This document shows positions 1 through 64,000 of a stretch of 64,000 bases of DNA, piece after piece; positions within the stretch are counted from its first letter, which is position 1, and the number at the start of each line of letters is the position of its first letter. Source of the DNA: a virus. The stretch lies in the UHGV virus genome UHGV-0212524; one strand, given 5' to 3'. Made by a program: the position numbers and the translations under genes. The notes beneath the pieces were generated by a model, which was given only the letters and a program-made list of their open reading frames with translations, was not told where the DNA came from and made no database searches.

Positions 1-50
1 AATGTCGTGCAAAGGCGGTCGAATGGCCGCCTATTACGCATGACGAGAAA

Positions 51-500
51 GTGGCTCTTTTTTTGAGATATAACAAAGACTTGAAGAGATTAGGTGGATT
101 AATGCGCTTAACGGAACGTCAGGTTTTTGCTAAGATTTCGAGCAGCGAGTTGCGTAAAGAAGTAATTCCACACCTATCCTTTTTAGGGCAGGTTTATGCA
201 ATGACGACAGAGGAATTTTTATCAACCCAAGGTAGCGAACGGCCACATATTCGGTTTTCCGTCGTAGGTGAACCTGATACGGTAGGTGAAATCGATTTTA
301 AGATGCTGTATCGCAGAATAAAAGATGATGGGTTTATACATGTTAAACGATTATCAGAAACTTCTGTGGTGATTTATCATCGCACTGATCAGGATTTGTT
401 AGGGTGTGTTATAAGGCTAACAAATTTACGTAGTTTTTACGTTGATTTACTTACAGACTTTTATCCGGAACCTTGGTGTTTTATAGATGAAAATAAATGA
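51..500 (+). CDS. hypothetical protein (149 aa)
   Basis: Intact ORF at head of a same-strand gene train; no recognisable motif. Confidence 0.5.
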   Translation: MALFLRYNKDLKRLGGLMRLTERQVFAKISSSELRKEVIPHLSFLGQVYAMTTEEFLSTQGSERPHIRFSVVGEPDTVGEIDFKMLYRRIKDDGFIHVKRLSETSVVIYHRTDQDLLGCVIRLTNLRSFYVDLLTDFYPEPWCFIDENK

Positions 501-699
501 CGGATATATCATTTCAGCAATCGTTTCAACTGCGTTGATTGTAGCGATGTTGATGTTCTACGTTAAGACGTCTGACGAATCACGTAGAGACTCCCTTTAT
601 CGTGAATGTATGTCAGGCACTACTGTAGATAATCCACGCTACGCTGAATTAGTAATGGCGTGTACGGAATACGCTAATCGAATGGGAGGAGGGAAATGA
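487..699 (+). CDS. small membrane protein (70 aa)
   Basis: Hydrophobic segment ISAIVSTALIVAMLMFYV; start overlaps the upstream stop. Confidence 0.45.
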   Translation: MKINDGYIISAIVSTALIVAMLMFYVKTSDESRRDSLYRECMSGTTVDNPRYAELVMACTEYANRMGGGK

Positions 700-893
700 A
701 AATTTGGTTGCCGATTCTAGTTTTTATCGTTATTGCAGGGGCACTCGCAAGTGCTGAGTTAGATAGCCGTACTTTAGAAACGAAACGTGAATTGTACCAG
801 GACTGTATAAAGGATTATACACCGGGTACAGAGCTTCATGCACAAGCTGTAAAAAGTTGTGCGTTGATGGCTGAATCGCAGACTCGCTCCTAA
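696..893 (+). CDS. small secreted or membrane protein (65 aa)
   Basis: N-terminal hydrophobic segment WLPILVFIVIAGALASA; ATGA overlap with the upstream gene. Confidence 0.45.
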   Translation: MKIWLPILVFIVIAGALASAELDSRTLETKRELYQDCIKDYTPGTELHAQAVKSCALMAESQTRS

Positions 894-1267
894 TGCGTAT
901 CTGGACGCTACAACTCGCTAAGTGGCGGTTAGCTAAGCAGAAAGGATTTCACGCGGTGGATATCACCGTGAAGTCAGGTCGAAAGGAACTCGCCCCCGAC
1001 TGGGATTTCCTAATGGCGTATAAATCTTCTGTCAAGGACGCTGCCGCTGAACGTGAGTACACGATAAAGTATTTGTACAAACTCGAACGACTGTTAGATA
1101 CTGATGCCGAAGTTTTAGTGTCGTTACTCAGACACGATGACTTGGTTTTGATGTGTTATTGTCCCGCAGGTAAGTTTTGTCATCGACACTTACTGGCGAA
1201 CAAACTTCAAGAAGTGGGAATGATGTTTGGTATCGACGTTGTGTTGTGTGGAGAATTAACCGAATAA
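893..1267 (+). CDS. DUF488-like protein (124 aa)
   Basis: C-terminal CYCPAGKFCHRHLLA resembles the conserved Cys...CHR signature of the DUF488 family (recalled, not searched). Confidence 0.45.
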   Translation: MRIWTLQLAKWRLAKQKGFHAVDITVKSGRKELAPDWDFLMAYKSSVKDAAAEREYTIKYLYKLERLLDTDAEVLVSLLRHDDLVLMCYCPAGKFCHRHLLANKLQEVGMMFGIDVVLCGELTE

Positions 1268-1333
1268 AAAATTCTATCGAAATCTTCCGGAAAAATCACT
1301 AATCATTCTTGATTTTTAACTACAGAATAGTCT

Positions 1334-1377
1334 CCTACCGCCCGATTCTATGGGCGGTAGGTGTTTTATTTTTTTTT
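1334..1377 (+). terminator. rho-independent terminator
   Basis: Inverted repeat cctaccgccc / gggcggtagg followed by a T-run (gtgttttatttttttttg). Confidence 0.75.
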
Positions 1378-1393
1378 GATCTCGGAGGGTTAA

Positions 1394-1957
1394 GTGGCCA
1401 CACCATACGTACCTGATTTGAGTCTGACCTCAGCAGAGCTAGTGGTCGCTTTAATCAATCACGATAATGGGTTACAGCTTACGCTAAACGAAATACGTAT
1501 TAGCGGGACCGTAACAAACTCATCTCCAACAACTTCGCGTCGTAACACCATTACCGAAATCAGTAAAATCAGAAAACCAGATGGTGCGTCTGTTGTGGTT
1601 TATTACGACAGACTCGACGCAGATGAAGTATTAACGTATGAACCCATTCTGATTTCGTTAGACGGTACTGAAGACAACGTTCGTGACATTCTTAGTGTTG
1701 TAAATGAATTCTGCGGAACGAACTTACAACCCGAGGATTTACGTGCTTCAGATATCACTTTAGGTAACGATCCCATTTCCGTTAACGTTGCCGACGATTC
1801 TCCTGCGTGGATGAACGCGTTTATGGTGACGTTGTTTGATACAACCGAACGGGCATTAGCAAACGAAGAAGATGCAATCTTCTGTATTGGTGACAATGCC
1901 GTTCTTACATTCGAGGTTACAGATGGCGACAGCACTGAAGAAGACGAGACTCCATGA
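1394..1957 (+). CDS. hypothetical protein, paralog family A (187 aa)
   Basis: N-terminus PDLSLTS and an internal ...NLQP.DL... segment shared with the 11521..12033 product; weaker similarity to 19498..20346 and 20360..20839. Confidence 0.6.
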   Translation: MATPYVPDLSLTSAELVVALINHDNGLQLTLNEIRISGTVTNSSPTTSRRNTITEISKIRKPDGASVVVYYDRLDADEVLTYEPILISLDGTEDNVRDILSVVNEFCGTNLQPEDLRASDITLGNDPISVNVADDSPAWMNAFMVTLFDTTERALANEEDAIFCIGDNAVLTFEVTDGDSTEEDETP

Positions 1958-2384
1958 GCTCGAAAGCTACGCAGGCACACCGCAGGGCGGGGTACTGCTG
2001 TATAGCAAAGACAATAAAGAATATAAAATTGATGTTGATAAGTTAGCCCCGGTTGCGACAGTCACCACGGTTAACGGTTCGAATAATGCCGCCACGTTGG
2101 ATTTCAATACCAGCACTGACATTATTCTGGTGTTAAACGATCCCACTACTACGGTGACGTTCGCAGCCCTTACTAACGTTGCGGAAAATACCCGTTTCGA
2201 AGTAATGCTAACGTTTAAGCAGGGAACAGGGGCGAATAAAGTAACCTGGCCTGAAAACGTTAAGTGGCCTCACGGTGCAAAACCGGTTTTATCCTACACG
2301 GCAAATGCGGAAGACACTCTGTCGCTTTATACCCTTGACGGGGGTGCCACTTGGAAAGGTTCTCTTCTTGCAGCGGGTTACTAA
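1923..2384 (+). CDS. tail-fibre N-terminal adaptor-like protein (about 153 aa from internal ATG)
   Basis: MATALKKTRLHELESYAGTPQGGVLLYSKDNKEYK parallels the N-terminus of the 1488-aa fibre (MAKAVKKIRLHDLRPYTGDIGEGVLLFSKDEKDYK); the track ORF begins at 1872 but the homology begins at the ATG at 1923. Confidence 0.55.
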   Translation: MATALKKTRLHELESYAGTPQGGVLLYSKDNKEYKIDVDKLAPVATVTTVNGSNNAATLDFNTSTDIILVLNDPTTTVTFAALTNVAENTRFEVMLTFKQGTGANKVTWPENVKWPHGAKPVLSYTANAEDTLSLYTLDGGATWKGSLLAAGY

Positions 2385-5300
2385 ATGAGAAAACATTTTC
2401 AGCGTCACGCGATTAGCTACGCGTTATCGTTAGCTTACGGTCACCAATCCTTCGTTACCCGGAATACGGGAACGACTAACGACGCACATATCGATCATTA
2501 CATTCAAAACGAAGAAGGTGTTCTGTCGAATAACCGTCATTTCATCGCTGATACCATGGCGGAATACCAACCGAACGGTGACGCAACGACCGAGGGTCAG
2601 TCGTTACACATTATCGGTTATTGCCACATGTATATCGCAACAAAAGACGAAAGATGGTTAGATGCTGCGAAACACGCCTGGGATGCGTACAACACGTACT
2701 TCTACGCCGGACAGCCTATTCCGACAACACCCCAGCGTCGGATTTGTAACTGGTTAGTAAACGGGAAAGAACCGGTATTAGCACACTATCCTATTCACCC
2801 TACGGAACCTACCAACGGCGGGTATAAATGTGTTCCTGTAAGGTTTACAAATGGCCAATGTAAGATACCGCACGGTGCACCTTTCTGGGGAGAGTATTTG
2901 GATATCTGTACGTTTGCATATCGTGGCCACCCTGCCTGGGCCGCGATTAACGCAGATGTACAGATTATCAAGGAAGACAAAGAAGGGTCGATTAATTGGG
3001 AAGACGTTTTAACTCACGTTATTACTAATCCTGATAAGCCTTACGAAAGCACAGCTTGGGTCGATTGGCCAACACTGCTAAATAATACTACAGGTTACAC
3101 CCCGCTTTGGGGCGGCTCTGCAACAAAAGCTCCTAAACACGACGTTGACTGGATAATTGCCTGGACGGGTAACAAAATCCAGGATGGTGAAATTATTGAG
3201 ACGGGATTAGCAGACGCTGATAAAGGTACCGTACAGTTAAAAGACACACAGTTAAACGGTGTCTATTTAATTAACTACGCGGTAAAACTTCCTGTCGAAC
3301 ACGGCGGTTACGAATTTAAACGTAATGAGCCGTGGCACAACCGTCCGGTCCACACACCGTTCTTAGGGTCGAAAAACCAATACGGTAACGCCGCTGATGC
3401 TGAACTGTGGTTTATCGACGCCTGTTATTTGCTGTGGCGAATCACAGGTGAAGAGAAATACAAACAAGCATTAGACTGTGCTTTCTACACCGCACATGAG
3501 TACACGTATATTGATGCGACAGATAAATTCTTCCGTCGTTCTACCGCTGCGGATACACCGTTTACTGACGGTATTTCGTACGATTTCGATTACCCAGATA
3601 CCGTAAGTGCCACCTACGGCCGTGATGAGAATGGAGACATTACCATCCACGTGCCTGAAGCGGCGCAGCACTTTATGGAGCAAAAAGCGGTTAGGTTCAG
3701 GATTAACAAAGACTCTAAACTACGTGTCACGTACGGTGGAGTTTGTAAGAATGGCGATCCTGTCTACTGTAAAGTGATGGTGAACATTAACCCTGCGAAA
3801 GCTGATACCGAGGAGGTAAACTGGTACGGTTTAACCTTACCTCGGTCTACGGTAAATACCGTTAAACAGTACGATGTTGACTTAGGCCAACTTTCCCGTA
3901 TTACCACCCCAGAAGGGGGAGACTACCTGATAGCTGAAGCCCGTGCGTGTTCGGACTACGGTGGTTGTACGTGGGAAGAACGTTTTGAGGATAGCATTTA
4001 CGATGGTCGCGCGGGTACCGTGGTAGAAGCGGAATTTCCTGATGACAGTGCCGGGTTTATTATCGGGTTTTGGTTAACCGCTGAAGAGAAGGTAAAACCC
4101 GTTTCTATTGTTTACCGTGCAGACGCAGATTTTAACTTGCGTTTAGTCGACAGTGATAACTGGCTTTGGTGGTGGATGTTACCCAACACAAACAACGAAT
4201 GGCGTCAGGTAACGTTGAATCCGGATGAAGCCACACTTTCCGGTTATCAGCCAGACCACACAGACGCTGACCCTAAACCTTCAGCACCGAATTTCGATAA
4301 GGTGGATCAGGTCACGATTCTTCCTGACTCCACAGTTGACCATGCACACTTTGCTTACTATTGTGTTAACGATGTCCCACCGGTCTTTAATAAAGACGAT
4401 GGTTATATTTTAACCTTCCGTATTGCCTTACGCGGTGGTGCAGAGTTTGATGCAAAGGTGGGTGATTGTACGATTGTAGATTACCGATTGGATTCGTTAG
4501 CGTACTGTCCGGGTACGATACCGTTCACGAACAGCTACTTAGAAGGTTCAGAACAGTTAGGTGCTTGGCACGGGATGCCTTATCCAGGTTATCAGTATCC
4601 GTTTATGTACAGTATCCACAAAGACGACCGGTATAAGTTGTGGTTAGATAACCAGATTCAATTCCTGCACGATTCGCAGTTGGCTTACCAACAGCAAATT
4701 GGGGAATTAGGACCTGGTTGCGCAGCTTATATCTGGAACCGTTGGGACAACTACAGCTACGGAGAAGCGGATACCTGGACGACGTTCCATTGGGGTGATG
4801 ACCATCCTTGGGCAGGGTATCAGCCTCGCGCGTTTCATGCTGCGTGTCGGTGTTGGTACGAACTGAAACTGCGAGGTAAAGACGTTCCCGAGGCGTTAAC
4901 AACCTATATTGACAACTGGGTGAATTGGCTAGGTGGGTTTGTGGATCGGTTTAACGGCCACACTCCTAACGAGTTCCCTACAGCACCGGATAAAGCTGTT
5001 TGGGTGGAAAACGACTTCACCGCACATATGTGTGGGTTGTGGTTAGCAGGGTGTTGCTGGGCATTACTCGCCGGTGCAACGAATCCGAACTACGAAAAAG
5101 TGGTTAATGCGGCAATTAAGGAGTTAGGTGAAGGGTTTACGATTACCTCAATTCCGAATAAGCCGATTAATGGAGCGTGGTCTCCAGCCGCTCGAGAGTC
5201 TTCTGATAACGGAATGGCTTATGGGTTCTACACTGGAGAAGTGCTACGTGCGTTAGGTCTCTACGTTACTTATAAAACCTACGGACCCAACGCTAATATT

Positions 5301-5390
5301 TATCGTGACTTAGCGATTACTGACCACAGTCAAGCGGTCTTAGACGTTACGTTAACGATAGAAGATGTTCCATTAAAACCGGAGCAATAA
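2385..5390 (+). CDS. large virion protein, putative tail spike or receptor-binding protein (1001 aa)
   Basis: 1001-aa ORF directly after, and in frame with, the adaptor-like gene; Trp/Tyr-rich; no catalytic motif recognised. Confidence 0.5.
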   Translation: MRKHFQRHAISYALSLAYGHQSFVTRNTGTTNDAHIDHYIQNEEGVLSNNRHFIADTMAEYQPNGDATTEGQSLHIIGYCHMYIATKDERWLDAAKHAWDAYNTYFYAGQPIPTTPQRRICNWLVNGKEPVLAHYPIHPTEPTNGGYKCVPVRFTNGQCKIPHGAPFWGEYLDICTFAYRGHPAWAAINADVQIIKEDKEGSINWEDVLTHVITNPDKPYESTAWVDWPTLLNNTTGYTPLWGGSATKAPKHDVDWIIAWTGNKIQDGEIIETGLADADKGTVQLKDTQLNGVYLINYAVKLPVEHGGYEFKRNEPWHNRPVHTPFLGSKNQYGNAADAELWFIDACYLLWRITGEEKYKQALDCAFYTAHEYTYIDATDKFFRRSTAADTPFTDGISYDFDYPDTVSATYGRDENGDITIHVPEAAQHFMEQKAVRFRINKDSKLRVTYGGVCKNGDPVYCKVMVNINPAKADTEEVNWYGLTLPRSTVNTVKQYDVDLGQLSRITTPEGGDYLIAEARACSDYGGCTWEERFEDSIYDGRAGTVVEAEFPDDSAGFIIGFWLTAEEKVKPVSIVYRADADFNLRLVDSDNWLWWWMLPNTNNEWRQVTLNPDEATLSGYQPDHTDADPKPSAPNFDKVDQVTILPDSTVDHAHFAYYCVNDVPPVFNKDDGYILTFRIALRGGAEFDAKVGDCTIVDYRLDSLAYCPGTIPFTNSYLEGSEQLGAWHGMPYPGYQYPFMYSIHKDDRYKLWLDNQIQFLHDSQLAYQQQIGELGPGCAAYIWNRWDNYSYGEADTWTTFHWGDDHPWAGYQPRAFHAACRCWYELKLRGKDVPEALTTYIDNWVNWLGGFVDRFNGHTPNEFPTAPDKAVWVENDFTAHMCGLWLAGCCWALLAGATNPNYEKVVNAAIKELGEGFTITSIPNKPINGAWSPAARESSDNGMAYGFYTGEVLRALGLYVTYKTYGPNANIYRDLAITDHSQAVLDVTLTIEDVPLKPEQ

Positions 5391-5411
5391 TAACCCGCTT
5401 ATAAAAATGTT

Positions 5412-5445
5412 GGGGGAGGTGCTTTACCTCCCCCAGATCTTTTAG
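5412..5445 (+). terminator. putative terminator hairpin
   Basis: gggggaggt / acctccccc inverted repeat then a short T-tract. Confidence 0.4.
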
Positions 5446-5468
5446 CTCCCGATAGAGAATTAAATATC

Positions 5469-8400
5469 ATGGCTAAAGCGGTAAAGAAAATTCGTTTACA
5501 CGATTTACGTCCATACACCGGGGATATAGGTGAAGGTGTTTTACTTTTTTCCAAGGATGAGAAAGATTATAAGTTACCTGTCCGTGAGATCGTTGCAGAT
5601 ATTGACACCGTACGTAATGCGGTGTCTGATGCACAAACAGCAGCAACACAATCACAAGAAGCTGCAACTCAGGCTACACAAGCAAAGAATTTAGCAGAAA
5701 CAGCAAAACAACAAACTGACACCGTTGCGGCTACAGTTGCTCAACAAGCGCAAACTGTAACCGAAAAAGCAACTGAAGTCGGTACAAAACACACTGAAGT
5801 GTTAGCCGCGAAAACGGCGGTAGATACCCAGGTTGTGTCCGTTAATGAGAAAGCGCAAGCGGTAGCGGCAAGCGAGGCCAACGTCACACAAGCGGTGACT
5901 ACCGTTACGAAGAAAGCAGAAACTGTTGCCACACAAGCCGGTCAAGTCGAACAGTCGCTTACGGCAGTTAACGAAGCTGTCGCGTCGGTAGAGTCGTCAA
6001 AAGCCGCTGTAGAAGCTACAGCAACGCAAGTTACCACAGACAAAGAAACCGCAGAGAATGCGGCAACGCGTTCTGAGGCAGCGGCTAAGCGTGCAGAAGA
6101 AATCGCTGCAAAAGGTAACGTTGATGCAACAACGACCAGTAAAGGTATCGTTAGACTTAATAATACCTTAAGCAGTGACTCTGTTACTGAAGCGGCTACG
6201 CCGTCAACGGTTAAGCAGTTAAATGAAGATTTGCAGTTAAAAGCAAACCGTCACAACCCAACTTTTACCGGTGTGGTAAAAGCACCAACACCTGCTTCGG
6301 ATTCTAACGACACGAGCGTCTCAACGACCGCATGGGTACGGCAAGCGATTGCTGAATTAGTGGACTCTTCACCCGAGACGTTAGATACGTTATCAGAAAT
6401 TGCAGCTGCGTTAGGAAACGATCCTAACTTTGCGACAACGATGACGAACCAACTCGCGGGTAAACAGCCGTTAAGTCCGTTACTGACAGCGATTGCCGCA
6501 GTCACCACCGCTGCAAACAAACTCCCTTACTTTACCGGTAGTAATCAGGTAGGGTTAGCGGATTTCACCTCGACTGCGCGTGATTTGTTAGCGAAAGGGT
6601 CGACGGCAGATATCATTAACTTCCTGGGTTTGAAAACCACTGTTGATAAAGCTGCGGGTGCTATGCAACGCAGTTCTAACGGTGCCGATATTCCAGATAA
6701 AGTCACCTTCGCGAAGAACATCGGGTTGTCAGCAGAGACGTATTTGAAGTTTAATGGGGAAATGGCAGTAGATGCGGATATCAACACCTTCGGCCCAGTC
6801 GAAGCGTTTATGGGTGTCTGGTCTAAAGCCACGTCTACGAATGCAACAATTGCAAAGAACTTCCCGGAAGACGATGCAGTTGGTTACTTAGAGGTATTCA
6901 AAGCAGGTAACTACAGCGGAAGCCAACGTTTTACCATACGTAACGGTAACGTCTATACTCGTCGTTTAACAGGAACCTGGAACGGTACTAACGGCCCTTG
7001 GTCGCCCTGGAGAATGACAACTACCGCGAACCGTCCGCTCTCCACCACTATTGACCTTAACACTTTAGGTGGTGTTGAACACATGGGTCAGTGGCGTAAC
7101 TCCAGTTCTTCTCTTGCGACGTTCGATCGTCATTATCCCGAAGAAGGTGGTAATGCTCAAGGTGTATTAGAAGTAATGGAAGGTGGTCTCTACGGACGTA
7201 TGCAACGTTACACCACTCGTCGTGGTACGATGTATGTCCGTGGGTTGACTGCGACTTGGGATGCGTCTAATCCACAGTGGGAAGATTGGATTCAAGTTGG
7301 GTATCAGGTAGACGGTGCCTACTATAAGGGTAGCTTTAATGACTTAACTAAACCTGGTCGTTTTAGTGTTACCGGTGAGGCTACTGACGGTCCGTTAACA
7401 GACTCTGCTGGCGCAACCTTGTTAGGTGTTTGCGAAGTTACCTTACGCTTAGACGGTTCAGGCGTTGAACAAAATTATACCACATACGGTACAGGCGCAA
7501 CTACGAAAGGTCGCAAGTTCCAACGAATTCGTACAGGAAACGCCTGGAGCGAATGGCGAGAGATTTTCACATCCTATTCACTCCCGTTGGCTTTAGGGAT
7601 CGGTGGGGTTGCTGCCAAGGTCGATCCGTTAGACTGGCAAACCTTCGATTTCGTTCCTGGCCAGATGATAAGTACACCGTTGAATACCATGAAAAACATT
7701 CCTGCGGGAATGGATTGGGGTGTTATTGACGGTAACTTGGTCAGTATTCTCGTAGGGGCGTCAGAGGACACCGGTACTGGTCGGAGTATGTTGGTCTGGC
7801 GCGGTACAGTGTCTACTGCTAACTATCGCTTCTTTGCAGTACGTATCGCTGGCGAGAAGGGTAGCCGTACGATTACGCCACGACAGATGCCTGTGTTGAA
7901 CGCAGCCCACACTTGGGCAGAGAAACAGACCTTTGCAAAAGGGTTAGCAGGTGAGTTAACCGGCAATGCTTCAACCGCCACTAAGCTCCAGACTGCGCGT
8001 AGAATTGGCGGGGTCGCTTTCGACGGCAGCGGCGACGTTAACCTCCCAGGTGTTAACCAACAAGGTAATCAAAACACCACAGGTAACGCCGCGACAGCCA
8101 CTAAACTTCAAACCGCCAGAAATATTAACGGTGTGAAATTCGATGGCTCTGGAGACATCAATATCAACACCTTGGTAGGTCGTGGACGGGTTACCGCTCT
8201 GACCGGGTCGAACAAGGGTACACCTGGTATCCAGATGTACGAAGTTTACAATAACGGTTATCCAACCGCCTATGGTAACTTGCTGCACTTAGGTGGTGCT
8301 AATGCGCTAGGCGAAGGTGAGTTGTTAATTGGTTGGTCGGGCACGAGTGGTGCACACGCACCCGTTTATATTCGTAGTCGACGCGATACGGCTGATGCGC

Positions 8401-9935
8401 CGTGGTCAGATTGGGCACAAGTTTATACTGCCCGTGACAGTATTCCTGGTGTAAATACCACCGGTAATCAGGATACTACTGGCAATGCCGCTACCGCGAC
8501 GAAACTGAAAACCGCTCGCAGAATCGGCGGCGTTACCTTTGACGGTACTGGGGATATCAATTTACCGGGGGTTAACCAGCAAGGCAACCAGAATACGACA
8601 GGTAATGCAGCGACCGCTACTAAGTTACAAACAGCACGTAAGATCGGCGGTGTTAACTTTGACGGTTCGCAAGACATTAGTCTGCCCGGTGTAAACCAGA
8701 CGGGTAATCAGTCGACTACCGGAAACGCAGCCACGGCAACAAAGTTGCAGACAGCGCGTACCATTAACGGTATCGCATTTGACGGTACTAGAAATATATC
8801 GTTAGGGCCTGCCGATATAGGTTGTCCGGCTTCGCCCACTGGTTGGTTGGAGACTGGTAAAGACGGCGGCGCAATAACTACAGCACAGCTAGTGACGTTA
8901 TTGCAAAATAACGGCGCGTTTACCACAAAATCATGGGTTGCTCGCTGTGCATGGGCTTATGCTGCTAGTGCGTCCATACCGAACAGCGAGACGGGTTGTG
9001 GTGTTATTCCGTTAGCTGGGGCTGTTATAGAAGTGATTAGTAACAGCGCAAACAACTACACGATCCGTATAACGACCCCCACAACGACGAGCGTCGGCGG
9101 CGCACTCACTAATGCGGAGTTTATCTACGTAAATAACGGTGATGCTTACTCACCAGGTTGGCGTCGCGCTTACAATACGAAAAACAAGCCAACTGCTGCG
9201 GATGTTGGGGCGTTGCCATTATCTGGCGGTCAATTGAATGGTGTGCTGACGCTGCAAAATGTGAGTCAGCCTCTCAAGACGCCGGGTGGCGGCATTCTGG
9301 CAAATGATGGAAATTTATACATCAATAAGTCAGGATTTGCAGGCTGGATTGATGCGCTGTTTTTGAAGAACAGCGGCGGTACTGTCACTGGCGATTTAAC
9401 GGTTAACGGTAAACTGGTTACGAAGTATGCTGATTTCCGAATCGCTTACGGTAGCTGCGGTTTCATTTTACGTAATGATGGTGCCAATACCTATTTCTTA
9501 GTAACCGACTCCGGACAAGCCGCAACGGGTTCCTGGAACGGACTACGTCCGTTGTATTTTAATAACTCTAACGGTCAAGTAACCTTTGGTCATAACATTT
9601 CTAGCAACGGTAACGGTTCGTTTAACGACGTACAGATTCGTTCTGACCGTCGCAACAAACGTAATCTGGTGAAGCTGGATAAGGCTTTGGATCGGTTAGA
9701 AGCGCTTACCGGCTATCTGTACGAGGTTCAACATCCAGACGACGGTTGGAACACTTCGGTAGGTCTAATTGCTCAAGACGCATTAGAAGCGTTACCTGAA
9801 CTTGTGTCTGAGGATGATGATGCCATTTCAGGCGAAAAACGTTTACGTCTAAACTACAATGGCGTTATTGCGCTGTTAGTAGAGGGTATGAAAGCGTTGC
9901 GTCAAGAGGTTAACGAAATTAAAGGAAGATCCTAA
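5469..9935 (+). CDS. long tail fibre protein with tandem fibre repeats and C-terminal intramolecular chaperone domain (1488 aa)
   Basis: Ala/Thr/Gln-rich region; about six repeats of GNAATATKLQTAR.IGGV.FDGSGD.NLPGVNQQGNQNTT; near the C-terminus SDRRNKRNLVKLD matches the Ser-Asp-x-Arg-x-Lys autocleavage signature of endosialidase-type (peptidase S74) chaperone domains. Confidence 0.85.
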   Translation: MAKAVKKIRLHDLRPYTGDIGEGVLLFSKDEKDYKLPVREIVADIDTVRNAVSDAQTAATQSQEAATQATQAKNLAETAKQQTDTVAATVAQQAQTVTEKATEVGTKHTEVLAAKTAVDTQVVSVNEKAQAVAASEANVTQAVTTVTKKAETVATQAGQVEQSLTAVNEAVASVESSKAAVEATATQVTTDKETAENAATRSEAAAKRAEEIAAKGNVDATTTSKGIVRLNNTLSSDSVTEAATPSTVKQLNEDLQLKANRHNPTFTGVVKAPTPASDSNDTSVSTTAWVRQAIAELVDSSPETLDTLSEIAAALGNDPNFATTMTNQLAGKQPLSPLLTAIAAVTTAANKLPYFTGSNQVGLADFTSTARDLLAKGSTADIINFLGLKTTVDKAAGAMQRSSNGADIPDKVTFAKNIGLSAETYLKFNGEMAVDADINTFGPVEAFMGVWSKATSTNATIAKNFPEDDAVGYLEVFKAGNYSGSQRFTIRNGNVYTRRLTGTWNGTNGPWSPWRMTTTANRPLSTTIDLNTLGGVEHMGQWRNSSSSLATFDRHYPEEGGNAQGVLEVMEGGLYGRMQRYTTRRGTMYVRGLTATWDASNPQWEDWIQVGYQVDGAYYKGSFNDLTKPGRFSVTGEATDGPLTDSAGATLLGVCEVTLRLDGSGVEQNYTTYGTGATTKGRKFQRIRTGNAWSEWREIFTSYSLPLALGIGGVAAKVDPLDWQTFDFVPGQMISTPLNTMKNIPAGMDWGVIDGNLVSILVGASEDTGTGRSMLVWRGTVSTANYRFFAVRIAGEKGSRTITPRQMPVLNAAHTWAEKQTFAKGLAGELTGNASTATKLQTARRIGGVAFDGSGDVNLPGVNQQGNQNTTGNAATATKLQTARNINGVKFDGSGDININTLVGRGRVTALTGSNKGTPGIQMYEVYNNGYPTAYGNLLHLGGANALGEGELLIGWSGTSGAHAPVYIRSRRDTADAPWSDWAQVYTARDSIPGVNTTGNQDTTGNAATATKLKTARRIGGVTFDGTGDINLPGVNQQGNQNTTGNAATATKLQTARKIGGVNFDGSQDISLPGVNQTGNQSTTGNAATATKLQTARTINGIAFDGTRNISLGPADIGCPASPTGWLETGKDGGAITTAQLVTLLQNNGAFTTKSWVARCAWAYAASASIPNSETGCGVIPLAGAVIEVISNSANNYTIRITTPTTTSVGGALTNAEFIYVNNGDAYSPGWRRAYNTKNKPTAADVGALPLSGGQLNGVLTLQNVSQPLKTPGGGILANDGNLYINKSGFAGWIDALFLKNSGGTVTGDLTVNGKLVTKYADFRIAYGSCGFILRNDGANTYFLVTDSGQAATGSWNGLRPLYFNNSNGQVTFGHNISSNGNGSFNDVQIRSDRRNKRNLVKLDKALDRLEALTGYLYEVQHPDDGWNTSVGLIAQDALEALPELVSEDDDAISGEKRLRLNYNGVIALLVEGMKALRQEVNEIKGRS
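7951..8820 (+). repeat. tandem in-frame tail-fibre repeats (about 40 codons each, two blocks)
   Basis: Repeated nucleotide and protein units inside the fibre gene; the same repeats generate look-alike antisense ORFs. Confidence 0.8.
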
Positions 9936-10717
9936 TGGCAGTTGTCGGCGTAGGTGGTTGGATTGGTTCTTCAGCAAAAGCTGAAACTGGTAACGATTGG
10001 ATGTCTGGCGCGATGCGCACACTTGGTGTGCCGGTTCCAGGCTGGATGTCGCAATTGGCGGGAAAATCAAAAGAGGTTCAGTATTCGATCGGGGCTAATC
10101 ACAATTACAATAAAGATACGCTTATTAACTATTTACGTTCTATAGGCTCTAATGCTGTCGTTGTGACCATTACAGGGGATTTAGTGTCTTATAGTAGCGG
10201 GGTTCCTTGTTTAGAATTCCCTAGCAATCTTCCAAATTCGTATATTACACTCATCATCAATCCTGGGGTTACAGTATACGGCAGAGGAGGCAACGGCGGT
10301 TCTAACTCACCAGGCGGTGCAGGTGGAACCGCAATACAGAACGGAATAGGAAACAGACTGCGTATAACCAACCGTGGCGCTATTGCCGGAGGCGGTGGCG
10401 GCGGTGGCGGCGGTAACAGGGGTAGACTAATATTTGGTGGTGGCGGTGGTCGCCCATTCGGTGCTGGTGGGTCTTCCTCACATATGAGTTCCGGTGCAGC
10501 TGCTGGTACTATTTCCGCTCCTGGTAGAGGATCTGTTGGTGAGGGGTCTCTTAGTGCATATACAGGCGGTTCGGGTGGTAATGTCGGTGCTGCTGGAGGA
10601 AGATGTAATACTCATGGTAACGGTACAGAATATAACGGCGGAGCCGCTGGTGCAGCCGTTAGAGGTAATGCGCCAAGATGGGACGCAGTAGGTGCAATAT
10701 ATGGTTCACGTGTTTAA
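9935..10717 (+). CDS. glycine-rich protein, possibly fibre-associated (260 aa)
   Basis: TAATG stop/start overlap with the fibre gene; poly-Gly tracts (GGGGGGGGGNRG); N-terminus paralogous to the next gene. Confidence 0.55.
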   Translation: MAVVGVGGWIGSSAKAETGNDWMSGAMRTLGVPVPGWMSQLAGKSKEVQYSIGANHNYNKDTLINYLRSIGSNAVVVTITGDLVSYSSGVPCLEFPSNLPNSYITLIINPGVTVYGRGGNGGSNSPGGAGGTAIQNGIGNRLRITNRGAIAGGGGGGGGGNRGRLIFGGGGGRPFGAGGSSSHMSSGAAAGTISAPGRGSVGEGSLSAYTGGSGGNVGAAGGRCNTHGNGTEYNGGAAGAAVRGNAPRWDAVGAIYGSRV

Positions 10718-10777
10718 TTTGAAAAAGTATGGGGATACTCACTCCCCTCCTCACACCTTTCAAAAGGATAGGGTATA

Positions 10778-11281
10778 ATGGGGGTAGCATCTGGATGGGT
10801 CGGTTCTTCGGCCAAGAACGAAACGGGCGAACAATGGATGAGTGCTGCTGGTAGTAAATTAGGATTGGGTAGACCTTTTATGATGAGTCAAATGGTGGGC
10901 CGATCTCTTGGCTGTAAAATCGCAACTGCTGCATATAGCGATTCAATGGCTAAATTTTGGGGTGCGGTGGGACCAAACTGGCCGTTAGCGCAGAAAAATA
11001 AAGGGACTATTCAGAATCCTGGTAGCTGCGGCGTAGGCACACTTATTGGTATCCAACTACTATTGATCACATTGGCTGCTGATGCAAAACCAAGTTTAGC
11101 GGTCTATTTACAAGGTGGGAGAGCTTCTAACATCACCGTAAATCTAGGCGGCAACACTTGTACGGTAGCCTATCAGCAGGTTATTAATGGTCAACATTAT
11201 TACTGGACCTCTAACATTAGCACTGCTTTCCAAAACGTGATGAAATCAACCGGCACATTAAGAGATTTGAAGATTAGTTAA
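10778..11281 (+). CDS. hypothetical protein, N-terminal paralog of the glycine-rich protein (167 aa)
   Basis: MGVASGWVGSSAKNETGEQWMSAAG versus MAVVGVGGWIGSSAKAETGNDWMSGA. Confidence 0.55.
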   Translation: MGVASGWVGSSAKNETGEQWMSAAGSKLGLGRPFMMSQMVGRSLGCKIATAAYSDSMAKFWGAVGPNWPLAQKNKGTIQNPGSCGVGTLIGIQLLLITLAADAKPSLAVYLQGGRASNITVNLGGNTCTVAYQQVINGQHYYWTSNISTAFQNVMKSTGTLRDLKIS

Positions 11282-11310
11282 TAATTTTCAAGCGAATGTG
11301 CTTGAAAACG

Positions 11311-11428
11311 TAATCGGGGGGGGGGGTGAAATGTTTTTAGCCACCATTTTATGTCTCCCCAAGCATAGGAGGTAACCATACGTGGAACATTTCACGCCTG
11401 TTTGGGCGTTAACTTAAGTAAAAAACGA
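11311..11428 (+). repeat. degenerate duplicate of the leader and 5-prime end of gene 11521, with a G11 homopolymer
   Basis: About 95 nt near-identical to 11453..11555, including the ggaggtaaccatacgtggaaca start region; the copy encodes only MEHFTPVWALT then a stop; G-run at 11316..11326. Confidence 0.7.
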
Positions 11429-11520
11429 TCACTCGAATCTGCTATAAAAAGCAATCGGGGGGTGGTGAAATGTTTATAGACAACTTTTTATGTCTCTCCA
11501 ATCATAGGAGGTAACCATAC

Positions 11521-12033
11521 GTGGAACAATTCACGCCTGATTTGTCGTTAACTTCACTTAACATGGTTATTTCACTGGTTAACCATGACCTCCAGCTCGA
11601 CCTGCAAGAGAACGAGGTTGAAGTCAGCGACGTAAAGACCAGTAACGAAATGGATCGTGACACCACTGCTGTTGTAAAGATAAAACGTCCTGGTAACAGA
11701 ACGTTACAAATCTATTACAACCGTTTAACCGCAGAGCGGTGGTTAAACCAGCAACCTATTCTGGTAAAGGTTTCCGGTAATGGTTTTACCGCACACGATC
11801 TAATCGACGGAATTAACGCGGCTTGCGGTTGTAATTTACAACCCGACGATCTTACCGACGAATCATTTACCGTAGGGAAAGACGCTGTAACGTTACAGGT
11901 TTCACCCAACTCGTTAGGTTATAAAGGCCAATTCTCCGTTCTGGTTTTCGGTAACGACGAAGAAGCCGCTGTAGTAAAAGACAACGATTTAATCGTTACC
12001 GCAGATAATCGCGTCTTAACCTTTGGTGGTTAA
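11521..12033 (+). CDS. hypothetical protein, paralog family A (170 aa, GTG start)
   Basis: Paralog of the 1394..1957 product; RBS ggagg upstream. Confidence 0.6.
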   Translation: MEQFTPDLSLTSLNMVISLVNHDLQLDLQENEVEVSDVKTSNEMDRDTTAVVKIKRPGNRTLQIYYNRLTAERWLNQQPILVKVSGNGFTAHDLIDGINAACGCNLQPDDLTDESFTVGKDAVTLQVSPNSLGYKGQFSVLVFGNDEEAAVVKDNDLIVTADNRVLTFGG

Positions 12034-12191
12034 TAGTGGCTGAACTGGTAGGAAAGGTACGCATTCGCGAGCTACCGACACTTTCAGAAGACATCACTGG
12101 TGTGGTGGTGTTAGCGTCTATTGCCTGTTAAGATCGTTATTACGCATCTTACAGGGACAACGCTTTCTCAGAACGGAATGAAATAAATATT

Positions 12192-12236
12192 AGGTAGTAG
12201 GGGCTAAGCCCCTACTACCTTTCTTTTTTATTTTTT
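12192..12236 (+). terminator. rho-independent terminator
   Basis: ggtagtaggggc taag cccctactacc followed by tttcttttttattttttct. Confidence 0.75.
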
Positions 12237-12283
12237 CTCAGATATATATTACCTAGGGGAGAGCGAAATTTACATTCGCTCTA
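12237..12283 (+). promoter_or_regulatory. conserved promoter-like motif plus downstream hairpin (copy 1 of 4)
   Basis: ctcagatatatattacctagg followed by the stem gagcgaa / ttcgctc. Confidence 0.5.
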
Positions 12284-12407
12284 TTAGTTATAGCCGAAAG
12301 GAGGATTAGTTCTATCACCCGTATTATCTGTTCTGGTGAATTGGGTGAAGATAAAAAATCGTGTTTGATAAATTAGTTGAAGACTACGTTAAGAAAGAGG
12401 GACAATT

Positions 12408-12851
12408 ATGAAACCAAATACTACTAACGGCATTATGTTACTTTGTGATTCTGAAACGTTAGCAAATCGTATTCGTGGTTTGATGCAAGTACGTTGGCAG
12501 CAAAAGGTTTGCGTGGACTATGCTGCACCGTTTGTTCACGTTACCTGGCTACCAGAAGCTAACGATTTTAAAGAGAGTATAACCACGAGAAGAATTAAAG
12601 ATTGGTTAATGGCAATCATTAACAAACGGATTACCGTTATCAATTTCCAGTTGTTCGGTAGTAAAGAAGAACACGATACCTTAAAACGCTGTTTAAGGGG
12701 ATTGGATCTTGCCTTTTCTGTTCGTGGAAACTGTTACACAGCGTTCTTCATCGGTTCTCTTGAGTTATTTCAGGGAACATTAAACATTCAACTAAAAGAA
12801 GATTACGGGATCGTAAATAAGATTGATTTCGAATTCCCAGCAATGATTTAA
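12408..12851 (+). CDS. hypothetical protein (147 aa)
   Basis: Intact ORF with RBS gagggacaattATG. Confidence 0.55.
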   Translation: MKPNTTNGIMLLCDSETLANRIRGLMQVRWQQKVCVDYAAPFVHVTWLPEANDFKESITTRRIKDWLMAIINKRITVINFQLFGSKEEHDTLKRCLRGLDLAFSVRGNCYTAFFIGSLELFQGTLNIQLKEDYGIVNKIDFEFPAMI

Positions 12852-12862
12852 GGAGGAGTAGC

Positions 12863-13705
12863 ATGTTTCAGTTCGAACTCACCGAAGAAGAAAAGGTTAT
12901 CAACAAGTTTAAAATTTCCCCTATCCCTACTGAGGATCAAATTAAAGAAATCACTGAGCTACAAAACACGTACACGTTTTACTATAAAGTTAAATCAGAA
13001 GCGTTTAACATTTTCTGGGTAGAAGGCGAGGTCGATTTCCCTAACAAGCTCATTAGTGCGGTTATGGATATTTTAGTACGGGCTGTTGAGACGCCTAAAG
13101 ATCCAGAAATTCCGGATCAAATGACTTGTAGGCTAAAAGACAAGCCAACTGCGAAAGACGTCGCTTACTTCACAGACGAGATTCCACTTACCCCCAAACA
13201 GGCAGGTAAAATCGGTTCGATATTATACCTTTTTTACAACGACAAATTCACTTATCTGGTTGAAAACAACGTGCTTAAAGTGAACTATGAAGGTGCTACT
13301 TATCGCGCTTTTTTAAATAACCTATTGAATGACATAGAGAAAGAAAATATTCTGCTATTTACAGTTGAGGATATTAGCGAGGCCGATGCTGCCGAGTTTA
13401 TTCGCGCAGTGAAAGATGAACACGAACACCATCTATTTATAATTTATCAAAGCAAATATCTTGAAGGTAACCTGAATCTCTTGATCCCAAACAAACCATG
13501 GGTTCTTAAAGTTCTGGAACCCCTTGCGCAGAAAATTAAGAGAGATGGTGAATATTTTAAACACGTTCTCAAGAAATACGAAAAAGAAATCAGCGAACGA
13601 CTTTCACGCCACTTTTTTGGACAGCTAGAAGCTCACGTTGGCGAATACGCCCAGCTGTTTGATAGATTTTGTAACGAGATGAGAGAAGTTCGGAATCTTA
13701 AATAA
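12863..13705 (+). CDS. hypothetical protein sharing a roughly 50-aa module with the 17664..18830 product (280 aa)
   Basis: LLFTVEDISEADAAEFIRAVKDEHEHH resembles LISFQGIGKGEADEFMRIVVHEHKEK and LLTITTIGKEDADTFMRDITRWF. Confidence 0.55.
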   Translation: MFQFELTEEEKVINKFKISPIPTEDQIKEITELQNTYTFYYKVKSEAFNIFWVEGEVDFPNKLISAVMDILVRAVETPKDPEIPDQMTCRLKDKPTAKDVAYFTDEIPLTPKQAGKIGSILYLFYNDKFTYLVENNVLKVNYEGATYRAFLNNLLNDIEKENILLFTVEDISEADAAEFIRAVKDEHEHHLFIIYQSKYLEGNLNLLIPNKPWVLKVLEPLAQKIKRDGEYFKHVLKKYEKEISERLSRHFFGQLEAHVGEYAQLFDRFCNEMREVRNLK

Positions 13706-13747
13706 CGAAGGCTTAATTACCCCACTATTTACCTAAAGGAGCATTAA

Positions 13748-14263
13748 ATGTCTGTAACAATCAACATGAATCTTTATACCAAACGTGAACGTCAAATCTT
13801 GGCTAATCAGCCAGGTGTTACTACGATTGACGGTAAACCTATCGACCCATTAAAAGTCGTTGTCGCACACAACTGTTTCGAGAAAGACTGGGACATCATG
13901 TATTTCCGTTGCCGTTCTGTCGCCAACGCACTTACCCAGCTCTCGAATTATCATCCTGGCCCAGTATTAAAAGACTGGGTTTGGTTAGTCCCTAAAACAC
14001 CTTCAGCGATTGAGTATCCGTCGGGTATGGTCTATATTCGTCCTGTCGCTTATCCAGAACGTTTAAAAGAATATCTGGAGGTTATCTGGGACCGACCTCG
14101 TAAAGAGCTGGTGACGATTATCCGTTTACTTCAAATGTGCGATATCCCCAATGTTTCGAATCTGAAACTTACGTCTCGCGATATTAACCAGGCTTACTGG
14201 GAACTAGAGTGGACAGAACCGAAATTCGAAAACACTAACCGTATTTTCTTGCACCGGGGGTAA
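13748..14263 (+). CDS. hypothetical protein (171 aa)
   Basis: Intact ORF preceded by the conserved tttacctaaaggagcattaaa leader. Confidence 0.55.
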   Translation: MSVTINMNLYTKRERQILANQPGVTTIDGKPIDPLKVVVAHNCFEKDWDIMYFRCRSVANALTQLSNYHPGPVLKDWVWLVPKTPSAIEYPSGMVYIRPVAYPERLKEYLEVIWDRPRKELVTIIRLLQMCDIPNVSNLKLTSRDINQAYWELEWTEPKFENTNRIFLHRG

Positions 14264-14265
14264 AA

Positions 14266-14547
14266 ATGTTAGATTGGTTGTTGGGTTTAATTAACTCACG
14301 TCAACAGGAGCTTTATAAAGAAAACACGCGGTTACGGCAGCAGCTTAGTAACAATCGTCAAACCAAACGACAGTTAATTCGGATGGTAAAACAACAGGCG
14401 CGCTGTATACGCGATATCGATTATCAGTATCACCGTCTGAATACCTTAGACCCAACAACAAAAGCTTTAGGCAGTACGATTGGACACGCACGGAAAGTCA
14501 GTCACGACGCGTTAGTTCGAATCGACACAATAGAAGAGAAGCTGTGA
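14266..14547 (+). CDS. hypothetical coiled-coil protein (93 aa)
   Basis: Gln/Arg-rich heptad-like sequence. Confidence 0.5.
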   Translation: MLDWLLGLINSRQQELYKENTRLRQQLSNNRQTKRQLIRMVKQQARCIRDIDYQYHRLNTLDPTTKALGSTIGHARKVSHDALVRIDTIEEKL

Positions 14548-14589
14548 TATAACCCCTCTCAGGAATTCCTGAGAGGGTGGAGTAACAAT

Positions 14590-14964
14590 ATGTCATTACT
14601 GTTATACAAATTCAGATGTTGGCTAGACACCTCGTTTAAAACCTGGGCTTGTGGTGAGAATGTCAGAACGATCGTTAAAGCAACAGACTGGTATACCGAA
14701 ATTGTGGTACTCCCTGACGGTAAACTAATTAATGTTCAGGTACGCAATATCACCGTCAGGATAGGTCGTAAAGGCGGTGCTATTTTTCTTCCCGAACTCT
14801 ATCTGGTTTCTGCATTGGAACTGAAAGCAGGACCGATGTTATTTGGTCGAACAGCGCAACACTATTTCGATACGCTTATTAAACTTAGTAATAGTGTAAA
14901 GAAATTAGGTGAGTCGGTCCATAGATTTATTAAAGAAACTGAACGAACTACGGTGGAGATTTAA
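14590..14964 (+). CDS. hypothetical protein (124 aa)
   Basis: Intact ORF; a GC-rich hairpin (14554..14577) lies upstream. Confidence 0.5.
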   Translation: MSLLLYKFRCWLDTSFKTWACGENVRTIVKATDWYTEIVVLPDGKLINVQVRNITVRIGRKGGAIFLPELYLVSALELKAGPMLFGRTAQHYFDTLIKLSNSVKKLGESVHRFIKETERTTVEI

Positions 14965-14967
14965 AAG

Positions 14968-15276
14968 ATGGAAAGTAAAATCACGAACACATCAGCACCT
15001 GAGAACATTGTCAACTATATTCTCAGTGGCGGATTGTTAGAAGACAATAAAGAAACGTGCGATAAACTCGTTTCTCAACTACTGCCGATTCGTTCAGAAT
15101 ACTGCGAAGTCGTTATCTTGGGTTCTGAGTATTGCGTACGTTCTTACTGTCGTCGTTTCGAAGCCTTACGTGTTCCACGTACGTTAGGTGGCGTGATACT
15201 CTTAGTCTCTAACTTTCACAATGCACACGTTCGTGTTGCAACCTGGATTGCTAACGGTGGTAACAATGGTTTTTAA
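14968..15276 (+). CDS. hypothetical protein (102 aa)
   Basis: Intact ORF. Confidence 0.5.
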   Translation: MESKITNTSAPENIVNYILSGGLLEDNKETCDKLVSQLLPIRSEYCEVVILGSEYCVRSYCRRFEALRVPRTLGGVILLVSNFHNAHVRVATWIANGGNNGF

Positions 15277-15574
15277 ATTGTTAGGTTTCGGAAAATGCAA
15301 AGAGTGTGCAAAGCACGAAGAATATATCAAGTTATTAGAAGAAACAGTTGAAACGCAAAAAGAACTTATCTCTGAATACCGCGCGAAAACCGGTTCAGTG
15401 GAATATCTGACCATCCTTGTTTGTGCTATTGCTGAATTGGGTTGTGAGGGAAAATTACCTAAAGAAGAGATATTAAAATTATTAAAAGAAAAAACAGAGT
15501 TCTACCGTAAAGAAATTGATGATTATAAACGTGAAGTTATAAGAGCGAATTGGGAGGTTATTAATGAAGCGTGA
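15266..15574 (+). CDS. hypothetical coiled-coil protein (about 102 aa from internal ATG)
   Basis: Track ORF begins at 15221 and would overlap the previous gene; the ATG at 15266 gives a short start/stop overlap instead. Confidence 0.45.
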   Translation: MVFKLLGFGKCKECAKHEEYIKLLEETVETQKELISEYRAKTGSVEYLTILVCAIAELGCEGKLPKEEILKLLKEKTEFYRKEIDDYKREVIRANWEVINEA

Positions 15575-15845
15575 AACGGTTGTATTTCGTAGTAATGGTG
15601 ATGTGGTTTTGTATCGTGGTAAGAAACGTATTCGTACGTTAGAATACCGAGAAGCAAAACGTTTTGTTGAAGAGTGTGCATGGTTAATGCATTACGAAGG
15701 GAACTATCGTGCTATCTTAGAAGCACCGCGTTTAGAACGTGCGGTTGCACAGATGGCGATAGGTAATCCTAAGAACTGTTACCTGGCACGTAAGCCAAAA
15801 TACCTACAGCGGCTTTCGTTAGGTAGCTTTATTGCGGGGTTTTAA
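15564..15845 (+). CDS. hypothetical protein (93 aa)
   Basis: Intact ORF with start overlap typical of coupling. Confidence 0.5.
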   Translation: MKRETVVFRSNGDVVLYRGKKRIRTLEYREAKRFVEECAWLMHYEGNYRAILEAPRLERAVAQMAIGNPKNCYLARKPKYLQRLSLGSFIAGF

Positions 15846-15856
15846 TAAAAATAATT

Positions 15857-15897
15857 TCAGATATATATTACCTAGGTGAGAGTTCAGCTACTCTCAC
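15857..15897 (+). promoter_or_regulatory. conserved promoter-like motif plus hairpin (copy 2 of 4)
   Basis: tcagatatatattacctaggtgagagttcagctactctcac; the downstream leader is nearly identical to copy 4. Confidence 0.5.
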
Positions 15898-15927
15898 TTA
15901 ACTAAAACCATTTTAGGAGCATATACC

Positions 15928-16422
15928 ATGAACTTCACTAGACTTGATTACACTAACGAATTAGTTGACAAAGAAAAATACAAATTCACCGTTGACTTGG
16001 GTTACGGATTACTGGACGTAGAAAAAGATGTTCTGCACAAAGAATTCCGTGAGCAGTTCGGTGCTTTGTTCTGCGCAGGTTTCCGCAGAAACACTATTGA
16101 TATCGGTTACAGCGCAACAGCGTATACCGATGAAGAAATGTTTAAGCTGGTAACACAGATTATCGGAACGCGTGGAGCTAATCGTCTTAATTATTCCAAC
16201 GAACTTGTTTCGAAAGAGCATTACAAGTTCACCGTTAGACTACCTGCACACCTCACAGAAGAAGATAAGAACATCCTCTACAAAGCCCTCCAAACCGAAT
16301 TCGGTAAATCGCTCAAAGTAGGGTTCCGTAGTCGTAGTATCGATATCGGAATTAGTGTGGATGTGTGTAGTGACGATGACCTTTACGAATTAGTTTCGGA
16401 AGTTATCGGAAAACATCTCTAA
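15928..16422 (+). CDS. hypothetical protein with internal tandem duplication (164 aa)
   Basis: Two roughly 80-aa halves: LDYTNELVDKEKYKFTV...FRRNTIDIGYS... and LNYSNELVSKEHYKFTV...FRSRSIDIGIS... Confidence 0.6.
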   Translation: MNFTRLDYTNELVDKEKYKFTVDLGYGLLDVEKDVLHKEFREQFGALFCAGFRRNTIDIGYSATAYTDEEMFKLVTQIIGTRGANRLNYSNELVSKEHYKFTVRLPAHLTEEDKNILYKALQTEFGKSLKVGFRSRSIDIGISVDVCSDDDLYELVSEVIGKHL

Positions 16423-16468
16423 ACCTAAATTAACACTTCGACTTGTAAATCTAAAAGGAAAAATAAAA

Positions 16469-17233
16469 ATGAAAACTATCGAATTCAAAAACAGCAACGT
16501 ACGCGAGCAAGGACACATTATCACGAGCTTCCTGAAAAATTCTACACCGCATTTAGCTTATCAATTCTACGGGAACGAACTTAAGATTGCCGGTTTTGAT
16601 GAAGTTGAATTAAATAGGGCAAACGAATTCATTACCGACGTTATTGCCGACGAAGCTACCTGTTTAGTTCTGAACTTTGTTAAACCTGGAGAAGACATAA
16701 AGTCTGCCGAGAAGTTATTTATGGCAGTTTCTGAGAAACTATACGGTATCGTTGAGGTTGATAGCAATAACTATATTGTTTATTTTAAGCATTCTCCAAA
16801 GAAAAACCTCACTAAACTCAGAGAGTTTTTTGAACACAACCCTTCATACTGCGTAGATCTTTACACCCTCGCTTACGACGGAAAAGTACATCCTAACAAC
16901 CTTATTCGTTATGACTATATTCCGCATGTACCGGGAAGATTCGAGGCTACGGAATGGTTCTTATTACACAAAGATCGGATTGCTTATTACAATTACGAAG
17001 AGATCAAAGGAATTGTAGACAAAATCAATGACGACTACTTACAAACTCGCGAAATGTTTTGCGTGACTGTAAGAGCTAACGGATTAACTTCGTTCACTTG
17101 TGACAACCGCGTCGGTCGTCGCGTCTACGATCTGCTAATAAAGGAACTCGACAAACTTACTCCGGTAAAAGTTGGTGTTAACTATTTAAATTGGATAAAG
17201 GCAGGATTAATTGATGAAAACCCTAAATTCTGA
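16469..17233 (+). CDS. hypothetical protein (254 aa)
   Basis: Intact ORF with RBS aaaggaaaaataaaaATG. Confidence 0.55.
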   Translation: MKTIEFKNSNVREQGHIITSFLKNSTPHLAYQFYGNELKIAGFDEVELNRANEFITDVIADEATCLVLNFVKPGEDIKSAEKLFMAVSEKLYGIVEVDSNNYIVYFKHSPKKNLTKLREFFEHNPSYCVDLYTLAYDGKVHPNNLIRYDYIPHVPGRFEATEWFLLHKDRIAYYNYEEIKGIVDKINDDYLQTREMFCVTVRANGLTSFTCDNRVGRRVYDLLIKELDKLTPVKVGVNYLNWIKAGLIDENPKF

Positions 17234-17642
17234 TTTGCGTGATTACATTCGTAAATACCCAGCCAGTATTCCGGTACTGGCTTCACTCTCTTTATCGGGT
17301 ATGGACCTTAATACCTTAACGGTAGAAAAATTCCACGAAGTGGTGAAGTCGTCGTATCAAATTGTTACCGATATGTCAGTGCGGAAACGTGCTGACTACC
17401 CAGACGGCGATTTCGGTACAGAGATGTTCACAGACTACGCAGTTGCGTATCTGATGGGACGTCACTTTATCGATAAACTCAATACGGCTGTAGAAGGAGA
17501 AACAGTCACGGAAATTGTTAATGCTTGGCAGCAACGTATTGTGAGTGACGCTTACTGTCGTCAAGCCTTAAAGAAAATGTCGGCGGTAGCATTAACCAAT
17601 GACCAACGTGCTTTAGAGTTCCTTAAGCACAACTACGAATAA
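17211..17642 (+). CDS. hypothetical protein, paralog of the 18900..19331 product (143 aa)
   Basis: Same length and shared pattern (D.R.YIR..P, EYP.G..G) with the later gene. Confidence 0.55.
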   Translation: MMKTLNSDLRDYIRKYPASIPVLASLSLSGMDLNTLTVEKFHEVVKSSYQIVTDMSVRKRADYPDGDFGTEMFTDYAVAYLMGRHFIDKLNTAVEGETVTEIVNAWQQRIVSDAYCRQALKKMSAVALTNDQRALEFLKHNYE

Positions 17643-17663
17643 TTTACCAAAAGGAAAAGTACC

Positions 17664-18830
17664 ATGTTTAATATTGAGATTACACCGCTCGTTAAAACTG
17701 AAATCCGTCCGGTTCCTGAAGCACAGTTACTCGATCAACTTTATCGTATATTCCTGGATAAAGGTGTGCATTTCCGTGTAGAACAAGTCAACGATGAAAG
17801 CATCGTGTTCTACTGGACTCACAGCAACGATTACCTTTGCGACACTATCGCGGTGGAAATCGGTGAGTTGCTCAACCCGGTAGAAACAACCGAGACAGAG
17901 CAACCGAAAGTCGAAGAGCAGCAGAAAGACGAACCGCACGTCCTCTGGTACGAAGGCGAAAAGATTAAGGATATTAAAGAGGCGTTAGAGACCTTCTATC
18001 CCGATGATTTAGGCATTTACTGGGATAACAGCAAACTCGTCGTTCGATTGAAGAATGACGATCGTAACCTCATGGAAGAAGTACGTTCTGTCGCTGAGCT
18101 GATCGATAACGACACCGTTCGACTTATTTCGTTTCAAGGTATCGGAAAAGGTGAAGCGGACGAATTCATGCGTATAGTTGTTCACGAACACAAGGAGAAA
18201 ATTCGCCAGTCTAATTATGCTGGCGATACTCTAACTGTGCTTGTTGATAATGACCCTGTTGTTATTAATCAACTGAACATCTGTATGCGTAAGTTAACAA
18301 AGAAAATTTTTCTTAACCAACTCGAAGAAGGGGAGCAACCGCGTGAAGAGTCCGATGTGTTGAAAGCCTTTACATACACTGGTCCAGATGCCGAAGCGAT
18401 TAATGACACTTTGACAGCATTCTATTCTACCAAGGTAGAGACCAAACTCGAGGGCGAAAAACTCACCTTTAAATGGAAATGGTGGAACATTGCTTTTGAA
18501 GAAGAAATTCATAGTCTCATTAATGAGATTGTTGACAACCGTCTACGTCTTCTAACAATCACTACTATTGGGAAAGAAGATGCCGATACGTTTATGCGTG
18601 ATATCACTCGTTGGTTTCCTGAGAAAGTCCGTCAGTGGACTTACAAAAACGATACACTTACCATTCTACTCAACTATGAACCCGGTATTATTGGAAAGTT
18701 AAAAACTCATCTGCGTGACTTGTGGTCAGTTCGTTTTCTTAATAATAACGAGCACTTACTCGACGCGTACTTTAGAGAAATATCTTCTGGCGTAGGTTGC
18801 AACTGCCCTAACTGTCAGAAGCATCGCTAA
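17664..18830 (+). CDS. hypothetical protein with internal repeats and C-terminal Cys cluster (388 aa)
   Basis: Repeated module (see 12863..13705); C-terminal GCNCPNCQKHR suggests a small zinc-binding knuckle. Confidence 0.55.
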   Translation: MFNIEITPLVKTEIRPVPEAQLLDQLYRIFLDKGVHFRVEQVNDESIVFYWTHSNDYLCDTIAVEIGELLNPVETTETEQPKVEEQQKDEPHVLWYEGEKIKDIKEALETFYPDDLGIYWDNSKLVVRLKNDDRNLMEEVRSVAELIDNDTVRLISFQGIGKGEADEFMRIVVHEHKEKIRQSNYAGDTLTVLVDNDPVVINQLNICMRKLTKKIFLNQLEEGEQPREESDVLKAFTYTGPDAEAINDTLTAFYSTKVETKLEGEKLTFKWKWWNIAFEEEIHSLINEIVDNRLRLLTITTIGKEDADTFMRDITRWFPEKVRQWTYKNDTLTILLNYEPGIIGKLKTHLRDLWSVRFLNNNEHLLDAYFREISSGVGCNCPNCQKHR

Positions 18831-18847
18831 TTAACTAAAATCGTCCA

Positions 18848-18875
18848 AGGGGTGGTAAACCACCCCTCTATTATT
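18848..18875 (+). terminator. putative terminator hairpin
   Basis: aggggtgg taaa ccacccct followed by ctattattgtattt. Confidence 0.4.
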
Positions 18876-18899
18876 GTATTTACCTAAAGGAGCATTAAA

Positions 18900-19331
18900 A
18901 TGTTTTTCGTATTAAAAGATGATATCCGTAACTACATTCGCAACAACCCGATTGCCCTGGGCGTTTTAGCAGGTTTCTGTCGTCCAAATACTGATTTCGA
19001 TTTAGTTAAGTTAGAAGAATATCAGGAAATTGTGAATACTAACTACATGCACATCTGTAGCTGGGGTAAACGTCCTCGTGAAGAGTATCCCGCAGGTGAA
19101 TTAGGCGACTCTATGCATCGTGACCAGAATCTGATGCACGAATTCGTTGAATACACACTGGAAAATCTTAACTATCCGCTTTTAGTCGACACTGTACCAG
19201 AAATGGTTGACGAGTGGTTAAGTCGTGTTTACAACGACCCTACTGCCAGCACTCTACTGAGTCAGATGTCGCAAACTTCTCGTGATATCGACACCCGGAC
19301 CCTGATGTACCTAGCACACAACGTTCGCTAA
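18900..19331 (+). CDS. hypothetical protein, paralog of the 17211..17642 product (143 aa)
   Basis: Paralogy as above; preceded by the conserved tacctaaaggagcattaaaATG leader. Confidence 0.55.
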   Translation: MFFVLKDDIRNYIRNNPIALGVLAGFCRPNTDFDLVKLEEYQEIVNTNYMHICSWGKRPREEYPAGELGDSMHRDQNLMHEFVEYTLENLNYPLLVDTVPEMVDEWLSRVYNDPTASTLLSQMSQTSRDIDTRTLMYLAHNVR

Positions 19332-19338
19332 CCTCTCT

Positions 19339-19392
19339 CCGCTATAGGCTTCGGTCTATAGCGGAATTAATTTTCTTTCCCTTTTCTTTTTT
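19339..19392 (+). terminator. rho-independent terminator
   Basis: ccgctatag gcttcggt ctatagcgg followed by a T-rich tract. Confidence 0.6.
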
Positions 19393-19497
19393 GTTATTTT
19401 GACGCTACTTTACTTACACCCTACCCGACTATTCCTATGCTGGCTGAGGGATGTAAAACGACCTCTTAAACCTTTTTACTTACTGTGAGTTAACGCG

Positions 19498-20346
19498 ATG
19501 TCTCTTACGTCAAAACAGAAACTGCTAAAACTCATCAACACTGAAAACAATATTAGTCCACCGTTGACTTTCAGTGATGTTGATATCGGAGAACCTACCG
19601 GTACTGGGGTTGATACCCAGGTGGTTCTGACCTCTAAACTCAAAGGCGATGAGTCTACTACTTTAACAGTGACTTACCACCGTCGTAATTTACCTGACTA
19701 CTTAACCGGTGAGTTGGTATTCGGTAACGACAGTGTGGTAACCGCATCAGATTTGCTTAATGCGATCAACGCAAAATACAGCCTAAATATTTTACCCTCG
19801 GATATCGTTGACGCAAAAGTTGAAGGCGAAACCCATCAGCTTACCGCTAACGAGAAATCTTACGAGTGGTGCGGTGTAGTAACGCTTACGCTGCATGATC
19901 CTATTGACCTGACTGAACTTTTACCAGTTACTCAATTAGAGAATCTGGTAGAGTATCCGTCCACTAAGAAAGGTAACGCTGCGGTTTATTCACACCCGAT
20001 TGATTTCACCGCAGAAAAAGATTACCTTGACCCGATTACTATCAACGACACCGTAGACTTGGTAGAGTTAGCCTCTAAACTGGATGGCGTCGTTGATGAG
20101 AAATGGGTAAGTGTACCTAAGAACGCGGCTAACAACCTGTACGGTGCTAAAGTTATTTACGATGGTCCAACCGCAGGTTACGAAGGCGCAAATACGAAGT
20201 TCACTCGTGTGTTGGTGCTAACGCTCAGCCCGCTGTGTTCTAACCTGACCGGTAACCTGTTAATTCACTTTAACGGTACCGATCGTCCGAAGTCGAAGAT
20301 TGAATTAGCACAGACTAATCCGGTCTTACCGGGATTCTTAGATTAA
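19498..20346 (+). CDS. hypothetical protein, distant paralog family A (282 aa)
   Basis: Segment SDLLNAINAKYSLNILPSDI resembles the ...NLQP.DL... segment of family A. Confidence 0.5.
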   Translation: MSLTSKQKLLKLINTENNISPPLTFSDVDIGEPTGTGVDTQVVLTSKLKGDESTTLTVTYHRRNLPDYLTGELVFGNDSVVTASDLLNAINAKYSLNILPSDIVDAKVEGETHQLTANEKSYEWCGVVTLTLHDPIDLTELLPVTQLENLVEYPSTKKGNAAVYSHPIDFTAEKDYLDPITINDTVDLVELASKLDGVVDEKWVSVPKNAANNLYGAKVIYDGPTAGYEGANTKFTRVLVLTLSPLCSNLTGNLLIHFNGTDRPKSKIELAQTNPVLPGFLD

Positions 20347-20359
20347 GAGGATTACAGTA

Positions 20360-20839
20360 ATGACCAATCAAGAAACTATCTTCGACCTTATTAAAAAGGC
20401 TAACCCGGACGCTGAGTTCGACACCACCAAAGTCACGCTGGGCGATCCGGTTGTGACCACCGGTACTTACAATACCGAAATCACAGTTGCGTCAATTAAG
20501 AATCTCGGTTACACTAACGAACAAACGTTCCAGTATAACCGCATTGACGCAGGTTTGTATTTCCTGAACGTATTACCGAAACTGTTGGTAGAATCTGCAA
20601 CGACTACCGCTGACTTACTGCCCGTCATTAACGAGCAGTACAGCCTAACCCTTACAGAAGACGACGTGTGGGTAGAACAGGTTGGTGAGTTACCGTTGGA
20701 CGGTAGCGCAATCGAACACGGTATTTTCTTCCGTCCTGAGTGTCTGACTTGGGTCGGCGGTTTTACGGTGCGTGTTGCACGTAAACCGGCTGTTGAAACA
20801 CCGCCAGCTAAGCCATCACGCGCTAAGAAGAAAAAATAA
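20360..20839 (+). CDS. hypothetical protein, paralog of the 19498..20346 product (159 aa)
   Basis: ADLLPVINEQYSLTLTEDDV parallels the neighbouring gene; Lys-rich C-terminus. Confidence 0.5.
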   Translation: MTNQETIFDLIKKANPDAEFDTTKVTLGDPVVTTGTYNTEITVASIKNLGYTNEQTFQYNRIDAGLYFLNVLPKLLVESATTTADLLPVINEQYSLTLTEDDVWVEQVGELPLDGSAIEHGIFFRPECLTWVGGFTVRVARKPAVETPPAKPSRAKKKK

Positions 20840-20843
20840 TTAC

Positions 20844-20880
20844 AGGGTGGGGGTAATCCCCACCCTCTTTTCTTTTTTGT
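20844..20880 (+). terminator. rho-independent terminator
   Basis: agggtggggg taat ccccaccct followed by cttttcttttttgt. Confidence 0.75.
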
Positions 20881-20902
20881 GTAAAAGAGGAGTTAAACGA
20901 AA

Positions 20903-21493
20903 ATGGCTGAACGTTGGTCTAAAGAAGGTATCATTGAATCCAAAACCGATTTGGAAGGCGGGTACGTCAACGACCCTGACGACTTAGGTGCAGAAACGAA
21001 CCACGGTATCACGGTAACGACTGCACGTGAGTACGGTTACACAGGGAAGATGAAAGACCTTACCCGTGCACAAGCATTCGATATCTACGATCGCGGTTGG
21101 TGGAAGAAGCTCAAACTTGATGAGATTTTCGCTATCTCACCGTTACTCGCGGACCGGATGTTTGATTTTGGTATTAACGCAGGTCGTGCCAACTGCGTGA
21201 AATCGCTACAGCGTATTCTCAACGTGTTGAACAACGAAGGTAAACTCTACGCGGACATCGATACCGACGGCGGTATGGGGCCTAAAACGCTGGGCGCGTT
21301 GAACGCGTACCTGAAATATCGTAAAGATGAAGGGCTAAGCATTTTAATCTTTGCGTTAATCTCGCACCAAGTAACTTACTACACGGAAATCTCCGAAAAA
21401 CGTAAGAGAAACGAGAAATACACCTACGGTTGGTACGGCCGCGTCTTCAGAGAAATGGCAGATTATGCGGTAAAAGCGGGGTTAGTAAAATGA
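20903..21493 (+). CDS. endolysin, glycoside hydrolase family 108-like with peptidoglycan-binding domain (196 aa)
   Basis: N-terminal LEGGYVNDPDDLGAETNHGIT matches the GH108 signature (EGGY.NDP.D.GG.T..GIT); the C-terminal half resembles the PG_binding_3 type usually fused to GH108. Confidence 0.75.
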   Translation: MAERWSKEGIIESKTDLEGGYVNDPDDLGAETNHGITVTTAREYGYTGKMKDLTRAQAFDIYDRGWWKKLKLDEIFAISPLLADRMFDFGINAGRANCVKSLQRILNVLNNEGKLYADIDTDGGMGPKTLGALNAYLKYRKDEGLSILIFALISHQVTYYTEISEKRKRNEKYTYGWYGRVFREMADYAVKAGLVK

Positions 21494-21594
21494 ACTGGTT
21501 TGCTAAACTCTTAGCGTTATTGTGGAAAGCGTTAACGTCTGGACGGAAACGTAAAGACGAAAAACGTGGACAAGAGTTCTTCTGGTTTTTGTAA
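21490..21594 (+). CDS. possible small amphipathic peptide (34 aa)
   Basis: ATGA overlap with the endolysin stop; MNWFAKLLALLWKALTSGRKRKDEKRG...; below the ORF-track length cutoff. Confidence 0.25.
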   Translation: MNWFAKLLALLWKALTSGRKRKDEKRGQEFFWFL

Positions 21595-21600
21595 GGAAAG

Positions 21601-22275
21601 GTGTGGGTAATGGAAAAGCTTCAATATAAACGTTTAGATAATAAGTGGTTTGTATTAACGGAGGATTACCATTATCCGTTTACGTTACGTGAGATTTATC
21701 ACGACCACGTACACTTAGACCGTGCGGTTTATTTAACCGGTGTATTACCTGACACGCAACTGTGGTTAACCGCTCCGAAAGGGTTCGTTACCGATTTAGC
21801 GTCAATTCCTGAACACTTACAGGGAATTTTCCATCCTGACGGACCGTGGGCACCTGCGGCCTGCATTCACGACTTACTCTATCAAAAATGTAACACGGAG
21901 CGTAGCTATCCCATGACACCGGGTGGTAACGTTTCGCGTATTATCGATAAAGAGTTCTCTGACTTAACATTCCTGCGTATTATGCAGTCGTTGGAAATCT
22001 CGCCGTATATCTGCCAAACATTTTATAAAGCCGTGGCGGGGTTCGGTTGGGATGCTTACGTAGACCCTAACGCGAAGCCGTCTTATACCACTAACGATTA
22101 CCGTACGTTAGATTACAATCGAAACTATTTGTTCGTTCGTGAGTTTAAGGAGCCTGCTATTCCTGACCACGAACGTGTTGATATCACCACAGGTTGTCCC
22201 GTTAATGTCAAATACTTGAACATCAAACGGGCTTTTCTGTCTGGGAGGGAAGATGTTTCATCCAAATCCGAGTAA
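21601..22275 (+). CDS. DUF1353 family protein (224 aa)
   Basis: FVTDLASIPEHL ... ACIHDLLY matches the DUF1353 signature (TD.ASIP ... HD.LY), recalled. Confidence 0.55.
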   Translation: MWVMEKLQYKRLDNKWFVLTEDYHYPFTLREIYHDHVHLDRAVYLTGVLPDTQLWLTAPKGFVTDLASIPEHLQGIFHPDGPWAPAACIHDLLYQKCNTERSYPMTPGGNVSRIIDKEFSDLTFLRIMQSLEISPYICQTFYKAVAGFGWDAYVDPNAKPSYTTNDYRTLDYNRNYLFVREFKEPAIPDHERVDITTGCPVNVKYLNIKRAFLSGREDVSSKSE

Positions 22276-22768
22276 CTTTAAACTCAAAGAGTTAGTACCA
22301 CAATCGTACATCGCCAAATACGGTGATTCTGCAATTCGGTTTATGAACCCGTTGTTAATGATTTCGCTACAACAGATTCGTAACCGTTTCGGCAGAATGG
22401 TGATTAACTCGTCTGCTGCGCAACAGCGTGGCCTAAGAACCTTAGACTTTTTCATCAACCAAGAAAAGCCTAAGGGTGGTAACTATAAACAACGTGCGTT
22501 ACAACTCTACTCTGATTCAGGGAGTCAGCACAAGTTCGGTAATGCATTTGACGCAACACTGTTAGACTCAACGGTAAAACAAGTCCACGACTATATCGCC
22601 GCTAATCCTGACGAATTTCCGTTCATTCACTTTATCGAATGCGACATCAGTTGGTTACATATCGACGTTCGTAACCAACCGAATATCACGTTCTGGTCAC
22701 CGAATCGCGGTACTGTGAAAGTCGTGAAACAAAGCCCTATCGATTGGAGCGCCTTAGTTAAAATCTAA
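22253..22768 (+). CDS. peptidase M15-like zinc peptidase (171 aa)
   Basis: IRNRFGRMVINS, SQHKFGNAFD and WLHIDVR match the S.H..G.A.D and H.D.R zinc-ligand motifs of M15/VanY-type peptidases. Confidence 0.65.
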   Translation: MFHPNPSNFKLKELVPQSYIAKYGDSAIRFMNPLLMISLQQIRNRFGRMVINSSAAQQRGLRTLDFFINQEKPKGGNYKQRALQLYSDSGSQHKFGNAFDATLLDSTVKQVHDYIAANPDEFPFIHFIECDISWLHIDVRNQPNITFWSPNRGTVKVVKQSPIDWSALVKI

Positions 22769-22860
22769 GCGCATAATCCTTAACTTAGGGTGATTGTACA
22801 TTATTTTGTATAAACTGTCTTAGAACGCATTCTAGAGCGTTTTACGGACAAAATAAGCCT

Positions 22861-22883
22861 ACCCTCCTGCTAAGCAGGAGGGT
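22861..22883. terminator. bidirectional terminator between convergent genes
   Basis: accctcctgc taag caggagggt, flanked by T-rich sequence on both strands. Confidence 0.6.
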
Positions 22884-22888
22884 ATTTA

Positions 22889-23368
22889 TTATTCTACCGG
22901 GTGCAACATAGTGCCGGTATCCGGAATGCTGCCTTCGTGACATCTGAAGAACGTTACACCTTTACCTTCACCCGTTTTGTAGTTGACGGTAGAATACGCA
23001 AACGTTGGGGTTTTCGACAGTAACCCGTTTACACGGTAATAGCGCTCACCGGTAACAACGTTTAAGTTACCGTCCACCTTGCCTAACAGGTCTTTATAAA
23101 GTTGCGGAGATTCAATTTTACCTTCGTCCCATGTAGCGACCCAATTCGCCCCTGTATCCATGACTAACACCGAAAGGGGCATCAGTTTTAGGCTAGACGG
23201 TACCGGTTTAAAATCGTCGAATTCTTGAGAAGCAGCTGTACAGGTGTAAATGACCATATCGTGTTGGTCAACAGGTACGGTGGAGAACTGACCTTCTGCG
23301 TTCGGCTGAATAGCACAACTTGCCAATGTCATTACAAAAGCAACGACCACGAGAATGCGTTTTAGCAT
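22889..23368 (-). CDS. lipoprotein (about 159 aa from internal ATG)
   Basis: MLKRILVVVAFVMTLASC gives a signal peptide with lipobox L-A-S-C; track ORF extends to 23428. Confidence 0.6.
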   Translation of the reverse strand: MLKRILVVVAFVMTLASCAIQPNAEGQFSTVPVDQHDMVIYTCTAASQEFDDFKPVPSSLKLMPLSVLVMDTGANWVATWDEGKIESPQLYKDLLGKVDGNLNVVTGERYYRVNGLLSKTPTFAYSTVNYKTGEGKGVTFFRCHEGSIPDTGTMLHPVE

Positions 23369-23506
23369 AATCTCACCCTTATTAAAATTAAGAAAAATTA
23401 ATTTTTTCAGGTTAGCGCCTACTGCCAACCGTCATATCTATATTTTAGGAAATGTCTAAAATAACATTCTTATGCAATCCACCCCTACCACTTACGAGGT
23501 AAAAAG

Positions 23507-24043
23507 ATGGCTAAAACCTTCAAACTGCAGTTCGTCGAAGCTGTAATTGCTAAAAACCCAGGAACCGCTTCTAATCTGACGGTTGATGATGTCGATTTTG
23601 GTGCTGTCGAAGCGCACAGCGGTACCGGTGGTCGTAACACCAAAATTACGCTGACCGCCAAGGCAGAAAGCCAGAACTTCAAAGGCGAGAAAGAATTCCA
23701 CTACATTCGTCTGGCTTCTCAAGACCTGATCGGTGCCAAAGCTTACGAAAAAGCCGGTAGCCTCGATCTGGAAAACTCTGCCATTGTAACCAAACTGAAC
23801 GAAGAAATGGTTACTAAAGGTTATGTCGATGACTATTTCGCTGAAAGCGAACTGACCATTGAGAAAACTGACGGGGATAGTGGTGCTAAAGTTTACACTG
23901 TCAAAGTAAACGATGCACACATTAAATTCCTGGCTGGTACTATTGCCACCTTCACTTATTCCAACCCAGCTCCTGAGAAGGTAGCGCTGAGCGGTCTGGA
24001 AGGTGAACTTGATGGCTTCACTGCACCGGGTGTCGGTGGCTAA
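23507..24043 (+). CDS. hypothetical protein, paralog family B (178 aa)
   Basis: Paralog of the next gene (both contain NFKGE and end in DGELDGFTA); codon usage visibly biased (ctg/ggt/acc). Confidence 0.6.
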   Translation: MAKTFKLQFVEAVIAKNPGTASNLTVDDVDFGAVEAHSGTGGRNTKITLTAKAESQNFKGEKEFHYIRLASQDLIGAKAYEKAGSLDLENSAIVTKLNEEMVTKGYVDDYFAESELTIEKTDGDSGAKVYTVKVNDAHIKFLAGTIATFTYSNPAPEKVALSGLEGELDGFTAPGVGG

Positions 24044-24052
24044 GTAAGTTAA

Positions 24053-24078
24053 ATCGGGGGGGGTGACCTCCCCCGATA
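24053..24078 (+). terminator. hairpin, weak terminator
   Basis: atcgggggg / cccccgat inverted repeat with a G8 run; poor T-tract. Confidence 0.35.
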
Positions 24079-24112
24079 TTTCTCTAACTTGTTCTATTAA
24101 GGACCTAAGATA

Positions 24113-24643
24113 ATGGCCGCTACTAACCAGATGATGTTGGTCGCGCTTTATAATGCTGCTAACGCTGAGCTACCGCATCAGATTACAGATAAAGAAGTGT
24201 CCTTTGGTCTCCCTACTGCGCTGGAAGGCGAAAGTAAGAATACCAAAGTTACCATGACCGCACTACCGGGTTCTGAGAATTTCAAAGGCGAAATCGAACT
24301 GCATTACGATCGTCTGGAGCCGGGTGTTGTAGGACGGATTGAACTAACTGACGATCTGTCTCGTTGGGTTCAAGAAAATGAACTCCGCGCTTGGTTACAG
24401 CTATACATCAACAAAGTAAAACCTGACGACGCTATCGCGCCAGGTGACGTTGTGTACAGCACCGAAGACCAGAAAGACGAACATGAAAACGTCACTCTGC
24501 GTACCGTGACATGCACCGTTACTGAACAGAACCTCCGTTATAAACCGGGTGTAATGGCAACTTTCGTAATTACACCGAAGGTAGTCGATAATCGTATTGA
24601 CCTGGCCACCACCGACGGTGAATTGGACGGTTTTACTGCTTAA
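24113..24643 (+). CDS. hypothetical protein, paralog family B (176 aa)
   Basis: Paralog of the 23507..24043 product. Confidence 0.6.
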   Translation: MAATNQMMLVALYNAANAELPHQITDKEVSFGLPTALEGESKNTKVTMTALPGSENFKGEIELHYDRLEPGVVGRIELTDDLSRWVQENELRAWLQLYINKVKPDDAIAPGDVVYSTEDQKDEHENVTLRTVTCTVTEQNLRYKPGVMATFVITPKVVDNRIDLATTDGELDGFTA

Positions 24644-24680
24644 CCGCTAAGTCAACTACTATAACAAAAAATAATAAGTT

Positions 24681-24716
24681 TACCTACCTCCTTTACGGAG
24701 GTAGGTATTTTTTATT
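24681..24716. terminator. bidirectional terminator
   Basis: tacctacctcc tttac ggaggtaggta followed by ttttttatt; abuts the stop of the convergent minus-strand gene. Confidence 0.7.
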
Positions 24717-25386
24717 CTAATCCCATTTCCAGCGCAAGTGCACGGATCGTGTCGTAGTCACGCTGTTCGGCGTACTGACGAATTTCACTTTTCTGGGCAG
24801 ACATCGCGTTGTGTAGCTGTTGGTCACGTTTCACAATAGCCGCCATTAACGCTTTACATTGCTCCAGCGTAAACGGTTCTATACGTGTATTCGACGTGTC
24901 CAGCCAATAATCCGGTGCAGTTTCAGACTGGATATATTGACCCAGCATCTGACGAGAGGTTTCATCCGCTTGGAAATGATGGCCGTCAACTTCGATATAA
25001 CCGTGACGCTGGTCTTCGTATCGGTGTTCAATTTCCAACATGATTTTCTGGATATCTAAATAGATATAGCGAGACGTCGAGCGCATATTCGAACGAATCT
25101 CGTCCAGGTTAATCTCCAGAACGTCAGTAATGAATTCTTTTGCTTTGTTCAGTGTAAACTTCGCCTCAATAGGAGACATTTCGTAAGTTTGCATCTGAGC
25201 TAAAGCTTCTTCATCACTCATCCCTTCAATCAACTTATAGTGCAGTAATGCACAGAACCCCGTACGACCACGGTCTTCGTTACCTACACGTTCCATGTAG
25301 TTACCGTGGCGGTCAATTGGCAGATCGTGCGCGAAATAACGCGCCCGAATCTCTTCTTTCGTTAAGCTTTTGTTAGAAGCAGACAT
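24712..25386 (-). CDS. hypothetical protein, last gene of the radical-SAM cluster (224 aa)
   Basis: Intact ORF; overlaps the upstream gene by about 25 nt; no motif recognised. Confidence 0.55.
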   Translation of the reverse strand: MSASNKSLTKEEIRARYFAHDLPIDRHGNYMERVGNEDRGRTGFCALLHYKLIEGMSDEEALAQMQTYEMSPIEAKFTLNKAKEFITDVLEINLDEIRSNMRSTSRYIYLDIQKIMLEIEHRYEDQRHGYIEVDGHHFQADETSRQMLGQYIQSETAPDYWLDTSNTRIEPFTLEQCKALMAAIVKRDQQLHNAMSAQKSEIRQYAEQRDYDTIRALALEMGLE

Positions 25387-25952
25387 TCTTCTTCTCCAAC
25401 CATACCTAATTCTTGCAGCAAGCCAAAATCAACCAACTGGAAGGTTTCAGAGAGATCGTTTGACCACACCACGTTTGCAATGTCGCGTTCTTCATCCGTT
25501 AACTGTGGTAACACATTTTCGTTGAACGTCTGATGCTCTACGTAATAAGCATCGTAGATAGACGTAGAACGCAAGCAACGGATTGGCAGACGCGGGAAAG
25601 ACACCGCTAATGCAGCAATAGATGCGCTACTCGGATTCTCCGCAGAATAACGAAGCAATTCGATCTTGTGGCGTGGGTAATCCAGTACGCGTTGTTCGAA
25701 ACCCGGATTACGTTTTTCGATTTCCACAACGGACTCATGGCCTGTCTCTGTACAGTAAACGGGAATCATCACGTTTAGCCCGTACTTAATCAACAGAGGT
25801 TTAATCTCATCTGTAAAGTCTTCACCAGGGATAATGGCGTGAACGTTATAGAGTTTGTGTTTGCGCAGAAAACGCTCAACCAGGTGGAGTTTACGCTTCG
25901 TAAAATTGTGGATCAGAATTGATTTCATTATTTGCCTCAGTAGGTTGTGCAT
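25362..25952 (-). CDS. hypothetical protein in the radical-SAM cluster (196 aa)
   Basis: Intact ORF overlapping both neighbours (start may be the internal Met at 25928). Confidence 0.5.
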   Translation of the reverse strand: MHNLLRQIMKSILIHNFTKRKLHLVERFLRKHKLYNVHAIIPGEDFTDEIKPLLIKYGLNVMIPVYCTETGHESVVEIEKRNPGFEQRVLDYPRHKIELLRYSAENPSSASIAALAVSFPRLPIRCLRSTSIYDAYYVEHQTFNENVLPQLTDEERDIANVVWSNDLSETFQLVDFGLLQELGMVGEEECLLLTKA

Positions 25953-27225
25953 TTAACGCACGTTTAGCTTGCTCACGCTCACGCGTACATTTCGGACAGT
26001 AACAAACAGACGAATCGTGCAGTGACGATGCGTGGACGGTGCCTGTACGTTGACGCCAGTATTCTGCCGCCATCAGTTTTGCGGTCGTCCAACCACATTG
26101 ACGTCGTTCAGCGTGGTACGCCTTACGGTCTTCCAGTGTCCCTTCACCGTTTTCGTAGGAAGCAGCTGCACAGCTCCCACAACCGTGTTTCATCGGACAA
26201 CCTAAGCACGTTTCAGGATAGTTGGTGTATTGCGTCTGAATCTCTTCCAGCAGTTTCCCGCCGTCTAAGCTAACAAACTCACGACCGACTAACTCAAACA
26301 CCGCAGAGCGTGACGTTACCGTTGACATGAATCGGTTACAACCATACACCTTACGGTCAAAACCTAAACAAGTCATAAACGTCAACGTCCCACAGAACGG
26401 ACGTAAACGTTCAGGGTTATAACGGTGCGTGTCGTCGTACAGCAGTTTATCACGCCAATCTGGGTCCCAAATCTGACGGAAATCCAGACCTTCAGGAATG
26501 ATGTGGGACAACACGTTACGTGGATTGGTGTGCAGCCCTTTCTCAATCCAATAATCCATCACCTCGATCATCTGCAACGCAATATCCGTTGCCATGCTCC
26601 GTGGAAGGATATCTTCGTACGTCACGTTACCCGAAATCGTACCACCACCCGCAATATCGATTAACGACTTCATACTCGCCGCGTAATGCGGGAGGGTTTC
26701 GGTTGTAAAGGTTGCCTTGATACCCAGTTCAGCAATACCCACTTCTTTTAAGTAGTTATAGCCACGAACAGCGGCTTCGTAAGAACCCTGACGCGTCGTG
26801 GTAAAGATACGATAACGGTCATGGACTTCTGGCAGCCCGTCGATAGACACACCGATGGAGAGTTTGTCTTTCCAACGCTCGACGATCTCACGGTTTAACG
26901 GACGGTCTAACAACGTCCCGTTCGTGGAGATACTGAACATATACGGTCGATTATGCTCCTTACACAACTGTTCTGCGGTTTCAAACGCCGCTAACAGCAG
27001 TTTCGGTTGCATAAAAGGTTCGCCGCCGATGATATCAATAATGACGTCGATGTTCGGAATATCTTTATCACGCTCAAAACAGGCGTGTAAGAAATCCACG
27101 ATATCCGCCGCTTTGTTATTACGCGGATACTTACGTTCGTAACAATACTCACAGTCTAAGTTACAAGACAGGTTCGTTACCACCTGGTAAGTACGTTGTG
27201 AACGTGGTGCTTCATTATTGCTCAT
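25891..27225 (-). CDS. radical SAM enzyme with SPASM-like C-terminal Cys-rich domain (444 aa)
   Basis: N-terminal CNLDCEYC (CxxxCxxC binding site for the SAM-cleaving 4Fe-4S cluster); C-terminal cysteines (CLGCPMKHGCGSC ... CYCPKC) typical of auxiliary-cluster SPASM/twitch domains. Confidence 0.8.
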   Translation of the reverse strand: MSNNEAPRSQRTYQVVTNLSCNLDCEYCYERKYPRNNKAADIVDFLHACFERDKDIPNIDVIIDIIGGEPFMQPKLLLAAFETAEQLCKEHNRPYMFSISTNGTLLDRPLNREIVERWKDKLSIGVSIDGLPEVHDRYRIFTTTRQGSYEAAVRGYNYLKEVGIAELGIKATFTTETLPHYAASMKSLIDIAGGGTISGNVTYEDILPRSMATDIALQMIEVMDYWIEKGLHTNPRNVLSHIIPEGLDFRQIWDPDWRDKLLYDDTHRYNPERLRPFCGTLTFMTCLGFDRKVYGCNRFMSTVTSRSAVFELVGREFVSLDGGKLLEEIQTQYTNYPETCLGCPMKHGCGSCAAASYENGEGTLEDRKAYHAERRQCGWTTAKLMAAEYWRQRTGTVHASSLHDSSVCYCPKCTREREQAKRALNAQPTEANNEINSDPQFYEA

Positions 27226-28132
27226 CTTTGCTTATCCTTTTACGCTCTGCATAAATCACGCGTTTAATGTACTCGTAAGCACCTACCCCGATAGAGCAAG
27301 CAAGCTGATTGCACCCACCGTTTAAGATAGCCGGTGCATTCTGAAGCTGATGTTCTGTTCCATCTGCGTTCAAATACAACTCTTCGCTACAGACATTACA
27401 CTCGTTTTCGAAAATCTTGCTGACAGACACGCCGCACGATTCTCCGGTTTGGACGTTCAGCCGTTCCATATTCTCCTGAATCTTTAAATAACCATAAACG
27501 AAGTTCATGATGTGATCGGGAGACAACGGTTTTGGCATTTGGGCATCAAACATCAGAGAAAACGCACGGGGACGATAGTGGTACATCGCACGATGTAAAT
27601 CCACAATATCTTCATACCAGCGCTTATCGGCTAACTGGTCACGCGTAATCACAGCCCAGGTTTGGAAGTTATCGAGTTCGTATAACGCTTCCAGTGCTTC
27701 GTGGCTATCCTCTTCAATAAAGCGCATAAAAGGGCGCTCAGAACGTTTGTAGCCATCAATTGATACAAACACATGCTCAAAGTCTTTTAGCAGCGTAAGA
27801 TGCGATTTACGCAGTTTTAAGCCGTTGGTATACAAGTGATGCTCAAGGTGCGGATGAGACACTTTCAGTTCGTTAACGAAATCCTCAATCTTACGTTGGA
27901 CGAGTAGCGGTTCACCACCCGTCCAATGTATTTCCTTAATAGCTGGATTCTCTTGTAGTAATTCCAGGATACGTTCGCGTTGAAAAGCACGAGACGAATC
28001 TTCACGATTCATGTAGTAGGCTCCACCGCAGAAACTACAGTCTAGGTTACACTTAGACGTCGTAACTACGGACAATATAGTGGGTTTATCGTACAACTTC
28101 GTCGAGATCCTGGATTCCACATTGTCTATCAT
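27215..28132 (-). CDS. radical SAM enzyme (305 aa)
   Basis: TSKCNLDCSFCGG (CxxxCxxC) and GGEPLL glycine-rich motif; C-terminal cysteines (CNVCSEE, GGCNQLAC); 11-nt overlap with the downstream radical SAM gene. Confidence 0.75.
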   Translation of the reverse strand: MIDNVESRISTKLYDKPTILSVVTTSKCNLDCSFCGGAYYMNREDSSRAFQRERILELLQENPAIKEIHWTGGEPLLVQRKIEDFVNELKVSHPHLEHHLYTNGLKLRKSHLTLLKDFEHVFVSIDGYKRSERPFMRFIEEDSHEALEALYELDNFQTWAVITRDQLADKRWYEDIVDLHRAMYHYRPRAFSLMFDAQMPKPLSPDHIMNFVYGYLKIQENMERLNVQTGESCGVSVSKIFENECNVCSEELYLNADGTEHQLQNAPAILNGGCNQLACSIGVGAYEYIKRVIYAERKRISKDEQ

Positions 28133-28152
28133 TGCAGGTTGCTCCAGTATTT

Positions 28153-29040
28153 TTAAATATAATCGATGGCGAATAAAGGATCTTCGTCGAAGTTAACACC
28201 GGGTTTTAAAATCAGTGGCGAATTATACGCTTCCAGTAAACGGTTAAGTTCGTTGTAGCGGCTATTCATCCGTTTGAGGTCTTCTAAGGTCACAACACGG
28301 TCAAGCATCGGCTTAACTGCTTCGGCTTCTTCGTCAGTCAGTTTAACTTTCGACAGCAAGAAGCTGACGAGTTTGGAAATGTCCGCTTCGGTAGCTGGGC
28401 TCTGACCAAAACGTACCTGAACCATATGCTGCATCCACGGTTTACGAATGCGTTTCGTAATCACGTGTTCGTCAGTGATGGCTTTCCAAACCGAACGTTC
28501 ACGAATCCATTCGAACTTATAGCTGTACGCCATTAAGTCGGCCAGATGCGTAATTCCGAGTTCTTGATAGCCTTCAATATCGATATACGGTTCCGTATCA
28601 AAATACTCTTTGGTATCTTTTTCAACCAACGCGTAATAGTTAGGGAACGCACCCAGGTAGTCTGGACTCCACCAACGACGGGCCATTGGTTTAGCATCGA
28701 GTTCTTCAAACGGTGTGAACATAAGTTCTAAGTCAACTGTATTATTTAACACACCGTCGCTAAAGAAATATTTACCGTCGATAAGTTTACCGCGTTGTGA
28801 GTTGTCACCGGTAAAGACAACGATGCTTTCGCCAACCATATCACGAATTTTGAACGTATTCTCAACCGTAAAGTTGTCACGATTAGCGATATGACGACCA
28901 CGCACTTTCGGCCATTCCCCAGGAATCATGGCAATTAAGCGTACATCATCAGCAAGATGGTGACGTACCGAATCAGGGGAAGAGATGTGAAGTGGATGAT
29001 TGAACGTTGTCGTATATGCAAGATGTAGATCGTTCTTCAT
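28153..29040 (-). CDS. hypothetical protein in the radical-SAM cluster (295 aa)
   Basis: Intact ORF between the peptide genes and the radical SAM genes; no motif recognised. Confidence 0.55.
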   Translation of the reverse strand: MKNDLHLAYTTTFNHPLHISSPDSVRHHLADDVRLIAMIPGEWPKVRGRHIANRDNFTVENTFKIRDMVGESIVVFTGDNSQRGKLIDGKYFFSDGVLNNTVDLELMFTPFEELDAKPMARRWWSPDYLGAFPNYYALVEKDTKEYFDTEPYIDIEGYQELGITHLADLMAYSYKFEWIRERSVWKAITDEHVITKRIRKPWMQHMVQVRFGQSPATEADISKLVSFLLSKVKLTDEEAEAVKPMLDRVVTLEDLKRMNSRYNELNRLLEAYNSPLILKPGVNFDEDPLFAIDYI

Positions 29041-29161
29041 TGATTACTCCAATTATTTCACGGGTAGTATCTTTAGCGTCTAGCTCAGACCCAACATAAA
29101 CAGCAGCTTTGTTATCAAGGATGGTTTCGAAGGGCTTGGTATGGAACCACCACCAGAAGAC

Positions 29162-29371
29162 TTACCTGCCTCCCCCTGCACCTTTACTACAGCTACCACT
29201 GCACGCCCAGCTACAACTCCCATTACAGTTATAGTGAGTTAACGGTAATCCTGCCAAGTTATTCGTTGAGGACACCGTACCCTGATTAGCAATATAGTTA
29301 TTCGCATCTGTGGTTTTAATGTAGCCTTCAACCTGACCGATTCTGTCTCGAATATTTTTGAGGGAAATCAC
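29162..29371 (-). CDS. Cys-rich leader-core peptide, short paralog (69 aa)
   Basis: Leader MISLKNIRDRIGQVE... then HYNCNGSCSWACSGSCSKGAGGGR; paralogous to the two longer peptides. Confidence 0.6.
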   Translation of the reverse strand: MISLKNIRDRIGQVEGYIKTTDANNYIANQGTVSSTNNLAGLPLTHYNCNGSCSWACSGSCSKGAGGGR

Positions 29372-29381
29372 TTCTCACCTC

Positions 29382-29777
29382 CTATCGTCCTGTGCACGAC
29401 GAGCAGCCACCGGTACAGCTACTGGAGCACGATGCTGTACAGCCGCCCGTACAAGTGCCCGAGCACGCATTAGCGCACCCACCCGAACAACTCCCCGAAC
29501 ACCCTGAACAGCTACTTGAACACCCTGACGTACAGTTTGCAGAGCATGAAGAACCGCAACCACCAGACGCGTTCCCTGTACAGCCACCAGAGCAACTCGA
29601 GCAGGTAAAGGAACACGTGCCCGCACAGTCATAATGCGCACGATTCCGACCACCGAACAGGTCCGCGTTATTCGTGGCCTTATTGCGGATGTAGTTCTGT
29701 ACACCTGTGGTGTTTTTCAGCGCGATACTATCGACGTTATTAAGACGTCTTACTAATTCAGCTAATCCAACCGCCAT
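29382..29777 (-). CDS. Cys-rich leader-core peptide, RiPP precursor-like (131 aa)
   Basis: About 48-aa leader then a core of about 25 Cys in a C-x2-3-C ladder (CAGTCSFTCSSCSGGCTGNASGGCGSSC...CTGR) with only Cys/Ser/Gly/Thr/Ala/Asn. Confidence 0.65.
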   Translation of the reverse strand: MAVGLAELVRRLNNVDSIALKNTTGVQNYIRNKATNNADLFGGRNRAHYDCAGTCSFTCSSCSGGCTGNASGGCGSSCSANCTSGCSSSCSGCSGSCSGGCANACSGTCTGGCTASCSSSCTGGCSSCTGR

Positions 29778-29786
29778 TTCTTCCCC

Positions 29787-30179
29787 CTATCGACCAGAGC
29801 AACCGCCGGAGCAAGCACCCGAACAGTTATGCGAACAACGCCCAGTACAACTTCCAGTACAGGTACTTGTACAACTGCTAGAACAAGCCCCCGAGCAGCC
29901 AGAGCATCCCGAACAGTTGCCCCCACAGGACGAAGAGCAGCTACCCACGCACGACGCTGAACAGTTTCCTGAACAGCTCGAGCAACCGTGAGTACATCCG
30001 TTAGAACATGTCCACGAACACGCTCCTCCGCAGTCTAAACGCGAAGGCGTCCAACCGGAAAACGAATCTGCCGCGTTATGCGCTTTCGATGCGACCTGCG
30101 CATTGACACGAGGGCCGGTAGCGACTGTATTTTCTACTGTGGTTAACCGATCGCGCATTTGTTTAACACTAATCGCCAT
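29787..30179 (-). CDS. Cys-rich leader-core peptide, RiPP precursor-like (130 aa)
   Basis: Leader MAISVKQMRDRLTTVEN... then CGGACSWTCSNGCTHGCSSCSGNCSASC...CSGR; RBS aaggaag upstream. Confidence 0.65.
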   Translation of the reverse strand: MAISVKQMRDRLTTVENTVATGPRVNAQVASKAHNAADSFSGWTPSRLDCGGACSWTCSNGCTHGCSSCSGNCSASCVGSCSSSCGGNCSGCSGCSGACSSSCTSTCTGSCTGRCSHNCSGACSGGCSGR

Positions 30180-30203
30180 TACGCTTCCTTAAAATTAAAA
30201 TAG

Positions 30204-30235
30204 AGGAGGAACCAGCCATAAGCATAGTTCCTCCT
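30204..30235 (-). terminator. hairpin between the fibre gene and the Cys-rich peptide genes (terminator or attenuator)
   Basis: On the minus strand aggaggaac ...loop... gttcctcct followed by ctattttaatttt. Confidence 0.45.
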
Positions 30236-30244
30236 GTAATTAAA

Positions 30245-31450
30245 TTATTTCGTACCCGCTTCCGCCTGTACGTCATCACGAGACGTCAGGTTAGCGTTAA
30301 CGTGTACTGGGGCCTGAACCACACCACCGTATCTCTTGTGGAGATAACCGGTGTGCGGGTTATCTGCCGCGATGTGGTTTTGTAGGTTCTGGTTCGCTTG
30401 ACTGATTGCGTTCGTGTTATTGTTAACTTGCTGTTTAAGCGCATCCAGGTTCTGTTGTACCTGATCGATTTTCTGATCGGTTTCTTGACCCTGTTGCTCT
30501 AACGCGGCAACACGCTGAATAACCTGATTCAGTTTTGTGTTTAAATCGTTGATGCTCTTTTGCAGTTGTAACACTAACGAGTTCAGGTTCGCTAACGCTA
30601 AGGCCATTTTCTGGTAGTTTTGAGCAACCACGTTAAGTTGGTCGTTCCACGCTTCCAGAGAGTTGACAACAGCGTCAATACGCTTACCTAAAGCTTCGTC
30701 CGCTTTCTTCAGTGCATTGATTTCCGTAATCGTTGCGTCGATGGCAGACTGGACGTCACGAATAAGCGCACGGATTTCAGTTTCTGTTAACCCGTTAACC
30801 TGATGAATATCAAGATGGTGAACGTTACCGGTTGCGTTGATGTGTGCATTTAAAGCGTCTAAGAAGTCATTTTTCAGGCTTTCTAAAATCGCTTTAATGT
30901 TCTCTAACTGTACCGCGTCACCGGAACTGATCGCATCTTTAATACCCGCCAATACGGTAATGATATATTCAAAACCGTAGATGTCACCCACGTCTTTATA
31001 CGTCGGTGCAGATGGGAATGTATCCGGTACGTTACGCAGGTCTTTAAACGCAATCGTACGGTTATCGAGGTTTAATTCAGCAATCGCCTGTTCGATAGCC
31101 ACAATGTTCGCAGACTGTGGACCACCAACGACCTGCGCAGATACCGTAATATCTGTTGGAATCGCTGTGTTAGTGACCACCACCGCCATAACAATCTCGC
31201 GGTTTTTAGTCAGCTTTTCATAAGTCGGGTGTGCAAAAATCAACTCATAATCGGTACCACGTTCGTAGGTTGCATCCGGTCGGTTAGCAACACGTAAACG
31301 GAACGTGTCCGCAAAGAACGGGCCGTCAGGAAAAGCAAAAGCACGGTTTACTTTACCTGTACCTAACGTAATCTGACGCTCTACAGCGTTAGACGTTAGC
31401 GAGCCCGTTAAATCTAAAGGATATTGATAAACAATGGAGGCCATGGCCAC
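30245..31450 (-). CDS. short coiled-coil fibre protein with shared fibre N-terminal anchor motif (401 aa)
   Basis: N-terminal FPDGPFFADTFRLRV...GTDYELIF matches the anchor motif of the three large fibres; the C-terminal 200 aa is heptad-rich (LNSLVLQLQKSINDLNTKLNQVIQRVAALEQQ). Confidence 0.65.
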   Translation of the reverse strand: MAMASIVYQYPLDLTGSLTSNAVERQITLGTGKVNRAFAFPDGPFFADTFRLRVANRPDATYERGTDYELIFAHPTYEKLTKNREIVMAVVVTNTAIPTDITVSAQVVGGPQSANIVAIEQAIAELNLDNRTIAFKDLRNVPDTFPSAPTYKDVGDIYGFEYIITVLAGIKDAISSGDAVQLENIKAILESLKNDFLDALNAHINATGNVHHLDIHQVNGLTETEIRALIRDVQSAIDATITEINALKKADEALGKRIDAVVNSLEAWNDQLNVVAQNYQKMALALANLNSLVLQLQKSINDLNTKLNQVIQRVAALEQQGQETDQKIDQVQQNLDALKQQVNNNTNAISQANQNLQNHIAADNPHTGYLHKRYGGVVQAPVHVNANLTSRDDVQAEAGTK

Positions 31451-31484
31451 TCTCCTTTATTCGAGACGTCCTTGTCTCGAGTCA

Positions 31485-34400
31485 TTAAGATGTAAACATA
31501 AGATTGAACTGGAGTTTGTCGATATCGCGAGTTTCCGCCGGATTCACGGCATCGTACGCGGTCGCTACGTAAACGGTTAGCGTACCGTTAGCGTAAGACG
31601 ATTTCACCGGTGGGTTAGTTCCGGTCTGACCATCTCGGACAATGAGCGTAGGTTCACTCGGGAGATTGTCAAACTGACCCTTGACCGCTTTATACACCAA
31701 ACCAGATTGCGCAGCCAGTTCAGTGTCCGTAAAGACAAAGAACGGTGTGTCGATATCAGCCTGCTTGACGATGGTGTTCGATTCAACGTCAATCAACTGT
31801 ACCGCCCCAAACTTCGTACGATAACTTTCATACTCGTTCTTCGGAATAACGAACGTGACATGAACACGAACCTCCTCGGCAGGTTTAAACCCACTGTGCT
31901 CTTTTTCCAGGTACTGGTTGGCGGTTAACGTTACCGTTTGTTCAGTCATCGTACCACCGGCCTGGTTTAATGCATACCGAGCTTCAACAATACCGGTTGG
32001 TGCAGCAAGTCGTAGTTTCAGAGCACGATTCGCCGTTCCTGGATTACCTGGCACCTGAACACGCAAACTCAATGCTAAGTAAGCATTCGTTCCGGTAGTC
32101 GGTTTCGTATACGCACCAATCCATTTCATGTTCGCAGACGCTGCCTGCATGTTCTCAGAAGCAGTGGCTGTCGCAATGTTAGCAGCTACCGCTTTCTGCC
32201 AGAATTGGTCAGCGCAGTTCTCATACGCTACCCTGGCCACGCTCTTATAACCCGAATACGTTTCCTGAATTGGTAACTTAGGACGCGTCGTAATGCCGGA
32301 CAGTGAACCCCATTTCTGACCGTCAACATACCCTTCACCTTTCGACGCAGACGCCGTAGGTGCTTTAACGGGCTTGTTAACCAGTGTTAATAGAGGACCC
32401 GTCTTTCTGTCAAACGCTGCTGCTACATCGTGTTGGTCGATAATTGCTGCGTGGTCTTCCAGTTCTTTCACACGACCCAAACGTTTTACTTTGTCGATAC
32501 TGATACCAGTAATACGGCTGGAATCGGTGGTTACTGTCCCAACGAACAGTCTTGTTGAGGTATCGGCTAACTGCTCCAAACCGATGCGGTATTGCGCGGT
32601 AGAACCCGACACCTCAGCGTGCACGTAGAACGTCTGGTTAGCGTGATTGGATGGGAACTCACTGCTTAAATCCACAGACCACGTTGGGAGTGTGTAACTG
32701 CTGCTACCGAAATCTAATTTGACTTCTTCTGTCAAATACAGAATCCAACCTTCCGCTGTTTCCACACCGGCAATAATAACCGCCTGACCTCCGGTTGAGA
32801 ACGTCGTGTCGTTAACGAACTCTGCGGCTGTATACGCGTTACCTGAACAGAAAACACGGTCAGCTTTAGAGTAAATCAACGCCATCTTGTCCCAATCACC
32901 GGCACCCATATAGCACCCAGATTCTGGTCTATGTTCAGGGGCCATCTGCCGTAACTGTGATTTACCTGCAACGCGTGTCCAACCTGAACCAGGGTCGAAG
33001 GTATATTTAGCAGCGTAGCCCAGGGCGTTTAAGTCCCCGATATTTCGGGTAGTTAACGTATAAGGTAACCAGATACCGAAGTTAGTTCCATCCGCAGATG
33101 CAAAAATAGGCTGCCCCACGCGCCTCGTTTTACCTCCCGCTCCCCCATTTAGTGACTGATAACTTAAACCATAATCGAGGTCTAAGAACCAGTCCACCAA
33201 CTTAAAGGTGGCTGAGTTGAAACGTAAGTAGCCGTTCTCTTTAGATGGGCTCACCATGAAGTAATAGATGTCAAGAATTCGACGTCCGTTACTTGAGGTT
33301 TTCATGCACGAAACTTGCAACAAGTCAAATTCGCACACGGTGTTGATACCCAACATCCAAAGAGCAAACAATGCATTACCGGTTTGATGTGCAGCACTAA
33401 TACGTTCGTTCGCGTAACCATTTGCTTGACCAGATGGCGCACCGTCAACGATCATCCGAATCATTTTCTGCCGATCGGCTTCTTCTAGCGTTAAGCGTTC
33501 GGAAGACAATGCGAAGTTACCGTAGATGTTACGATACGGGAACGTTTCTGCTTTGGTCAAATACCAGCCGTTCAACTGTCCATGACGCTCCTCAGGGATC
33601 ATGCACGCAGCCATACAGCTAAGCTGCTCGTAAAGCGTTGGATCGACTTCACGACGGTTGTTGTTCGGACCGTACCCACTATACCCAGAAACATCGTAAG
33701 GTTTGTTCGGATCAACTTCCACTTCGATCGTGTAACGGTTACGAGGGTTCGATAACCAGACCTTATTCGAACCACCAATCCCTACTGGATAAGACAAACC
33801 GATGGTGTAAATGGAGCCACGGCCTTTATCCCAGGTAAACGTTCCTTCGCCCGAGGTGTTGTTTGGGTTATCGTAACGCAGATAATCGAAAAGCTCTCTG
33901 CCTTGTGTACTCTTAATAGAAACATTAGGCATTTGGTCCGCATCGGCAATTTGCCAACAGGAAAGCATCATTCCTGTACCGTTGGGTTTAGCATACGTCG
34001 CGAAACAACGGTTGTTTGCCTGGCCACCACCCCACTTACGATTGGTTCCTACAGTTGAACCATCTGCGAACGAGAGTGTAGTAGTAGCATCAGCCTTGAT
34101 GGGGAAGCGTTCGCGGCCTTCTAACGTAACCTTGCCCGTCAACGTATCGATTGTAAAACTTGTTGCCCATTGAAGGAAATTAATCGTCGTACCGTCGGCC
34201 GCTGCAAACCACACGGTAGGCATATGGTTCACACGAATCACGCTATCGCGCACAGCACACGCGTGGTTACATTCTGGACCGTGAACAAAGTTACGCCCGA
34301 TCGTCCATTTAGCACGACCCTCCGGTGTGAGATATGTAAAGAATTGACCCGTTTGCGACTCTTCGGTTTTCTGACCAATACGCAAGCAGAGGTTATCTCC

Positions 34401-36671
34401 GAATTGTCCCATCTCGCCGGTTAGAGTTACACGTTCAAATTCTAACGTAGTGTTAGTAGACAAATCGGCCTTACGTAGACGCCAAGCTGCTACGGCGTAA
34501 GCGGAGTTATTTACCGTTGAACGGAGAAGATAAACGTAGTCCTCAACCAACACGACATCGTCAGCTTCCGGCCACGGGTTCCAGGTTTGTTCCACAGTAC
34601 CACTGGGGTTGCCGTTACGGTACACGGGCATCGTAACGCGACATACCACCGTGTGCTTAGTGTGGTCCATCGAGCCATTAAACAGCACCAAATAACGGTT
34701 ATTGTCAGAACCCAGGCAAATAATCGCTTCCTGGCCACCGATCAATATCGCTATTAGGGTCACCCCAGGATATTTACTCATCCCGGCAGGGTGATATTTC
34801 ACTGAGGTCTGCTGCGGATTTACAAACGCGTTTGACGTGTCAATGTCAGCATAGCCGTAATAAATAGCTTCCGTACCCGGCACGCCGTTAGAACCGTTAC
34901 GGAGCGAATAAACCTTACCCTGCTGATACCCAACAACCCCTTTCTGGTAGGACTGGTTTTTGGTATAGCCTGCGTAGTTACCTAACGCTGGGATAGGTAA
35001 GAAGTTCTTGTTACCGAATTTCGCTCCACCTACCGTCCACGCCGGTAAGATGGTATTCAGTTTATCAGAGACCTTCTTAATCTCTTTTGCGAACAACCAG
35101 CCTTGACGCGACGTGACAGCTTTATCGTTAGTGGTGTCAATTGCATCCCAGAGCTGTAAGATACCGTCAACCGTTGCACTACCAATCGGGACGTTATCCA
35201 AGTCAGCAGTGGTGTGGGTGTGCGTTTTCAAACTCTTGTTTTTCAACACGTTCGTTAACGCTTTTGTCACAGGCTTATCACTCGGTATGGTGTTATCCAT
35301 CTTATCGATACCGAAATCGGTTTTCGTTAAGGTTAACACCATATTGTCGCCTGTTTTAACAAACCCTTTACCGTTAACGGTATAGTCATCGTCAACGTAC
35401 AAGTCCAAGCGGTCTTTTAATTCTGTTACAGCTTTCTGGGAGATAGCAGTACCTAACGCCGCAGACGTAGAGATATTCGTAATCGAGAACAACCCATAAA
35501 CTGATTCGGACGCCGTGGGAATATTCGCGTTTAACGTAACCGGGTTAGTCTGTTTTGCGGTACCGTACGGTTTTACAGTGTCTGACGCTTTGAAATACGC
35601 GTTTGCTTCAAGCAACGTTACTGACGTCAGATACATGTTCACCATTTCTGGTGTAACCAGGTACACGGAGTTATAAACTGGCGCTAATACGTCCTGTTCC
35701 GACCCCGAGTGAACCCAAAGCGTATTCAGACCCGCACTGAATTCAACCGCTAAACCCGATTCGTTGTTGTCCTGGTCTGCTTTAATCACCAACGGTTGTG
35801 GCGAGGTAATTAACCACTTATCACCACGAATACTGATGATGTGGCCACCTGACGTTTTAAACGTTAATTCATTACCGTTCGTGGTACCCCATCGACCGTA
35901 AACGGTGCCGAGGGCTTCACCCATTAACTGGTCAACGTCCGATTGCTCAATACCCGCTGAACCCATCAGCGTAGCCAACTCGTCAATCGTCAACCCAAAC
36001 GCTTTTGTAGCGTCAACAGCACGACCTAATACCGGGAGAGCAGCAATGTCATCAGTGGTATAATGATGCGCGTTAGGGTTACGGTGATGCTGGTATAACT
36101 CTTCGTCGAAAACCTTTTTACCGTTCTCGTAAATCAAGTTAGTGACTTCACTGAACGCAGCATCTAATTCCGTAGAACGTTTGATGATTTTCTTGCGAAT
36201 GTCTTCTAACGCCTTAACAACCTCATCCCTCAGAATCGCTTCTTCTAAGTTAGCAGGCGGGTCGATAGGCTGAATAACCGGCGCATACGCCATTAGTTCA
36301 GACCAGTCCACGTTACGTGGGTCTTTCAGGTCAGTACGAACTAAGAACTTCCCGATTTCAGATTGCGGTACACGGTATTGACGTGCTACCCCTAAAATCT
36401 CATATTCGATTTCTGTTGCAGTAAGCAACATAAACCCGCCGTAAATCTGATCTTGTTCAGCTTCTGCGAGTTCTTTAAAGTAATAGCCTAAATAGTAGTC
36501 CAACCCCTCAATCAGAGTACGACGTCCGTTAGGCGCGGTATCGTCGGCTACTGTGAGTTTTAATCCGATACGATAAAAAGGTCCTTCAGGCGGAATGACC
36601 ACGTTAAATCGGTTAGGGTACGTCGCTGTGCTTAGCGTACCGTTAAACTGCGCCGCGTCTTCTCTCGGCAT
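31485..36671 (-). CDS. large tail fibre or tail spike protein (1728 aa)
   Basis: N-terminal anchor motif PPEGPFYRIGLKLTV...GLDYYLGY shared with neighbouring fibres; size and position in the structural block. Confidence 0.7.
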   Translation of the reverse strand: MPREDAAQFNGTLSTATYPNRFNVVIPPEGPFYRIGLKLTVADDTAPNGRRTLIEGLDYYLGYYFKELAEAEQDQIYGGFMLLTATEIEYEILGVARQYRVPQSEIGKFLVRTDLKDPRNVDWSELMAYAPVIQPIDPPANLEEAILRDEVVKALEDIRKKIIKRSTELDAAFSEVTNLIYENGKKVFDEELYQHHRNPNAHHYTTDDIAALPVLGRAVDATKAFGLTIDELATLMGSAGIEQSDVDQLMGEALGTVYGRWGTTNGNELTFKTSGGHIISIRGDKWLITSPQPLVIKADQDNNESGLAVEFSAGLNTLWVHSGSEQDVLAPVYNSVYLVTPEMVNMYLTSVTLLEANAYFKASDTVKPYGTAKQTNPVTLNANIPTASESVYGLFSITNISTSAALGTAISQKAVTELKDRLDLYVDDDYTVNGKGFVKTGDNMVLTLTKTDFGIDKMDNTIPSDKPVTKALTNVLKNKSLKTHTHTTADLDNVPIGSATVDGILQLWDAIDTTNDKAVTSRQGWLFAKEIKKVSDKLNTILPAWTVGGAKFGNKNFLPIPALGNYAGYTKNQSYQKGVVGYQQGKVYSLRNGSNGVPGTEAIYYGYADIDTSNAFVNPQQTSVKYHPAGMSKYPGVTLIAILIGGQEAIICLGSDNNRYLVLFNGSMDHTKHTVVCRVTMPVYRNGNPSGTVEQTWNPWPEADDVVLVEDYVYLLRSTVNNSAYAVAAWRLRKADLSTNTTLEFERVTLTGEMGQFGDNLCLRIGQKTEESQTGQFFTYLTPEGRAKWTIGRNFVHGPECNHACAVRDSVIRVNHMPTVWFAAADGTTINFLQWATSFTIDTLTGKVTLEGRERFPIKADATTTLSFADGSTVGTNRKWGGGQANNRCFATYAKPNGTGMMLSCWQIADADQMPNVSIKSTQGRELFDYLRYDNPNNTSGEGTFTWDKGRGSIYTIGLSYPVGIGGSNKVWLSNPRNRYTIEVEVDPNKPYDVSGYSGYGPNNNRREVDPTLYEQLSCMAACMIPEERHGQLNGWYLTKAETFPYRNIYGNFALSSERLTLEEADRQKMIRMIVDGAPSGQANGYANERISAAHQTGNALFALWMLGINTVCEFDLLQVSCMKTSSNGRRILDIYYFMVSPSKENGYLRFNSATFKLVDWFLDLDYGLSYQSLNGGAGGKTRRVGQPIFASADGTNFGIWLPYTLTTRNIGDLNALGYAAKYTFDPGSGWTRVAGKSQLRQMAPEHRPESGCYMGAGDWDKMALIYSKADRVFCSGNAYTAAEFVNDTTFSTGGQAVIIAGVETAEGWILYLTEEVKLDFGSSSYTLPTWSVDLSSEFPSNHANQTFYVHAEVSGSTAQYRIGLEQLADTSTRLFVGTVTTDSSRITGISIDKVKRLGRVKELEDHAAIIDQHDVAAAFDRKTGPLLTLVNKPVKAPTASASKGEGYVDGQKWGSLSGITTRPKLPIQETYSGYKSVARVAYENCADQFWQKAVAANIATATASENMQAASANMKWIGAYTKPTTGTNAYLALSLRVQVPGNPGTANRALKLRLAAPTGIVEARYALNQAGGTMTEQTVTLTANQYLEKEHSGFKPAEEVRVHVTFVIPKNEYESYRTKFGAVQLIDVESNTIVKQADIDTPFFVFTDTELAAQSGLVYKAVKGQFDNLPSEPTLIVRDGQTGTNPPVKSSYANGTLTVYVATAYDAVNPAETRDIDKLQFNLMFTS

Positions 36672-36765
36672 CGTAAAGACTCCTACTTTTAAATAAAATG
36701 GATACCCCTCCCCATTACAGGGAGGGGTTACCTACGGACACACAACTGCCCGCAGGCAGCCTGTC

Positions 36766-39700
36766 CTAAGTACGATCCCCTAACTGCTTCCCGTTAAGTT
36801 CACGTTTCAGTACAGAAAGTATCCATTTCCACGCTTTACTCGTGATATGGTACGGATTGCGTTTCTCCATTAAGAACTGCTTTTCACCGCTACGCAGTTC
36901 GAAGCTCTGCGCATTAAGCTGATCCTGACGAGTGCTTTGCTCATCAGTCACGTCTAACGAACAGGTAAAGTTAAGCTCGTAACCTTCGGGATTATCACCC
37001 GGCGGGTCTAAGACAATATAGATGTCCTGACCTACACGTAAGTCGGTGGCCGTGATACTAATCGCTTTACCTACGTCAGCACTGGTTGACAGAGCAAACT
37101 CTGCGCTATCAGTAGACGCTAAGAATGGGTCTTTCCCTGCGTCGCCGATAATCACCTTACCTGGCCAGTTACTTTTTATCGTTCCTGACACTTTTGCAAT
37201 TCGGTACTGTTGTTTATCGGCACCTTGTGCAAAACGGAGAATGAGTTTGTGACGATAACGACTTGCAGCAGCCTTAGTCGTACTCCACTCGTTGTTCCAG
37301 GAAGTATGCAGTTCGTTTTTCTTCGCCATCAGCGCACCGCGAGACAGCTTACGATCAAAGAACTGCGCAGGTAACTGCCCATCGTGAGAAACCGCAACGT
37401 TTCCCTGACCAGTTGGCAAGGCAATGCTCTCCGTGGCACGGTATTTTTGACTAATCTCATAAGTCGCAGGGTCAATCACAGACTGACTATAATCAGCGTC
37501 TTTGTTATCAGCCAAATACCCAACGGATGAATCCAAATACGACTCAAACAACGAACGTAAGTAATGATACTTATCAATGTCGATGTTGTTCGTAACCGGA
37601 TCAATCAGTGCGTGGCTAATTGTTACTCGGCATTTCGCGCTCAGTTCTTTAAACGACAACCCTATTCCGTCACCGGTGAAATAATCCACCAAGTCAAACG
37701 GGAATTGAATCTCCAATTGACGTTGTTTAACTGTCGTCGTCCCAAACTGCGAGAACGACAACGCTAAACGTAACACACGCGTACTTACGTTATAACGGTA
37801 ACGAATCATCCCACGAGGTGCATGGTTTGCAGAGATTTTATCTCGGGTGGCACCCCAGCCAATCAAATCGAGAATCGCGGGGTTGGTTTCTTCACCGTTG
37901 AACAACACGTCCTTAAACGTTGCATTCACCGCTGTTTCCCCAGACTCTTCCATTACCAACGGAATGTCAGTAACGTCTGAAACTGAACGGGAACCAATCC
38001 CCAACTTACACGCTTTGTCCGTCAGGTCAATACGTACATAACGACGTTTAACACTCGCCCCTTGCGTTGACGTACATAGCACCAAATCTGGTGCGGCAGT
38101 AAGTGCTTGTGTTCCACCGACGTCGTCAACATCGAATGCAAACGAACCTTCGAACGTCGGTGCGTTGTTTTCTTTCGGGTTAAACGGTGTAAACCAGCAA
38201 TACGGTGTAGCACCTTCAGGCATCACAACGTACTGAAGACTGGACTTCACGTTTTGGTTGTGTGCGTAAGTATAAAGACCGCGACTGACAAGATGGAAAA
38301 CATCACCTGTTCCGGCTGTTAACGCTTTCCTAAAGATACACGCTCTTGGTTCGGCAATAGCACGGTTTAATAACGGCAAACGTGGGTTATCCGTTAACGC
38401 CCAGTCCACAGAACTGAGTCCGTGTGCTTTACGCGTGTCGATGTGTTCACTAACCTCGGCACTTTTCCCGAAATCAAACGTGGTTTCGAACCCTACCGTT
38501 TTATTCGCGTAATTCTCACCAGCAACAATATCAACGTAACCGATATAACCACGTTCAGGATCAACTGCGATGCTCTGAATCGGTTCAGCACGCGAATACA
38601 GAGAGCCTGTGAGCATGTTAACGTACAGATAGTGACGAATCCCTACGTGCGTGGTAACAAACTCCTGGAGAAGCTCTACGCGCGTTTCAGGGCCACTGAA
38701 GTAAACAGGGTAATCCCCATCGTAAACTTCAAACTGTACCGCTGCGGACTTAGCCGTGTCACTACATTCAGCTTTAACCGCAATCGTGTAGTTTTCAACG
38801 TCTGCTGACGTTTCATACACTGCAACGAGTGGAGATTCGCCTGAAGCTGCTAGGTTACCGTTGATATAAACGGTTACCGGTCCGCCCCCTGCGGCATAAA
38901 CCCAGAGCTTCGATTGGTACGCCCTTACACGCGTTTTTGCCAGAACCGTAACGACTGACTGGTCACCCATCTGTGTAGCAGTTTTACCTACCGGGACAGA
39001 CTGGAACCCCATCAACGGCGGTTCTTCAATACCCGTCCAGTTGATTCCCGTACCGTTACTCACCTTACCCGTAGGCCAGGTCAGTTCAAGCTGGTTATTC
39101 GGTGAGAACCAGTTAAACATCGGGGTGGTTTGCAGGTCAATCGCACCAGTAACGGTGCTGTCGCCTTTCGTCCCGTCCAGCAAATAGAAATATTTCAAAT
39201 CCTGAACGGAGATTGACGTACCCTGGCTATTAAAGCGCCAGTCTGCACCTTTCACAGCAGCAAAATCAGTTACCGTGCCTTCTTTCGCGTTTGCAATTGC
39301 AGCAGCCACCACATCTAAACGGGCTGAAAGCTCTTTTAAGATGTTCGGTACCACCGCACGGTTTTCAACTAAGCCGTTCTGGTTAGTTGCGTAACGACCG
39401 ATGCCGTAAATCGACTGCGAGGCTTTATAAATGCCTAACTCTGACCAGTCGTGATGGTGTCCGACGTCTGCTAAACCACTAACCGAAGCATTCAGTGCGG
39501 TTGACAACGGTTTGTCGAGGTCTGCGGTGTTATCCGCTTGCCCTAATCCCAGGTCAGCTTTTGTGATTGTCCTGGAACCGTCGTTCATCGGTTTACCGTT
39601 AATCATGGTCGTTTTAGTCACGTACCCTGATAAGTCGGTTGAATACGGCGTTAATGACGCAGGGGTTGCAGCAACCCCAACCGTTTCTGTGCCTTTACCG

Positions 39701-40950
39701 GTTTTAAGTTTAACAACACCTTTTTCAGCGGTGGTCGCTTTCGTCGGGTCGATAGTCCCCACGATAGGATCGGCACGAGAACCTTTACCGGTAAAACTAA
39801 TCCCGTTACGGCCTTCGATATACACTTTGGAGTCATCAGGATCGCTACCGCCACTCCCGCCAGCATCAGGGTCTTGCTGATACTCCATCAGCGCTGTGGT
39901 GGTCAACAACGGGTTACCGTTCAGAGTGAGTTTGTTCATCCCTAAAGCGTCACCGGTTGACTCGATACGTAAGGTGTTTTTACCCGCACGCCAGTTAATG
40001 TAACGTCCCGCACCTGTGCCTTCCAGATGCCCTACCGCCAATACCACAGAACCGTTGGATTTTAACGTAAAGCCATCATTCGCAAAAATGATTTCGGACT
40101 CACCATTTTTCGAACGGAACTGTGCGCGGTTTCCAGACACCGTACAGTTAAACACGCCCCGTACTTCCGAAGAAATCCAGTGGGAGATATACGTGTCAAT
40201 AACTGACTGTGGTAAACGAAACGCTTTCAGTTCTTCCGTTAACGCTTTTAATTTTAACCCGTACGCCATAAAGGTGTCAGGTGTTTTCAGGTTAACGGGA
40301 TGGGCATTAATTTGTGCGCTCGTGGTTTCGTGCGGGTTCGTCGCGGCGATATGTGCTGGGTAGTTAAACGCTTCGATTTCTTTCCCCAACGCAGCCACTA
40401 GCGCTTTAACTTCGGCTAATTTATCTTTAATTAGCTGGTTAGCATCATCGGTTTTCAGCTCGATATCGTGAATCGCTGACGCTAAATATTTTTTGTTCAG
40501 CAAGTCCGCCCAGGACGTTGCCGCTGGCGTAGCCGGGTATAACGACGGTCTACCGTCTAACAACAGCCAGTCTGCACTGACCGGGTTATTCAAATATTTC
40601 ACCAGCTCGTCGAGCATGTCAACGAACGGGTCGTAGAACGTACCGCCGAGCATTTGCCCTTCAAAGGTTACAATGCCTTTGATGGATGGGTTGATAAGGT
40701 GTACCCCACAATACACGTTGGCTGCTACCGAGTCATCCAGTTCCGTCAGCTGATATTGCAGTTCGTAATCCACCCCACGGCTCAGTGGGGTGGTTGAACC
40801 TGGTTGTCTGACGACTAAGTCTTCAAAGAACGGGCGATGGTCTAAAATCACCACCCGGTCGTTGTTGTTTTCTGACCCGATGATACGCTCCTCTAAGAAG
40901 TGATTCTCGGTTTTCGTCCCCCGAGGATCGTAAGGATACGCTTTCATCAA
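36766..40950 (-). CDS. large tail fibre or tail spike protein (1394 aa)
   Basis: N-terminal HRPFFEDLVV...GVDYELQY anchor motif. Confidence 0.7.
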   Translation of the reverse strand: MMKAYPYDPRGTKTENHFLEERIIGSENNNDRVVILDHRPFFEDLVVRQPGSTTPLSRGVDYELQYQLTELDDSVAANVYCGVHLINPSIKGIVTFEGQMLGGTFYDPFVDMLDELVKYLNNPVSADWLLLDGRPSLYPATPAATSWADLLNKKYLASAIHDIELKTDDANQLIKDKLAEVKALVAALGKEIEAFNYPAHIAATNPHETTSAQINAHPVNLKTPDTFMAYGLKLKALTEELKAFRLPQSVIDTYISHWISSEVRGVFNCTVSGNRAQFRSKNGESEIIFANDGFTLKSNGSVVLAVGHLEGTGAGRYINWRAGKNTLRIESTGDALGMNKLTLNGNPLLTTTALMEYQQDPDAGGSGGSDPDDSKVYIEGRNGISFTGKGSRADPIVGTIDPTKATTAEKGVVKLKTGKGTETVGVAATPASLTPYSTDLSGYVTKTTMINGKPMNDGSRTITKADLGLGQADNTADLDKPLSTALNASVSGLADVGHHHDWSELGIYKASQSIYGIGRYATNQNGLVENRAVVPNILKELSARLDVVAAAIANAKEGTVTDFAAVKGADWRFNSQGTSISVQDLKYFYLLDGTKGDSTVTGAIDLQTTPMFNWFSPNNQLELTWPTGKVSNGTGINWTGIEEPPLMGFQSVPVGKTATQMGDQSVVTVLAKTRVRAYQSKLWVYAAGGGPVTVYINGNLAASGESPLVAVYETSADVENYTIAVKAECSDTAKSAAVQFEVYDGDYPVYFSGPETRVELLQEFVTTHVGIRHYLYVNMLTGSLYSRAEPIQSIAVDPERGYIGYVDIVAGENYANKTVGFETTFDFGKSAEVSEHIDTRKAHGLSSVDWALTDNPRLPLLNRAIAEPRACIFRKALTAGTGDVFHLVSRGLYTYAHNQNVKSSLQYVVMPEGATPYCWFTPFNPKENNAPTFEGSFAFDVDDVGGTQALTAAPDLVLCTSTQGASVKRRYVRIDLTDKACKLGIGSRSVSDVTDIPLVMEESGETAVNATFKDVLFNGEETNPAILDLIGWGATRDKISANHAPRGMIRYRYNVSTRVLRLALSFSQFGTTTVKQRQLEIQFPFDLVDYFTGDGIGLSFKELSAKCRVTISHALIDPVTNNIDIDKYHYLRSLFESYLDSSVGYLADNKDADYSQSVIDPATYEISQKYRATESIALPTGQGNVAVSHDGQLPAQFFDRKLSRGALMAKKNELHTSWNNEWSTTKAAASRYRHKLILRFAQGADKQQYRIAKVSGTIKSNWPGKVIIGDAGKDPFLASTDSAEFALSTSADVGKAISITATDLRVGQDIYIVLDPPGDNPEGYELNFTCSLDVTDEQSTRQDQLNAQSFELRSGEKQFLMEKRNPYHITSKAWKWILSVLKRELNGKQLGDRT

Positions 40951-40960
40951 AAAATTCTCC

Positions 40961-43900
40961 TTAATCGCGAATGATTACCGCCTGCACTTTATTGTTGGTG
41001 TCGATAAACGACATTACGCGCTCCTTGTTAAGATAAGGAGGTATCGGTAACGCAGCGTAATCCGCCAGGCTGTTATTAAACTCGGTTGCCACTAGCGCAT
41101 TAAGCGTTTCAGGGTCTGAGCTTGTCCCGGCCAATTCCATGACGCGTACACGATTTAACGAGGAGTAGTTGCTGATATAATCCAACAGCGTACCGTAGAG
41201 TTTGTTCCCGGTTATGCTGTCTGTCGTAGAACGGATATTAGCACGCACTTCGTCCTCATAAAGTCCCCCTAAACCGTAGTAAATAGGGGTGTACGGATCG
41301 TTAACGATAGGCGCGAGGTTGAACCCAGTTAAACGGTCGGTCAGCGAGATTTTCTGCGTAGTACCACCTGCCGCCGTACAGCTTACGTATTTATCTGCCG
41401 CAGACAAATACACCACAATAGTGTAAACAGTACCTGCTAAGGTCAGCGTTGCGTTAAACGTTAATTCGTTATTCGCACCACGCGTGTGGGTAAATGATAC
41501 GTCAGGATGTAACGTACTCCACGGTGCTGGGGTAACGCGTTTGGTCGGCGTGAAACCTAACACCACGGATTTCCCGTTACCGAAGTTTAAACCAAACCCG
41601 GCGTAACAATACTCACCGTTACTGTCGGTTAAACGATAACCACGGGTGATAAGTAACGACAACCGCATAAACTCGTCTTCGGTATTTTTCCAGCAAGCCA
41701 GGATGGTTTCTAGCACCGTTCCGGTTTTTGCGTTGCTTTCGGTTTCCCAACTGACTCGCATCCCCGCATTGTTAAATACCGGGAACAGGTTGTGGATAAA
41801 CCCGTGAACGTTATCACTTACCCCTTTTGCATCAAACACCCACTTCGACGCAAGCTGGTCGTATTTCACACCATCGAGTGCTTTATATCCACCGCCAACC
41901 ACATAACGCCAGTCTGCTTCGCCACGCACAACCGCTTGAAGTCCAGAAGCCCAGCAGGGCGCACCTACTGTTAAATTGCTTAACCCCAGCACTGCACGTG
42001 AAGCAGAACGCTGAATGTGTGCGTTATCATTGGCGACGTGGTCTTTCAGCTCACGGAAATCGCCTAACCGTGTCACGTTACGTAGTTCAGTAACGAACAC
42101 TTCAGAAAGGTCGTTAATACCGATTAGACCCACGCGCGTCATGGTATCCGTTTCAGCCTGACTGTAGCTGTCGTGAATAATGTACTTCGCTTTGTTATCG
42201 ACAATGTCAACAAAAATCCCTGCGTAAATTTCCTTATTCAGATTCGGGAAACGTTCAGTGACGTTAACCGACATCAACGGCACGTCGTACGTTTCGCCGC
42301 CAACGAAATACGTGGAAGCAGGAAGTGTCACTAGGATTTTGTCTTTAACCGTAACGTCAATTAGGTCGTTACCGGACTTACCAAAGCGAATAATGTCAAC
42401 GCGCGCACCCGAGTCAACCCCGCCGACGGTATTCTCCAAATCTTCAATCTGGGAAGTCTGCGCCATCACCACACTACCGTCGAGCGCTAAAGTGGCATCA
42501 TCCACTTCCAGACCGAATTTAATCAGGCCCCGTTTCGTGGTGTCTGCGTTCGCAACACCGAATACGGAAGACGGGTGTTGGTGAACCTTCGGTGAGTATT
42601 TGTCCAGCTCGGTCTGCTGTGCAACAGAAATCGGTAAGTCAACGTCCGGGGTATTCGCAACGTTACCTAAACCAAAGGTAATTTTGTCGATAGTAACCGA
42701 ACTGGTAAGCTGCATGTCGTTGATGTACGACTTGGCGGCAACTAACTTACCGGTAAACTCTGCGTCCAGTTTTTCAATTAACGCAGGGGTTGCTGCGAGG
42801 TTTTCAGCCGTACCGAATTCGTCCGTTAACTGCCAACACGCTAACGTAGTAACGTCTTCGGCAACCGGAAGAATAAACGTTGCGACAAACGGCGACGCTT
42901 TAATCCCGCTACCCGTAAGTTCCACTGTAGCTGTAGTTGCACCGTAGAATAATCCCGTACCGCCTGCGGTATTGCCCGGCAAATACGGCGCTACCGTAGT
43001 GGGGTCTAAGAGTTTCTTACCGCGCCACAGTAATCCACGGTCATCAGGATATAGCACAAGCTGGTTATCTCCCGCTTGCAACGTTACCGGGTTGTTACCC
43101 ACGTTAACGTCAGTAGAACCTTGACCGATGAACTTAATGGATTTCGGATCAACGACAAACTGAGCACCTAAACGTCTCTCGTCAACAACGCCAGGTGCTT
43201 TCTTAATGGTAACCGTGTTACCTTTGTTTTGCGAACTAATATTGACGCCGTCAGCAACATTATTGATCAGCGATTTAAAGTGGTGCTGATTCTCTAATGC
43301 TTCTAACGCAGCGTCCATGTTATTGAAGTTAATCCGACCGCTATACGTTTTACTGTTTACGGTAATAACGACGTCAAACACATTCCCTGTACGCTTCAGT
43401 TGAAAACGTAGCGTAAAATCCCCATCCGGTATTGCCGGATTAGGAGCTTGCGAAATATACCGAACTGCCGGTACAGGACTACCGTAACCGTGCAACGCCA
43501 GTTCGATAGTAAGAGTACCGGACCAGACTTCACCGGTAATCTCTACGTACTTACCGGAGTTACTACCGGGATTTTCGTAGAAACGAAAACCAACCCTACC
43601 GACCGCTTCATTACCAGACGCTGTTTTACGTCCGGTAACAATAAAGTCAATATCTTGCAGGTTGGCAGGTACCGCATTAAAGTTAGCACTGAAACCGCTT
43701 TTCGTTCCTGTATAACGAAGCGCACCGTGATATCTGTGGCCACTACTAACATAGCTTTCACTAAAATAAGGACTCACGTACTTCGACATCGACACTGGGT
43801 CGACTTCAGTAGTAAATGACGTAAAGCCGGGGAGCGTTGTAATCGTGCCGTTAACGTTCTTGCTCGCTGATTCACGAAGCAGTTTTTTCTGGGCGGTTAA

Positions 43901-45283
43901 CGTTGCCTGCGTTGGGTACTTAGCGTTTACGTAATCGGTTAATTGCTCCTTAGTTTTCCCGTAGGCTAATGCTGCGTCGGATGCAATGCCGTTTAATTCT
44001 AACGCACGAATCGGACCCCAGGTGTCAGCGTGTGGGTTATCCTTACGGGTGACGTGTTCGTGCGCAGGCGCGTTGCGATAGAGCTGTTCTACTAACTGAT
44101 GGTACTTAACGATTAACTGATAAACGTCGTTACTTACGTCTGCTTCTGGCGCACCAGGTAACGCAAGGAATTGAGCATAATCGTTCTCAGCCGCCCACCA
44201 GTTTAAGTTAACGTTGGTTTTGTACTTCAGCCACTTCGCAACATCCGTTTTGGTGTAACCTGCTGAGAATTCGTCTGGCGGTGTGTCAACGTTAAAGGTG
44301 TAGTCCATGGACTGTTTGTTAGTCGTCACCTCGATAACGTATACACCGTTACCCGGTTGACGAACAACGCTAAACGTTAATTCGCCTTTTAATTCATCGT
44401 CGGTCAAACCGTTGATTAACGTATAATCATAATCGGTCGAACCACTGCCTAACGCAACTGTCAGTCGTAGGCTGATTTTACGTTGTTTTAATTGGAGACG
44501 AAGGATACTTGCGCCACCGTTCGCGTAGCACAACATCCAATCGATTTGTTCGTTCGGATTAATACTCCCCATATTCGGAAAAATAGCCGGAATACGGTAT
44601 TTCATCGACAGGGAATATTCATTTAACGTGGTGGTTTTGTACGTAACGGAGAAACGGCGTTTAGCGGTATTGTAAGTATACCCACCTTTGTTGTCGTACG
44701 TTGCGTACTGTTCAGACGTGATAACCGTACCATTAGCACGATGCTCGATATCTAACGTGTTACGTGCAATCGGGTCTACCCGATTCACCACGTTACCTAA
44801 CGAATCACCTAAGCCTGCAATGGCCTGCATTAATTCCAGTTCACCTTTCCAGTTTTCCCAGTCGAACTGAATATCGACCGGTGGAAAGTAAACTTCGCCG
44901 ATAACGGTATCCCATTGACACGCAGACGGGTATTTATCTTTATTGAGTTCGCGTTCTGCGGTAATCTGTTCTTGGGTCGCTTCACCACAACCTACGGCGT
45001 GGTAATCTACCGTGAAATTCGATTTGTATTTGTCATTAACAATCCAAATCATCCCGTGCACGAGATAGGCTGTGCGCAACATACCGGTCTCGTACGGGTG
45101 TGTAATAACGTAATCGTCGCCTAAGGTCAGTATTTTGCCGCCGCTCTTGACCACCAGGGATGTGGTGAAAAAAGGGGCGTGGGCAGGTACCAACATTCGG
45201 TACTTCGTACCAATGACGGCGACCGCTTCACCGGTTATTTTATTCCCCGGTTCTTTGAAGTGTGGGTCTAGGACGACAGCCAT
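40961..45283 (-). CDS. large tail fibre or tail spike protein (1440 aa)
   Basis: N-terminal HAPFFTTSLVV...GDDYVITHPY anchor motif. Confidence 0.7.
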   Translation of the reverse strand: MAVVLDPHFKEPGNKITGEAVAVIGTKYRMLVPAHAPFFTTSLVVKSGGKILTLGDDYVITHPYETGMLRTAYLVHGMIWIVNDKYKSNFTVDYHAVGCGEATQEQITAERELNKDKYPSACQWDTVIGEVYFPPVDIQFDWENWKGELELMQAIAGLGDSLGNVVNRVDPIARNTLDIEHRANGTVITSEQYATYDNKGGYTYNTAKRRFSVTYKTTTLNEYSLSMKYRIPAIFPNMGSINPNEQIDWMLCYANGGASILRLQLKQRKISLRLTVALGSGSTDYDYTLINGLTDDELKGELTFSVVRQPGNGVYVIEVTTNKQSMDYTFNVDTPPDEFSAGYTKTDVAKWLKYKTNVNLNWWAAENDYAQFLALPGAPEADVSNDVYQLIVKYHQLVEQLYRNAPAHEHVTRKDNPHADTWGPIRALELNGIASDAALAYGKTKEQLTDYVNAKYPTQATLTAQKKLLRESASKNVNGTITTLPGFTSFTTEVDPVSMSKYVSPYFSESYVSSGHRYHGALRYTGTKSGFSANFNAVPANLQDIDFIVTGRKTASGNEAVGRVGFRFYENPGSNSGKYVEITGEVWSGTLTIELALHGYGSPVPAVRYISQAPNPAIPDGDFTLRFQLKRTGNVFDVVITVNSKTYSGRINFNNMDAALEALENQHHFKSLINNVADGVNISSQNKGNTVTIKKAPGVVDERRLGAQFVVDPKSIKFIGQGSTDVNVGNNPVTLQAGDNQLVLYPDDRGLLWRGKKLLDPTTVAPYLPGNTAGGTGLFYGATTATVELTGSGIKASPFVATFILPVAEDVTTLACWQLTDEFGTAENLAATPALIEKLDAEFTGKLVAAKSYINDMQLTSSVTIDKITFGLGNVANTPDVDLPISVAQQTELDKYSPKVHQHPSSVFGVANADTTKRGLIKFGLEVDDATLALDGSVVMAQTSQIEDLENTVGGVDSGARVDIIRFGKSGNDLIDVTVKDKILVTLPASTYFVGGETYDVPLMSVNVTERFPNLNKEIYAGIFVDIVDNKAKYIIHDSYSQAETDTMTRVGLIGINDLSEVFVTELRNVTRLGDFRELKDHVANDNAHIQRSASRAVLGLSNLTVGAPCWASGLQAVVRGEADWRYVVGGGYKALDGVKYDQLASKWVFDAKGVSDNVHGFIHNLFPVFNNAGMRVSWETESNAKTGTVLETILACWKNTEDEFMRLSLLITRGYRLTDSNGEYCYAGFGLNFGNGKSVVLGFTPTKRVTPAPWSTLHPDVSFTHTRGANNELTFNATLTLAGTVYTIVVYLSAADKYVSCTAAGGTTQKISLTDRLTGFNLAPIVNDPYTPIYYGLGGLYEDEVRANIRSTTDSITGNKLYGTLLDYISNYSSLNRVRVMELAGTSSDPETLNALVATEFNNSLADYAALPIPPYLNKERVMSFIDTNNKVQAVIIRD

Positions 45284-45350
45284 TATCTACTCCTATAGTC
45301 CGTGGGCGTCGAGTTCATACTATGACTTGAATCTATTGAGGAAAAGAGCT

Positions 45351-46613
45351 GTGACTACTGCTTATCAAGTGCGGCCTGACAGCGCTTTTGGCTTCTCTCG
45401 AGAGACCCGTACCTGGGGAGCCATCGACGTCACGCAACCCTTAGAAACCTTGTGTTCTGATTACCATATTTTCGAAGTCGGTCTGAGTGCGCTTGGTAAA
45501 GACTATACGTTAATTAGCCAATATCACCTCGCTGACTTACAAAACCGTACCGATACGTTACAAGACTGGCTGAATGAAAAAGCCGGTGTGGTTATCTCTG
45601 CGTTGAAAGACGGTTTACCGACGTTAGAGTTTGATTGGGCACACTACCAATCGATTAATGCCGATGTTCCAGTAGAAACCTACCTGTGTCCTCCCGGTTA
45701 CCATTACAGTCAAGATTTCAGTATAGACGATGCTGACGACGTTGTGATTGTTTGCGAAGATAAATGGAAAGACAAATACCGTAACGGGGTGTTGTACAAC
45801 ATCAACGGTCAATGGGTACCACATCAGTCGGATACAGTTGGTGTACGTTTACCGGGCGCGGGTAAGATAGTACGTCGTGCAGGGACACCGGATATCGGCT
45901 GCATGGTCTTTAGTAAATTGGGGAATGTTAAAACGTACCCCATTGCTAACTTGACCCTAAACAAACTCGACACCACCCGTGACTATTATTCCACGTTAAT
46001 GATTTCTTTACCGGAATCTATTACGGGTAAAACCGTGGGGTTTGTTATCGGGGGTCTGATACACTGGTTACCGGTTACTGGGTACTTCTCCGACAAAGCC
46101 ATTATGGTCTCGTTACCGAACTTTGACGTTGCGCGTACTGTGTTAGAAACCCGACGTTATTACGACTGGGATAGCATCGGTGTTGGCGATCTGTCATCCC
46201 CGACCAGCGTACAGCGTATCCGCAACCCAGAAACATTAAAGGCGCTTTTAACCCACGAGTCGTCGTTTATCTTTACGGTGGATAATCCGTATCTGGAAGA
46301 AGAAGTTGTGGGGGTTTCTCACAACGCTATCTGGGGACGTTTATACCTTAAAGATCCTAATGACCCTGATGGGGAAAAACAGCTGGGCTATCTGTTAAAC
46401 CGCTTCGGTAAAACCGTTGCTTATTGGCCGACGTGGGAAGAAGGGGAATGGGTATTTAACACCACGGAATTCGACAGTCAAAACTACGTGTTCCGTGAGG
46501 CCCGTTGGTATAACCAGAAGAAAATTAACGATGCACAGGCAATCGTAGGACCTTTCGGTCCCTGGGAAAAAGTCTATTTGGAAATGCATCGTTTCCGTGC
46601 AAGAAAAAAATAA
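45351..46613 (+). CDS. hypothetical protein (about 420 aa; start uncertain)
   Basis: Track ORF begins at 45135 but that would overlap the divergent fibre gene start; the in-frame GTG at 45351 has the RBS gaggaaaag upstream. Confidence 0.45.
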   Translation: MTTAYQVRPDSAFGFSRETRTWGAIDVTQPLETLCSDYHIFEVGLSALGKDYTLISQYHLADLQNRTDTLQDWLNEKAGVVISALKDGLPTLEFDWAHYQSINADVPVETYLCPPGYHYSQDFSIDDADDVVIVCEDKWKDKYRNGVLYNINGQWVPHQSDTVGVRLPGAGKIVRRAGTPDIGCMVFSKLGNVKTYPIANLTLNKLDTTRDYYSTLMISLPESITGKTVGFVIGGLIHWLPVTGYFSDKAIMVSLPNFDVARTVLETRRYYDWDSIGVGDLSSPTSVQRIRNPETLKALLTHESSFIFTVDNPYLEEEVVGVSHNAIWGRLYLKDPNDPDGEKQLGYLLNRFGKTVAYWPTWEEGEWVFNTTEFDSQNYVFREARWYNQKKINDAQAIVGPFGPWEKVYLEMHRFRARKK

Positions 46614-46618
46614 GTAAC

Positions 46619-46657
46619 CTCCTACCCTCTAAGAGGGTAGGAGTAGCACGTTTTTTT
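46619..46657. terminator. putative terminator between convergent genes
   Basis: cctcctaccctc taaga gggtaggag, then a T7 run. Confidence 0.5.
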
Positions 46658-46660
46658 CAC

Positions 46661-46870
46661 TTAGTCTTTTTTGTAGACAATCGCGTTACCGTGCAGTTTG
46701 TTGTTACCGGAAATACCGATAACTTTAAACGCTTCACCGCCGATCTTTTCAGCTTCGACAGCCAGCTTAGCAGTAACGTCGTCTACGGTATCACCGAAAG
46801 CGCTTACGTTACCAATTTTCTTGAACTCTTCAGGAATGTGTTCAGCAGAAGAGAATTCTTTAATAGCCAT
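46661..46870 (-). CDS. DUF1471 (YdgH/BhsA/McbA-like) domain protein lacking a signal peptide (69 aa)
   Basis: KIGNVSAFGDTVDDVTAKLAVEAEKIGGEAFKVIGISGNNKLHGNAIVYK closely resembles the enterobacterial BhsA-type domain (recalled: ...GTISA...L..KA.E.GA..FRI.S..G.N.LHGTA.IYK) but has no N-terminal signal sequence. Confidence 0.6.
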   Translation of the reverse strand: MAIKEFSSAEHIPEEFKKIGNVSAFGDTVDDVTAKLAVEAEKIGGEAFKVIGISGNNKLHGNAIVYKKD

Positions 46871-47069
46871 AGCTACTCTCCAGTTAAAGAAAGGAAGGAC
46901 TGTATCGTGTTACAACCAAAGCATAAGATAGCTCCTCCCCGAAGGGAGGAGTGAGTGCGCGAAAAAAGTGGCCTGCTTAACTAAACGATGAGGTTTAAGA
47001 AAAGTGTTGATAAGAAGCTTACCAACGTCAGGTCACAATATATAATACCAGCGTAAGAAAAAGGGGAAA

Positions 47070-48035
47070 TCAGCGTGGGCCTGAAGTTGGGCCATGGACG
47101 CCGTCGTGGATGTGTACGCTGAAGGTAATACCGGAAATCACCGCATCCTTAACCGTAAAGATACCCACGCCTTCGCCCGTACCACCGTATTTGAAGTTCT
47201 TAGCAACTTCCAAATTACCGGTGAACATCGCTTCGTTACCTTCTTGCTTAAAGTTCGGCGTTTTATACGTTGTTGAACCAGAAGCTTCAGTTAGCCAGGT
47301 TTCTGTTTTAAAGGTAACCGATTTCGACGCTTCGGTATTCCGAACTTCGCATTTCTCATTAATCGTTTTCGTTTCCAGGTTAATCGAACGTTTTGCGTAA
47401 ATGAACGCATCTTCTTTGTTGATGTTCACTTTCGAGAGCATCGCGTTCTCAAAACCTAAATCGTCTTCCACCGAGTTAATGTAATACTTATTCCCTTTAT
47501 GGTCAACGCACTGCCACGACCCGTTAGCGTTATCGAATTGGAATAACCACGCCGCTTTCTCCCCATTCACCATACTTGTTCTTAGGGTAACGTGTTTGTC
47601 AATCGTTGAGACGTTTAACACATACGCGTTCGACAAGTCATCCGCCATCTGGTTTTCCGGGTCAGCCGACCACGCGTAAACCGCATCCTCTAATCGCTTA
47701 ACGTTAGCGAAATTCAAATCAATCCAAAAATAAATATCAGTTTGCCCTAGACGTAGCAAGATAACGTAATCTTCTCGCTTAACGTCTGGGGAATTAATTC
47801 GGTTGGAATTAAATTTCCACCACTTTGCAGTAATCGTGTTACCGGTTTTAATCGTTAGGTTGTCGATAGCACCCCCAGTATCGTGTACCTTTTCAGCGGT
47901 TGAGGAAACTGATTGTACAACGGTAGGGTTCGCAAAGTTGGTTTCAATTGGTATCACTTTTACCCGATCTGTACCACGGGGTTTGTCTTCCGCGACGATA
48001 CCAATCGAGAAAAAGTCAACGCTGGATTTCTCCAT
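47070..48035 (-). CDS. hypothetical protein, possibly virion structural (321 aa)
   Basis: Intact ORF; beta-rich composition; C-terminal GITFSVHIHDGVHGPTSGP; no confident family assignment. Confidence 0.5.
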   Translation of the reverse strand: MEKSSVDFFSIGIVAEDKPRGTDRVKVIPIETNFANPTVVQSVSSTAEKVHDTGGAIDNLTIKTGNTITAKWWKFNSNRINSPDVKREDYVILLRLGQTDIYFWIDLNFANVKRLEDAVYAWSADPENQMADDLSNAYVLNVSTIDKHVTLRTSMVNGEKAAWLFQFDNANGSWQCVDHKGNKYYINSVEDDLGFENAMLSKVNINKEDAFIYAKRSINLETKTINEKCEVRNTEASKSVTFKTETWLTEASGSTTYKTPNFKQEGNEAMFTGNLEVAKNFKYGGTGEGVGIFTVKDAVISGITFSVHIHDGVHGPTSGPR

Positions 48036-48063
48036 TAGGTCGTTCCTTAGATCGGAAATGAAT

Positions 48064-48115
48064 TCAGATATATTTTACTTAAGTGAATAGGGGCTGAACT
48101 CGCACTTCAGCCCCT
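48064..48115 (+). promoter_or_regulatory. conserved promoter-like motif plus hairpin (copy 3 of 4)
   Basis: tcagatatattttacttaagtga followed by the stem aggggctgaa / ttcagcccct. Confidence 0.45.
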
Positions 48116-48421
48116 ATGGGCACGTTTCTTTCGAAACGGAGTTACCATGTGATTAGGAGACAGACCAATGTCTACTGAGAAGAAAAGCGGATTGGACGAA
48201 GTCATCGTACTGTTCAAACGCTACAACCCGGCTATTCCTCGGTAATCATAGTATTACTTAAAATTTACAGATTGTCCCTTTATTCTGCTACTCGGGATAC
48301 CGGTAGGGGGTAGGGGGCAATATGTATACGGATATAAATAGCGGAGGTATACGTAGTATACCGACATACTCTTCCCAGAGGAACGTAGTGACTCCCTTAT
48401 TCCATTTTAGGAGAATATATC

Positions 48422-48979
48422 ATGATTACTATCGAAATGAAACAACAAGCTATTGAGTTTGTTAAGCTGGGTGCAGGTAAACACCAACTTGATTATCCTT
48501 GCGTTATACAGTCTAACGTTATCCGGCCAGGTACAATGATTACCGGTCTTCAAGTTGAAGAATTTGATGGAGATGCTGTGGTTTGGGAACGCCGTTTCTC
48601 ACGACTTAATTATCATAGTGTCGGAGATAGTTTTACCGAAATATTCCGTCATCTGTTTTCCGGTACCGGATGGAAAGTAACGAGTGCGTTCTACGGTGGC
48701 AATGTTATTACCCTTCTAGACAGAGGAGATGCACGTTATCTCGTGAACTTTACTTTCGCAAGACGCTACGCATATTTCCCTAACCCACTTACGTGTACGT
48801 TAAGTAACCCAGGAATACTACTAACAGATAAAGAAGCAGAGGCACTACTTACAGAACTGAAAAAGGACGGTTGTGATATTGATGACTGGGAAACATTGGT
48901 AGGGACAGCAAAAGCACACGGTTGGCATACAGTGCGCAAACTCGGTCAGCAACTGTTGTTCTTAGCTTATAACGTTTAA
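48422..48979 (+). CDS. hypothetical protein, paralog family C (185 aa)
   Basis: C-terminal ...AKAHGWHTVRKLGQQLLFLAYNV shared with the next two genes. Confidence 0.6.
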   Translation: MITIEMKQQAIEFVKLGAGKHQLDYPCVIQSNVIRPGTMITGLQVEEFDGDAVVWERRFSRLNYHSVGDSFTEIFRHLFSGTGWKVTSAFYGGNVITLLDRGDARYLVNFTFARRYAYFPNPLTCTLSNPGILLTDKEAEALLTELKKDGCDIDDWETLVGTAKAHGWHTVRKLGQQLLFLAYNV

Positions 48980-49008
48980 GTAACGAACAACCCTAAAGGA
49001 GAGTAAAA

Positions 49009-50160
49009 ATGCGAAATATTATTTCTAAACCAGGACATGTCAAGATCCTAAAAGAACTGATGGACAGATGCTATAATCAGACTTGGCCTCTGCCAAGCTT
49101 AACCATCGAGTCTTCATTACAACGCGAGTTGTTTGGTTATAACTTGGGCTGCTGTGTACTGAGTGAATACGATGAGATTATCGCGCCTGTCGATGTCTGT
49201 ACTTACGATGAAGAAATTGAAGGTTACCAGTTCGAGGTTTACACAAATTCTGGACTAAATTACCGTAAACTCGTTGTTAGAGAAAAGAGTAGCGGCCGGA
49301 AGATTATGTTTAAGGTCTTCCCAAGCGGTAAAGTCAGTAGTTTATGTTTTCAGCTTGAGCAAGTGTCCTTTCACGGTGCAGCTATTTTAACTAAACCAGA
49401 ACTCGCGTTATTAAGTGGGTTAATTGGTTTTGAAGCAAAAACCATCAAAGTTGAGCAGGAACTCACACGAAACGATTTCGGCTCGACCTGGTACGAAAGT
49501 TTCTTCCGCTACGAAATGTTAAGTGATAAAGCTATCAAGCTCACTTACCGTTCTACCGACGATCTCGTTTACCACATTTTAATTAGCGGCGAACCCCACC
49601 TGATTATTGAAGACAAAGGAGAAAATCAAATGTCTGCCTTAAGAGACGAATTAGCCCAATTCATTCGTGACGTCGAAGAGAAAAGCAAGAGCGAACACAT
49701 TTTCTCACAACGCTATCCTGAACTTATTGACGAGACCACCGATAGTGTCGTCGACGGTATACGCATTTTCCCAAGTGGTCTTGCAATCTACCGACTGCCC
49801 AGCGTTAACCAGCTTAAAGTCATGGAAATGCTAAAAGACGTTTTAGCAGAAGCGGGTTGGGAATATCGTTTCGATTGCAATTTCGAAGGGATGGCGTTAT
49901 TCGTTACAAAGAAAAATTATACGTTGTCAATCGATCTGCCCAAAAGTCAATATTACAGTTTCTTCCCGAAAGCGGATGACCGCACTGAAAAAGAACCTGC
50001 GTTGTTACTCGATGCGGCAGAATCCAATACGCTAATGATGCGTCTGCGGATGGTTGACAAAAAGTTAAATACCGGCCATTTAACGACGATCGGTAAAGAT
50101 TACGGTTGGAAATCTGTCGAACCGTACGGCAGTCAGCTGCTGTTTGTTGCTGACCTTTAA
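49009..50160 (+). CDS. hypothetical protein, paralog family C (383 aa)
   Basis: C-terminal ...GKDYGWKSVEPYGSQLLFVADL. Confidence 0.6.
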   Translation: MRNIISKPGHVKILKELMDRCYNQTWPLPSLTIESSLQRELFGYNLGCCVLSEYDEIIAPVDVCTYDEEIEGYQFEVYTNSGLNYRKLVVREKSSGRKIMFKVFPSGKVSSLCFQLEQVSFHGAAILTKPELALLSGLIGFEAKTIKVEQELTRNDFGSTWYESFFRYEMLSDKAIKLTYRSTDDLVYHILISGEPHLIIEDKGENQMSALRDELAQFIRDVEEKSKSEHIFSQRYPELIDETTDSVVDGIRIFPSGLAIYRLPSVNQLKVMEMLKDVLAEAGWEYRFDCNFEGMALFVTKKNYTLSIDLPKSQYYSFFPKADDRTEKEPALLLDAAESNTLMMRLRMVDKKLNTGHLTTIGKDYGWKSVEPYGSQLLFVADL

Positions 50161-50186
50161 TAAGTGAAAATACACTTTCTCTAACT

Positions 50187-50212
50187 GCCGCGCTTTAGTC
50201 GCGGCTTTTGTT
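50187..50212 (+). terminator. rho-independent terminator
   Basis: gccgcg ctttagt cgcggc followed by ttttgtt. Confidence 0.6.
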
Positions 50213-50227
50213 AAGAAGGAAATAGAA

Positions 50228-51001
50228 ATGAAAGTCCATTTAGACGATATCTTTAAAACCGAACCGTATATGATCGAAGGCCCGCTAACGTCGCTACTAT
50301 TTGCCGATAGACTAGATCGAACGTTGCAATTACAATCGGTCGAATCTGCACCGATTAACGATGTAGAGCGCTACGAGCGCATCAACCATACGCGGGGTGA
50401 GTATCGTCGCTATAAGCCAAACTCACTAACCATCAAGCTTTGGAAAGTGAGCACAGGTAAAGTATTAACTTATCGCGCTGTTGGTAGTTATTACATTCAA
50501 CAGGCCAAAGAGTGGTTAGAAAAAGTTAAAGAACTGAACTTCGATCTACTGAGCAAAAAACTGCGCGATCATAACGCCAGTTTGCCGATACGTAATTATT
50601 TCTCCACGATTGAAAATAGTCGTTGCTTCGTTTCCAGCAAGTCTATGATATCGCCTGGGGCTGATGTTCAAACAACACTGAAAGATGTGATTGTGAAGAA
50701 AATCTTTCATGAATCTGAACACGTTGGATTTCGTATCTATTTAACGCACAAGAGGCCATTTACCGTGATTCATGTTGTTACCGCACCCGAAGGCTCGGCA
50801 GTCGTACGTGAACTTCCTGACGCACGTGACCGTAGCCCTAATGAGCCACTTTACTTAATGTCAGGAACAAAATCAGAATCTTTGATGTCCCGTTACAGCA
50901 TGGTTGATGTTGTTGATACTGCTATGAAGTTAGGTTGGAAAGAAGTACAGCAGCACGGCAAACAATTGCTGTTTATCGCAGATGTAAATCTCAATAACTA
51001 A
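50228..51001 (+). CDS. hypothetical protein, paralog family C (257 aa)
   Basis: C-terminal ...AMKLGWKEVQQHGKQLLFIADVNLNN. Confidence 0.6.
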   Translation: MKVHLDDIFKTEPYMIEGPLTSLLFADRLDRTLQLQSVESAPINDVERYERINHTRGEYRRYKPNSLTIKLWKVSTGKVLTYRAVGSYYIQQAKEWLEKVKELNFDLLSKKLRDHNASLPIRNYFSTIENSRCFVSSKSMISPGADVQTTLKDVIVKKIFHESEHVGFRIYLTHKRPFTVIHVVTAPEGSAVVRELPDARDRSPNEPLYLMSGTKSESLMSRYSMVDVVDTAMKLGWKEVQQHGKQLLFIADVNLNN

Positions 51002-51013
51002 AGAGGTGGTACC

Positions 51014-51592
51014 GTGTACCGATTAATAGAAATGAGAAAAGACGTTTGGTTGGAAAACCTCGTCGATGGGGAGCTTGAGGGAATAGAGCTTTCCTTACCA
51101 GAGAGAGCGGACACGGTATTGGCCTTTCTGGTAAAACAGGCAGACCGTGAGCCGGTAGGAATTTTCACTGTGGACTATAAAGATCCGCGAGGAATTCATT
51201 TACGGAACATTTGCAGTGGTTTGGAAAACTTACCGGCTAATCCGTTCTTAAACTACGCAAAACGTAAACTCCAACCGGGACAACACCTCTGGGTAACGTT
51301 ATCGCCTGACGTTAGGATCATACGTGACGATTACTCGGCGTTTGTACAGGCAACGAAAGTCAGTCTGTATAACCCGAACGCAGAGCGTACCGATATGCCG
51401 TTTATAATTACCTTAGAAGACGATGGAACGCAAGAAGGTATCGAGGCAATTACGGAATTAGTAAACTCTTATCCGGTTGCCACTATCGAGATAGAAAACC
51501 CAAGCCGTTTACAATTGGGTGACCTGCTCGAATGGATCGAACTGAATACAGAATTCTTAATCAATTCTCGTCAGTATCGATTCGACGTTTAA
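51014..51592 (+). CDS. hypothetical protein (192 aa)
   Basis: Intact ORF with RBS aagaggtggtaccGTG/ATG. Confidence 0.55.
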   Translation: MYRLIEMRKDVWLENLVDGELEGIELSLPERADTVLAFLVKQADREPVGIFTVDYKDPRGIHLRNICSGLENLPANPFLNYAKRKLQPGQHLWVTLSPDVRIIRDDYSAFVQATKVSLYNPNAERTDMPFIITLEDDGTQEGIEAITELVNSYPVATIEIENPSRLQLGDLLEWIELNTEFLINSRQYRFDV

Positions 51593-51596
51593 CAAC

Positions 51597-51626
51597 GGTG
51601 GGGTGTAAACCCCACCTTTTTTTTGT
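51597..51626 (+). terminator. rho-independent terminator
   Basis: ggtggggtg taaa ccccacc followed by a T9 run. Confidence 0.75.
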
Positions 51627-51647
51627 TCTCTAACATTAAAAATAATC

Positions 51648-51688
51648 TCAGATATATATTACTTAGGTGAGAGTACAAAAGCTCTCAC
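51648..51688 (+). promoter_or_regulatory. conserved promoter-like motif plus hairpin (copy 4 of 4)
   Basis: tcagatatatattacttaggtgagagtacaaaagctctcac; the downstream leader cttaactaaaaccattttaggag is shared with copy 2. Confidence 0.5.
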
Positions 51689-51718
51689 TTAACTAAAACC
51701 ATTTTAGGAGTATTAACG

Positions 51719-52090
51719 ATGAAAAGCGAATTGTTCAAAGACCCGTTTGTTGTATTACTGATCGTTACTCGCGCTGCCACTAACCCAGAAGACCTGAAAC
51801 GTTTACTTGCCAACGAAGCATACCTTATCGAACAGCGTGACGCGCAGTTAGCCAAACCACACGCTGAAGGCCAGGTGAAAGACCTTATCTCTATTTTCCG
51901 TAACGAAGAATGGCGTAAAAACAACCAGCTGTCCGACAACCTGACGGTTGCAATTGCAAAACTCTTGACACTGTTCAATCTTGACAAAGACATTAACCAA
52001 AGCCTTTCTACAGAAGAACGTCTGGAGATGATAAGAGGTATCGGAGATAGCTATACGCAGATTAAAGCATTCCCCAACACAGTTATTTAA
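51719..52090 (+). CDS. hypothetical protein (123 aa)
   Basis: Intact ORF downstream of promoter-like copy 4. Confidence 0.55.
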   Translation: MKSELFKDPFVVLLIVTRAATNPEDLKRLLANEAYLIEQRDAQLAKPHAEGQVKDLISIFRNEEWRKNNQLSDNLTVAIAKLLTLFNLDKDINQSLSTEERLEMIRGIGDSYTQIKAFPNTVI

Positions 52091-52136
52091 TTTCATGTTT
52101 TGTGGGAACTTCCCCATAACCCGAAGGAGCATTTCA

Positions 52137-52598
52137 ATGAAAACCTTTACCACATTCTTAATAACCATTTTAACTTTCGGCCTCAATAGCGCACACGCCG
52201 CTATCAATAGCTGGGAACAAATACAAAACCCTGGCCAGGTAGTTTACGAAATCGAAGACACCGCCGGAAACGGACTGTCTATCAACTGTGACACTGAAAC
52301 TGCGAATCGCAAATTTTACGGTCGGATGGTTTGGTATTACGGGGAACCCGTAGGTGCAACTAACGCTGAAGATAACACGATGGATATTGTCGTAAACGGC
52401 AAAACCTATAACATCCCTACCGTGGACGGTAGTGACAAAGCAGAACTCGCTTGGGTTGCTTTCGTTAATGCTATCGGTAATGCCAAAACTTTCAGTGTGA
52501 GTATCAATGGTAACGATGCCGCTAACTTTACCGTAGAAGGCGATCGTTTATCTGAAACTTTCTTCCAGAACTGTGGACACACCCGTCCTAACAAATAA
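52137..52598 (+). CDS. small secreted protein 1 (about 153 aa from internal ATG)
   Basis: Signal peptide MKTFTTFLITILTFGLNSAHA; RBS aaggagc; track ORF begins at 52095. Confidence 0.55.
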   Translation: MKTFTTFLITILTFGLNSAHAAINSWEQIQNPGQVVYEIEDTAGNGLSINCDTETANRKFYGRMVWYYGEPVGATNAEDNTMDIVVNGKTYNIPTVDGSDKAELAWVAFVNAIGNAKTFSVSINGNDAANFTVEGDRLSETFFQNCGHTRPNK

Positions 52599-52620
52599 CT
52601 AATAATCTTTTTTAGAGTGC

Positions 52621-53013
52621 GTGAAAATGAATATCAGAACTATACTTTATACCATCATTATTTTCTGTGCAATCGGTATTACTGGCACTTATGCTTTCGG
52701 CGATTCGGACGTCCGCCATTACGAACCGGCTCCTGACTCACCCATTATCAACCCGGACGAGTCACCTACGTTAATGCGCAGTTTCGGTAAACTGCAAGTT
52801 TATCGCTTAGTACGCGGTGAAACGTGTACCGGATTACTCATTGCCGACACCCGTGCACAAGTCTACCAACGTCTGACGGATATCGCCTGCGAACAACCAA
52901 AAGTCATGTCGGTCAGTATTCATCCGTTAGAGGTCGGAAACTATACTGCTGTGGACTTCTTCCATAATGCAGAACTGATTGGCCGTATTACTTTAAATCG
53001 TAGCGCTGAATAA
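52621..53013 (+). CDS. small secreted protein 2 (130 aa)
   Basis: N-terminal hydrophobic signal-like segment ILYTIIIFCAIGITGTYAFG. Confidence 0.5.
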   Translation: MKMNIRTILYTIIIFCAIGITGTYAFGDSDVRHYEPAPDSPIINPDESPTLMRSFGKLQVYRLVRGETCTGLLIADTRAQVYQRLTDIACEQPKVMSVSIHPLEVGNYTAVDFFHNAELIGRITLNRSAE

Positions 53014-53031
53014 TTTAATGGAGAATTTACA

Positions 53032-53514
53032 ATGAAACGTTTACATACCCTGATGTTCTTCGTGGCTATTCTGTTCACAGGCTTTACCTTTAACGCAGAA
53101 GCGGCTACCGTAAAACAAGCACTTAGCTGTAACCCGGAAGCCTGGGCTGAACAACCTGGAGCGTGTCCTGATATCAACACACTCTATACTGACGATGCGA
53201 CTTATAAAGCCGCAATCGATAAAGCGTTGAAACCGGTCGGACTAGACGGATTATTCGGTAAAGATGGTGTAATGAATGGTCCTGGCGGCGATGTTATTCC
53301 CGTGCAAATCAACGGCAAAGTCTGGCTTGAGTCTACCGCTTGCAAAAGCAATGCTTGTGGTTGGGAATACATCACGACGCTTTATAACCCTCAGACCCAT
53401 GTCGTAGTAGGTTACTATTACAACGTCGACCCAGGTTATCTGGTTTGGTTTGGCGATATCGGCGTTAATGAATTCGCCTATCTGGTTAAGAAATACGTAG
53501 CTGCGGTTAACTAA
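53032..53514 (+). CDS. small secreted Cys-containing protein 3 (160 aa)
   Basis: Signal peptide MKRLHTLMFFVAILFTGFTFNAEA; four Cys in the mature part. Confidence 0.55.
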   Translation: MKRLHTLMFFVAILFTGFTFNAEAATVKQALSCNPEAWAEQPGACPDINTLYTDDATYKAAIDKALKPVGLDGLFGKDGVMNGPGGDVIPVQINGKVWLESTACKSNACGWEYITTLYNPQTHVVVGYYYNVDPGYLVWFGDIGVNEFAYLVKKYVAAVN

Positions 53515-53529
53515 TTTAAGGAGTCTGTC

Positions 53530-53940
53530 ATGAAAACGTTTATCAAAACTTTACTCGTTGCTGTAACTGTTCTGTTCTCTCTTAACGTAGCAGCAAAAAC
53601 AGTAAAACTACCGGCGGGTATCAAATACGTCAACAGTACCGACGAATTCTACTGCACAGAAATTGACGGTCTGTATTGCCAGACAAAGAATTTGTTTGAA
53701 TACAAAGGTAACAGGTATGTTTTCGTTGTTGAGCAAGGCGGTGCCTGGTGCTACGACAGCCCTATGTCGGTGCTCAATCTGGAAACTTGGAAAGCACAGA
53801 AAATTGAATACAAAGACAACCAACTGTGTTCAGGCGAAAACAAACCGTTCTTCAAAATCAAAAATGGTGTGCCGACTGTAGGTGTTATCGACACCTCTGG
53901 AGCACCCATCGTTGTCGCTCAGGACAAACTTAAAATCTAA
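53530..53940 (+). CDS. small secreted Cys-containing protein 4 (136 aa)
   Basis: Signal peptide MKTFIKTLLVAVTVLFSLNVAA; four Cys. Confidence 0.55.
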   Translation: MKTFIKTLLVAVTVLFSLNVAAKTVKLPAGIKYVNSTDEFYCTEIDGLYCQTKNLFEYKGNRYVFVVEQGGAWCYDSPMSVLNLETWKAQKIEYKDNQLCSGENKPFFKIKNGVPTVGVIDTSGAPIVVAQDKLKI

Positions 53941-53950
53941 GGAGTAAACC

Positions 53951-54340
53951 ATGCGTCTTATCTGCGCTTTGTTGGCGTTTTTCTCAATCGGAGTTATGGC
54001 TTCTACACACATCGACGATTTATTACTTACCCCGGCAACGAACACAGACTATCACTACAACCCACCGGGTTTTGAAGTCTGCGAAGGCGATGCAGGCGAG
54101 TGCCAAGAAGTTGGCGCAGATGGACGCTATATACTCGTAAAAGCAGACGGCGGAACAACCTGCCCTGCGGGTTATTATTTCGTACTTGACGCTGTAGCAA
54201 AAGAGGTGCTTCCTGTAACGACCAAAACGTGTGACCCCACAGTTGTACTAACGCTTGCGAAAAGCAAATCACGTGACCGTCATCTTATCGTCATCGAAGA
54301 ACGCGGTGAGATGCTAGGCGCTATCGAATTAGATTACTGA
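53951..54340 (+). CDS. small secreted Cys-containing protein 5 (129 aa)
   Basis: Signal peptide MRLICALLAFFSIGVMAS; four Cys. Confidence 0.55.
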   Translation: MRLICALLAFFSIGVMASTHIDDLLLTPATNTDYHYNPPGFEVCEGDAGECQEVGADGRYILVKADGGTTCPAGYYFVLDAVAKEVLPVTTKTCDPTVVLTLAKSKSRDRHLIVIEERGEMLGAIELDY

Positions 54341-54351
54341 TGTGTAGTCTT

Positions 54352-54390
54352 GACCCCGGTTCGTTCCGATTCGTCCGGGGTCCTTTTTAC
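54352..54390 (+). terminator. rho-independent terminator
   Basis: gaccccgg ...loop... ccggggtc followed by ctttttac. Confidence 0.6.
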
Positions 54391-54419
54391 GACCTGTTTT
54401 ACCTAAAGGAGAATTAAAA

Positions 54420-54896
54420 ATGCGTTTATCTAATGTTTATCAAGCGGCCCAATTCCATCACGAACTGACGGCTAAGCCTGAGTATATTCGCCACAACTTA
54501 ACGGTGGCTTGGAAACTGTTATTGATTGCTGATGCAGCACGACACAACGACCAGGAAACTATTATCAAAACCGTGCGTACTTTACGCCCTATTGATCTGG
54601 AAACAATTTGGTCGTTTGACTTAACTCGAATTTATCATCGTCGCTTTAATGCGGCGGTGGATGCGATACGTCCTTATTTCCACTATTTGCAAGCAACATC
54701 AGACTGTGGTCCATCCTTAGAGTGGGTCTTGGTACAAAGCGTATGGAGCGATTACATTTATCTCCTATCTTTAGAGACGGGTGAATGCATTATCGCTAAC
54801 GAGGTATTCTCAACCAACGCTGAAATGTATCGTTCCCACGCTACTATCCAGGGTGTCTCACAGCCTATCTTATCACTCACGCACTTAGGGCTGTGA
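54420..54896 (+). CDS. hypothetical protein (158 aa)
   Basis: Intact ORF preceded by the conserved ttttacctaaaggagaattaaaaATG leader. Confidence 0.55.
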   Translation: MRLSNVYQAAQFHHELTAKPEYIRHNLTVAWKLLLIADAARHNDQETIIKTVRTLRPIDLETIWSFDLTRIYHRRFNAAVDAIRPYFHYLQATSDCGPSLEWVLVQSVWSDYIYLLSLETGECIIANEVFSTNAEMYRSHATIQGVSQPILSLTHLGL

Positions 54897-54904
54897 TTAG
54901 CCCG

Positions 54905-54933
54905 GCCCCGCTGTGTACGGGGCTTCTTTTTTG
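54905..54933 (+). terminator. rho-independent terminator
   Basis: gccccg ctgtgta cggggc followed by ttcttttttg. Confidence 0.7.
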
Positions 54934-54950
54934 CCCAAGGAAACTGAAAC

Positions 54951-55559
54951 ATGAACGAAATTACTTTGGTTCGTTTTATTGAAGCGATGCGTCAAAACGA
55001 AGCTAATCCACACTCTCCGTTATTTATTGATTTGATGGAAGAAGAAGTAGAAGGGTTCTTAGCGTACCCGCGTTTGAAAGCATATTTTGAACGTAAAACA
55101 CCAACCGCTTACGAAAAGCTAATGTACGCGTTAGATAACCGTACTACGTTGAACACCACACCGTTTAAAGCGCTGGAAGCAATAGACCCTACCGGGGGTG
55201 CAGGTATCCCACAACGTGTTGTGTTCTACTACATCGACAACGGGCGTATTAAGGCCGACGTTGTAAATTGGATCTCTGAAGGGGAAATCCCAGAAACGCG
55301 TACCTTTAACCTCTGCCCAGTGGAAGAAGGTTGGGTTGCAGGAACACATTATTCCTATCCGTACCAAAGCATCAAATCGCCATATCTGTATCCGGTGTAT
55401 TTGGATGACGTTACACCAGGGAAATGTGTTCCCGTTACCAATCTGATTTGTTTACTGACGATGGAAGTTGTTGCGTCAGATGCAGGCCAGGCTTGGGTTG
55501 AGCAATCGAAAAATATCCAAAACTGGCAGGAGATGGGTTACAAACTCTACCAGCCGTAA
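54951..55559 (+). CDS. hypothetical protein (202 aa)
   Basis: Intact ORF; no Mre11/SbcD phosphoesterase motifs seen. Confidence 0.55.
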   Translation: MNEITLVRFIEAMRQNEANPHSPLFIDLMEEEVEGFLAYPRLKAYFERKTPTAYEKLMYALDNRTTLNTTPFKALEAIDPTGGAGIPQRVVFYYIDNGRIKADVVNWISEGEIPETRTFNLCPVEEGWVAGTHYSYPYQSIKSPYLYPVYLDDVTPGKCVPVTNLICLLTMEVVASDAGQAWVEQSKNIQNWQEMGYKLYQP

Positions 55560-55565
55560 TACCGC

Positions 55566-55614
55566 GAGAGAACCTTCGGGTTCTCTCCCTTCTCTTTTAT
55601 TTTTTTTCTTTTTA
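55566..55614 (+). terminator. rho-independent terminator
   Basis: gagagaacc ttcg ggttctctc followed by a long T-rich tract. Confidence 0.75.
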
Positions 55615-55625
55615 CACCACGCTCC

Positions 55626-58148
55626 GTGAATATGGAGGTGGACATGTTAAAAGTTGAACGTATTGTACTTAAAGGATTTACCGGAATGGGGTTACACGAA
55701 ATCGAAACCTTCGATTTTACTATCCATTCCCCAACCACCATTATCCTCGGTGGTAACGGCTGCGGTAAGACCAGCTTACTGTCCGTGTTTCTACCTATCG
55801 CACCTTCGAAATCCGAATTCCGTGACGGGGGTTCTTACACCAATATCTGTTTGGTTAACGACCATCGTTACAAATTTAAGGTTGCACGTAAAGGCAACTC
55901 ATTGGTTTGCGATATCGAGAACCTGACGACGGGTACCAAAATCGTCGAGCAAGGTAATGCGAAAGTGTATAACTCTCGCGTAGAAGAAATCACGGGCATT
56001 ACAAAAGAGATTAAAGAGTTACTGAACGGGGAAGTGCTTTTAACGGATGCAGGAACGGAACTGCGCCGTAAGTGGTTCTACCGTTTAAGTACGTCAGACT
56101 TAACTTACGCGTTAGGTTTTTATCAACGTTTACGAAAAAACCTGACGATGCTAAACGGTGGTATTGAAATCACCAGCCGCAAGATTGCAGAGTTGCGTAC
56201 CCGCGTAATTGATAACGAAGAGGAACGTCAGCAATTAGCAACGCGGTTAAAAGCGTTAGAAGCGGATTTACGTGAACTCAACAAACAGATTGAACAACTG
56301 CCTGGTCTGAATCGTGACGTTACGGTGGCAACGATTCAATCGCTATTGCTTAAAATCGAAGCACCGATTAATGCTATCTTGGAACACCGTGGCGGATTAC
56401 CTACGGAAGAACAAGTAGAGGAAGCACGACGGATTGAAGCCACTGCCCGTGAAGCGGTGGTCTCTGCTGAAACAGAACTATCCATGCTAAACAAAGATTT
56501 GTCTTTGTTGATGGACGAGTCCACTCGCCAAGATTACCTGATGCGGAATCACGAGGGGTTAAAAAACACGGTTGCGAAACTACGCGAGTTAATAAAGCAG
56601 TGGGACACTGAGCACCTTTTCCCTGAACTGTTTGCAGAGACCGTTAACATCGACCAGCTTAAAGCAGCAACCGATGCGCGTGTCTGGGGACAACGTTTAG
56701 GAACAACACTGGATGCTATTAAGTCAACGGAGCGGTTGAACGTACTGGAAGAGAAACTGTTGACCTTAGACCAAAACTCATCTGGGTTGCGTGACAGGTT
56801 ACAGCGTGTTGAAAATGTATTGCAGAATCTCAACCACGAACGGAATCACTATTTGGAAACCGCCGAGGTTGATTGTCCGCAGTGTCAATTTAAATTCCGT
56901 CCGGGTGTCCGTCGTTCTTTGCCTGAATTGGAAGAAGCCATTCGTGGACAAATGGAGCAACGTAATACGTTACAGACTCAACTTGATTCCGTATTGCGAG
57001 ACCGTACGGAATTAGAGTCGGACGTTAATTACATGCGTCAAGTACGGGAAATCGTTTTAACATACTCGAAAGACCCGGTATTGAGTTTGTTCTTTAAACG
57101 TCTCCAGGAGCGGAATGTCTTTACGGATAACCGCAGTCAGTTTGGCAGTCTGTGCGCAGAGTTCGATCGTGAACTTTATTCCGCAATTGAGTACCACGAA
57201 ACGAAACAGCGTTTTGCTAAAGCGGAAAAAGAGTGGGAAAATGCGGTTGCAGCGGTAGGTAACGTTGACGGTGCACTACAGCAGAAAATTGCCTTCCAGC
57301 AGGAACGTTTGGGTAAGGCAACAGAAACGCTCTCAGAGCGCCGTAGAGAGCACGCAGTTGCTAATGATACCTTTTGTTATCTAAACGAACTTAAAGTCAC
57401 TGTAGACAATTTTAATGCGGTTTTTGAGCGTTTAGAGAACGACGTTAAGGTAACATTAACCAACACGGTGGTCGAAACGTTATTAAACGCCCGAGAAAAC
57501 AAGTTGGATGCGTTCACCACAGCACGGGAAAGGTACCGTCAGATGGAAAACGAACTCAACCAACTTACTGCGTTAGAAAAGGAGTTATCGGATTTACAAG
57601 CGCAGCAATTTAATAACAAGCTGATGATTCAAGCGTTCTCGCCCGAGAAAGGGGTATTACGCAAATACTTCTACAACGCTATCGTGAGAATCACAGAATT
57701 AATGACGCGATATATCGAACAAGTCTGGACCTACCCTATGCGGGTCATGCCGTGTGACTTAACCGACGGTGACTTAGACTACACGTTCCCAGTGCAGTTG
57801 AAAACTCATCCTGAACCGGTACCTGACGTGCGGAAAGGGTCGAAAGCGCAGCGGGCCATCTTTAATTTGATGTTTCGTTTAACCGCTTACAAAGCCCTGA
57901 AACTTCATCAGTATCCGCTACTGTTGGATGAACCGTCAGAAGGGATGGATGAGGAACACCGAAATAATCTTGTCGGGTTTATTAAAACCCTGGCGAATTC
58001 CGGTGAGTTCTCTCAGTTACTGGTGGTATCTCACGAAGCAGAAATTCATTCAAAACTTAACGAAGCCGCATACTGTGTTATTGAACCTGAAGGCGTAACA
58101 CTGCCTGCGGTTTACAACGAAGGAGTAAAAATTGTCTACGCAAACTGA
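55626..58148 (+). CDS. SbcC/Rad50-like SMC-family ATPase (840 aa; start may be the Met at 55644)
   Basis: N-terminal Walker A ILGGNGCGKTS; long coiled-coil middle with CPQC (zinc-hook-like); C-terminal Walker B LLLDEPSEGMD and H-loop VVSHEA. Confidence 0.7.
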   Translation: MNMEVDMLKVERIVLKGFTGMGLHEIETFDFTIHSPTTIILGGNGCGKTSLLSVFLPIAPSKSEFRDGGSYTNICLVNDHRYKFKVARKGNSLVCDIENLTTGTKIVEQGNAKVYNSRVEEITGITKEIKELLNGEVLLTDAGTELRRKWFYRLSTSDLTYALGFYQRLRKNLTMLNGGIEITSRKIAELRTRVIDNEEERQQLATRLKALEADLRELNKQIEQLPGLNRDVTVATIQSLLLKIEAPINAILEHRGGLPTEEQVEEARRIEATAREAVVSAETELSMLNKDLSLLMDESTRQDYLMRNHEGLKNTVAKLRELIKQWDTEHLFPELFAETVNIDQLKAATDARVWGQRLGTTLDAIKSTERLNVLEEKLLTLDQNSSGLRDRLQRVENVLQNLNHERNHYLETAEVDCPQCQFKFRPGVRRSLPELEEAIRGQMEQRNTLQTQLDSVLRDRTELESDVNYMRQVREIVLTYSKDPVLSLFFKRLQERNVFTDNRSQFGSLCAEFDRELYSAIEYHETKQRFAKAEKEWENAVAAVGNVDGALQQKIAFQQERLGKATETLSERRREHAVANDTFCYLNELKVTVDNFNAVFERLENDVKVTLTNTVVETLLNARENKLDAFTTARERYRQMENELNQLTALEKELSDLQAQQFNNKLMIQAFSPEKGVLRKYFYNAIVRITELMTRYIEQVWTYPMRVMPCDLTDGDLDYTFPVQLKTHPEPVPDVRKGSKAQRAIFNLMFRLTAYKALKLHQYPLLLDEPSEGMDEEHRNNLVGFIKTLANSGEFSQLLVVSHEAEIHSKLNEAAYCVIEPEGVTLPAVYNEGVKIVYAN

Positions 58149-58332
58149 TTGGTGGCGTCAGTTACTAAGCGTTTTAGGGTTTAGCGTCATGGTGCTGGTT
58201 GCCATTCTGTACGTGCTATTTTGTATAACGGCGATTTTATGGGTGGTCTTAGCGTACGCGATTAGACTCGCCTGGGGTTCAATTTGGCACCAACGCGAAT
58301 GTGAGTGGCGGTGTGTTGGAGGGAAGTCATGA
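58132..58332 (+). CDS. small membrane protein (66 aa)
   Basis: Hydrophobic segments LLSVLGFSVMVLVAILYVLFCITAILWVVLAYAI; overlaps the upstream stop. Confidence 0.5.
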   Translation: MSTQTDWWRQLLSVLGFSVMVLVAILYVLFCITAILWVVLAYAIRLAWGSIWHQRECEWRCVGGKS

Positions 58333-58650
58333 TTGAGGGTATTCTGTTAACACTTGGGTCGTTGTGGGTTATTGGGAAATCTCTCAACTGGCTGATTAAT
58401 AAGTACGGATGGGCTTTCAAAGGCTCTACGCACAGTTAAGTTAGAACCCCCTCCTGGGTAACTGGGAGGGCGTTTTACGAGGGAAAACCATGACTGTTGT
58501 CAATACTACCAATGCTGCAATCGGCGCTTTATATAACGCGGAACTAACATGGGGTGCGGGTTTTATTACCGTACTGCTTCTCGCCGCAGCCGCTTTTATC
58601 ATTGGACGTTGGTTTTAATTTCATCTTTTTGCGTCTGTAAGGTCTGATAA

Positions 58651-59094
58651 ATGGAAATTTATTTGTTGAACGCACTTTCTAAAATCGGTGAAGAACAAGC
58701 GAAAGATTTACTCGCACTCCATTACCGTTACTTAGATCACCAAGCAACGATGCTGAAAATCAAAACCGCTGTACCGAAATTAAACGTGCGTCAACTGATC
58801 GAAGGCAACTGTGTTGTTCTGATTTATATCGACGATGTTGCGGTAGGTTATTGCAGTTACCGTAATCGCAACGGGGTACTCAAAATTCGTTCGTTATACG
58901 TGCTGCCTGATTACCGTCAGCGCGGGGTAATGAAAGAAATCTTCAAAGCGATAGCCGCTGATGAAGCATTCGGTGAAATTGCCATTGGGATGTACACGAA
59001 GTGCAAAGAAGCGAAAGAGTATTTCATTCGTCGTGGCTACAAAGCAACCTATTCTCACGATAAAGAATGGGTGGATTTCAGCAAAACTTTCTAA
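58651..59094 (+). CDS. GNAT family N-acetyltransferase (147 aa)
   Basis: LYVLPDYRQRGVMKEIF fits the GNAT acetyl-CoA-binding motif A (V..yR..G.g..L), preceded by a beta-strand-like VVLIYIDDVAVGYCSY. Confidence 0.6.
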   Translation: MEIYLLNALSKIGEEQAKDLLALHYRYLDHQATMLKIKTAVPKLNVRQLIEGNCVVLIYIDDVAVGYCSYRNRNGVLKIRSLYVLPDYRQRGVMKEIFKAIAADEAFGEIAIGMYTKCKEAKEYFIRRGYKATYSHDKEWVDFSKTF

Positions 59095-59160
59095 AACAAT
59101 AAAGGCTCTCTTGACGTTCCTCACTATGAGTGTGAGATTTTTACGTCAGGAGAGCTACTT

Positions 59161-59397
59161 ATGTTAAACAGTTTCGGTGTAGGTGGAATGGATACAAGCA
59201 TTTGCTGGAAAGAATACGAACGCGCAAAAGCATTTCTCCAGCATCCCAACGTGGGCAAGATCGGTCAGGTGTGTTTTGGTAAACCTGAACTGACGGCCTG
59301 TATTCAAGGCGCGTTAGGAACGCTGCCACCTGAATCACCTTTCGAGCCTAAGGAGAATCCAGATGTTACCAGGAACCCAAACCCCGTACCTATTTAG
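59161..59397 (+). CDS. hypothetical protein (78 aa)
   Basis: Intact ORF. Confidence 0.4.
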   Translation: MLNSFGVGGMDTSICWKEYERAKAFLQHPNVGKIGQVCFGKPELTACIQGALGTLPPESPFEPKENPDVTRNPNPVPI

Positions 59398-59737
59398 TGA
59401 ACCACTGGATAACAGCGACATCTTACAAATCTGTTATCAGTGTCACGAAATCGGTGGCAGTGAACTTACGCGGGTTAATAAACTACTGTGGCTGATTCCA
59501 GAAATCGAATTACCGTTCGTTAAACCGAGTTTGTGGCGTCGTGGTGCGTGTCGTGAAGCGTATATGCTGTCAAGATTTAACATTAATCTGGAGAAGGTCT
59601 GGGAGAAGATGAACGACGCCCAAACCCGAGAACAGATTACGCACACGCTGGAATTGCACCTTGCCATGAAACGCCTCGGTCTCGAGCATGAAGGGCTAGA
59701 GTCCGTTATCAGTCAATGGGTGAAAAGGAATCGTTAA
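59363..59737 (+). CDS. hypothetical protein (124 aa)
   Basis: Intact ORF overlapping the previous gene. Confidence 0.45.
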   Translation: MLPGTQTPYLFSEPLDNSDILQICYQCHEIGGSELTRVNKLLWLIPEIELPFVKPSLWRRGACREAYMLSRFNINLEKVWEKMNDAQTREQITHTLELHLAMKRLGLEHEGLESVISQWVKRNR

Positions 59738-59810
59738 TGTCTAAAACGTATATAGCGATTTTGGTTGAGTTAGCGATTGGCGGAACGCGGTTTATCCCTG
59801 TGCATCAATT

Positions 59811-60335
59811 ATGCTTACCTCACTCGGTAAGACCGTTATGCTAACGATACTTCCAGAATCGGTTATTGACAACGACCTGTTTAACGCCCCTGAGCGCTTC
59901 AAGGTCGTTACGATAAATTGCGTAGGGGCAATGGGTCGGGGTATCGCTTTAGCGTGCAGAGAACGCTATCCTGAGCTTTATCAGGACTACCGAGAACGTT
60001 GCTTCGCTAACGAAATACGAATAGGGAATGTGTACGTTTATCCCGAGGAAAACTGCATTCTCTTACCAACAAAAACACATTGGAAACTGAAATCCCAGGT
60101 TTCTTATGTTATCGCGGGTATCACCGCGTTGGCAGATGCCGCAGAAAACTTAGAGGGTGGGGTGGCTTTACCGCCGTTAGGGATGGCTAACGGTTGGTTG
60201 ACAAAAGCTGAACGTCAACAAATCTTTTTGTTTATCGAAAAGAAACTCGTACCAAGGAGACAACAATACTGTTTCTATTTACCCGATACGCTTTACCAAG
60301 AAGCAAAACCTTTAATTCCAAACCTTTTTAAATAG
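59811..60335 (+). CDS. macrodomain protein, TARG1/DarG-type (174 aa; alternative start at 59838)
   Basis: DLFNAPERFKVVTINCVGAMGRGIALACRERYPELYQDY matches the recalled GDLF...VNCVGVMGKGIA..FK..YPE signature of TARG1/DarG-type (Macro_2) macrodomains. Confidence 0.6.
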   Translation: MLTSLGKTVMLTILPESVIDNDLFNAPERFKVVTINCVGAMGRGIALACRERYPELYQDYRERCFANEIRIGNVYVYPEENCILLPTKTHWKLKSQVSYVIAGITALADAAENLEGGVALPPLGMANGWLTKAERQQIFLFIEKKLVPRRQQYCFYLPDTLYQEAKPLIPNLFK

Positions 60336-60408
60336 ATATTATCATTAGGGCACACAACAAAGGAGTTCCAGCTGTCCGCGCCGTGATTTCGTTCTACGGA
60401 ACACGGAA

Positions 60409-61122
60409 ATGTATAAATCCAACTGGAGAACTAGTATGTTTCGTATTTTCTTTCTTTTACTGGTAACACTTTTCGCGTTTAACGCATACGCATCCAAATC
60501 CGCGCCCAATGCCAAACACCATCGTGAATTCGAAATGATTCAAGACCGTTTCGAACGGGTAAAACCGTTGATTGTGGAAATCTCTCGAAAGCAGGGTGTC
60601 GATCCTAATTTGATGACCACGCTAATCTATCGAGAGTCACGGTTTAATCCGAAGGCGTATAATCGAACGTCTAAAGCGCACAGTCTGGTTCAGATGCTAC
60701 CGAGCACAAAGCGCAATTTGCTAAAACTCTACGGTGCCGAAATCGGACTTAGTCGCAATGCGGATTTGTACAATCCTCGTAATGCGGTGCTATTGGCTTC
60801 CGTCTACGTTAAACATTTAGAAAAGGGGTTGACTAAACGACTCAAACGCAAGCCCACTATTGCAGAAATTGCATTGGCTTATCACTGGGGTGAAAGTGGT
60901 GCACACGCCAGGATTAAAAGCAAGTCTCGGGCAGCACAACGAGAAATGGCGAGCTTTATGAAAGATGCAACGTTCTACAGTGCGAAAATCGACAAGCCTG
61001 TAGCATCTCGTCAGCTTGCGTTTGCGAAGAAACCAGAACGCCAGATTCAGTTAGCGGAAGTTAACCGAATTTGGGATACGATAAACACCAGTTTTCCATT
61101 TAAACAAGGAGTCACCCTTTGA
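60409..61122 (+). CDS. secreted lytic transglycosylase, SLT domain (237 aa)
   Basis: Signal peptide FRIFFLLLVTLFAFNAYA; LIYRESRFNPKAYNRTSKAHSLVQMLPST fits the SLT motif with catalytic Glu (E-S...A.S.....G..Q). Confidence 0.65.
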   Translation: MYKSNWRTSMFRIFFLLLVTLFAFNAYASKSAPNAKHHREFEMIQDRFERVKPLIVEISRKQGVDPNLMTTLIYRESRFNPKAYNRTSKAHSLVQMLPSTKRNLLKLYGAEIGLSRNADLYNPRNAVLLASVYVKHLEKGLTKRLKRKPTIAEIALAYHWGESGAHARIKSKSRAAQREMASFMKDATFYSAKIDKPVASRQLAFAKKPERQIQLAEVNRIWDTINTSFPFKQGVTL

Positions 61123-61628
61123 GCATCGTTGTAACCGATTGGTATAAAGGTATCACTAAGGCTACCCAACTTACTGCCCAGGACGTATATAGCATCGTTC
61201 GTAGCAGTAGCGAAGACCAGATAAAGTCCGACGAAGACTTTGCAACGCGTCATGAGTTTTACGATGCCCTTAAAACGGCTTTCGGTGATGACGAAGAAGA
61301 AGGTTTAGAGTTTGACTGGAACGTCAACCTTGCCTTGTTGTGGATTTGCGGATTACGTCCGAGTGTGAAAGACACGGAGCAAGGGAAAGTTCTGTTGTGG
61401 CACTACACCGGTAAATACAATCCAAACCAGGTCTTTAAAGAAGCGTATATGGAAGCCACTGTAGAGTTACAGAATCTGCTGTTGGGTGAGAACACCTACT
61501 GCCAGCGTAGCTTCCTGACGATTCTGGAGAAACTGGCGACTACGCACAAAATCTGGCGTCAGGCAGATGCCCCTGAACACATCTTCGTTCTGGAATTTGC
61601 CGTGATTCCAAACCAGCCGTTCTTTTAA
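61119..61628 (+). CDS. hypothetical protein (169 aa)
   Basis: Intact ORF with start/stop overlap. Confidence 0.5.
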   Translation: MSIVVTDWYKGITKATQLTAQDVYSIVRSSSEDQIKSDEDFATRHEFYDALKTAFGDDEEEGLEFDWNVNLALLWICGLRPSVKDTEQGKVLLWHYTGKYNPNQVFKEAYMEATVELQNLLLGENTYCQRSFLTILEKLATTHKIWRQADAPEHIFVLEFAVIPNQPFF

Positions 61629-61634
61629 TACTTG

Positions 61635-61672
61635 CCCCTAATCCGATTGGATTAGGGGTACTTTTATTTATT
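61635..61672 (+). terminator. rho-independent terminator
   Basis: cccctaatcc gatt ggattagggg followed by tacttttatttatt. Confidence 0.65.
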
Positions 61673-61691
61673 CCCCTAAAGGAGCAAAGGT

Positions 61692-62171
61692 ATGTTGAAG
61701 TTTATCTGGCGTTACCCAACCCGCTTTTGGTTCGTGGTATTAGAGGTAGTCACCGTTCTACTGTTAGTGACGTTCGTAAACGTCCCTACGAAACAAATGG
61801 TGATTTTCTGCGTATTCGTGGCTATACCGCTGTGGGTGTTTGCAAAGATTATTAAGTTTTGCATGATAAGCTGGGCGAACTACACCTGTCCATTTAAACC
61901 CAGAGAAATCATGAATTGGCTGATGTATATCGAAGACCGTTTACCCGCTCAGTCTAAAACACTGGGCTGGGAATCGATGTTGGATATTGCGCTAGAAACG
62001 AATGCAAAATTCCCTGGGTCAAAGAATCCTTATTTGTTGCTGGCTGTTATTGTTGCTCAGCAGAAACGTGCGGGTGAGCGCTGGTTACCGGAAGAAGCGA
62101 AAGACTATATTCGTAAGCACCCGAAAGCTTTCTATTCCGTAGGTCAATGGCGTAACCTCCCACTTTTCTAA
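61692..62171 (+). CDS. membrane protein with two predicted TM helices (159 aa)
   Basis: FWFVVLEVVTVLLLVTFV and MVIFCVFVAIPLWVFAKII hydrophobic helices. Confidence 0.5.
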   Translation: MLKFIWRYPTRFWFVVLEVVTVLLLVTFVNVPTKQMVIFCVFVAIPLWVFAKIIKFCMISWANYTCPFKPREIMNWLMYIEDRLPAQSKTLGWESMLDIALETNAKFPGSKNPYLLLAVIVAQQKRAGERWLPEEAKDYIRKHPKAFYSVGQWRNLPLF

Positions 62172-62223
62172 CTTTTTACAAAACCCTTAGTTGATTTGAA
62201 CAAACCTAAAGAGGACTATTAAA

Positions 62224-63168
62224 ATGACTTTTCCATCTGAAGTAATCTACACACTGGCTAATATTTTTCGCCGTGGCCATAATTTCCCACAGTTCCGGAA
62301 ATCGGCAGATGTTACAGCCGACTTTCTGTTTAATTATCTAATTGGTACCGATCCTGCAAGCGTTACGCAGGAAACAATTATGGATATTGAACGTGTCTCA
62401 GAAATCATCCCGATCGACTACGCCTCTGGGTATCAAGACGGTGCTAAGTTCAACTTTGCAATGGGTATGCGTCGAGCTTCCATTGACATTAAGCCACGCA
62501 CGAGTAACGAATCCCTTCCAGTAGCAAACTACAATCACGAAGCTCACGGTAACTGGTTAGTTGTTGTAGAGCAGGGTAAGAATCAGTATGAAGTCGTCGC
62601 GGCTAAAGAAGAAACCTATTTCGACCTGGGTCAGATTTCTCGTACTGAAGAAATCTTTTTTAATGCACGTCAGGGCAATATCGGTGTAACTGGAAGTACG
62701 GTTTGTTTCATTCTAAGCAGCTGGCCGCATATTGGTTACGTCTTAACCAACGCCTCCAAAACATTCCACACTTTAAAAATAGAGCACAGTCATAAAGTGC
62801 TGGGTGATTTGTTTGCTGCCGACGACGAACTACCAGTCCCTGGTACAGAAGTCGCTGTCTGTGAAAACTACGATGATCTGAAATCTGTGCTCGTTAAACG
62901 TGATGTTTTCGAATCGTTAAACCTGGATTTCCCTGGTGACGAAAAAGAAATATCCGTAGCTGACCTGGTAGAAGCATTGTGTCAGAAAGACCAAGCTAAT
63001 GAGATCAGTGACGAAGAAGCGGAACTCTTCCAAGTTCAACAACTCGTCAGCAAGGTTATCGGCGGACAGGAAATCGTTGACACCCTTATGGCTTTACCAG
63101 CGAAGAAACGCACTCAAAAGTACATTCGTGAACTGGTTCTTAAAAATCTGGGTCAAGCCAAAAAGTAA
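62224..63168 (+). CDS. hypothetical protein, paralog family D (314 aa)
   Basis: N-terminus MTFPSEVIYTLANIFRRGHNFPQFRK...ADFLFNYLIG parallels the next gene. Confidence 0.55.
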   Translation: MTFPSEVIYTLANIFRRGHNFPQFRKSADVTADFLFNYLIGTDPASVTQETIMDIERVSEIIPIDYASGYQDGAKFNFAMGMRRASIDIKPRTSNESLPVANYNHEAHGNWLVVVEQGKNQYEVVAAKEETYFDLGQISRTEEIFFNARQGNIGVTGSTVCFILSSWPHIGYVLTNASKTFHTLKIEHSHKVLGDLFAADDELPVPGTEVAVCENYDDLKSVLVKRDVFESLNLDFPGDEKEISVADLVEALCQKDQANEISDEEAELFQVQQLVSKVIGGQEIVDTLMALPAKKRTQKYIRELVLKNLGQAKK

Positions 63169-63176
63169 TATAAGTC

Positions 63177-63212
63177 CCCTACTCCTCCGGGAGTAGGGTT
63201 ATTCTTTTTTCC
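63177..63212 (+). terminator. rho-independent terminator
   Basis: ccctactcc tccg ggagtaggg followed by ttattctttttt. Confidence 0.7.
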
Positions 63213-63228
63213 ATCTTAGGAGTATTAA

Positions 63229-63777
63229 ATGTTTCCATCATCCGAATATTTAACCCACCTGGCTTACGGTATTCGCCGTGGTTCTGTTTTCCGTACACGT
63301 TTAAAGGATATAAATTTCCTGGCTAATTTCTTATTCGACCGTTTGGGTGACGGCAATAGCGTTTACAAAAAGATCACCACAACACAACTTTATTCCCTTA
63401 TAGCAGCGTCCGAAATTGTACCCACAGATATTTGGCGATTCAAACGGTATTGCGAGGAAATTACAATCAGTTTTCTTGATCATTCTCCGATTACCGTTGA
63501 AATCGTCGATCGCGTTGACATTAATAGCGAAGTATCAGGTTGGAAGATTCTGTTCGACTGTGGCAATCGTTATGCGGTACTTGGTTCCTCTGATGAACGT
63601 GACTTCCCATTCGACAAACCCTACTATTACCTCAACGAAGATGAATTCCCGGATAAAGAATCCAATATCTTTTTAAACGGGAATACCGTTTACTTCATTT
63701 TTCGTACCTGGAACGATGTTGCTGGTATGATTGCTCAAGGCGTCATCGATTACCGTAAACTAGAAGTCGACATTTAA
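63229..63777 (+). CDS. hypothetical protein, paralog family D (182 aa)
   Basis: N-terminus MFPSSEYLTHLAYGIRRGSVFRTRLK...ANFLFDRLG. Confidence 0.55.
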   Translation: MFPSSEYLTHLAYGIRRGSVFRTRLKDINFLANFLFDRLGDGNSVYKKITTTQLYSLIAASEIVPTDIWRFKRYCEEITISFLDHSPITVEIVDRVDINSEVSGWKILFDCGNRYAVLGSSDERDFPFDKPYYYLNEDEFPDKESNIFLNGNTVYFIFRTWNDVAGMIAQGVIDYRKLEVDI

Positions 63778-63789
63778 AATAAAAGCTAC

Positions 63790-63823
63790 CCTACTCCCGA
63801 AAAGGAGTAGGTTAATTTCTTTT
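63790..63823 (+). terminator. rho-independent terminator
   Basis: cctactcc cgaaaa ggagtagg followed by ttaatttctttt. Confidence 0.65.
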
Positions 63824-64000
63824 AGTAACTAACCCGTTAGCTTTAAGAATCTCTAAAATCTGGTTGTTTAACTATTTTAATTTTTTGTTTTCGTTTGTCA
63901 ACTAAGTAAACTGTTCTGACAACGGAATAGCATCACGAATTTTCCTTTTCCTAGATGCTTCCATTTTCAGGTGTTGCTCCTACTTCACTTTCCATTCATA

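Follow-up and report, generated by a model that had tools for sequence, protein, structure and literature searches.

In SP6/K1-5-like podoviruses, tailspikes are mounted in an adaptor-plus-tailspike arrangement built on a gp37-type adaptor with a T7 gp17-like N-domain, and Klebsiella phages of the KP32 type carry anchor-branch receptor-binding proteins. Also among the closest known systems are the N-terminal XD domains of CBA120 TSP4 and TSP2, T4 gp10-like docking domains of branched tailspike complexes. In the jumbo phage SPN3US, gp123 (16.5 kDa) and gp124 (113.7 kDa) were both detected in wild-type virions, and both were lost or ~20-fold depleted in tailless particles, with a tail assignment for each (PMC10052503 Table S2). 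A 2026 cryo-EM study of phage phi92 left gp140, the phi92 orthologue of gp123, unplaced in the map and called its function uncharacterised.

Here, we analyse a gene pair of the gp123/gp124 type in a 64-kb stretch of phage DNA (64,000 nucleotides, hereafter the window), which the original prediction had described as a fibre-like gene split by a single in-frame TAA. We regard it as very likely that the pair instead consists of two separately translated genes, forming an old and horizontally mobile tail cassette in which the small protein would tether a predicted enzyme encoded directly downstream.

Layout of the locus and its junction

The locus comprises the following features, given by window position:

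1334..1361, + strand: terminator-like GC-rich hairpin with a T-run (11-pair stem, 8 GC pairs), called by consensus match only
1394..1957, + strand: DUF7941 gene, 187 aa, orthologue of SPN3US gp122
1923..2384, + strand: gene for a small tail protein, 153 aa, a proposed adaptor; orthologue of SPN3US gp123 and phi92 gp140
1923..2054, + strand: anchor motif of ~44 aa (MATALKKTRLHELESYAGTPQGGVLLYSKDNKEYKIDV...), common to the 1488-aa fibre and specific to SPN3US-like phages
2055..2381, + strand: C-terminal beta-sandwich of ~100 aa, with the motif QGTGANKVTWP..KWP..P.LSY...W.G...GY taken from alignments
2382..2387, + strand: junction TAAATG, where the small-gene stop codon abuts the large-gene start codon
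2385..5390, + strand: gene for a predicted glycoside-hydrolase-like, tail-associated protein, 1001 aa; orthologue of SPN3US gp124 and of the phi92 gp141 type
5410..5436, + strand: terminator-like hairpin (12-pair stem, 7 GC pairs) between the enzyme and fibre genes
5469..9935, + strand: 1488-aa fibre gene, with a long fibre shaft fused directly to the anchor motif at 5469..5600

The first hairpin stands upstream of a three-gene unit that the second hairpin closes. The leading gene of this unit is identified as a DUF7941 gene by Pfam (E = 7.6e-20) and its product is 45% identical to SPN3US gp122; 35 nt of this gene overlap the small gene, and every Seoulvirus-like relative has it at the corresponding place. 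Equating it with the baseplate gene that precedes gp140 in phi92 was considered and rejected, as the two have no similarity. The small gene starts at ATG 1923 (MATALKK...), where all homologues begin and upstream of which lies a GAGGT Shine-Dalgarno-like sequence; the in-frame ATG at 1872 was ruled out as a start.

At the other end of the small gene, TAA at 2382-2384 is followed immediately by ATG at 2385-2387, in the frame of the ORF that starts at 1923, and on these coordinates and this frame the original prediction was accurate. Because 21 of the 61 same-strand neighbouring ORF pairs in the 64-kb window share a frame, the common frame of 1923..2384 and 2385..5390 is a coincidence; besides this junction, six closely spaced pairs in the window share one. 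The TAA is the normal terminator of the small gene, and the abutting ATG suits a compact junction of the type associated with translational coupling. As a recoding candidate, the junction is ordinary.

Modules of the small protein and the predicted enzyme

The small protein matches phrog_9017, annotated as 'tail fiber protein' (E = 4.7e-39), and aligns with SPN3US gp123 over residues 1-153 at 47% identity, with the length of 153 aa kept in its close relatives. Its AF2 model has a mean pLDDT of 87, with values of ~90-96 over the beta-sandwich. Neither Pfam nor NCBIfam has a model for the small protein or for the beta-sandwich, and the best hit of a PDB-chain sequence search with the small protein, RagA at E = 0.03, was dismissed as noise.

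The homology between the N-termini of the small ORF and the 1488-aa fibre, on which the original prediction drew, is borne out (26 of 50 residues identical, E = 9e-12), and so is the direct fusion of this motif to the distal part of the neighbouring fibre. Exactly two copies of the motif occur in the window, at 1923 and 5469. The fibre additionally carries Pfam Gp34_trimer and Peptidase_S74, and the motif is nearly invariant among the fibres of relatives L011-L019. A tblastn search with the motif returned gp123 orthologues only, one per genome, in 24 SPN3US-like phage records. Judging from these 44 residues held in common with a fibre, the motif would be the attachment module of the small protein.

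The conserved C-terminal beta-sandwich matches 3213 representative clusters, and in 143 of 159 representatives no more than 20 aa separate the end of its last copy from the C-terminus. Carrier N-termini vary by lineage (153-157, 173-175, 207-269, 307 and ~560 aa). The carrier of Vibrio phage G1 (Autographiviridae) begins with the T7 gp17 tail-attachment domain, Pfam Phage_T7_tail (31.5 bits, with the cutoff at 25.2), and within the region examined of this podophage only the carrier has it. Some long proteins hold two to five copies of the beta-sandwich; P0012 is a protein with five. We tentatively propose that the beta-sandwich could be a portable docking module, a swap of the short anchor then sufficing to mount the same large (alpha/alpha)6 glycosidase on unlike tails, among them those of jumbo phages, phi92/rV5-like, FelixO1-like and Rosemountvirus myoviruses, T7-like podoviruses and HK97-capsid phages. 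If the domain is indeed a docking module, the multi-copy proteins would be multi-socket scaffolds.

The original prediction treated the distal part as fibre-like, but the 1001-aa protein models confidently as glycoside-hydrolase-like, with a predicted (alpha/alpha)6 barrel bearing beta-rich insertions, the barrel being that of GH8, GH76, GH88, GH105 and GH48-like folds. Identity to the structural matches is only 8-14%, the Pfam GH76 match is sub-threshold (18 bits against a cutoff of 25.9), and searches of NCBIfam and of PDB-chain sequences with this protein returned no match. Its invariant Asp/Glu residues include D66, E70, D338, E340, D377 and D380. The protein is 71% identical to SPN3US gp124 over ~1000 aa, and its N-terminus is conserved across lineages from about residue 7, with no lineage-specific anchor; in ~108 of the best 120 homologues, the start falls within 20 aa of one common N-terminal position. 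Since the enzyme is conserved across unlike phages, its target may be a conserved envelope glycan as opposed to the variable O-antigen or capsule.

The gene pair across phages and its explanations

We read the junctions of the window, nine close relatives, seven Seoulvirus/Erskinevirus phages and 78 IMG/VR loci, together with those of Justusliebigvirus, Vequintavirus, Asteriusvirus 121Q, Rosemountvirus, Kolesnikvirus M7 and a Vibrio Autographiviridae phage. The small and large genes are separate ORFs in all ~100 homologous loci, which span at least nine phage lineages. The junction stop is TAA, TAG or TGA, and the gap between the genes is -20, -19, -8, -4, -1, 0, +1, +2, +3, +11 or +13 nt. In close relatives at 69-70% identity, a 2-nt gap places the two genes in different frames, and relatives at 82% identity have TAG in place of TAA. 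Frames differ in L017-L019, Asesino, JN03/EC001 and the non-Seoulvirus lineages, most lineages beyond the nearest sister clades having the genes out of frame or overlapping. The original prediction had proposed comparing homologues for fused and split forms, and had named separate genes in different frames among related phages as the outcome that speaks against its split gene. This is what the comparison returned, as relatives consistently have two genes, mostly in other frames, and of the alternatives raised there it is that of two separate proteins, an adaptor and a distal partner, that agrees with the ~100 related loci.

The order of the pair is as constant as its separation. The ORF directly downstream of the small gene is an enzyme homologue in 76 of the 78 IMG/VR loci, full-length where the contig allows, and the enzyme homologues in this position measure 930-1020 aa. 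Under automatic start-picking, loci L021 and L068 of the IMG/VR set have odd downstream ORFs, probably reflecting frameshifts or assembly breaks. By tblastn, 521 phage records have the small protein and 528 the enzyme, and the counts for individual genera are almost the same for both. In a mirror-tree comparison, the divergence of the domain tracked that of the enzyme (r = 0.97, Mantel p ~0.001), with 42 of the 72 loci falling in one clade. We set this correlation aside as evidence of interaction because linked genes co-diverge anyway and a few clades dominate the sample.

Fusion of the two proteins was sought from both sides. Among the matches listed for the domain (the best 150 of 3213 clusters), none of the 159 domain-bearing representatives is homologous to the enzyme, and among the best 120 of 315 enzyme homologues none contains the beta-sandwich. 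With no protein found that joins the small domain to the enzyme, the description of the locus as a split gene does not hold. The original prediction had also considered a nonsense mutation or a sequencing error in a fused ancestor. It is extremely improbable that the TAA arose recently by such a mutation in a once-fused gene, or through an error of sequencing or assembly. Nothing but the shared reading frame favours this explanation, whereas TAAATG is identical in independent assemblies from at least four different samples, a stop is present at that position across the ~100 loci, and the downstream gene has a conserved ATG and N-terminus of its own. A further suggestion was read-through of the TAA, and we consider it very unlikely that programmed or leaky read-through yields a minor ~130 kDa fusion in the window phage and its closest relatives. 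Only the geometry is suggestive, the gap being 0 nt and in frame in the window, L011-L016 and L020, and 3 nt and in frame in SPN3US-type phages; however, this arrangement is not conserved, and the nearest sister clades (L017-L019) are out of frame. In nearly all homologues, moreover, the small protein terminates at one conserved GY position, no stimulatory RNA structure was found at the junction (fold z = +0.92), and there is no tRNA gene within the 64-kb window. TAA is also the least leaky bacterial stop, read by both release factors, which again counts against read-through.

A different explanation accepts the separate genes and disputes the tether: the small protein could be an independent short fibre, a glycan-binding tip or an assembly factor, with the enzyme attached to the baseplate in some other way and the tight synteny due to functional cooperation alone. 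The two to five domain copies in long proteins fit a carbohydrate-binding or structural role as well as they fit docking, but on balance we find this explanation unlikely. The SPN3US orthologue of the enzyme is a tail component although the enzyme has no lineage-specific N-terminal anchor, and in the region examined of the T7-like phage the domain carrier alone has a tail-attachment domain. Across unrelated virion types, the two genes occur together and in the same order almost without exception, and where the enzyme is itself fused to a baseplate domain no separate beta-sandwich gene lies upstream.

We thus return to two genes whose small product probably tethers the enzyme to the baseplate. 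The predicted enzyme lacks an attachment module, and in ~100 loci its gene lies next to that of the carrier. In the mechanism that we envisage, the anchor would insert the small protein into the baseplate periphery and the beta-sandwich would hold the enzyme non-covalently; the enzyme would therefore ride on the virion, where it could cleave a surface glycan during adsorption. Overall, this would amount to an anchor-and-branch receptor-binding arrangement. No published data on an interaction between the small protein and the enzyme were found in the literature searched.

These results remove a false lead, in that recoding site, pseudogene and assembly error are all dismissed as readings of the junction, and for annotation two genes should be called, at 1923..2384 and 2385..5390. 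They also define a very widespread and strictly syntenic pair, in which the gene for a large glycosidase-like tail protein comes after that for a small carrier with a conserved but un-modelled C-terminal domain. The boundary between anchor and domain is a possible swap point for engineered receptor-binding modules.

Comparison with known systems

The closest counterparts are SPN3US and the other Seoulvirus/Erskinevirus jumbo phages, which have the same order of DUF7941 gene, small gene and large gene, likewise as separate ORFs. The SPN3US pair is also in frame, with TAA, GCC and ATG in succession, in comparison with a spacer of 0 nt in the window phage. The window phage has in addition, directly downstream of the pair, the 1488-aa fibre and a gp38-type adhesin, reusing the gp123-type anchor motif, whereas SPN3US and Asesino are without this fibre and adhesin at that position.

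Phages of the phi92 type, represented by Justusliebigvirus (Bas62_0024/0025) and Vequintavirus (Bas54_0025/0026), have the beta-sandwich at the C-terminus of a 157-222-aa protein, with a full-length enzyme homologue (27-41% identity) encoded directly downstream of it. This small protein and that of the window have unrelated N-terminal parts, and its gene is out of frame with the next, with either a TAATG overlap or a 1-nt gap. The large protein is annotated there as a 'lateral tail fiber protein with glycosidase domains'.

A different solution is found in the P2-like proteins P0242/P0249 (1097 aa), in which the enzyme, 48% identical in an alignment that begins at residue 10 of the window protein, is fused to a Tail_P2_I domain within a baseplate gene cluster. 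On the P2-like contig, no separate beta-sandwich gene lies between the baseplate genes and this fusion. The gpI-type anchor fusion shows that the enzyme can be fused to an anchor, but without the gp123-type domain.

With the SP6/K1-5 and KP32 systems, finally, the pair would share its logic, that of a short attachment carrier and a separately encoded enzyme without an attachment domain. The enzymes themselves differ: that of the window is predicted to be an (alpha/alpha)6 barrel, whereas those of the SP6/K1-5 and KP32 types are trimeric beta-helix tailspikes.

Gene structure around the junction

The window is part of the genome of a jumbo phage, a relative of Salmonella phage SPN3US (Seoulvirus). 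The features that frame the junction are:

1334-1361: terminator-like hairpin, bracketing a three-gene unit on one side
1394..1957: DUF7941 gene, orthologue of SPN3US gp122
1923..2384 (+): small gene, 153 aa
2385..5390 (+): large gene, 1001 aa, a glycoside-hydrolase-like enzyme
5410-5436: terminator-like hairpin, bracketing the unit on the other side

As originally described, a TAA at 2382-2384 closes one ORF in frame 0 and an ATG at 2385 begins the 1001-aa ORF in the same frame, with a spacer of 0. The start codon of the small gene is ATG 1923 (MATALKK...), downstream of a GAGGT Shine-Dalgarno-like sequence, and the gene overlaps the DUF7941 gene by 35 nt. Every homologue uses the equivalent start; an in-frame ATG at 1872 was rejected as the start. 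A greedy ORF map of the window has 61 same-strand neighbour pairs, of which 21 share a frame, and so do six other closely spaced ORF pairs; the shared frame of the small and large genes is not remarkable.

The predicted homology between the small protein and the neighbouring 1488-aa fibre was confirmed at their N-termini (52% identity over residues 1-50, E = 9e-12), and the anchor motif occurs exactly twice in the 64 kb. In an AF2 model (mean pLDDT 87) the N-terminus is poorly ordered, residues 24-37 form a beta-hairpin and residues 47-150 a beta-sandwich; the conserved motif is QGTGANKVTWP..KWP..P.LSY...W.G...GY. Neither Pfam nor NCBIfam holds a model for this C-terminal domain of ~100 aa (window 2055..2381).

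The fibre region (5469..10717) encodes the 1488-aa fibre, with a Gp34_trimer domain and a C-terminal self-cleaving Peptidase_S74 chaperone; a stop/start overlap at 9935 leads into the gene of a gp38-type adhesin (Pfam GP38, E = 3e-69). Such a combination of S74 chaperone and gp38 tip adhesin looks unusual; all close relatives carry the whole module, which SPN3US and Asesino lack at this site. Elsewhere, 31485..45283 (-) has three consecutive very large ORFs (1728, 1394 and 1440 aa), which may match paralog family C of SPN3US (gp168-170, candidates for baseplate and fibre proteins).

Conservation of the stop across relatives

The sole megablast match was Proteus phage 7 (71% identity across the large gene). 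SPN3US carries the orthologues gp122 (DUF7941), gp123 (156 aa) and gp124 (1005 aa), annotated as separate genes. Metagenomes and a single Enterobacter assembly supply all the closer relatives, with small proteins 97%, 82%, 70% and 69% identical to that of the window, all of 153 aa.

Junction of the small and large genes (percentages are small-protein identities)
Window and 97% relatives: TAA directly followed by ATG, same frame
82% relatives: TAG directly followed by ATG, same frame
69-70% relatives: TAA + 2 nt + ATG, different frame
SPN3US, Proteus phage 7, SPAsTU, pEa_SNUABM_29: TAA + 3 nt + ATG, same frame
Asesino: TGA + 1 nt, different frame
JN03, EC001: small gene 7 codons longer, 19-nt overlap with the large gene, different frame
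Beyond this family the pair recurs in many lineages:
Justusliebigvirus (phi92-like phages): same gene pair, TAATG overlap
Vequintavirus: same gene pair, 1-nt gap
Asteriusvirus 121Q: same gene pair, 1-nt gap
Rosemountvirus and Kolesnikvirus M7: same gene pair, TAATG overlap
Vibrio Autographiviridae phage: same gene pair, TAATG overlap

A pattern scan of IMG/VR yielded 79 loci, and in 78 the domain-bearing ORF was readable through its stop. This ORF stops 0-13 residues past the domain in all 78, and in 76 the ORF that follows encodes a homologue of the 1001-aa protein (39-98% identity, full-length where the contig permits), across gaps of -20, -8, -4, -1, 0, +3, +11 and +13 nt. The stop is thus kept as a stop across relatives, while its identity, spacing and frame relation vary.

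Several loci have peculiarities of their own. In JN03 and EC001 (L006 and L007, 5001..5486) the small gene no longer stops after the conserved GY, and the first residues of the enzyme differ too. On two IMG/VR contigs, L021 and L068, the enzyme ORF breaks off or is disrupted just past the junction, probably through a frameshift or assembly error of those contigs. In Erwinia phage M7 (L101, 646..6373) the enzyme homologue measures 1157 aa, and some of the similarity to the window enzyme's N-terminus falls in a separate upstream "tail fiber" gene, gp040, which suggests that an N-terminal segment was rearranged or duplicated.

Two proteins, read-through or mutation

The original prediction had left open two separate proteins, a nonsense mutation or sequencing error in a fused gene, or stop-codon read-through. 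Read-through would account for the shared frame, but it is rejected because the stop is conserved as a stop while its identity, spacing and frame relation are not; separate genes in differing frames among related phages were the very outcome named in advance as counting against it. We also found no recoding signal in the RNA at or past the stop (no stable structure, z = +0.92), in tRNA genes (none in the window) or in the identity of the stop, TAA, and as a recoding candidate the junction is ordinary. The same pattern of conservation excludes a recent nonsense mutation or a sequencing error, and TAAATG is identical in independent assemblies of several samples.

Two truly separate proteins, an adaptor and a distal part, is the reading that holds, and comparing homologues for fused and split forms gave the split form. 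Searched exhaustively with HMMER, 1.84 billion representative proteins gave 3213 clusters with the small protein's C-terminal domain. Among 159 domain-bearing proteins inspected from these matches, the last domain copy ends within 20 residues of the C-terminus in 143, and none shows similarity to the 1001-aa protein. Conversely, about 108 of the best 120 large-protein homologues share an N-terminal start position to within 20 residues, and the beta-sandwich is absent from all 120 (HMM E-values >0.6). The domain also occurs in as many as five spaced copies within proteins of 1400-2000 aa (P0012, P0014, P0016).

The single kind of fusion found joins the enzyme to a Tail_P2_I domain, without the beta-sandwich, in a P2-like baseplate cluster (P0242). 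This protein lies at 5001..8294 of contig L099, in a cluster containing gpV, gpW and gpJ, and the contig has no separate beta-sandwich gene between the baseplate genes and the fusion. In sequenced phages the co-occurrence of the two genes is almost perfect, with 521 records for the small protein, 528 for the enzyme and nearly equal counts per genus.

Virion placement and a model for the cassette

Across lineages the beta-sandwich and the enzyme travel together, and the variable part is the small carrier's N-terminal portion. SPN3US-like phages have ~44 aa there and phi92-like phages another short segment; a Vibrio podophage has a T7 gp17 tail-attachment domain (Pfam Phage_T7_tail, above the gathering threshold), and one group of HK97-capsid phages has ~460 aa. 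No lineage-specific N-terminus was seen on the enzyme among the homologues compared. The 44-aa anchor also sits directly on the T4-like long fibre in the window's phage lineage; in SPN3US-like genomes the motif has a single copy, that on gp123.

In SPN3US, gp123 and gp124 are present in wild-type virions, absent or ~20-fold depleted in tailless particles, and both assigned to the tail by the authors (PMC10052503 Table S2). The same table labels gp122 "Non-virion", with spectral counts of 7-8 for wild-type virions against 0 for tailless particles. This pattern matches that of gp123, and gp122, whose window orthologue is the DUF7941 gene, may be a low-copy tail protein of the same module.

To the established gene structure, synteny, folds and SPN3US virion location, the simplest model would add that the anchor plugs into the baseplate, that the beta-sandwich grips the enzyme non-covalently, and that the partners are translationally coupled through their adjoining stop and start codons, a docking contact and a coupling that we infer. 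The main rival to the docking step would make the small protein a glycan-binding tip or structural module in its own right, a role that the occurrence of the domain in multiple copies, with a maximum of five in a 2036-aa protein, would also fit.

With the junction explained by two adjoining genes, the remaining interest lies in a very widespread cassette whose domain is un-modelled. The window's gene pair belongs to a known, annotated type, that of SPN3US gp123/gp124 and phi92 gp140/gp141.

Follow-up and report, generated by a model that had tools for sequence, protein, structure and literature searches.

Why does the region immediately upstream of a tail-module gene occur twice in this genome, and from where was the additional copy derived? 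The question arises within a window of 64,000 nucleotides, the whole stretch of DNA that was analysed, at the 239-nt gap (11282-11520) between two genes of the same strand, an adhesin gene and the gene A2. What lies at this adhesin/A2 junction is a tandem duplication, imperfect and specific to the lineage, whose unit measures ~140 bp. It is most probably (a probability of about 0.78) the scar of an out-of-register exchange of an adhesin cassette between two related phage genomes. The surrounding features are as follows.

1394-1957: A1, a DUF7941 paralog
1872-2384: short fibre
2385-5390: tail protein
5469-9935: long fibre of 1488 aa, with Gp34_trimer and S74 chaperone domains
9935-10717: T-even-type gp38 adhesin, the first of two
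10778..11281, plus strand: second gp38-like adhesin, 167 aa (Pfam PF21721; PHROG 1121 'tail fiber adhesin')
11293-11572: duplicated leader
11521..12033, plus strand: A2, 170 aa, with a DUF7941 N-terminal part (Pfam PF25613; PHROG 2935/1037 'virion structural protein')
12036..12186, plus strand: fibre-gene deletion remnant, consisting of 31 N-terminal codons and the out-of-frame C-terminal end of a 206-aa short tail-fibre gene
12192-12220: strong terminator
12242: early-promoter-like motif

The phage from which the window derives is a jumbo phage of the SPN3US/phiKZ type. Large paralogous virion proteins typical of this group are encoded in it, and the best tblastn matches of A2 among deposited phages are SPN3US-like, at ~30% amino-acid identity; nucleotide searches among deposited phages revealed no close relative. 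Additionally, the motif TATATATTAC, which resembles the AT-rich early-promoter motifs described for the SPN3US/phiKZ group (PMC7598289), is present in three copies in the window. The first adhesin gene shares 78-83% nucleotide identity with gp38 of RB49/JSE, and in the second adhesin Gp38_N is the only recognisable domain, followed by a variable C-terminal part. A protein identical to A2 is encoded on 7 other contigs. No solved structure related to A2 was found; a full-length DUF7941 paralog at 19498-20346 matches phiKZ gp127 in entry 9xqd. In SPN3US the short fibre and then the tail protein come after the A homolog, and therefore the DUF7941 protein and the fibre look like one module. A2 is the first gene of a decayed module of this kind. 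The 206-aa fibre gene is intact directly after A2 in four of the related loci introduced below (L008, L013, L018 and L019), and its deletions vary in size between relatives. Thus the locus accumulates recombination and deletion scars, the fibre remnant being a second scar beside the duplicated leader.

A repeat search of the 64-kb window found only two families of direct repeats of 40 nt or longer, and the leader duplication is one of them. It consists of two members, 11318-11422 and 11457-11561, which are 105 nt long, 87% identical and spaced by 139. In a gapped MAFFT alignment the homology stretches further, to ~11293-11426 against ~11434-11565, giving a duplicated unit of ~139-141 nt. The left end of the unit lies in the loop of a hairpin 3' of the adhesin gene, and its content is a hairpin, a ribosome-binding site (RBS), a start codon and the first ten codons of A2. 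The two tandem copies, both on the plus strand, comprise the following elements.

11293..11431, plus strand: copy A, a pseudo-leader, with the 3' half of the A/U hairpin, the G-tract hairpin, RBS, GTG and a decayed 11-codon remnant
11285..11308, plus strand: A/U-rich hairpin just 3' of the adhesin stop codon, TTTTCAAGC-GAATGT-GCTTGAAAA
11316..11326, plus strand: G11 homopolymer, forming the 5' arm and an unpaired 5' overhang of the leader hairpin
11318..11360, plus strand: leader hairpin of copy A, with 7 G paired with UCUCCCC and the inner stem GUGAAAUG/CAUUUUAU
11367..11417, plus strand: RBS AGGAGG (11367-11372), GTG (11382) and the remnant ORF VEHFTPVWALT with its stop (11382-11417)
11434..11572, plus strand: copy B, the working leader, with a diverged spacer remnant, a weakened hairpin, an intact RBS (11506-11511), GTG (11521) and the first A2 codons

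An identical 26-mer, CATAGGAGGTAACCATACGTGGAACA, is contained in both copies and spans the Shine-Dalgarno sequence AGGAGG, a 9-nt spacer and GTG; overall, copies A and B mismatch at 13% of positions. All elements of the tandem leader duplication in the original prediction, RBS and GTG included, are present where it placed them. The repeat itself stands, and its identity and unit length are corrected, from ~90 percent to 87% and from ~95-118 nt to ~139-141 nt. The upstream copy does carry the G11 run, and the tract of copy B differs, being interrupted as GGGGGGTGG at 11457-11465, i.e. G6TG2. The 11-codon ORF was likewise confirmed in the upstream copy, beginning with GTG at 11382 and closed by a premature TAA stop at 11415-11417. 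Two adjacent direct copies with a similarity far above chance, one of them holding a truncated and non-functional gene start, are what a recombination scar should display. Between the copies lies a junction filler of 18 nt, AAGTAAAAAACGATCACT, made up of the last 16 nt of copy A (11416-11431) and of 11432-11433; no source for it was found in the window or in loci L001-L010.

For comparison, 14 independent related loci were recovered by exact look-ups, pattern scans and BLAST from Logan and ENA assemblies, IMG/VR contigs of 151-225 kb, two GenBank metagenome contigs and other sources. Among them are two circular records, complete at ~222 kb and entered as plasmids of E. coli 98232 and of Enterobacter ludwigii 51A:C, as well as L018, a Salmonella Chester assembly (GCA_044191855.1), and L019, the Logan accession ERR10789688. 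The leader between the adhesin gene and A2 is single in 14/14 of these loci, and therefore the duplication is a derived state, known to date from this genome only. An intact extra paralog, which the prediction had proposed to look for in related genomes, occurs at this position in none of the 14. With a unit that includes the 5' end of the gene 11521-12033 and with relatives that all have one leader, the proposed scar of a partial duplication is supported.

A feature private to one genome might also be an artefact of assembly, with the alleles of two strains placed in tandem or a repeat mis-joined. The A/B junction sequence is absent from IMG/VR and from GTDB genomes, the duplication is known from the window only, the adhesin protein of the window is absent from the gene-position index, and the region is variable between strains and contains a long homopolymer. 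However, the copies diverge by 13%, each has substitutions that are absent from the 14 relatives, and the sequence at the joint is unique, whereas concatenated natural alleles should match natural alleles and be joined via shared sequence. If a chimeric assembly path crossed over at k-mers common to both alleles, it would yield one copy rather than two. Moreover, the pattern makes biological sense, one copy having a decayed coding part and the other a decayed hairpin. An artefact is therefore considered extremely improbable.

The origin of the two copies can be approached from the closest relatives of their flanks. A search with the second adhesin protein of the window revealed that L018 and L019 encode it (P0001) at 99% identity. 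From 10777 to 11415, which covers adhesin, spacer and copy A, the window is 97.3% identical to L018 and 98.0% identical to L019, and the alignment goes no further than 11415, where the homology of copy A ends. Over 10900-11300, in the C-terminal part of the adhesin, the identity to L018/L019 is 98-100%, compared with 65-86% for the other relatives that align; relatives with the other adhesin type fail to align there. In the body of A2 (11700-12000) the identity is 83% to L018/L019, 99% to L002/L003/L008 and 94-99% to L013/L017. The two flanks have different closest relatives, as a recombinant joint should, with a breakpoint resolved only to 11415-11700 because most relatives, L018/L019 among them, are 94-100% identical over the stretch 11500-11700. 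The duplication joint, at 11416-11433, falls at the start of this interval, and the case for its coincidence with the crossover is strong but circumstantial.

The identity of each copy follows from its surroundings. In L018/L019 a single leader of the consensus type and an intact A2 come after this adhesin allele; therefore, copy A is the leader of the donor together with the first 10-11 codons of the donor A2, truncated at the joint. Ahead of copy B stands a diverged form of the 3' half of the spacer that is typical after adhesin genes of the 167-aa type, and so this copy represents the recipient's own junction. This spacer remnant is the same as the copy A spacer at 18/23 aligned positions and differs at 5/23. 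The leader allele of copy B, from the right-hand parent, carries TGTTTATAGACAACTTTTTATGTCTCTCC, and no match to an allele of this type was found in IMG/VR or GTDB genomes.

Under the preferred reading, an adhesin cassette of ~640 bp from an L018/L019-like phage would have replaced the resident allele. The left crossover would have taken place within the conserved Gp38_N coding part, and the right crossover would have been out of register by one leader length. In this manner the donor spacer, hairpin, RBS, GTG and 10-11 A2 codons may have been joined via the 18-nt filler to the recipient side, that is, to its own spacer remnant, its leader and its intact A2. Afterwards, complementary decay would have set in, with copy A retaining the hairpin and copy B retaining the translation start and the gene. 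Both this crossover mechanism and the neutrality of the duplication are what we infer from the arrangement. A recombination between family-A paralogs, as the prediction had put it, was rejected: A1 (1394-1957), the only close paralog of A2 in the window, has 35% protein identity to it and an unrelated terminator as its upstream region, and no further leader copy exists in the window. Both copies are alleles of one locus.

The substitutions in the two copies are distributed in opposite ways. In copy A, comparison with L019 gives 4 substitutions across the remnant ORF (34 nt) and 3 across the adjoining adhesin gene (504 nt), an excess for which Fisher's test yields p = 4e-4, and p = 0.04 with a rough synonymous-site proxy as the reference. 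Three of the four changes fall inside 6 nt, suggesting that one complex event at the joint, rather than gradual decay, is a possible cause. The leader hairpin of copy A folds at -20.2 kcal/mol (z -1.8), compared with -24.5 kcal/mol (z -4.6) for the single-copy consensus, and a private A to C change at 11344 gives it a bigger loop. The private changes of copy A are absent from L018/L019, the closest sampled genomes of the donor type. With its RBS and GTG, copy A should still yield a peptide of 11 residues, ending 103 nt before the real start.

In copy B, compared with 11 relatives, 8 changes private to the window are located in 11434-11497, none in 11498-11783, and 3 in the 513-nt A2 CDS. The 8 changes sit in the spacer remnant and the hairpin, and the region of the RBS and start has none. 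Of the hairpin nucleotides 5/43 are changed, versus 3/536 in RBS and CDS (p = 9e-5; p = 0.02 against the proxy), and at -12.8 kcal/mol this is the weakest of the leader hairpins. The five hairpin changes could have been inherited with an unsampled allele instead of arising by decay after the duplication; this stays possible because diverged leader alleles do exist (L013 and L017). The loss of the coding part on one side and of the hairpin on the other suggests that one hairpin is enough and that its adjacency to the RBS is not needed.

Could the duplication instead have arisen in place, in one genome, by replication slippage or template switching, with both copies diverging afterwards? The copies lie side by side, the unit has its left end within a hairpin loop, and the region holds a pair of hairpins and a G11 tract, all of which would favour slippage of the polymerase; private changes also occurred in both copies against an otherwise near-invariant leader. 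Yet the product of slippage should begin as identical and cleanly joined copies, whereas the spacers here differ at 5 of 23 positions and are accompanied by the filler. Slippage also leaves unexplained why a patch of the L018/L019 type ends exactly at the end of copy A and why the flanks have different closest relatives. An origin in place is thus unlikely, and the exchange of an adhesin cassette between two genomes remains preferred.

The border at which this exchange appears to have happened is itself a conserved element. From AATCG to GTG, the leader is nearly invariant in 12/14 relatives. The consensus hairpin pairs 7 G with UCUCCCC and GUGAAAUGUU with AACAUUUUAC around a 7-nt loop (energy and z-score as given above), and rare variants in the 3' arm retain pairing by wobble, with C/U opposite G and A/G opposite U. 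The remaining two relatives, L013 and L017, have a strongly diverged leader allele with a hairpin of the same architecture closed by G5/C5; that of L013 folds together with the RBS region at -28.8 kcal/mol, and that of L017 was judged by inspection. Covariation was seen at 0/17 pairs, with 95% of cells paired and sequences too similar to one another, and Rfam gave no match to 11282-11520 at E values up to 1. The predicted hairpin is accordingly supported by thermodynamics and by its persistence in two diverged alleles, not by covariation. The homology between cassettes of the 167-aa and 170-aa adhesin types begins at AATCG(G)n; therefore, the leader is the left edge of the A2 block and the natural right border of the adhesin cassette. 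The A/U-rich hairpin further upstream (-9.8 kcal/mol, z -4.0), in whose loop the unit begins, is found in every relative with the 167-aa adhesin type.

Several known functions were considered for the leader hairpin. Intercistronic stem-loops in polycistronic mRNAs serve as elements of RNA stability and processing. The predicted hairpin is similar to them in being stable, free of a U tract, placed between co-oriented cistrons and conserved among relatives, the L013/L017 alleles included; it differs in that neither covariation nor an Rfam family supports it. As an intrinsic terminator it was rejected: CCAAUCAUAGGAGG follows instead of a U tract, and the terminator scan is silent there while it recovers the true terminator at 12192-12220. 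A scan for host sigma-70 promoters yielded no more hits than shuffled controls.

The mini-ORF of the leader, MFLANILCLPNHRR followed by a stop, was also rejected as a gene. All alleles keep the frame open, but the L009 allele carries a frameshift, most variants are non-synonymous, and the start region of the mini-ORF lies within the hairpin.

A late promoter of the phiKZ type at TTTTATGTCTC was rejected as well. Such promoters have the form 5'-T(-3)ATG(+1)-3', of which phiKZ strictly requires each of the four bases (PMC7598289). Both window copies have TATG within the 3' arm of their hairpin, upstream of a late-type structural gene as in the known system, and TATG or a similar sequence occurs, in part, in L003, L004, L006, L013, L017, L018 and L019. 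However, it is broken in 7/14 relatives, reading TACG in six and TGCG in one; the motif is not enriched in the window and is too short to be specific.

The G tract of copy A requires separate consideration. G11 is the longest homopolymer in the window, followed by T9 and G8, and ~0.01 runs of G or C of at least 11 would be expected by chance in 64 kb (our estimate from base composition). Tract lengths in the window and its relatives are listed below.

Window: G11 in copy A; G6TG2 in copy B
Nine relatives, uninterrupted: 13, 11, 10 (four times) and 9 (three times) G
Five relatives, interrupted: GAG7 (one) and GGAG5 (four)

Two near-identical genomes, L002 with G11 and L005 with G10, are one G apart. 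Such differences would be the behaviour expected of a slippage-prone run, and may include homopolymer sequencing error. The proneness of G11 to slippage that had been predicted agrees with the range of 9-13 G in nine relatives, to which sequencing error may contribute. For the same reason, the count of 11 G is provisional and should be distrusted without reads. At most ~7 G pair with the 3' arm, and the GGAG5 alleles fold equally well or better; extra Gs should therefore only lengthen the unpaired 5' overhang. The Gs beyond 7 are thus a slippage-prone overhang with no predicted effect.

Tracts of this kind may nevertheless act as switches. PolyG tracts occur in the receptor-binding genes of Campylobacter phages. 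Contingency loci have also recently been reported as simple repeats in T2/T4 and as hypermutable homopolymers in coliphages (PMC12633550). The present locus resembles these in its long G run, in a length that differs between near-identical genomes (with sequencing error as a possible contribution) and in its position at a host-range locus. It differs in that the known cases frameshift an ORF, whereas the tract here is non-coding, outside genes of meaningful length, and has no predicted effect on the hairpin. No coding frame and no definable promoter that the tract could switch was found, so that a change in length toggles neither a frame nor promoter spacing. Tandem leaders, the 11-codon upstream ORF or the G tract might still tune or phase-vary the DUF7941 gene. 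The tract lies within a conserved hairpin ~20 nt upstream of a strong RBS and varies among close relatives, and the remnant ORF retains its RBS and GTG intact. Against such regulation, the Gs outside the paired part should be inert, the duplication is missing from every relative, the promoter was not definable in scans, and the TATG that would have to serve as one is altered in seven relatives. Functional regulation by the duplicated leader is hence very improbable.

A related proposal, that the G-tract hairpin leader is a functional cis-element of exchangeable tail-fibre modules and more than a passive border, is likewise very doubtful. In one variant, the hypermutable G run might double as a GGAGG-like RBS and tune the translation of the DUF7941 protein; such a GGAGG-like run does lie 4-8 nt upstream of a mini-ORF of 10-14 codons, which ends in the A2 RBS. 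In the other, the G run might stall replication and set the border of the cassette as a recombination hot spot. If the cis-element proposal were true, the duplication would represent a natural separation of the hairpin function, in copy A, from the translation-start function, in copy B.

The proposed out-of-register cassette exchange has a well-known precedent in T4-superfamily phages, in which gp38 adhesins and distal tail fibres are exchanged as modular cassettes (PMC3157838). Common to both is a variable receptor-binding segment that lies between conserved segments, here the Gp38_N coding part and the leader of the next gene, and is swapped between related genomes; the adhesins here are members of the Pfam families GP38/Gp38_N. 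The present case differs in that the phage is a jumbo phage of the SPN3US/phiKZ type and not a member of Straboviridae, and that the outcome is a direct duplication of 140 bp with a truncated ORF, not a clean homologous replacement. As a scar the duplication is genuine but unremarkable, one more case of a familiar type of event, and it reveals no new mechanism.

The practical value of these findings lies in annotation and strain typing. The true start of A2 is the GTG at 11521, supplied by copy B, and the 11-codon ORF should not be called a gene. For the biology of the group, the locus offers a clean and datable example of the movement of a host-range cassette in a jumbo-phage lineage without a cultured close relative. 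The cassettes exchanged are T-even-type gp38 adhesins, and the unit of exchange ends at the conserved hairpin leader. Moreover, the two halves have diverged in a complementary manner, a hint that hairpin and translation start serve functions that can be separated.

The features of the window considered in this part are displayed below, in order of position.

9935-10717 and 10778-11281: tandem pair of T-even-type gp38 adhesin genes in this SPN3US-like jumbo phage
11330-11374 and again 11469-11513: mini-ORF of the duplicated leader, running from ATG to TAA (MFLANILCLPNHRR, then stop)
12036-12186: remnant of a short tail-fibre gene (intact length 206 aa), left by deletion directly after A2, the DUF7941 virion protein gene
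12242-12252, 15861-15871 and 51652-51662, weaker at 47038 and 48068: motif (A)TATATATTAC, resembling an early promoter
24056-24063: G8, the second-longest G run, inside a terminator-like hairpin (ATCGGGGGGGGTGACCTCCCCCGAT, 24052-24077)

The mini-ORF of the leader is probably not a gene. Its start is buried by the leader hairpin, and its stop codon sits within the ribosome-binding site of A2. The frame is open across all alleles, with a length of 10-14 codons, and is frameshifted in the related locus L009; in the GGAG5 alleles, the G-rich tract is spaced from the ATG as a ribosome-binding site would be. The T run of the hairpin loop is T7 in L018, a Salmonella Chester locus (L018 4545-4560), versus T5 in every other consensus-type leader, and the 3' arm of the L009 hairpin contains one additional T. 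Therefore, homopolymer length noise extends beyond the G tract. The hairpin around the G8 run begins with AATCG(G)nTGA words shared with the duplicated leader.

The genes on both sides of the leader can also be compared with those of the relatives. The 2 adhesin genes lie downstream of a fibre gene whose 1488-aa product has Gp34_trimer and S74 chaperone domains. Of the pair, the first carries PF05268 and PF21721 and shares 78-83% nucleotide identity with RB49/JSE gp38, and only one adhesin gene exists at the corresponding place in L018 and L019. Behind A2, the fibre remnant consists of 31 N-terminal codons (VAELVGKVRIRELPTLSEDITGVVVLASIAC, then stop) and an out-of-frame C-terminal end (LPVKIVITHLTGTTLSQNGMK, then stop). 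The 206-aa gene is intact in L008, L013, L018, and L019, and the deletions found in other relatives differ in size; thus, the module of DUF7941 and short fibre decayed independently, several times. Of the 276 profile positions, A2 and its paralog A1 match no more than the N-terminal ~150-165. Additionally, a full-length DUF7941 paralog of 282 aa (19498-20346) matches the PDB entry 9xqd chain named PHIKZ127 (E = 2.6e-5), which ties the family to a phiKZ virion protein that has been placed structurally.

The motif (A)TATATATTAC was found 5 times, compared to 1 expected. It heads blocks of small + strand genes and is followed by a conserved hairpin and a ribosome-binding site; the 87-nt repeat 15846-15932 / 51637-51723 is a pair of leaders carrying it. 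Similar AT-rich early-promoter motifs have been described for RNAP-encoding jumbo phages (PMC7598289).

No close relative was found in the deposited-phage collection by nucleotide searches. Two close relatives stand in the databases as 'plasmids', complete and circular, with a length of about 222 kb: L016 (NZ_CP173450.1) comes from E. coli isolated from urine, and L017 (NZ_CP134650.1) from Enterobacter ludwigii isolated from a gull. Others occur in isolate assemblies of Salmonella (e.g., L018, GCA_044191855.1), Shigella, and E. coli. Taken together, these records suggest that the phage is maintained in a carrier state or by pseudolysogeny, or that its lineage is uncultured and travels with isolates.

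Follow-up and report, generated by a model that had tools for sequence, protein, structure and literature searches.

Both the 5' UTR of E. coli ompA and the T7 phi10 leader, which is found in pET vectors, carry a 5'-terminal stem-loop that acts as a stabilizer. In coliphage N4, a DNA hairpin with a 3-nt loop lies upstream of the transcription start and is read by a single-subunit polymerase. Among jumbo phages, a review describes an AT-rich motif centred near -10 before the early operons of every member that encodes an RNA polymerase (RNAP) (PMC7598289). The mapped early-promoter consensus of AR9 is AAATATATATTAT-N6-G+1, and in phiKZ and phiR1-37 transcription starts 6 nt downstream of the consensus (PMC5312081). 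The early promoters of phiKZ and AR9 are both attributed to a virion multisubunit RNA polymerase (vRNAP).

The 64-kb stretch of DNA analyzed here (the window) comes from an uncultured jumbo phage, a phiKZ-related relative of Salmonella phage SPN3US. Gene order in the window is similar to that of SPN3US at roughly 104-178 kb, and a virion protein encoded in it is at most 52% identical to its homologues in Asesino and SPN3US. SPN3US has seven RNAP beta-like genes. We found no RNAP gene within the 64-kb window; a homologue of the 1401-aa RNAP subunit of SPN3US (77% identity) is encoded on a contig whose identity to the window is 93-96%. The phage shares with the phiKZ-related vRNAP phages a lineage with split multisubunit RNAPs. 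Phages of the phiKZ-related group, to which SPN3US belongs, encode two multisubunit RNA polymerases.

The window contains exactly four copies of the motif (c/t)TCAGATATAT(A/T)TTAC(C/T)TA(A/G)G(T/G)GA, starting at 12238, 15857, 48064 and 51648, all of them on the + strand, intergenic and pointing in the same direction as the genes downstream. A pattern search allowing up to 3 mismatches returned the same four copies only; dinucleotide shuffles are expected to yield 0.01 copies, and none of 100 shuffles reached four. No further site emerged when both strands of the window were scanned with the core TATATWTTAC, with a 40-nt weight matrix or with an unfiltered sequence-plus-structure model, which scored the four sites at E 2e-12 to 9e-6 and its next best match at 3.8. 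The four + strand places at which the initial annotation had seen the motif are thus confirmed by the pattern search and three further scans. None of the four copies overlaps an ORF of at least 100 aa, in a window that is at least 90% coding, and a matrix scan of the complete SPN3US genome gave 12 matches, all on the + strand, intergenic and upstream of + strand genes. The motif is the sole nucleotide-level match of the window to 44 SPN3US-like or Erwinia phages, over 36-55 nt at 89-100% identity. The gene blocks behind the promoters have a G+C content of 39-42%, versus 46-49% in structural blocks.

Each copy lies within a unit of similar layout. At site 1, an intrinsic terminator on the + strand (12192..12236; 13-bp stem and T-rich tail, with the stem-loop called at 12192-12220 by a terminator scan) ends the tail-fibre gene block. 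Directly 3' of it lies candidate early promoter 1 (12237..12258, +), in which core TATATATTAC spans 12243-12252 and a 6-nt spacer spans 12253-12258 (matrix score 51.3; E 2.8e-8). By the N6-G rule of AR9 and phiKZ its predicted start is G 12259, and hairpin 1 (12260..12282, +) begins at predicted +2, with AGAGCGAA and TTCGCTCT forming 8 bp around the loop ATTTACA (-10.6 kcal/mol). Site 2 comes after a stop codon and sits in the first copy of a cassette that comprises promoter, hairpin, leader and start codon (15846..15932, +; direct repeat family D2). Candidate promoter 2 (15856..15877, +; core TATATATTAC at 15862-15871, spacer 15872-15877; score 62.4; E 2.9e-11) has its predicted start at G 15878, and its stretch is the region's sole megablast match to the 44 phages. 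Hairpin 2 (15876..15897, +) consists of GTGAGAGT, the loop TCAGCT and ACTCTCAC (8 bp); the portion from predicted +1 is GAGAGU/ACUCUC (15878-15895), and the leader continues to a Shine-Dalgarno sequence, AGGAG (15915-15919), and an ATG at 15928.

Candidate promoter 3 (48063..48084, +; core TATATTTTAC at 48069-48078; score 44.8; E 8.7e-6; predicted start G 48085) lies in a divergent region between a - strand structural block, whose gene ends at 48035, and a + strand block. Its hairpin (48087..48117, +), which begins at predicted +3 and is followed by no T run, pairs ATAGGGGCTGAA with TTCAGCCCCTAT over 12 bp around CTCGCAC (about -20 kcal/mol). A second small hairpin in this leader (48123..48138, +; CGTTTC, loop TTTC, GAAACG) precedes a small ORF of 25 aa (48168-48245). 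Ahead of promoter 4, an intrinsic terminator (51597..51624, +; 8-bp G+C-rich stem and T8, stem-loop 51597-51616) ends an operon, and the second cassette copy (51637..51723, +) repeats 15846-15932; the leader that the initial annotation had seen to be common to copies 2 and 4 is part of this 87-nt cassette, whose copies are 87% identical. Candidate promoter 4 (51647..51668, +; core TATATATTAC at 51653-51662, spacer 51663-51668; score 61.2; E 2.2e-12) has its predicted start at G 51669, hairpin 4 (51667..51688, +) consists of GTGAGAGT, the loop ACAAAA and GCTCTCAC (8 bp) with a T·G wobble at the position of a T-A pair in copy 2, and the leader continues to an ATG at 51719. All four stem-loops reported earlier were therefore located, at 8-12 bp, and so was their placement after a terminator (sites 1 and 4) or gene end (site 2), with site 3 in divergent intergenic DNA. 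Folding z-scores for the stretches containing hairpins 1-4 are -1.6, -3.3, -5.0 and -3.9.

The four repeats very probably serve a virion RNA polymerase of the SPN3US/phiKZ type as early promoters. They share the core and spacing TATATTAC-N6-G with phiKZ, in which this arrangement occurs seven times on the + strand of the first 50 kb and never on the - strand, and they resemble the mapped ATATATTAT-N6-G+1 of AR9. Like the vRNAP promoters of phiKZ, 201phi2-1, phiR1-37 and AR9, they have an A/T-rich upstream region and a conserved G 6 nt downstream, and like those of phiKZ-related phages they are co-oriented, intergenic and placed before operons of small hypothetical genes. They differ in a longer conserved block, TCAGATATATATTACYTARGTGAGA, and in number, with four copies in the 64 kb of the window and 12 in SPN3US versus the 32-41 per genome reported for phiKZ and AR9. 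We infer by analogy both the start sites, to within about 3 nt, and the 'early' label. The promoter is of an already known kind. The hairpin that follows it is not mentioned in the jumbo-phage RNAP and promoter literature that we examined, and a conserved 5' hairpin at such promoters appears to be undescribed.

Applying the start-site rule of phiKZ and AR9 places the hairpins at the extreme 5' end of the RNA, with those of the window predicted to start at -2 to +3 of the transcript. In a set of 66 non-identical promoter copies taken from related phages, an unbroken stem of 7 bp or more begins between -2 and +4 in 44, compared with a mean of 4.4 and a maximum of 10 in 200 shuffles. Starts at +1 and +3 are the most frequent, and the copies carry 29 distinct 5' arms. 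The initial annotation had argued from the differing stems that structure is under selection, an argument that is weak for the four paralogues alone and becomes strong once related phages are added. Orthologues of hairpin 3 show three independent compensatory pair changes and those of hairpin 1 show one (C-G to T-A, giving GAGTGAA/TTCACTC), with no core pair broken at either site and loops that vary freely. In a gapless alignment of paralogues, 92% of cells are paired versus 78% after shuffling (0/500) and 40-55% with the partner slid, and the covariation score is 0.353 versus 0.118; common ancestry of the copies inflates both statistics. With Watson-Crick pairs alone, 14 stems reach 8 bp or more; allowing G·T as well raises the count to 28, and allowing A·C instead raises it to 18. 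Inside the stems of the family hairpins, G·T pairs outnumber A·C pairs 12 to 3, and 12 of 13 aligned copies open with a G·U pair. This greater tolerance of G·T than of A·C points to the sense strand or RNA as the structured molecule.

Loops range from 3 to 12 nt, and neither their sequences and lengths nor the inner stem sequences are conserved. The leader from the predicted start to a Shine-Dalgarno-preceded start codon has a median length of 52 nt (IQR 50-60). Roughly a quarter to a third of promoters in the family lack a convincing hairpin, as do most of the weaker SPN3US variants, a pattern which suggests that the hairpin is modulatory and not obligatory. In AR9 we found a hairpin at 2 of 17 annotated promoters and no consistent one, and inspection by eye of seven phiKZ sites showed no consistent hairpin either. 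From sequence comparison, the hairpin appears to be a clade-specific feature.

We consider it likely that each unit combines an early promoter for the virion polymerase with a 5'-terminal RNA stem-loop that probably stabilizes the mRNA. This supports the earlier proposal of a phage-specific promoter with a stabilizing or regulatory 5' hairpin, on the strength of a core and spacing like those of other jumbo-phage early promoters and of compensatory pairing. As in ompA and T7 phi10, the predicted stem-loop leaves at most two unpaired 5' nucleotides, a leader lies between it and the ribosome-binding site, and the initial transcribed 5' arm is purine-rich as in T7 phi10 (GGGAGA... in T7, GAGAG or GAGAU here). 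Unlike those leaders, the ones described here would be made by a multisubunit virion polymerase instead of host RNAP or a T7-type enzyme, and they occur at many promoters across one phage clade with differing stems and a putative effect on half-life.

The covariation and G·U tolerance reveal selection on an RNA or sense-strand structure and are compatible with several purposes; the hairpin could be an RNA signal for a job other than protection from decay. It might be bound by a protein of the phage or the host, mark early mRNAs for sorting or for export from the early infection vesicle, help to recruit ribosomes, or act as a nascent-RNA structure that lets a sigma-less virion polymerase leave the promoter and avoid R-loops. 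A GAGA start that is conserved and a position that is fixed would fit a recognition element, and a need for stability in general does not obviously predict the apparent clade specificity. The unconserved loops and inner stems, however, argue against a protein that recognizes specific sequence beyond the GAGA/UCUY base; the absence of the hairpin at about 25-30% of promoters also speaks against such a signal, and no candidate binding protein was found. We regard this explanation as unlikely, though worth keeping in view.

Quite improbable is a promoter-proximal attenuator or conditional terminator that yields short 5' RNAs or gates read-through into the operon. Premature termination in 5' UTRs and abundant short RNAs are known from phiKZ and 201phi2-1 (PMC10914365; PMC11512511), phiKZ terminators are hairpins followed only by TTAT (PMC10914365), and TTTA or TTA follows many family hairpins. 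Yet the real terminators of the window have G+C-rich stems and at least eight T, and its 5' hairpins lack such T runs, being followed by GGGCACG at site 3 and by TTAACTAAAA at sites 2 and 4. Some of the apparent U tract is itself paired in the stem, and a halt 20-30 nt into each early operon would run counter to what an early promoter is for.

Very improbable, in our judgement, is a hairpin that works in DNA as part of the promoter, with transcription starting downstream of it. N4 sets the precedent of a virion polymerase reading hairpin promoters, and it resembles the present case in its injected polymerase, early promoters and short hairpin. The inverted repeats of copies 2 and 4 reach 2 nt upstream of predicted +1, which would suit this idea and may equally reflect either a start slightly further upstream or two fortuitous pairs. 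Against it, mapped relatives start 6 nt after the same core, upstream of the hairpin, and a template-strand DNA hairpin would give the opposite of the sense-strand bias for G·T over A·C. The hairpin here also differs from that of N4 in lying downstream of a -10-like core, in its variable stem and loop, in its tolerance of G·U and in being missing at a quarter or more of promoters, and this clade has multisubunit polymerases rather than N4-like ones.

T4-type phages have promoter-early stem-loops (PeSLs), which resemble the present units as repeated promoter and stem-loop elements that lie among small orphan genes, often right after a terminator, and that coincide with indel or replacement breakpoints between close relatives (PMC2839356). 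The PeSL promoter matches the sigma-70 consensus and its stem-loop is an upstream terminator (PMC2839356), whereas our units have a phage-polymerase-type promoter and a defining stem-loop at the predicted 5' end of the transcript. That the repeats are mainly recombination or mobility sequences of PeSL or miniature mobile element type, with a secondary promoter or RNA role, is scarcely credible: the cassette shared by copies 2 and 4, the absence of window 51675-52116 (hairpin, leader and a 123-aa gene) from close relatives with flanks 93-96% identical, its left breakpoint at +5 of promoter 4, the indels in the site-1 leader and the terminator-like T run just upstream of 43/66 copies, as in PeSLs, are outweighed by strict strand, position and spacing relative to genes, a 22-nt core near-perfectly conserved between phages whose other DNA cannot be aligned, and hairpin covariation, which together argue for selection for expression rather than for recombination. 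The shuffling of cassettes is more readily understood as a side effect of having repeated promoters.

Stabilization is the most economical reading among several RNA-level functions compatible with the data, and protection from 5'-end-dependent decay is the most likely job of the stem-loop. In this model, a polymerase packaged in the virion and injected along with the DNA would recognize the four motifs as early promoters, using the AT-rich core TATAT(A/T)TTAC as a -10-like element below an A/T-rich stretch. By analogy, the G of GAGA(G/T), about 6 nt past the core, would be the first transcribed base, and the first 18-33 nt of the transcript would form a stem-loop that leaves 0-2 nucleotides unpaired at the 5' end. 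The conserved purine-rich initial transcribed sequence would fix most of the 5' arm while the 3' arm evolves and stays complementary. phiKZ has an inhibitor of the RNA degradosome, Dip (PMC4980113); tblastn detected no Dip homologue in SPN3US or the window, a weak negative because these phages are far diverged. Each unit, often consisting of terminator, promoter, hairpin, leader of about 50 nt, Shine-Dalgarno sequence and gene, stands at the head of a block of small genes that are low in G+C and have no known function, and the units also act as cassettes that can be exchanged among related genomes. The stem-loop would shield the 5' end of the first phage mRNAs from decay by RppH and RNase E, a protection that would matter most before any phage counter-measure exists.

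Four copies of a promoter-like motif, TATAT(A/T)TTAC followed by CTAGGT or TTAAGT and then G, lie in the window at 12238, 15857, 48064 and 51648 (sites or promoters 1 to 4), all on the plus strand and ahead of plus-strand genes. A search of the whole window with TCAGATATATWTTACYTARGTGA, allowing up to 3 mismatches, matched at these positions only, compared with a mean of 0.01 matches in dinucleotide shuffles, and an exact search for the 10-nt core TATATWTTAC gave four copies and no more. Where this core recurs in the window with one mismatch, the flanks are unrelated and there is no hairpin. With a 40-nt weight matrix derived from related phages, the four sites reached 45-62 bits and no other position in the window reached 10 bits, while an unfiltered covariance model gave E-values of 2e-12 to 9e-6 at the four sites, with the next match at E = 3.8. 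None of the mismatch scans, the matrix or the covariance model uncovered a further weaker or hidden copy in the window.

The placement of the copies is what would be expected of promoters. None of the four overlaps an ORF of at least 100 aa, even though ORFs of that size cover at least 90% of the window, and the minus-strand virion block at 24.7-48.0 kb has no copy at all. The initial annotation, working from the sequence alone, had placed each copy after a terminator or gene end, with a stem-loop following it, and both descriptions hold: intrinsic terminators with long T runs stand just before sites 1 and 4, site 2 comes directly after a stop codon, and site 3 lies in a divergent region with the minus-strand virion-gene block on one side and a plus-strand block on the other, while a stem-loop is present at 4/4 sites. 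The likeness that it saw between copies 2 and 4 extends to a common 87-nt cassette of 87% identity that runs from an A/T-rich upstream region to the start codon.

The window belongs to a lineage of RNA polymerase-encoding jumbo phages. Its PHROG matches include tail and tail-fibre proteins, three very large paralogous virion proteins, radical-SAM proteins and an SbcC-like protein. A 1394-aa virion protein is up to 52% identical to proteins of Erwinia phage Asesino, Salmonella phage SPN3US, Proteus phage 7, phiEaH2 and related phages of ~240 kb, and the gene order resembles that of SPN3US at roughly 104-178 kb. SPN3US is counted among the phiKZ-related phages (PMC7598289), and we found seven RNA-polymerase beta-like genes in it. 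Identity to the window is 82-97% in several uncultured contigs of 107-225 kb; one contig, 93-96% identical, encodes a 77%-identical homologue of the 1401-aa SPN3US RNAP subunit. No RNAP gene lies inside the window, and a virion-packaged multisubunit RNAP thus appears to be a feature of the lineage that the window's own genome may share.

Scanning viral contigs for the 17-mer CAGATATATWTTACYTA gave 106 stretches. After removal of duplicates, 66 copies had flanks of the family type, mostly in contigs of 150-246 kb, and we refer to these as family copies. Roughly 33 other copies of the 17-mer failed the family-flank filter; most are unrelated chance matches, including a repeat in giant-virus MAGs, and they serve as a rough control only, being imperfect negatives among which a few look like other jumbo-phage promoters with hairpins of their own. 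In seven giant-virus MAG contigs (L006, L010, L026, L032, L045, L056 and L062), CAGATATATTTTACTTATATTTGAATAT recurs with cataactatatt before it and G+C-rich repeats after it. This element apparently has the phage-promoter 17-mer by chance, and it may be a repeat or promoter of those giant viruses.

Several observations point to the polymerase that uses the motif. Megablast of window 11500-17500 against 50,697 phage records matched in the motif and nowhere else, over 36-55 nt at 89-100% identity, in 44 SPN3US-like, Erwinia, Escherichia and Proteus jumbo phages; window 47000-53000 likewise matched in the motif only, with a single 42-nt match. Because the motif is nearly unchanged while all of the surrounding DNA has diverged beyond alignment, it must be under strong selection. 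Each RNAP-encoding jumbo phage has a characteristic AT-rich motif of ~10 nt near -10 of its early operons, which has been assigned to the virion polymerase (PMC7598289). The early promoters of AR9 take the form AAATATATATTAT-(6N)-G+1, and transcription in phiKZ and phiR1-37 starts 6 nt 3' of their consensus (PMC5312081). In the first 50 kb of phiKZ we found TATATTAC seven times on the plus strand and never on the minus strand, each copy lying between genes and having six bases and then a G after it; a related core (ATATATTAT, compared with TATATTAC) is present in 17 annotated AR9 promoters. At all four sites in the window, the AT-rich, -10-like core of ~10 nt is TATAT(A/T)TTAC. A G follows 6 nt past the core at 4/4 window sites and in 66/66 family copies, although the latter were chosen for that G. 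By this core-to-G rule, the predicted plus-strand starts are 12259, 15878, 48085 and 51669 for sites 1 to 4.

The same matrix scan of the complete SPN3US genome gave 12 matches, all of them (12/12) intergenic, on the plus strand and upstream of plus-strand genes, one of them standing before a gene that is followed by an RNAP subunit gene. Among the predicted start Gs in SPN3US are 4446, 56313, 65432, 94258, 114005, 165706 and 223296. The genes that follow the window promoters are small and without known function. The blocks that these promoters head (12001-20000 and 48001-54000) have a G+C content of 39-43%, compared with 46-50% in the structural blocks (2001-12000 and 26001-46000), and the structural-gene blocks of the window contain 0 copies of the motif. 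Given the core and its spacing, the selection on the motif, the SPN3US matches, and the small-gene, G+C-poor blocks, we read the four motifs, by homology, as virion-RNAP early promoters with the predicted starts listed. That they are early promoters of a phage polymerase is very probable. Our literature searches found no transcript mapping for the SPN3US-like clade, and a text search for the motif returned no relevant match. A host-type (sigma-70) promoter is rejected: a scan for such promoters produced a lone marginal match (9/12, at site 2) without enrichment, and the conserved block is not arranged as -35 and -10 elements would be.

SPN3US also carries a second, weaker variant, (c/g)agatAGatattaT-N6-G, at 15633, 72505, 72703, 92559 and 109912. 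The genes downstream of this variant include the one that stands before an RNAP subunit gene. A clear +1 hairpin accompanies 1/5 of these (92559), and the variant may represent a distinct class of strength or timing. In seven other contigs (L028, L057, L059, L085, L086, L029 and L092), the core of the family occurs with another spacer or start (for example ...TTACTTAagcGATAAAACTAG... and ...CCTAgtgAAGTTAAG...) and a hairpin just downstream, and the arrangement of promoter and hairpin may therefore extend to further jumbo-phage lineages.

The hairpins begin almost exactly where the transcripts are predicted to begin. Relative to the predicted +1, the stem starts at +2 at site 1, +1 at site 2 (-2 in DNA), +3 at site 3 and +1 at site 4 (-2 in DNA), and given the inferred start sites, the stems have the 5'-end proximity (0-3 nt) of a stabiliser. 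In the RNAfold structures of most family copies, too, the hairpin's 5' arm lies at +1 or +2 relative to the predicted start. Stems of 7 bp or more that run without interruption from a position between -2 and +4 are found in 44/66 copies, compared with a mean of 4.4 and a maximum of 10 in shuffles, and stem starts across the family form sharp peaks at +1 and +3. The leader from the predicted start to a Shine-Dalgarno-preceded start codon is also tight in family promoters, with a median of 52 nt.

That the stems differ while their pairing is kept, as the initial annotation had claimed, is borne out once related phages are compared. The family has 29 distinct 5'-arm sequences. At site 3, orthologues have three times independently exchanged both partners of a pair with pairing intact (G-C to A-U twice, and C-G to U-A) and have 0 broken core pairs, while the loop varies freely; orthologues of site 1 show a compensatory change of C-G to U-A. 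When 13 paralogous promoters are aligned without gaps, 92% of cells are paired. Shuffling the partners lowers this to 78% (0/500 shuffles are as high as the real alignment), and displacing the partner by 1-3 columns lowers it to 40-55%; the covariation score for these paralogues is 0.353 against 0.118. The kinds of pairs tolerated indicate the molecule involved. With Watson-Crick pairing alone, 14 stems reach 8 bp or more; admitting G·T raises the count to 28, and admitting A·C raises it to 18. Internal pairs include 12 G·T as against 3 A·C, and the first pair is G·U in 12/13 of the aligned promoter copies. This excess of G·T over A·C is as expected from selection on the transcript; structure in the template strand or in cruciform DNA would not yield such asymmetry. 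Selection acts on structure rather than sequence, and at the level of RNA. That the hairpin also acts as RNA is likely.

The stem-loop is not a fixture of these promoters everywhere. A clear hairpin is missing from a quarter to a third of family promoters, as it is from the majority of the weaker variants in SPN3US. In AR9, 2/17 annotated promoters have a stem of 6 bp or more at -2 to +4, and inspection of the seven phiKZ sites by eye revealed no consistent hairpin. The AR9 and phiKZ sites rule out a hairpin general to all vRNAP promoters. The stem-loop therefore looks like an addition specific to the SPN3US-like clade. Rfam at gathering thresholds identified no known RNA family in the window, literature searches found nothing on hairpins at jumbo-phage early promoters, and we found no mention of a conserved +1 stem-loop in the jumbo-phage transcriptome and review papers examined.

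In E. coli mRNA decay, a helix at the 5' end keeps RppH from removing pyrophosphate and RNase E from sensing that end, as in the classic 5' stabilisers of the ompA and T7 phi10 leaders. A similar mechanism can be proposed here. The injected polymerase would start at the G 6 nt after the core, the purine-rich start GAGA(G/U) would form the 5' arm, and the downstream sequence would evolve to pair with it. The 5' end of the resulting RNA, buried in a helix with 0-2 free nucleotides, would be shielded from both RppH and RNase E. Such protection in cis would be most useful to the very first transcripts, before any phage protein exists. Jumbo phages do face pressure from the degradosome, as phiKZ makes an inhibitor of it, Dip (PMC4980113); tblastn with phiKZ Dip against SPN3US and the compared loci found no homologue, which is a weak negative. 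The overall reading of the initial annotation, a phage-specific promoter with a stabilising or regulatory 5' hairpin, is supported, and by analogy with known leaders we tentatively put forward stabilisation as the hairpin's main role, at somewhat short of an even chance. Promoter escape, protein binding, effects on export or translation, and attenuation share the remaining probability. We think it improbable that the +1 stem-loop, whose GAGA/UCUY base is invariant, goes beyond a generic stabiliser and gives virion-polymerase transcripts a functional tag specific to the clade. As such a tag, it might be needed by the sigma-less injected polymerase for release of the nascent RNA and promoter escape, or it might be recognised for export of the first mRNAs from the early infection compartment or for their preferential translation. 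If true, this would add a new cis-acting layer to jumbo-phage take-over that is missing from phiKZ and AR9.

Two other readings of the hairpins do not survive. In phage N4, a single-subunit vRNAP recognises promoters with a DNA hairpin upstream of the start, which has a short stem and a conserved 3-nt loop; the present clade has multisubunit polymerases, and its hairpins lie downstream of the -10-like core, with unconserved loops of 3-12 nt and a sense-strand G·T bias. Nor are the hairpins terminators, as they lack the T runs that mark the real ones 40-70 nt upstream.

Comparison with close relatives suggests that genes come and go at these promoters. Window 51675-52116, which comprises hairpin 4, its leader and a 123-aa gene (51719-52090), is absent from four close relatives, L061 (at 8940-9000), L012, L068 and L039, whose flanks are 93-96% identical to the window. 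Identity breaks at +5 of promoter 4 and resumes ~20 nt before the next start codon, and in these four the next gene is joined to the same promoter by a different hairpin and leader. A diverged copy of this cassette (76% over 210 nt) is found elsewhere in another relative, L095. At window 12289-12330, the leader of promoter 1 has a strong Shine-Dalgarno sequence, aaaggaggattag, that is followed by TTC in the window and in L078 but by ATG in L054, L080 and L107, and L054 has ~735 nt extra (3635-4369) here. From these two differences, the window seems to have lost the first gene of the promoter 1 operon while keeping a 149-nt leader. A terminator-like T run stands just upstream of 43/66 family promoters. 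The adjacent terminator and the gene-cassette breakpoints, as in the indel bounded by promoter 4, are reminiscent of the PeSL cassettes of T4-type phages; PeSLs, unlike the window promoters, have sigma-70 promoters and a stem-loop that is the upstream terminator (PMC2839356), and the likeness is therefore one of behaviour, not of membership.

Other features of the leaders and their surroundings were also observed. The leader of promoter 3 is long; within 48118-48245 it has a second small hairpin (48123-48138) and a 25-aa ORF (48168-48245) that has a good Shine-Dalgarno, and these elements precede a 185-aa gene at 48422. Two families of near-identical ribosome-binding contexts stand before different genes of the window, TATTTACCTAAAGGAGCATTAAA and CCATTTTAGGAGnATAnnnnATGA (13726-13748, 18877-18899 and 54396-54418; 15908-15931, 48402-48425 and 51699-51722), which suggests shared or exchanged translation-initiation regions. 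Leaders 2 and 4 contain TTAACTAAA, which we take to be loosely like the T7 gene 10 'epsilon' enhancer TTAACTTTA. Upstream of promoter 1, a 105-nt direct repeat (11318-11422 and 11457-11561; 87% identical, 139-nt spacing) opens with a run of ~12 G and duplicates the upstream region and first codons of a GTG-start ORF (11521-12033). It looks like a recent tandem duplication, since the close relatives L084 and L080 appear to be single-copy; the G homopolymer in this region (11316-11561) could be an assembly weak point.

Jumbo-phage infection begins with early transcription by an injected polymerase. The promoters used in this step are mapped in just a few phages, and the SPN3US/Erwinia clade, whose members are in development for Salmonella and fire-blight control, is not represented among them. 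Our analysis provides a precise and testable promoter model for this clade, with core, predicted +1 and leader, and extends it to an uncultured lineage. The promoter class was already known, with the window as a new lineage within it; the stem-loop conserved at +1 appears to be the new element. The model offers a simple handle for annotating early operons and a candidate portable promoter-plus-stabiliser part for engineering these phages. The promoter-bounded gene indels suggest how orphan early genes get swapped between genomes, and the structurally conserved 5' stem-loop that accompanies most promoters of the clade raises the question of how the early mRNAs escape degradation by host RNases while the phage has yet to mount counter-measures.

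Follow-up and report, generated by a model that had tools for sequence, protein, structure and literature searches.

In jumbo phages that encode RNA polymerases, early operons are preceded, near -10, by a conserved AT-rich motif about 10 nt long, as outlined in a review (PMC7598289), and early promoters of phage 201phi2-1 lie upstream of genes for hypothetical proteins, according to PMC11512511. As far as the passages on early transcription in these two sources go, the early units of phiKZ, 201phi2-1 and AR9 have a short conserved AT-rich motif in front of co-oriented clusters of small hypothetical genes, an arrangement also found at the locus described here. Its described counterparts are gp125-gp137 of SPN3US (JN641803 109971-115238) and gp045-gp057 of phiEaH2, which follow tail-associated genes and precede an array of DUF7941 head-paralog genes and the endolysin gene on the same strand. 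In the SPN3US virion proteome gp125-gp137 are absent and gp123, gp124 and gp138-154 are present.

The window, a stretch of 64 kb, represents an undescribed clade of SPN3US-related giant phages with genomes of roughly 220-226 kb. Public contigs of 220-226 kb that belong to it are numerous and carry the labels of Salmonella, E. coli or Shigella isolates, and the reference phage collection contained no close match to it. At the same genomic position, setting and strand as in SPN3US and phiEaH2, inside the structural region, the window carries a block of 13 ORFs on the + strand (12408..19331). The first-pass annotation had counted fourteen genes; all ORFs that it named were confirmed in strand and coordinates, as was its placing of the block between fibre-associated and lysis genes, with a gene for a Gp38-like tail-fibre adhesin upstream and one for a Glyco_hydro_108 endolysin downstream. 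The genes adjoining the block on both sides encode DUF7941 head proteins (SPN3US paralog family B); matches to PF25613 or PHROG 1037/2935 were confined to the flanking genes at 11521, 19498 and 20360, and none of the 13 block genes matched. The GC content of the block is 0.38-0.43; the structural regions on either side have 0.43-0.51. Directly upstream, 12036-12186 is the deletion scar of a neighbouring gene. The features of the region are as follows:

11521-12033, upstream neighbour, head-paralog gene (DUF7941)
12192..12220, no strand, upstream boundary hairpin after 11521-12033, perfect 13-bp stem with T-runs on both strands, bidirectional terminator-like
12238..12282, + strand, promoter-like element P1, TCAGATATATATTAC at 12238-12252 (exact 15-mer) and leader hairpin at 12260-12282 with loop AAATTTACA
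12408..12851, + strand, g12408, 147 aa, 80-97% identity in relatives, dN/dS 0.16-0.22
12863..13705, + strand, g12863, 280 aa, paralog of g17664 with an N-terminal domain and one module of about 135 aa
13748..14263, + strand, g13748, 171 aa, backbone gene, PHROG 8180 (E 8e-59), dN/dS 0.07-0.09
14266..14547, + strand, g14266, 93 aa, dN/dS 0.04-0.09
14590..14964, + strand, g14590, 124 aa, allelic hot spot
14968..15276, + strand, g14968, 102 aa, backbone gene, PHROG 9649 (E 5e-31), dN/dS 0.06-0.09
15266..15574, + strand, g15266, about 102 aa, allelic hot spot with 35-40% or 90% identity
15564..15845, + strand, g15564, 93 aa, 91-100% identity in relatives
15857..15899, + strand, promoter-like element P2, TCAGATATATATTAC at 15857-15871, leader hairpin at 15873-15900 with an 11-bp stem, Shine-Dalgarno sequence before 15928
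15928..16422, + strand, g15928, 164 aa, internal tandem duplication of about 82 aa per half
16469..17233, + strand, g16469, 254 aa, swappable slot
17211..17642, + strand, g17211, 142-143 aa, PHROG 8484 paralog 1
17664..18830, + strand, g17664, 388 aa, five tandem units, invariant C-terminal CxCPxCQK motif
18848..18867, + strand, GC-rich hairpin between g17664 and g18900, 8-bp stem and weak T-tail, possibly a partial terminator
18900..19331, + strand, g18900, 143 aa, PHROG 8484 paralog 2, dN/dS 0.05-0.09
19338..19365, + strand, downstream boundary hairpin, 12-bp stem, terminator-like
19498-20839, head-paralog genes (DUF7941) after the downstream terminator-like hairpin
21601, tail assembly chaperone gene, just downstream of the block

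At P1 the leader hairpin was calculated at -10.9 kcal/mol (z -3.7), the leader to the first gene is about 125 nt long, and the element is kept in every relative covering its position. The P2 hairpin reached -15.5 kcal/mol (z -5.3), and intergenic copies of the stretch 15844-15898 were found at 89-100% identity in 44 Seoulvirus- or Erwinia-phage records, phages whose conserved genes have only about 73% nucleotide identity to the window. Within the 64 kb the TCAGATATATATTAC 15-mer occurs exactly at 12238, 15857 and 51648 and with one mismatch at 48064; all four copies are on the + strand upstream of + strand runs of small genes, and each is followed by a hairpin (z -3.7 to -6.9). SPN3US contains six exact copies of TATATATTAC, all of them intergenic, on the + strand and at a distance of about 60-100 nt from the next ATG; the hairpins that follow them differ in arm sequence but keep complementarity. 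The element with its hairpin also precedes clusters of small non-structural genes at other places in the window and in SPN3US, one copy standing before a gene for an HTH DNA-binding protein. As in the window, the blocks of SPN3US and phiEaH2 start with a terminator, a promoter-like motif and a hairpin, and in both phages TATATATTAC with a hairpin precedes the PHROG 8484 gene region as P2 does, both promoter positions thereby recurring. The motif before the first half of the SPN3US block is degenerate (TCAGATAGATGTTATC), which counts against the promoter reading.

The element and its hairpin thus recur in several copies, oriented as the genes are and close to invariant in three phage lineages, and they show the hallmarks of jumbo-phage early units, in which an AT-rich, conserved motif of about 10 nt is repeated in the same orientation as the operons that it precedes. 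In a difference from the phiKZ-like early units, the motif sequence is specific to the lineage of the window, and the invariable hairpin just 3' of it is a feature of this lineage that does not appear in the cited passages of PMC7598289 and PMC11512511. Being multi-copy, co-oriented and near-invariant, the TCAGATATATATTAC element fits early promoters read by a virion-packaged RNA polymerase; no transcriptome for the window phage or SPN3US was found in the literature searched, and the early role therefore rests on analogy. Since the block lies on the same strand amid late structural genes, read-through or late transcription is also possible.

Because gp125-gp137 are absent from SPN3US virions in which products of both flanks are present, the block products are probably non-structural; for the window phage itself a location outside the virus particle is probable by homology to SPN3US only, and the block is thus probably a two-operon cluster of small genes whose products stay out of the virion. 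Absence from virions is also compatible with assembly chaperones or scaffolds. We hold with moderate confidence that the block is a self-contained two-operon early module of small non-virion proteins within the late structural region of an SPN3US-like phage. The terminator-like hairpins at both ends would insulate it, and each operon would open with TCAGATATATATTAC and, a few bases downstream, a stable hairpin, together acting as an early promoter. An injected, virion-packaged multisubunit RNA polymerase would read this promoter, placing the hairpin at the 5' end of the transcript, and all 13 proteins would be made within the first minutes of infection, probably as host-directed binders.

A five-gene backbone is common to Seoulvirus and/or Erskinevirus and consists of homologs of gp127, gp128 (N-terminus), gp131, gp133 (N-terminus) and gp135. 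The g13748 product is homologous to SPN3US gp127 and phiEaH2 gp046 (45% and 58% identity), and that of g14968 to SPN3US gp131 (49% identity). Only the N-terminal 25 or so residues of g14266, which gave weak, sub-threshold Pfam matches of coiled-coil type, are common to SPN3US gp128 and phiEaH2 gp047, and the N-terminal 35 residues of g15564 resemble SPN3US gp133. No SPN3US or phiEaH2 homolog was detected for 8 of the 13 genes (g12408, g12863, g14590, g15266, g15928, g16469, g17664 and the second gp135-like copy), g12408 also having no family match in the libraries searched; conversely, the window lacks counterparts of SPN3US gp125, gp126, gp129, gp130, gp132, gp134, gp136 and gp137. Through insertions, the second operon is larger than its counterpart in SPN3US and phiEaH2. 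Around this backbone, in which the gp135 homolog is duplicated, the clade has gained further genes through duplication and the multiplication of domains, and they now recombine as alternative alleles. The block had been termed accessory, which is too strong a word given the 13-gene layout conserved across the relatives examined and the presence of the five-gene backbone and both promoter positions in Seoulvirus and/or Erskinevirus.

The products of g17211 and g18900 align end to end with 30% identity over 141 aa (E 1.6e-24), and both match the PHROG 8484 profile at positions of about 2-126 of 140 (E 5.7e-17 and 1.8e-17, respectively). BLASTP against SPN3US gp135 and phiEaH2 gp056 gave E-values of 4e-11 to 1e-20, g17211 being the nearer paralog. 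They had been reported as a paralog pair of the same length; the paralogy is borne out, and the equal length depends on a TTG start, since relatives start g17211 at the ATG at 17214, giving 142 aa. The internal tandem duplication noticed in g15928 was evident as a gapless alignment of residues 5-80 with 86-161 (45% identity, E 3e-24); its family is restricted to the clade, with 23 matches of which the full-length ones have 84-97% identity and 162-164 aa. A module said to occur once in g12863 and twice in g17664 was found in just these copy numbers, as seen in alignments between the two proteins (24% identity over 234 aa, E 7e-11; and residues 110-244 with 239-374, E 2e-5) and within g17664 (residues 86-221 with 228-363, 32% identity, E 2e-20), but it spans about 135 aa instead of about 50. 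The N-terminal domains of both proteins are homologous as well. The g17664 product forms an orphan family with 253 matches, at least 66% identity among the 120 matches listed, and only 4 cluster representatives among 1.84 billion. Profile-profile comparison gave no significant similarity that would unite g12408, g15928 and g16469 with g12863/g17664 in one superfamily.

AlphaFold predicted g17664 as five tandem beta-alpha-beta-beta-alpha units (residues 9-70, 93-148, 152-222, 235-290 and 294-361), with each module of about 135 aa corresponding to two units of about 60 aa, which may be what was earlier taken for the 50-aa module; each half of g15928 was modelled as a beta-beta-alpha-beta-beta-alpha sandwich. 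The models are of moderate confidence (pLDDT 73-74, pTM 0.36-0.49) and derive from shallow alignments. Comparison with KEOPS Pcc1, LHD29 (designed beta-sheet heterodimers), DCoH/PCD, ACT, HMA and secretin N-domains indicated resemblance and not membership, at 4-18% identity in a very common fold, and none of the ligand or catalytic residues of these domains is conserved in the modelled units. Both models consist of small two-layer alpha/beta units in series, whose sheet edges are exposed, and no catalytic motif or signature was seen in either. The most likely predicted activity of such strings is therefore not catalysis but the stoichiometric binding, early in infection, of partners from the host or the phage.

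Searches of the block proteins against Pfam, NCBIfam, PADLOC and PDB sequences gave no significant match, and matches in PHROGs were to families of unknown function only, with full-length profile membership for PHROG 8484 (g17211 and g18900), 8180 (g13748) and 9649 (g14968). PADLOC profiles, with which 10 of the 13 genes were scanned, gave matches of 13-15 bits only and no defence-family membership. Family libraries and structure searches assigned a function to none of the genes, in line with the first-pass annotation, and no pointer to host takeover or anti-defence came from the family libraries, fold search or literature. Synteny in related phages was with unassigned genes only, not with genes of assigned structural or replication function, and the refuting condition named in the first-pass annotation thus did not apply.

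Of the relatives compared, seven span the entire block and L018 its 3' half only. The order and layout of the 13 genes is kept in those spanning it, and every gene compared is under purifying selection (dN/dS 0-0.31), indicating that the genes are real. Presence/absence variation was observed: at several genes, alleles were replaced or genes were present or absent between relatives about 95% identical, and 4 of the 8 genes without a SPN3US or phiEaH2 homolog vary by allele replacement or swapping. The g12863 allele is rare, occurring in the window and L005 only; six relatives have an unrelated 175-aa ORF in its slot, which is empty in L010. Identity of g14590 is 43%, 64%, 71% or 100% next to adjoining genes at 90-100%. 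The true start of the ORF listed at 15221 is most likely 15266; gene calls in relatives give 95-104 aa, and a CxxC...Cx6C pattern, read from translations, is kept across divergent alleles. The g16469 product has 92-97% identity in four relatives and 47% in L010 and L018, and L005 and L009 carry an unrelated 157-aa ORF instead. Within g17664, unit 2 is the most variable (mean pairwise identity 0.63 vs 0.78-0.87 in the other units). The dS of adjoining genes within one genome pair ranged from 0.01 to above 1, and with the swapped slots this shows that the block evolves as a mosaic.

It is possible, though rather unlikely, that the variable genes (g12863, g14590, g15266, g16469 and unit 2 of g17664) encode anti-defence proteins, as the first-pass annotation had suggested, that each bind and neutralise a host immune protein and were diversified in an arms race. 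Allele replacement in a 90-100% identical background and the confinement of variability to one folded unit of g17664 would suit such a role, and the inferred early expression and small non-enzymatic folds are consistent with it. However, no similarity to characterised families was found in Pfam, NCBIfam, PHROGs or PDB, dN/dS is 0.1-0.3 with no positive selection seen at whole-gene level, and recombination among co-circulating phages gives the same mosaic without an arms race. Nucleus-forming jumbo phages, moreover, shield their DNA physically from DNA-targeting defences.

We consider it improbable that the products are non-virion helpers in morphogenesis, serving the neighbouring tail-fibre and head-paralog proteins as chaperones, scaffolds or assembly factors and expressed at middle or late times. 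Although the block is flanked, in the same orientation, by Gp38-like adhesin genes and by DUF7941 head paralogs, with the tail assembly chaperone gene just downstream, terminator-like hairpins separate it from both structural neighbours, and its promoter and hairpin element also precedes non-structural small-gene clusters in the window and SPN3US. Small alpha/beta-sandwich repeats with exposed sheet edges would suit scaffolding, and chaperones would equally be expected to be missing from virions, but the GC content is below that of the structural genes, and in L016 the tail-fibre module is wholly replaced and the block unchanged. It is very improbable that the block is a mobile island or moron cassette gained only recently and not integral to the genome, despite the lower GC, the predominance of orphan genes and the upstream deletion scar, as the position, both promoter elements and the five backbone genes are common to Seoulvirus and/or Erskinevirus, the gene order is kept in block-spanning relatives, and neither an integrase or transposase nor repeats at the flanks were seen.

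One might speculate, as quite a long shot, that the g17664/g12863 family, perhaps with g15928, comprises lineage-specific modular early effectors, multivalent binders that attach to host proteins by edge pairing. Specificity would be set by unit 2 of g17664 together with the swappable slots, which conflict with host immunity would have diversified. A promoter and 5'-hairpin cassette, near-invariant in three nucleus-forming jumbo-phage lineages, would deliver these effectors and might itself be a distinct signal for vRNAP recognition or mRNA stabilisation.

No part of jumbo-phage genomes is understood less well than clusters of small early genes whose function is unknown, and the block, ordinary for a jumbo phage of this kind, adds no new principle. 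It does set a five-gene backbone (gp127, gp128, gp131, gp133 and gp135 homologs) apart from clade-specific recombining cargo, and as the clade occurs in many contigs labelled Salmonella, E. coli or Shigella, block alleles could be correlated with host genotype. The regulatory frame of terminator, P1 with hairpin, P2 with hairpin and terminator is common to Seoulvirus, Erskinevirus and this clade and offers a direct route to predicting early operons in these phages.

The block at 12408-19331, for which the first-pass annotation had counted 14 plus-strand genes, holds 13 in the ORF listing, all on that strand; calls in relatives begin the ORF listed from 15221 at the equivalent of 15266 (95-104 aa). 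Genes are named here by their start coordinates. The proposed paralogs g17211 and g18900 align over their full length (30% identity, E 1.6e-24) and both match PHROG 8484, and the suspected internal tandem duplication of g15928 was recovered as two halves, 45% identical without gaps (E 3e-24). A module said to occur once in g12863 and twice in g17664 does so, but its length is ~135 aa rather than ~50 aa, since residues 86-221 of g17664 repeat at 228-363 (32% identity, E 2e-20); between g12863 and g17664 the main alignment covers 234 aa at 24% identity (E 7e-11), and a second one is offset from it. The fibre-associated and lysis flanks were found, as Gp38-like adhesins on the upstream side and a Glyco_hydro_108 endolysin on the downstream side, but the immediate neighbours are DUF7941 virion proteins. 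The dN/dS comparison took in every block gene with an ortholog in three relatives and gave 0-0.31 for all of them; judged from sequence, the block genes are real genes.

Elements framing the block, its immediate neighbours, and further copies of the promoter element
Genes 11521, 19498 and 20360: immediate neighbours of the block, DUF7941/PHROG 1037 virion proteins
12192-12220, bidirectional: terminator-like hairpin, perfect 13-bp stem, closes the upstream head gene
12238-12282, + strand: putative promoter P1, exact TCAGATATATATTAC, hairpin within a few bases
15857-15899, + strand: putative promoter P2, exact TCAGATATATATTAC, hairpin within a few bases
18848-18867: weaker hairpin
19338-19365: hairpin, 12-bp stem, closes the block
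48064-48117, + strand: element copy, one mismatch to TCAGATATATATTAC, hairpin within a few bases
51648-51692, + strand: element copy, exact TCAGATATATATTAC, hairpin within a few bases
56297, 65416, 94242, 113989, 165690 and 223280 of NC_027402 (Salmonella phage SPN3US), + strand: element copies
10923 of L003: element copy

Within the window the 15-mer TCAGATATATATTAC has three exact copies and one with a single mismatch, all on the plus strand and before runs of small plus-strand genes. The hairpins that follow have z-scores of -3.7 to -6.9 against shuffles, promoter-hairpin support being assessed copy by copy on individual sequences. Around P2 the sequence shares 89-100% identity with intergenic stretches of 44 Seoulvirus- and Erwinia-phage records, whereas conserved genes are only ~73% identical. 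The complete genome of SPN3US (Seoulvirus) contains six exact copies of TATATATTAC, all six on the plus strand, intergenic and 60-100 nt 5' of a start codon, followed by hairpins whose arms vary from copy to copy with complementarity kept. The element ttcagaTATATATTACytaggtga with its hairpin is multi-copy and almost invariant across Seoulvirus, Erskinevirus and the window's clade, and in SPN3US the two are often followed by another conserved box, aatcgac(t/c)att. Element and hairpin together are probably an early promoter plus a 5' leader stem-loop.

According to a review of jumbo-phage RNA polymerases (PMC7598289), all RNAP-encoding jumbo phages share an AT-rich motif of ~10 nt, conserved and placed near -10, ahead of operons presumed to be early, and transcript mapping, wherever it was done, showed this motif to be the early promoter; for 201phi2-1, PMC11512511 places early promoters upstream of hypothetical-protein genes. 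From this literature and the placement of conserved motif and hairpin we infer that the block would comprise two early operons, 12408-15845 and 15928-19331, transcribed by the injected virion RNA polymerase. The retrieved passages of the jumbo-phage literature make no mention of a hairpin downstream of the early-promoter motif, a full-text literature search for TATATTAC brought up no phage paper of relevance, and an Rfam search of 11000-21000 gave no matches. A second run of small plus-strand genes (48064-55559), behind the element copies at 48064 and 51648, appears to be another early-type cluster.

Synteny with genes of assigned function, which the first-pass annotation had held would speak against its reading, was looked for, and the counterpart of the block in SPN3US is gp125-gp137, 13 small hypothetical genes flanked on one side by gp124, which is tail-associated, and on the other by gp138-154, the array of head 'paralog family B' (PMC5694885). 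The equivalent in phiEaH2 (Erskinevirus) is gp045-gp057. Five window genes have homologs in these intervals: g13748 corresponds to SPN3US gp127 (45% identity) and phiEaH2 gp046 (58%), g14968 to SPN3US gp131, the N-terminus only of g14266 matches SPN3US gp128 and phiEaH2 gp047, and the N-terminus only of g15564 matches SPN3US gp133. Both g17211 and g18900 match SPN3US gp135 and phiEaH2 gp056, which are single-copy in those phages, so that this duplication is specific to the window's clade. Homologs of the remaining eight block genes (g12408, g12863, g14590, g15266, g15928, g16469, g17664 and the second gp135-like copy) were not detected in SPN3US or phiEaH2. One exact TATATATTAC lies within the SPN3US interval, directly 5' of gp135, and one motif copy precedes gp055-gp056 in phiEaH2; the block starts of both phages carry a degenerate variant, TCAGATAGATGTTATC, right after a terminator and then a hairpin whose loop, AAATTTAC, matches the loop at the first hairpin in the window. 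In the virion proteome of SPN3US, gp123, gp124 and gp138-154 are present and none of gp125-137 is; the block's counterparts are therefore proteins outside the virion, with virion proteins on either side.

The comparison covered eight related loci, one of which (L018) spans the 3' half of the block only. Gene order is kept in all relatives spanning the block, and the proposed check for presence/absence variation brought up four positions that behave as allelic slots. The g12863 slot holds g12863 in the window and L005 only, an unrelated 175-aa ORF in six relatives and nothing in L010; at g14590, identity in relatives is 43%, 64%, 71% or 100%; at g15266 it is 35-40% or 90%; and at g16469 two relatives have an unrelated 157-aa ORF instead and two others 47% identity. 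The 175-aa and 157-aa ORFs resemble g17664 by eye, a relationship rejected by BLASTP (E > 0.2). The dS of adjacent genes varies widely within one genome pair (against L006, 0.012 for g14590 and 0.57 for g12408), which argues that the block is a recombination mosaic.

Upstream of the block, two short ORFs at 12036-12186 (31 and 21 aa) are what is left of the N- and C-terminal ends of a 206-aa gene, which the close relative L005 has in full (4242-4862). As the intact gene has 621 bp and the remnant ~150 bp, the window phage carries a ~470-bp internal deletion, just upstream of the boundary terminator-like hairpin. The locus L016 differs by an additional gene of 102 aa and by an entirely different tail-fibre module upstream, with the block intact: its positions 1-2769, encoding an Ig_Rha78A_N-containing protein, a DUF4376 protein and a 282-aa ORF, replace the tail-fibre/Gp38-like adhesin module at 5469-11281 of the window. 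Between relatives, the adhesins upstream of the block are 61-98% identical, and this replacement adjoining the block looks like host-range cassette exchange.

That the genes have no recognisable function was borne out by scans of Pfam, PHROGs, NCBIfam and PADLOC (the last for 10 of the 13 genes), which gave no functional family and, in Pfam, NCBIfam and PADLOC, no significant match; in sequence searches of the PDB, run with single proteins as well as with gp127-like and gp135-like family profiles, no match was below E 0.06. Among 5.8 billion proteins searched, 253 belong to the g17664 family, identity being 66% or more in each of the 120 matches listed, and an exhaustive HMM search of 1.84 billion cluster representatives with its profile returned only four, all of the same family. 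For g15928 there were 23 hits, the full-length ones 84-97% identical (162-164 aa). AlphaFold models g17664 (pLDDT 74) as five tandem beta-alpha-beta-beta-alpha units separated by disordered linkers, with a C-terminal helical tail bearing an invariant CxCPxCQK motif (18800-18830), and g15928 (pLDDT 73) as two beta-beta-alpha-beta-beta-alpha units. The second folded unit of g17664 is the most variable (mean pairwise identity 0.63 vs 0.78-0.87 in the others). The idea that g12408, g15928 and g16469 are built from the g17664 unit was dropped at the sequence level because hhalign and unit-level HMM similarities were non-significant. A Foldseek search against viral structures was uninformative, its only matches being low-TM hits to repeat proteins of Pithovirus and viruses like it. 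In g15266 (15266-15574) a CxxC...Cx6C pattern is kept between alleles only 35% identical; this and CxCPxCQK, in proteins that show no other features, may bind metal or have a redox role. From the models, the two proteins modelled look like binders rather than enzymes.

Conserved window genes are only ~73-75% identical in nucleotide sequence to SPN3US, Erwinia phage pEa_SNUABM_29 and relatives, and no record in a phage collection search covered the block itself. A close relative is a 224.8-kb IMG/VR contig (~95% identity), and there are many more among public contigs of 220-226 kb, several of which come from assemblies labelled as isolates of Salmonella enterica, E. coli or Shigella. On these comparisons the window derives from SPN3US-like jumbo phages of a clade that is undescribed. 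Near-complete contigs of this size also occur in assemblies labelled Enterobacter isolates; examples of the clade are P0004, P0010, P0043, P0124 and L007 (GCA_044674805.1, a 222,169-bp contig), one of its protein clusters alone has 419 member sequences, and no close match to it was found in the INPHARED phage collection. Its presence in isolate assemblies may point to a carrier state or pseudolysogeny, or the phage may just have come along with the cultures that were sequenced.

The block is best explained as an insulated module of non-virion protein genes, probably transcribed early. A generic early host-directed role of its proteins ranks first; live rivals are that they help phage assembly, the SPN3US counterparts lying between virion protein genes but outside the virion proteome, or that they are specifically anti-defence. 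Recent mobile acquisition is unlikely, given the retained gene order and the counterparts in SPN3US and phiEaH2. For the early non-virion module, backbone and regulatory frame would be older than the split of Seoulvirus, Erskinevirus and the window's clade, and the cargo would have expanded as genes were duplicated (the gp135-like pair; g12863 and g17664), domains multiplied (g17664, g15928) and alleles were exchanged between phages circulating together. The first-pass observation was thus confirmed with minor corrections to ORF number, module length and flanks, and its interpretation partly supported. The block belongs to a known kind, the early hypothetical-gene clusters of jumbo phages, and the most reusable result is the conserved frame of predicted promoter plus hairpin.
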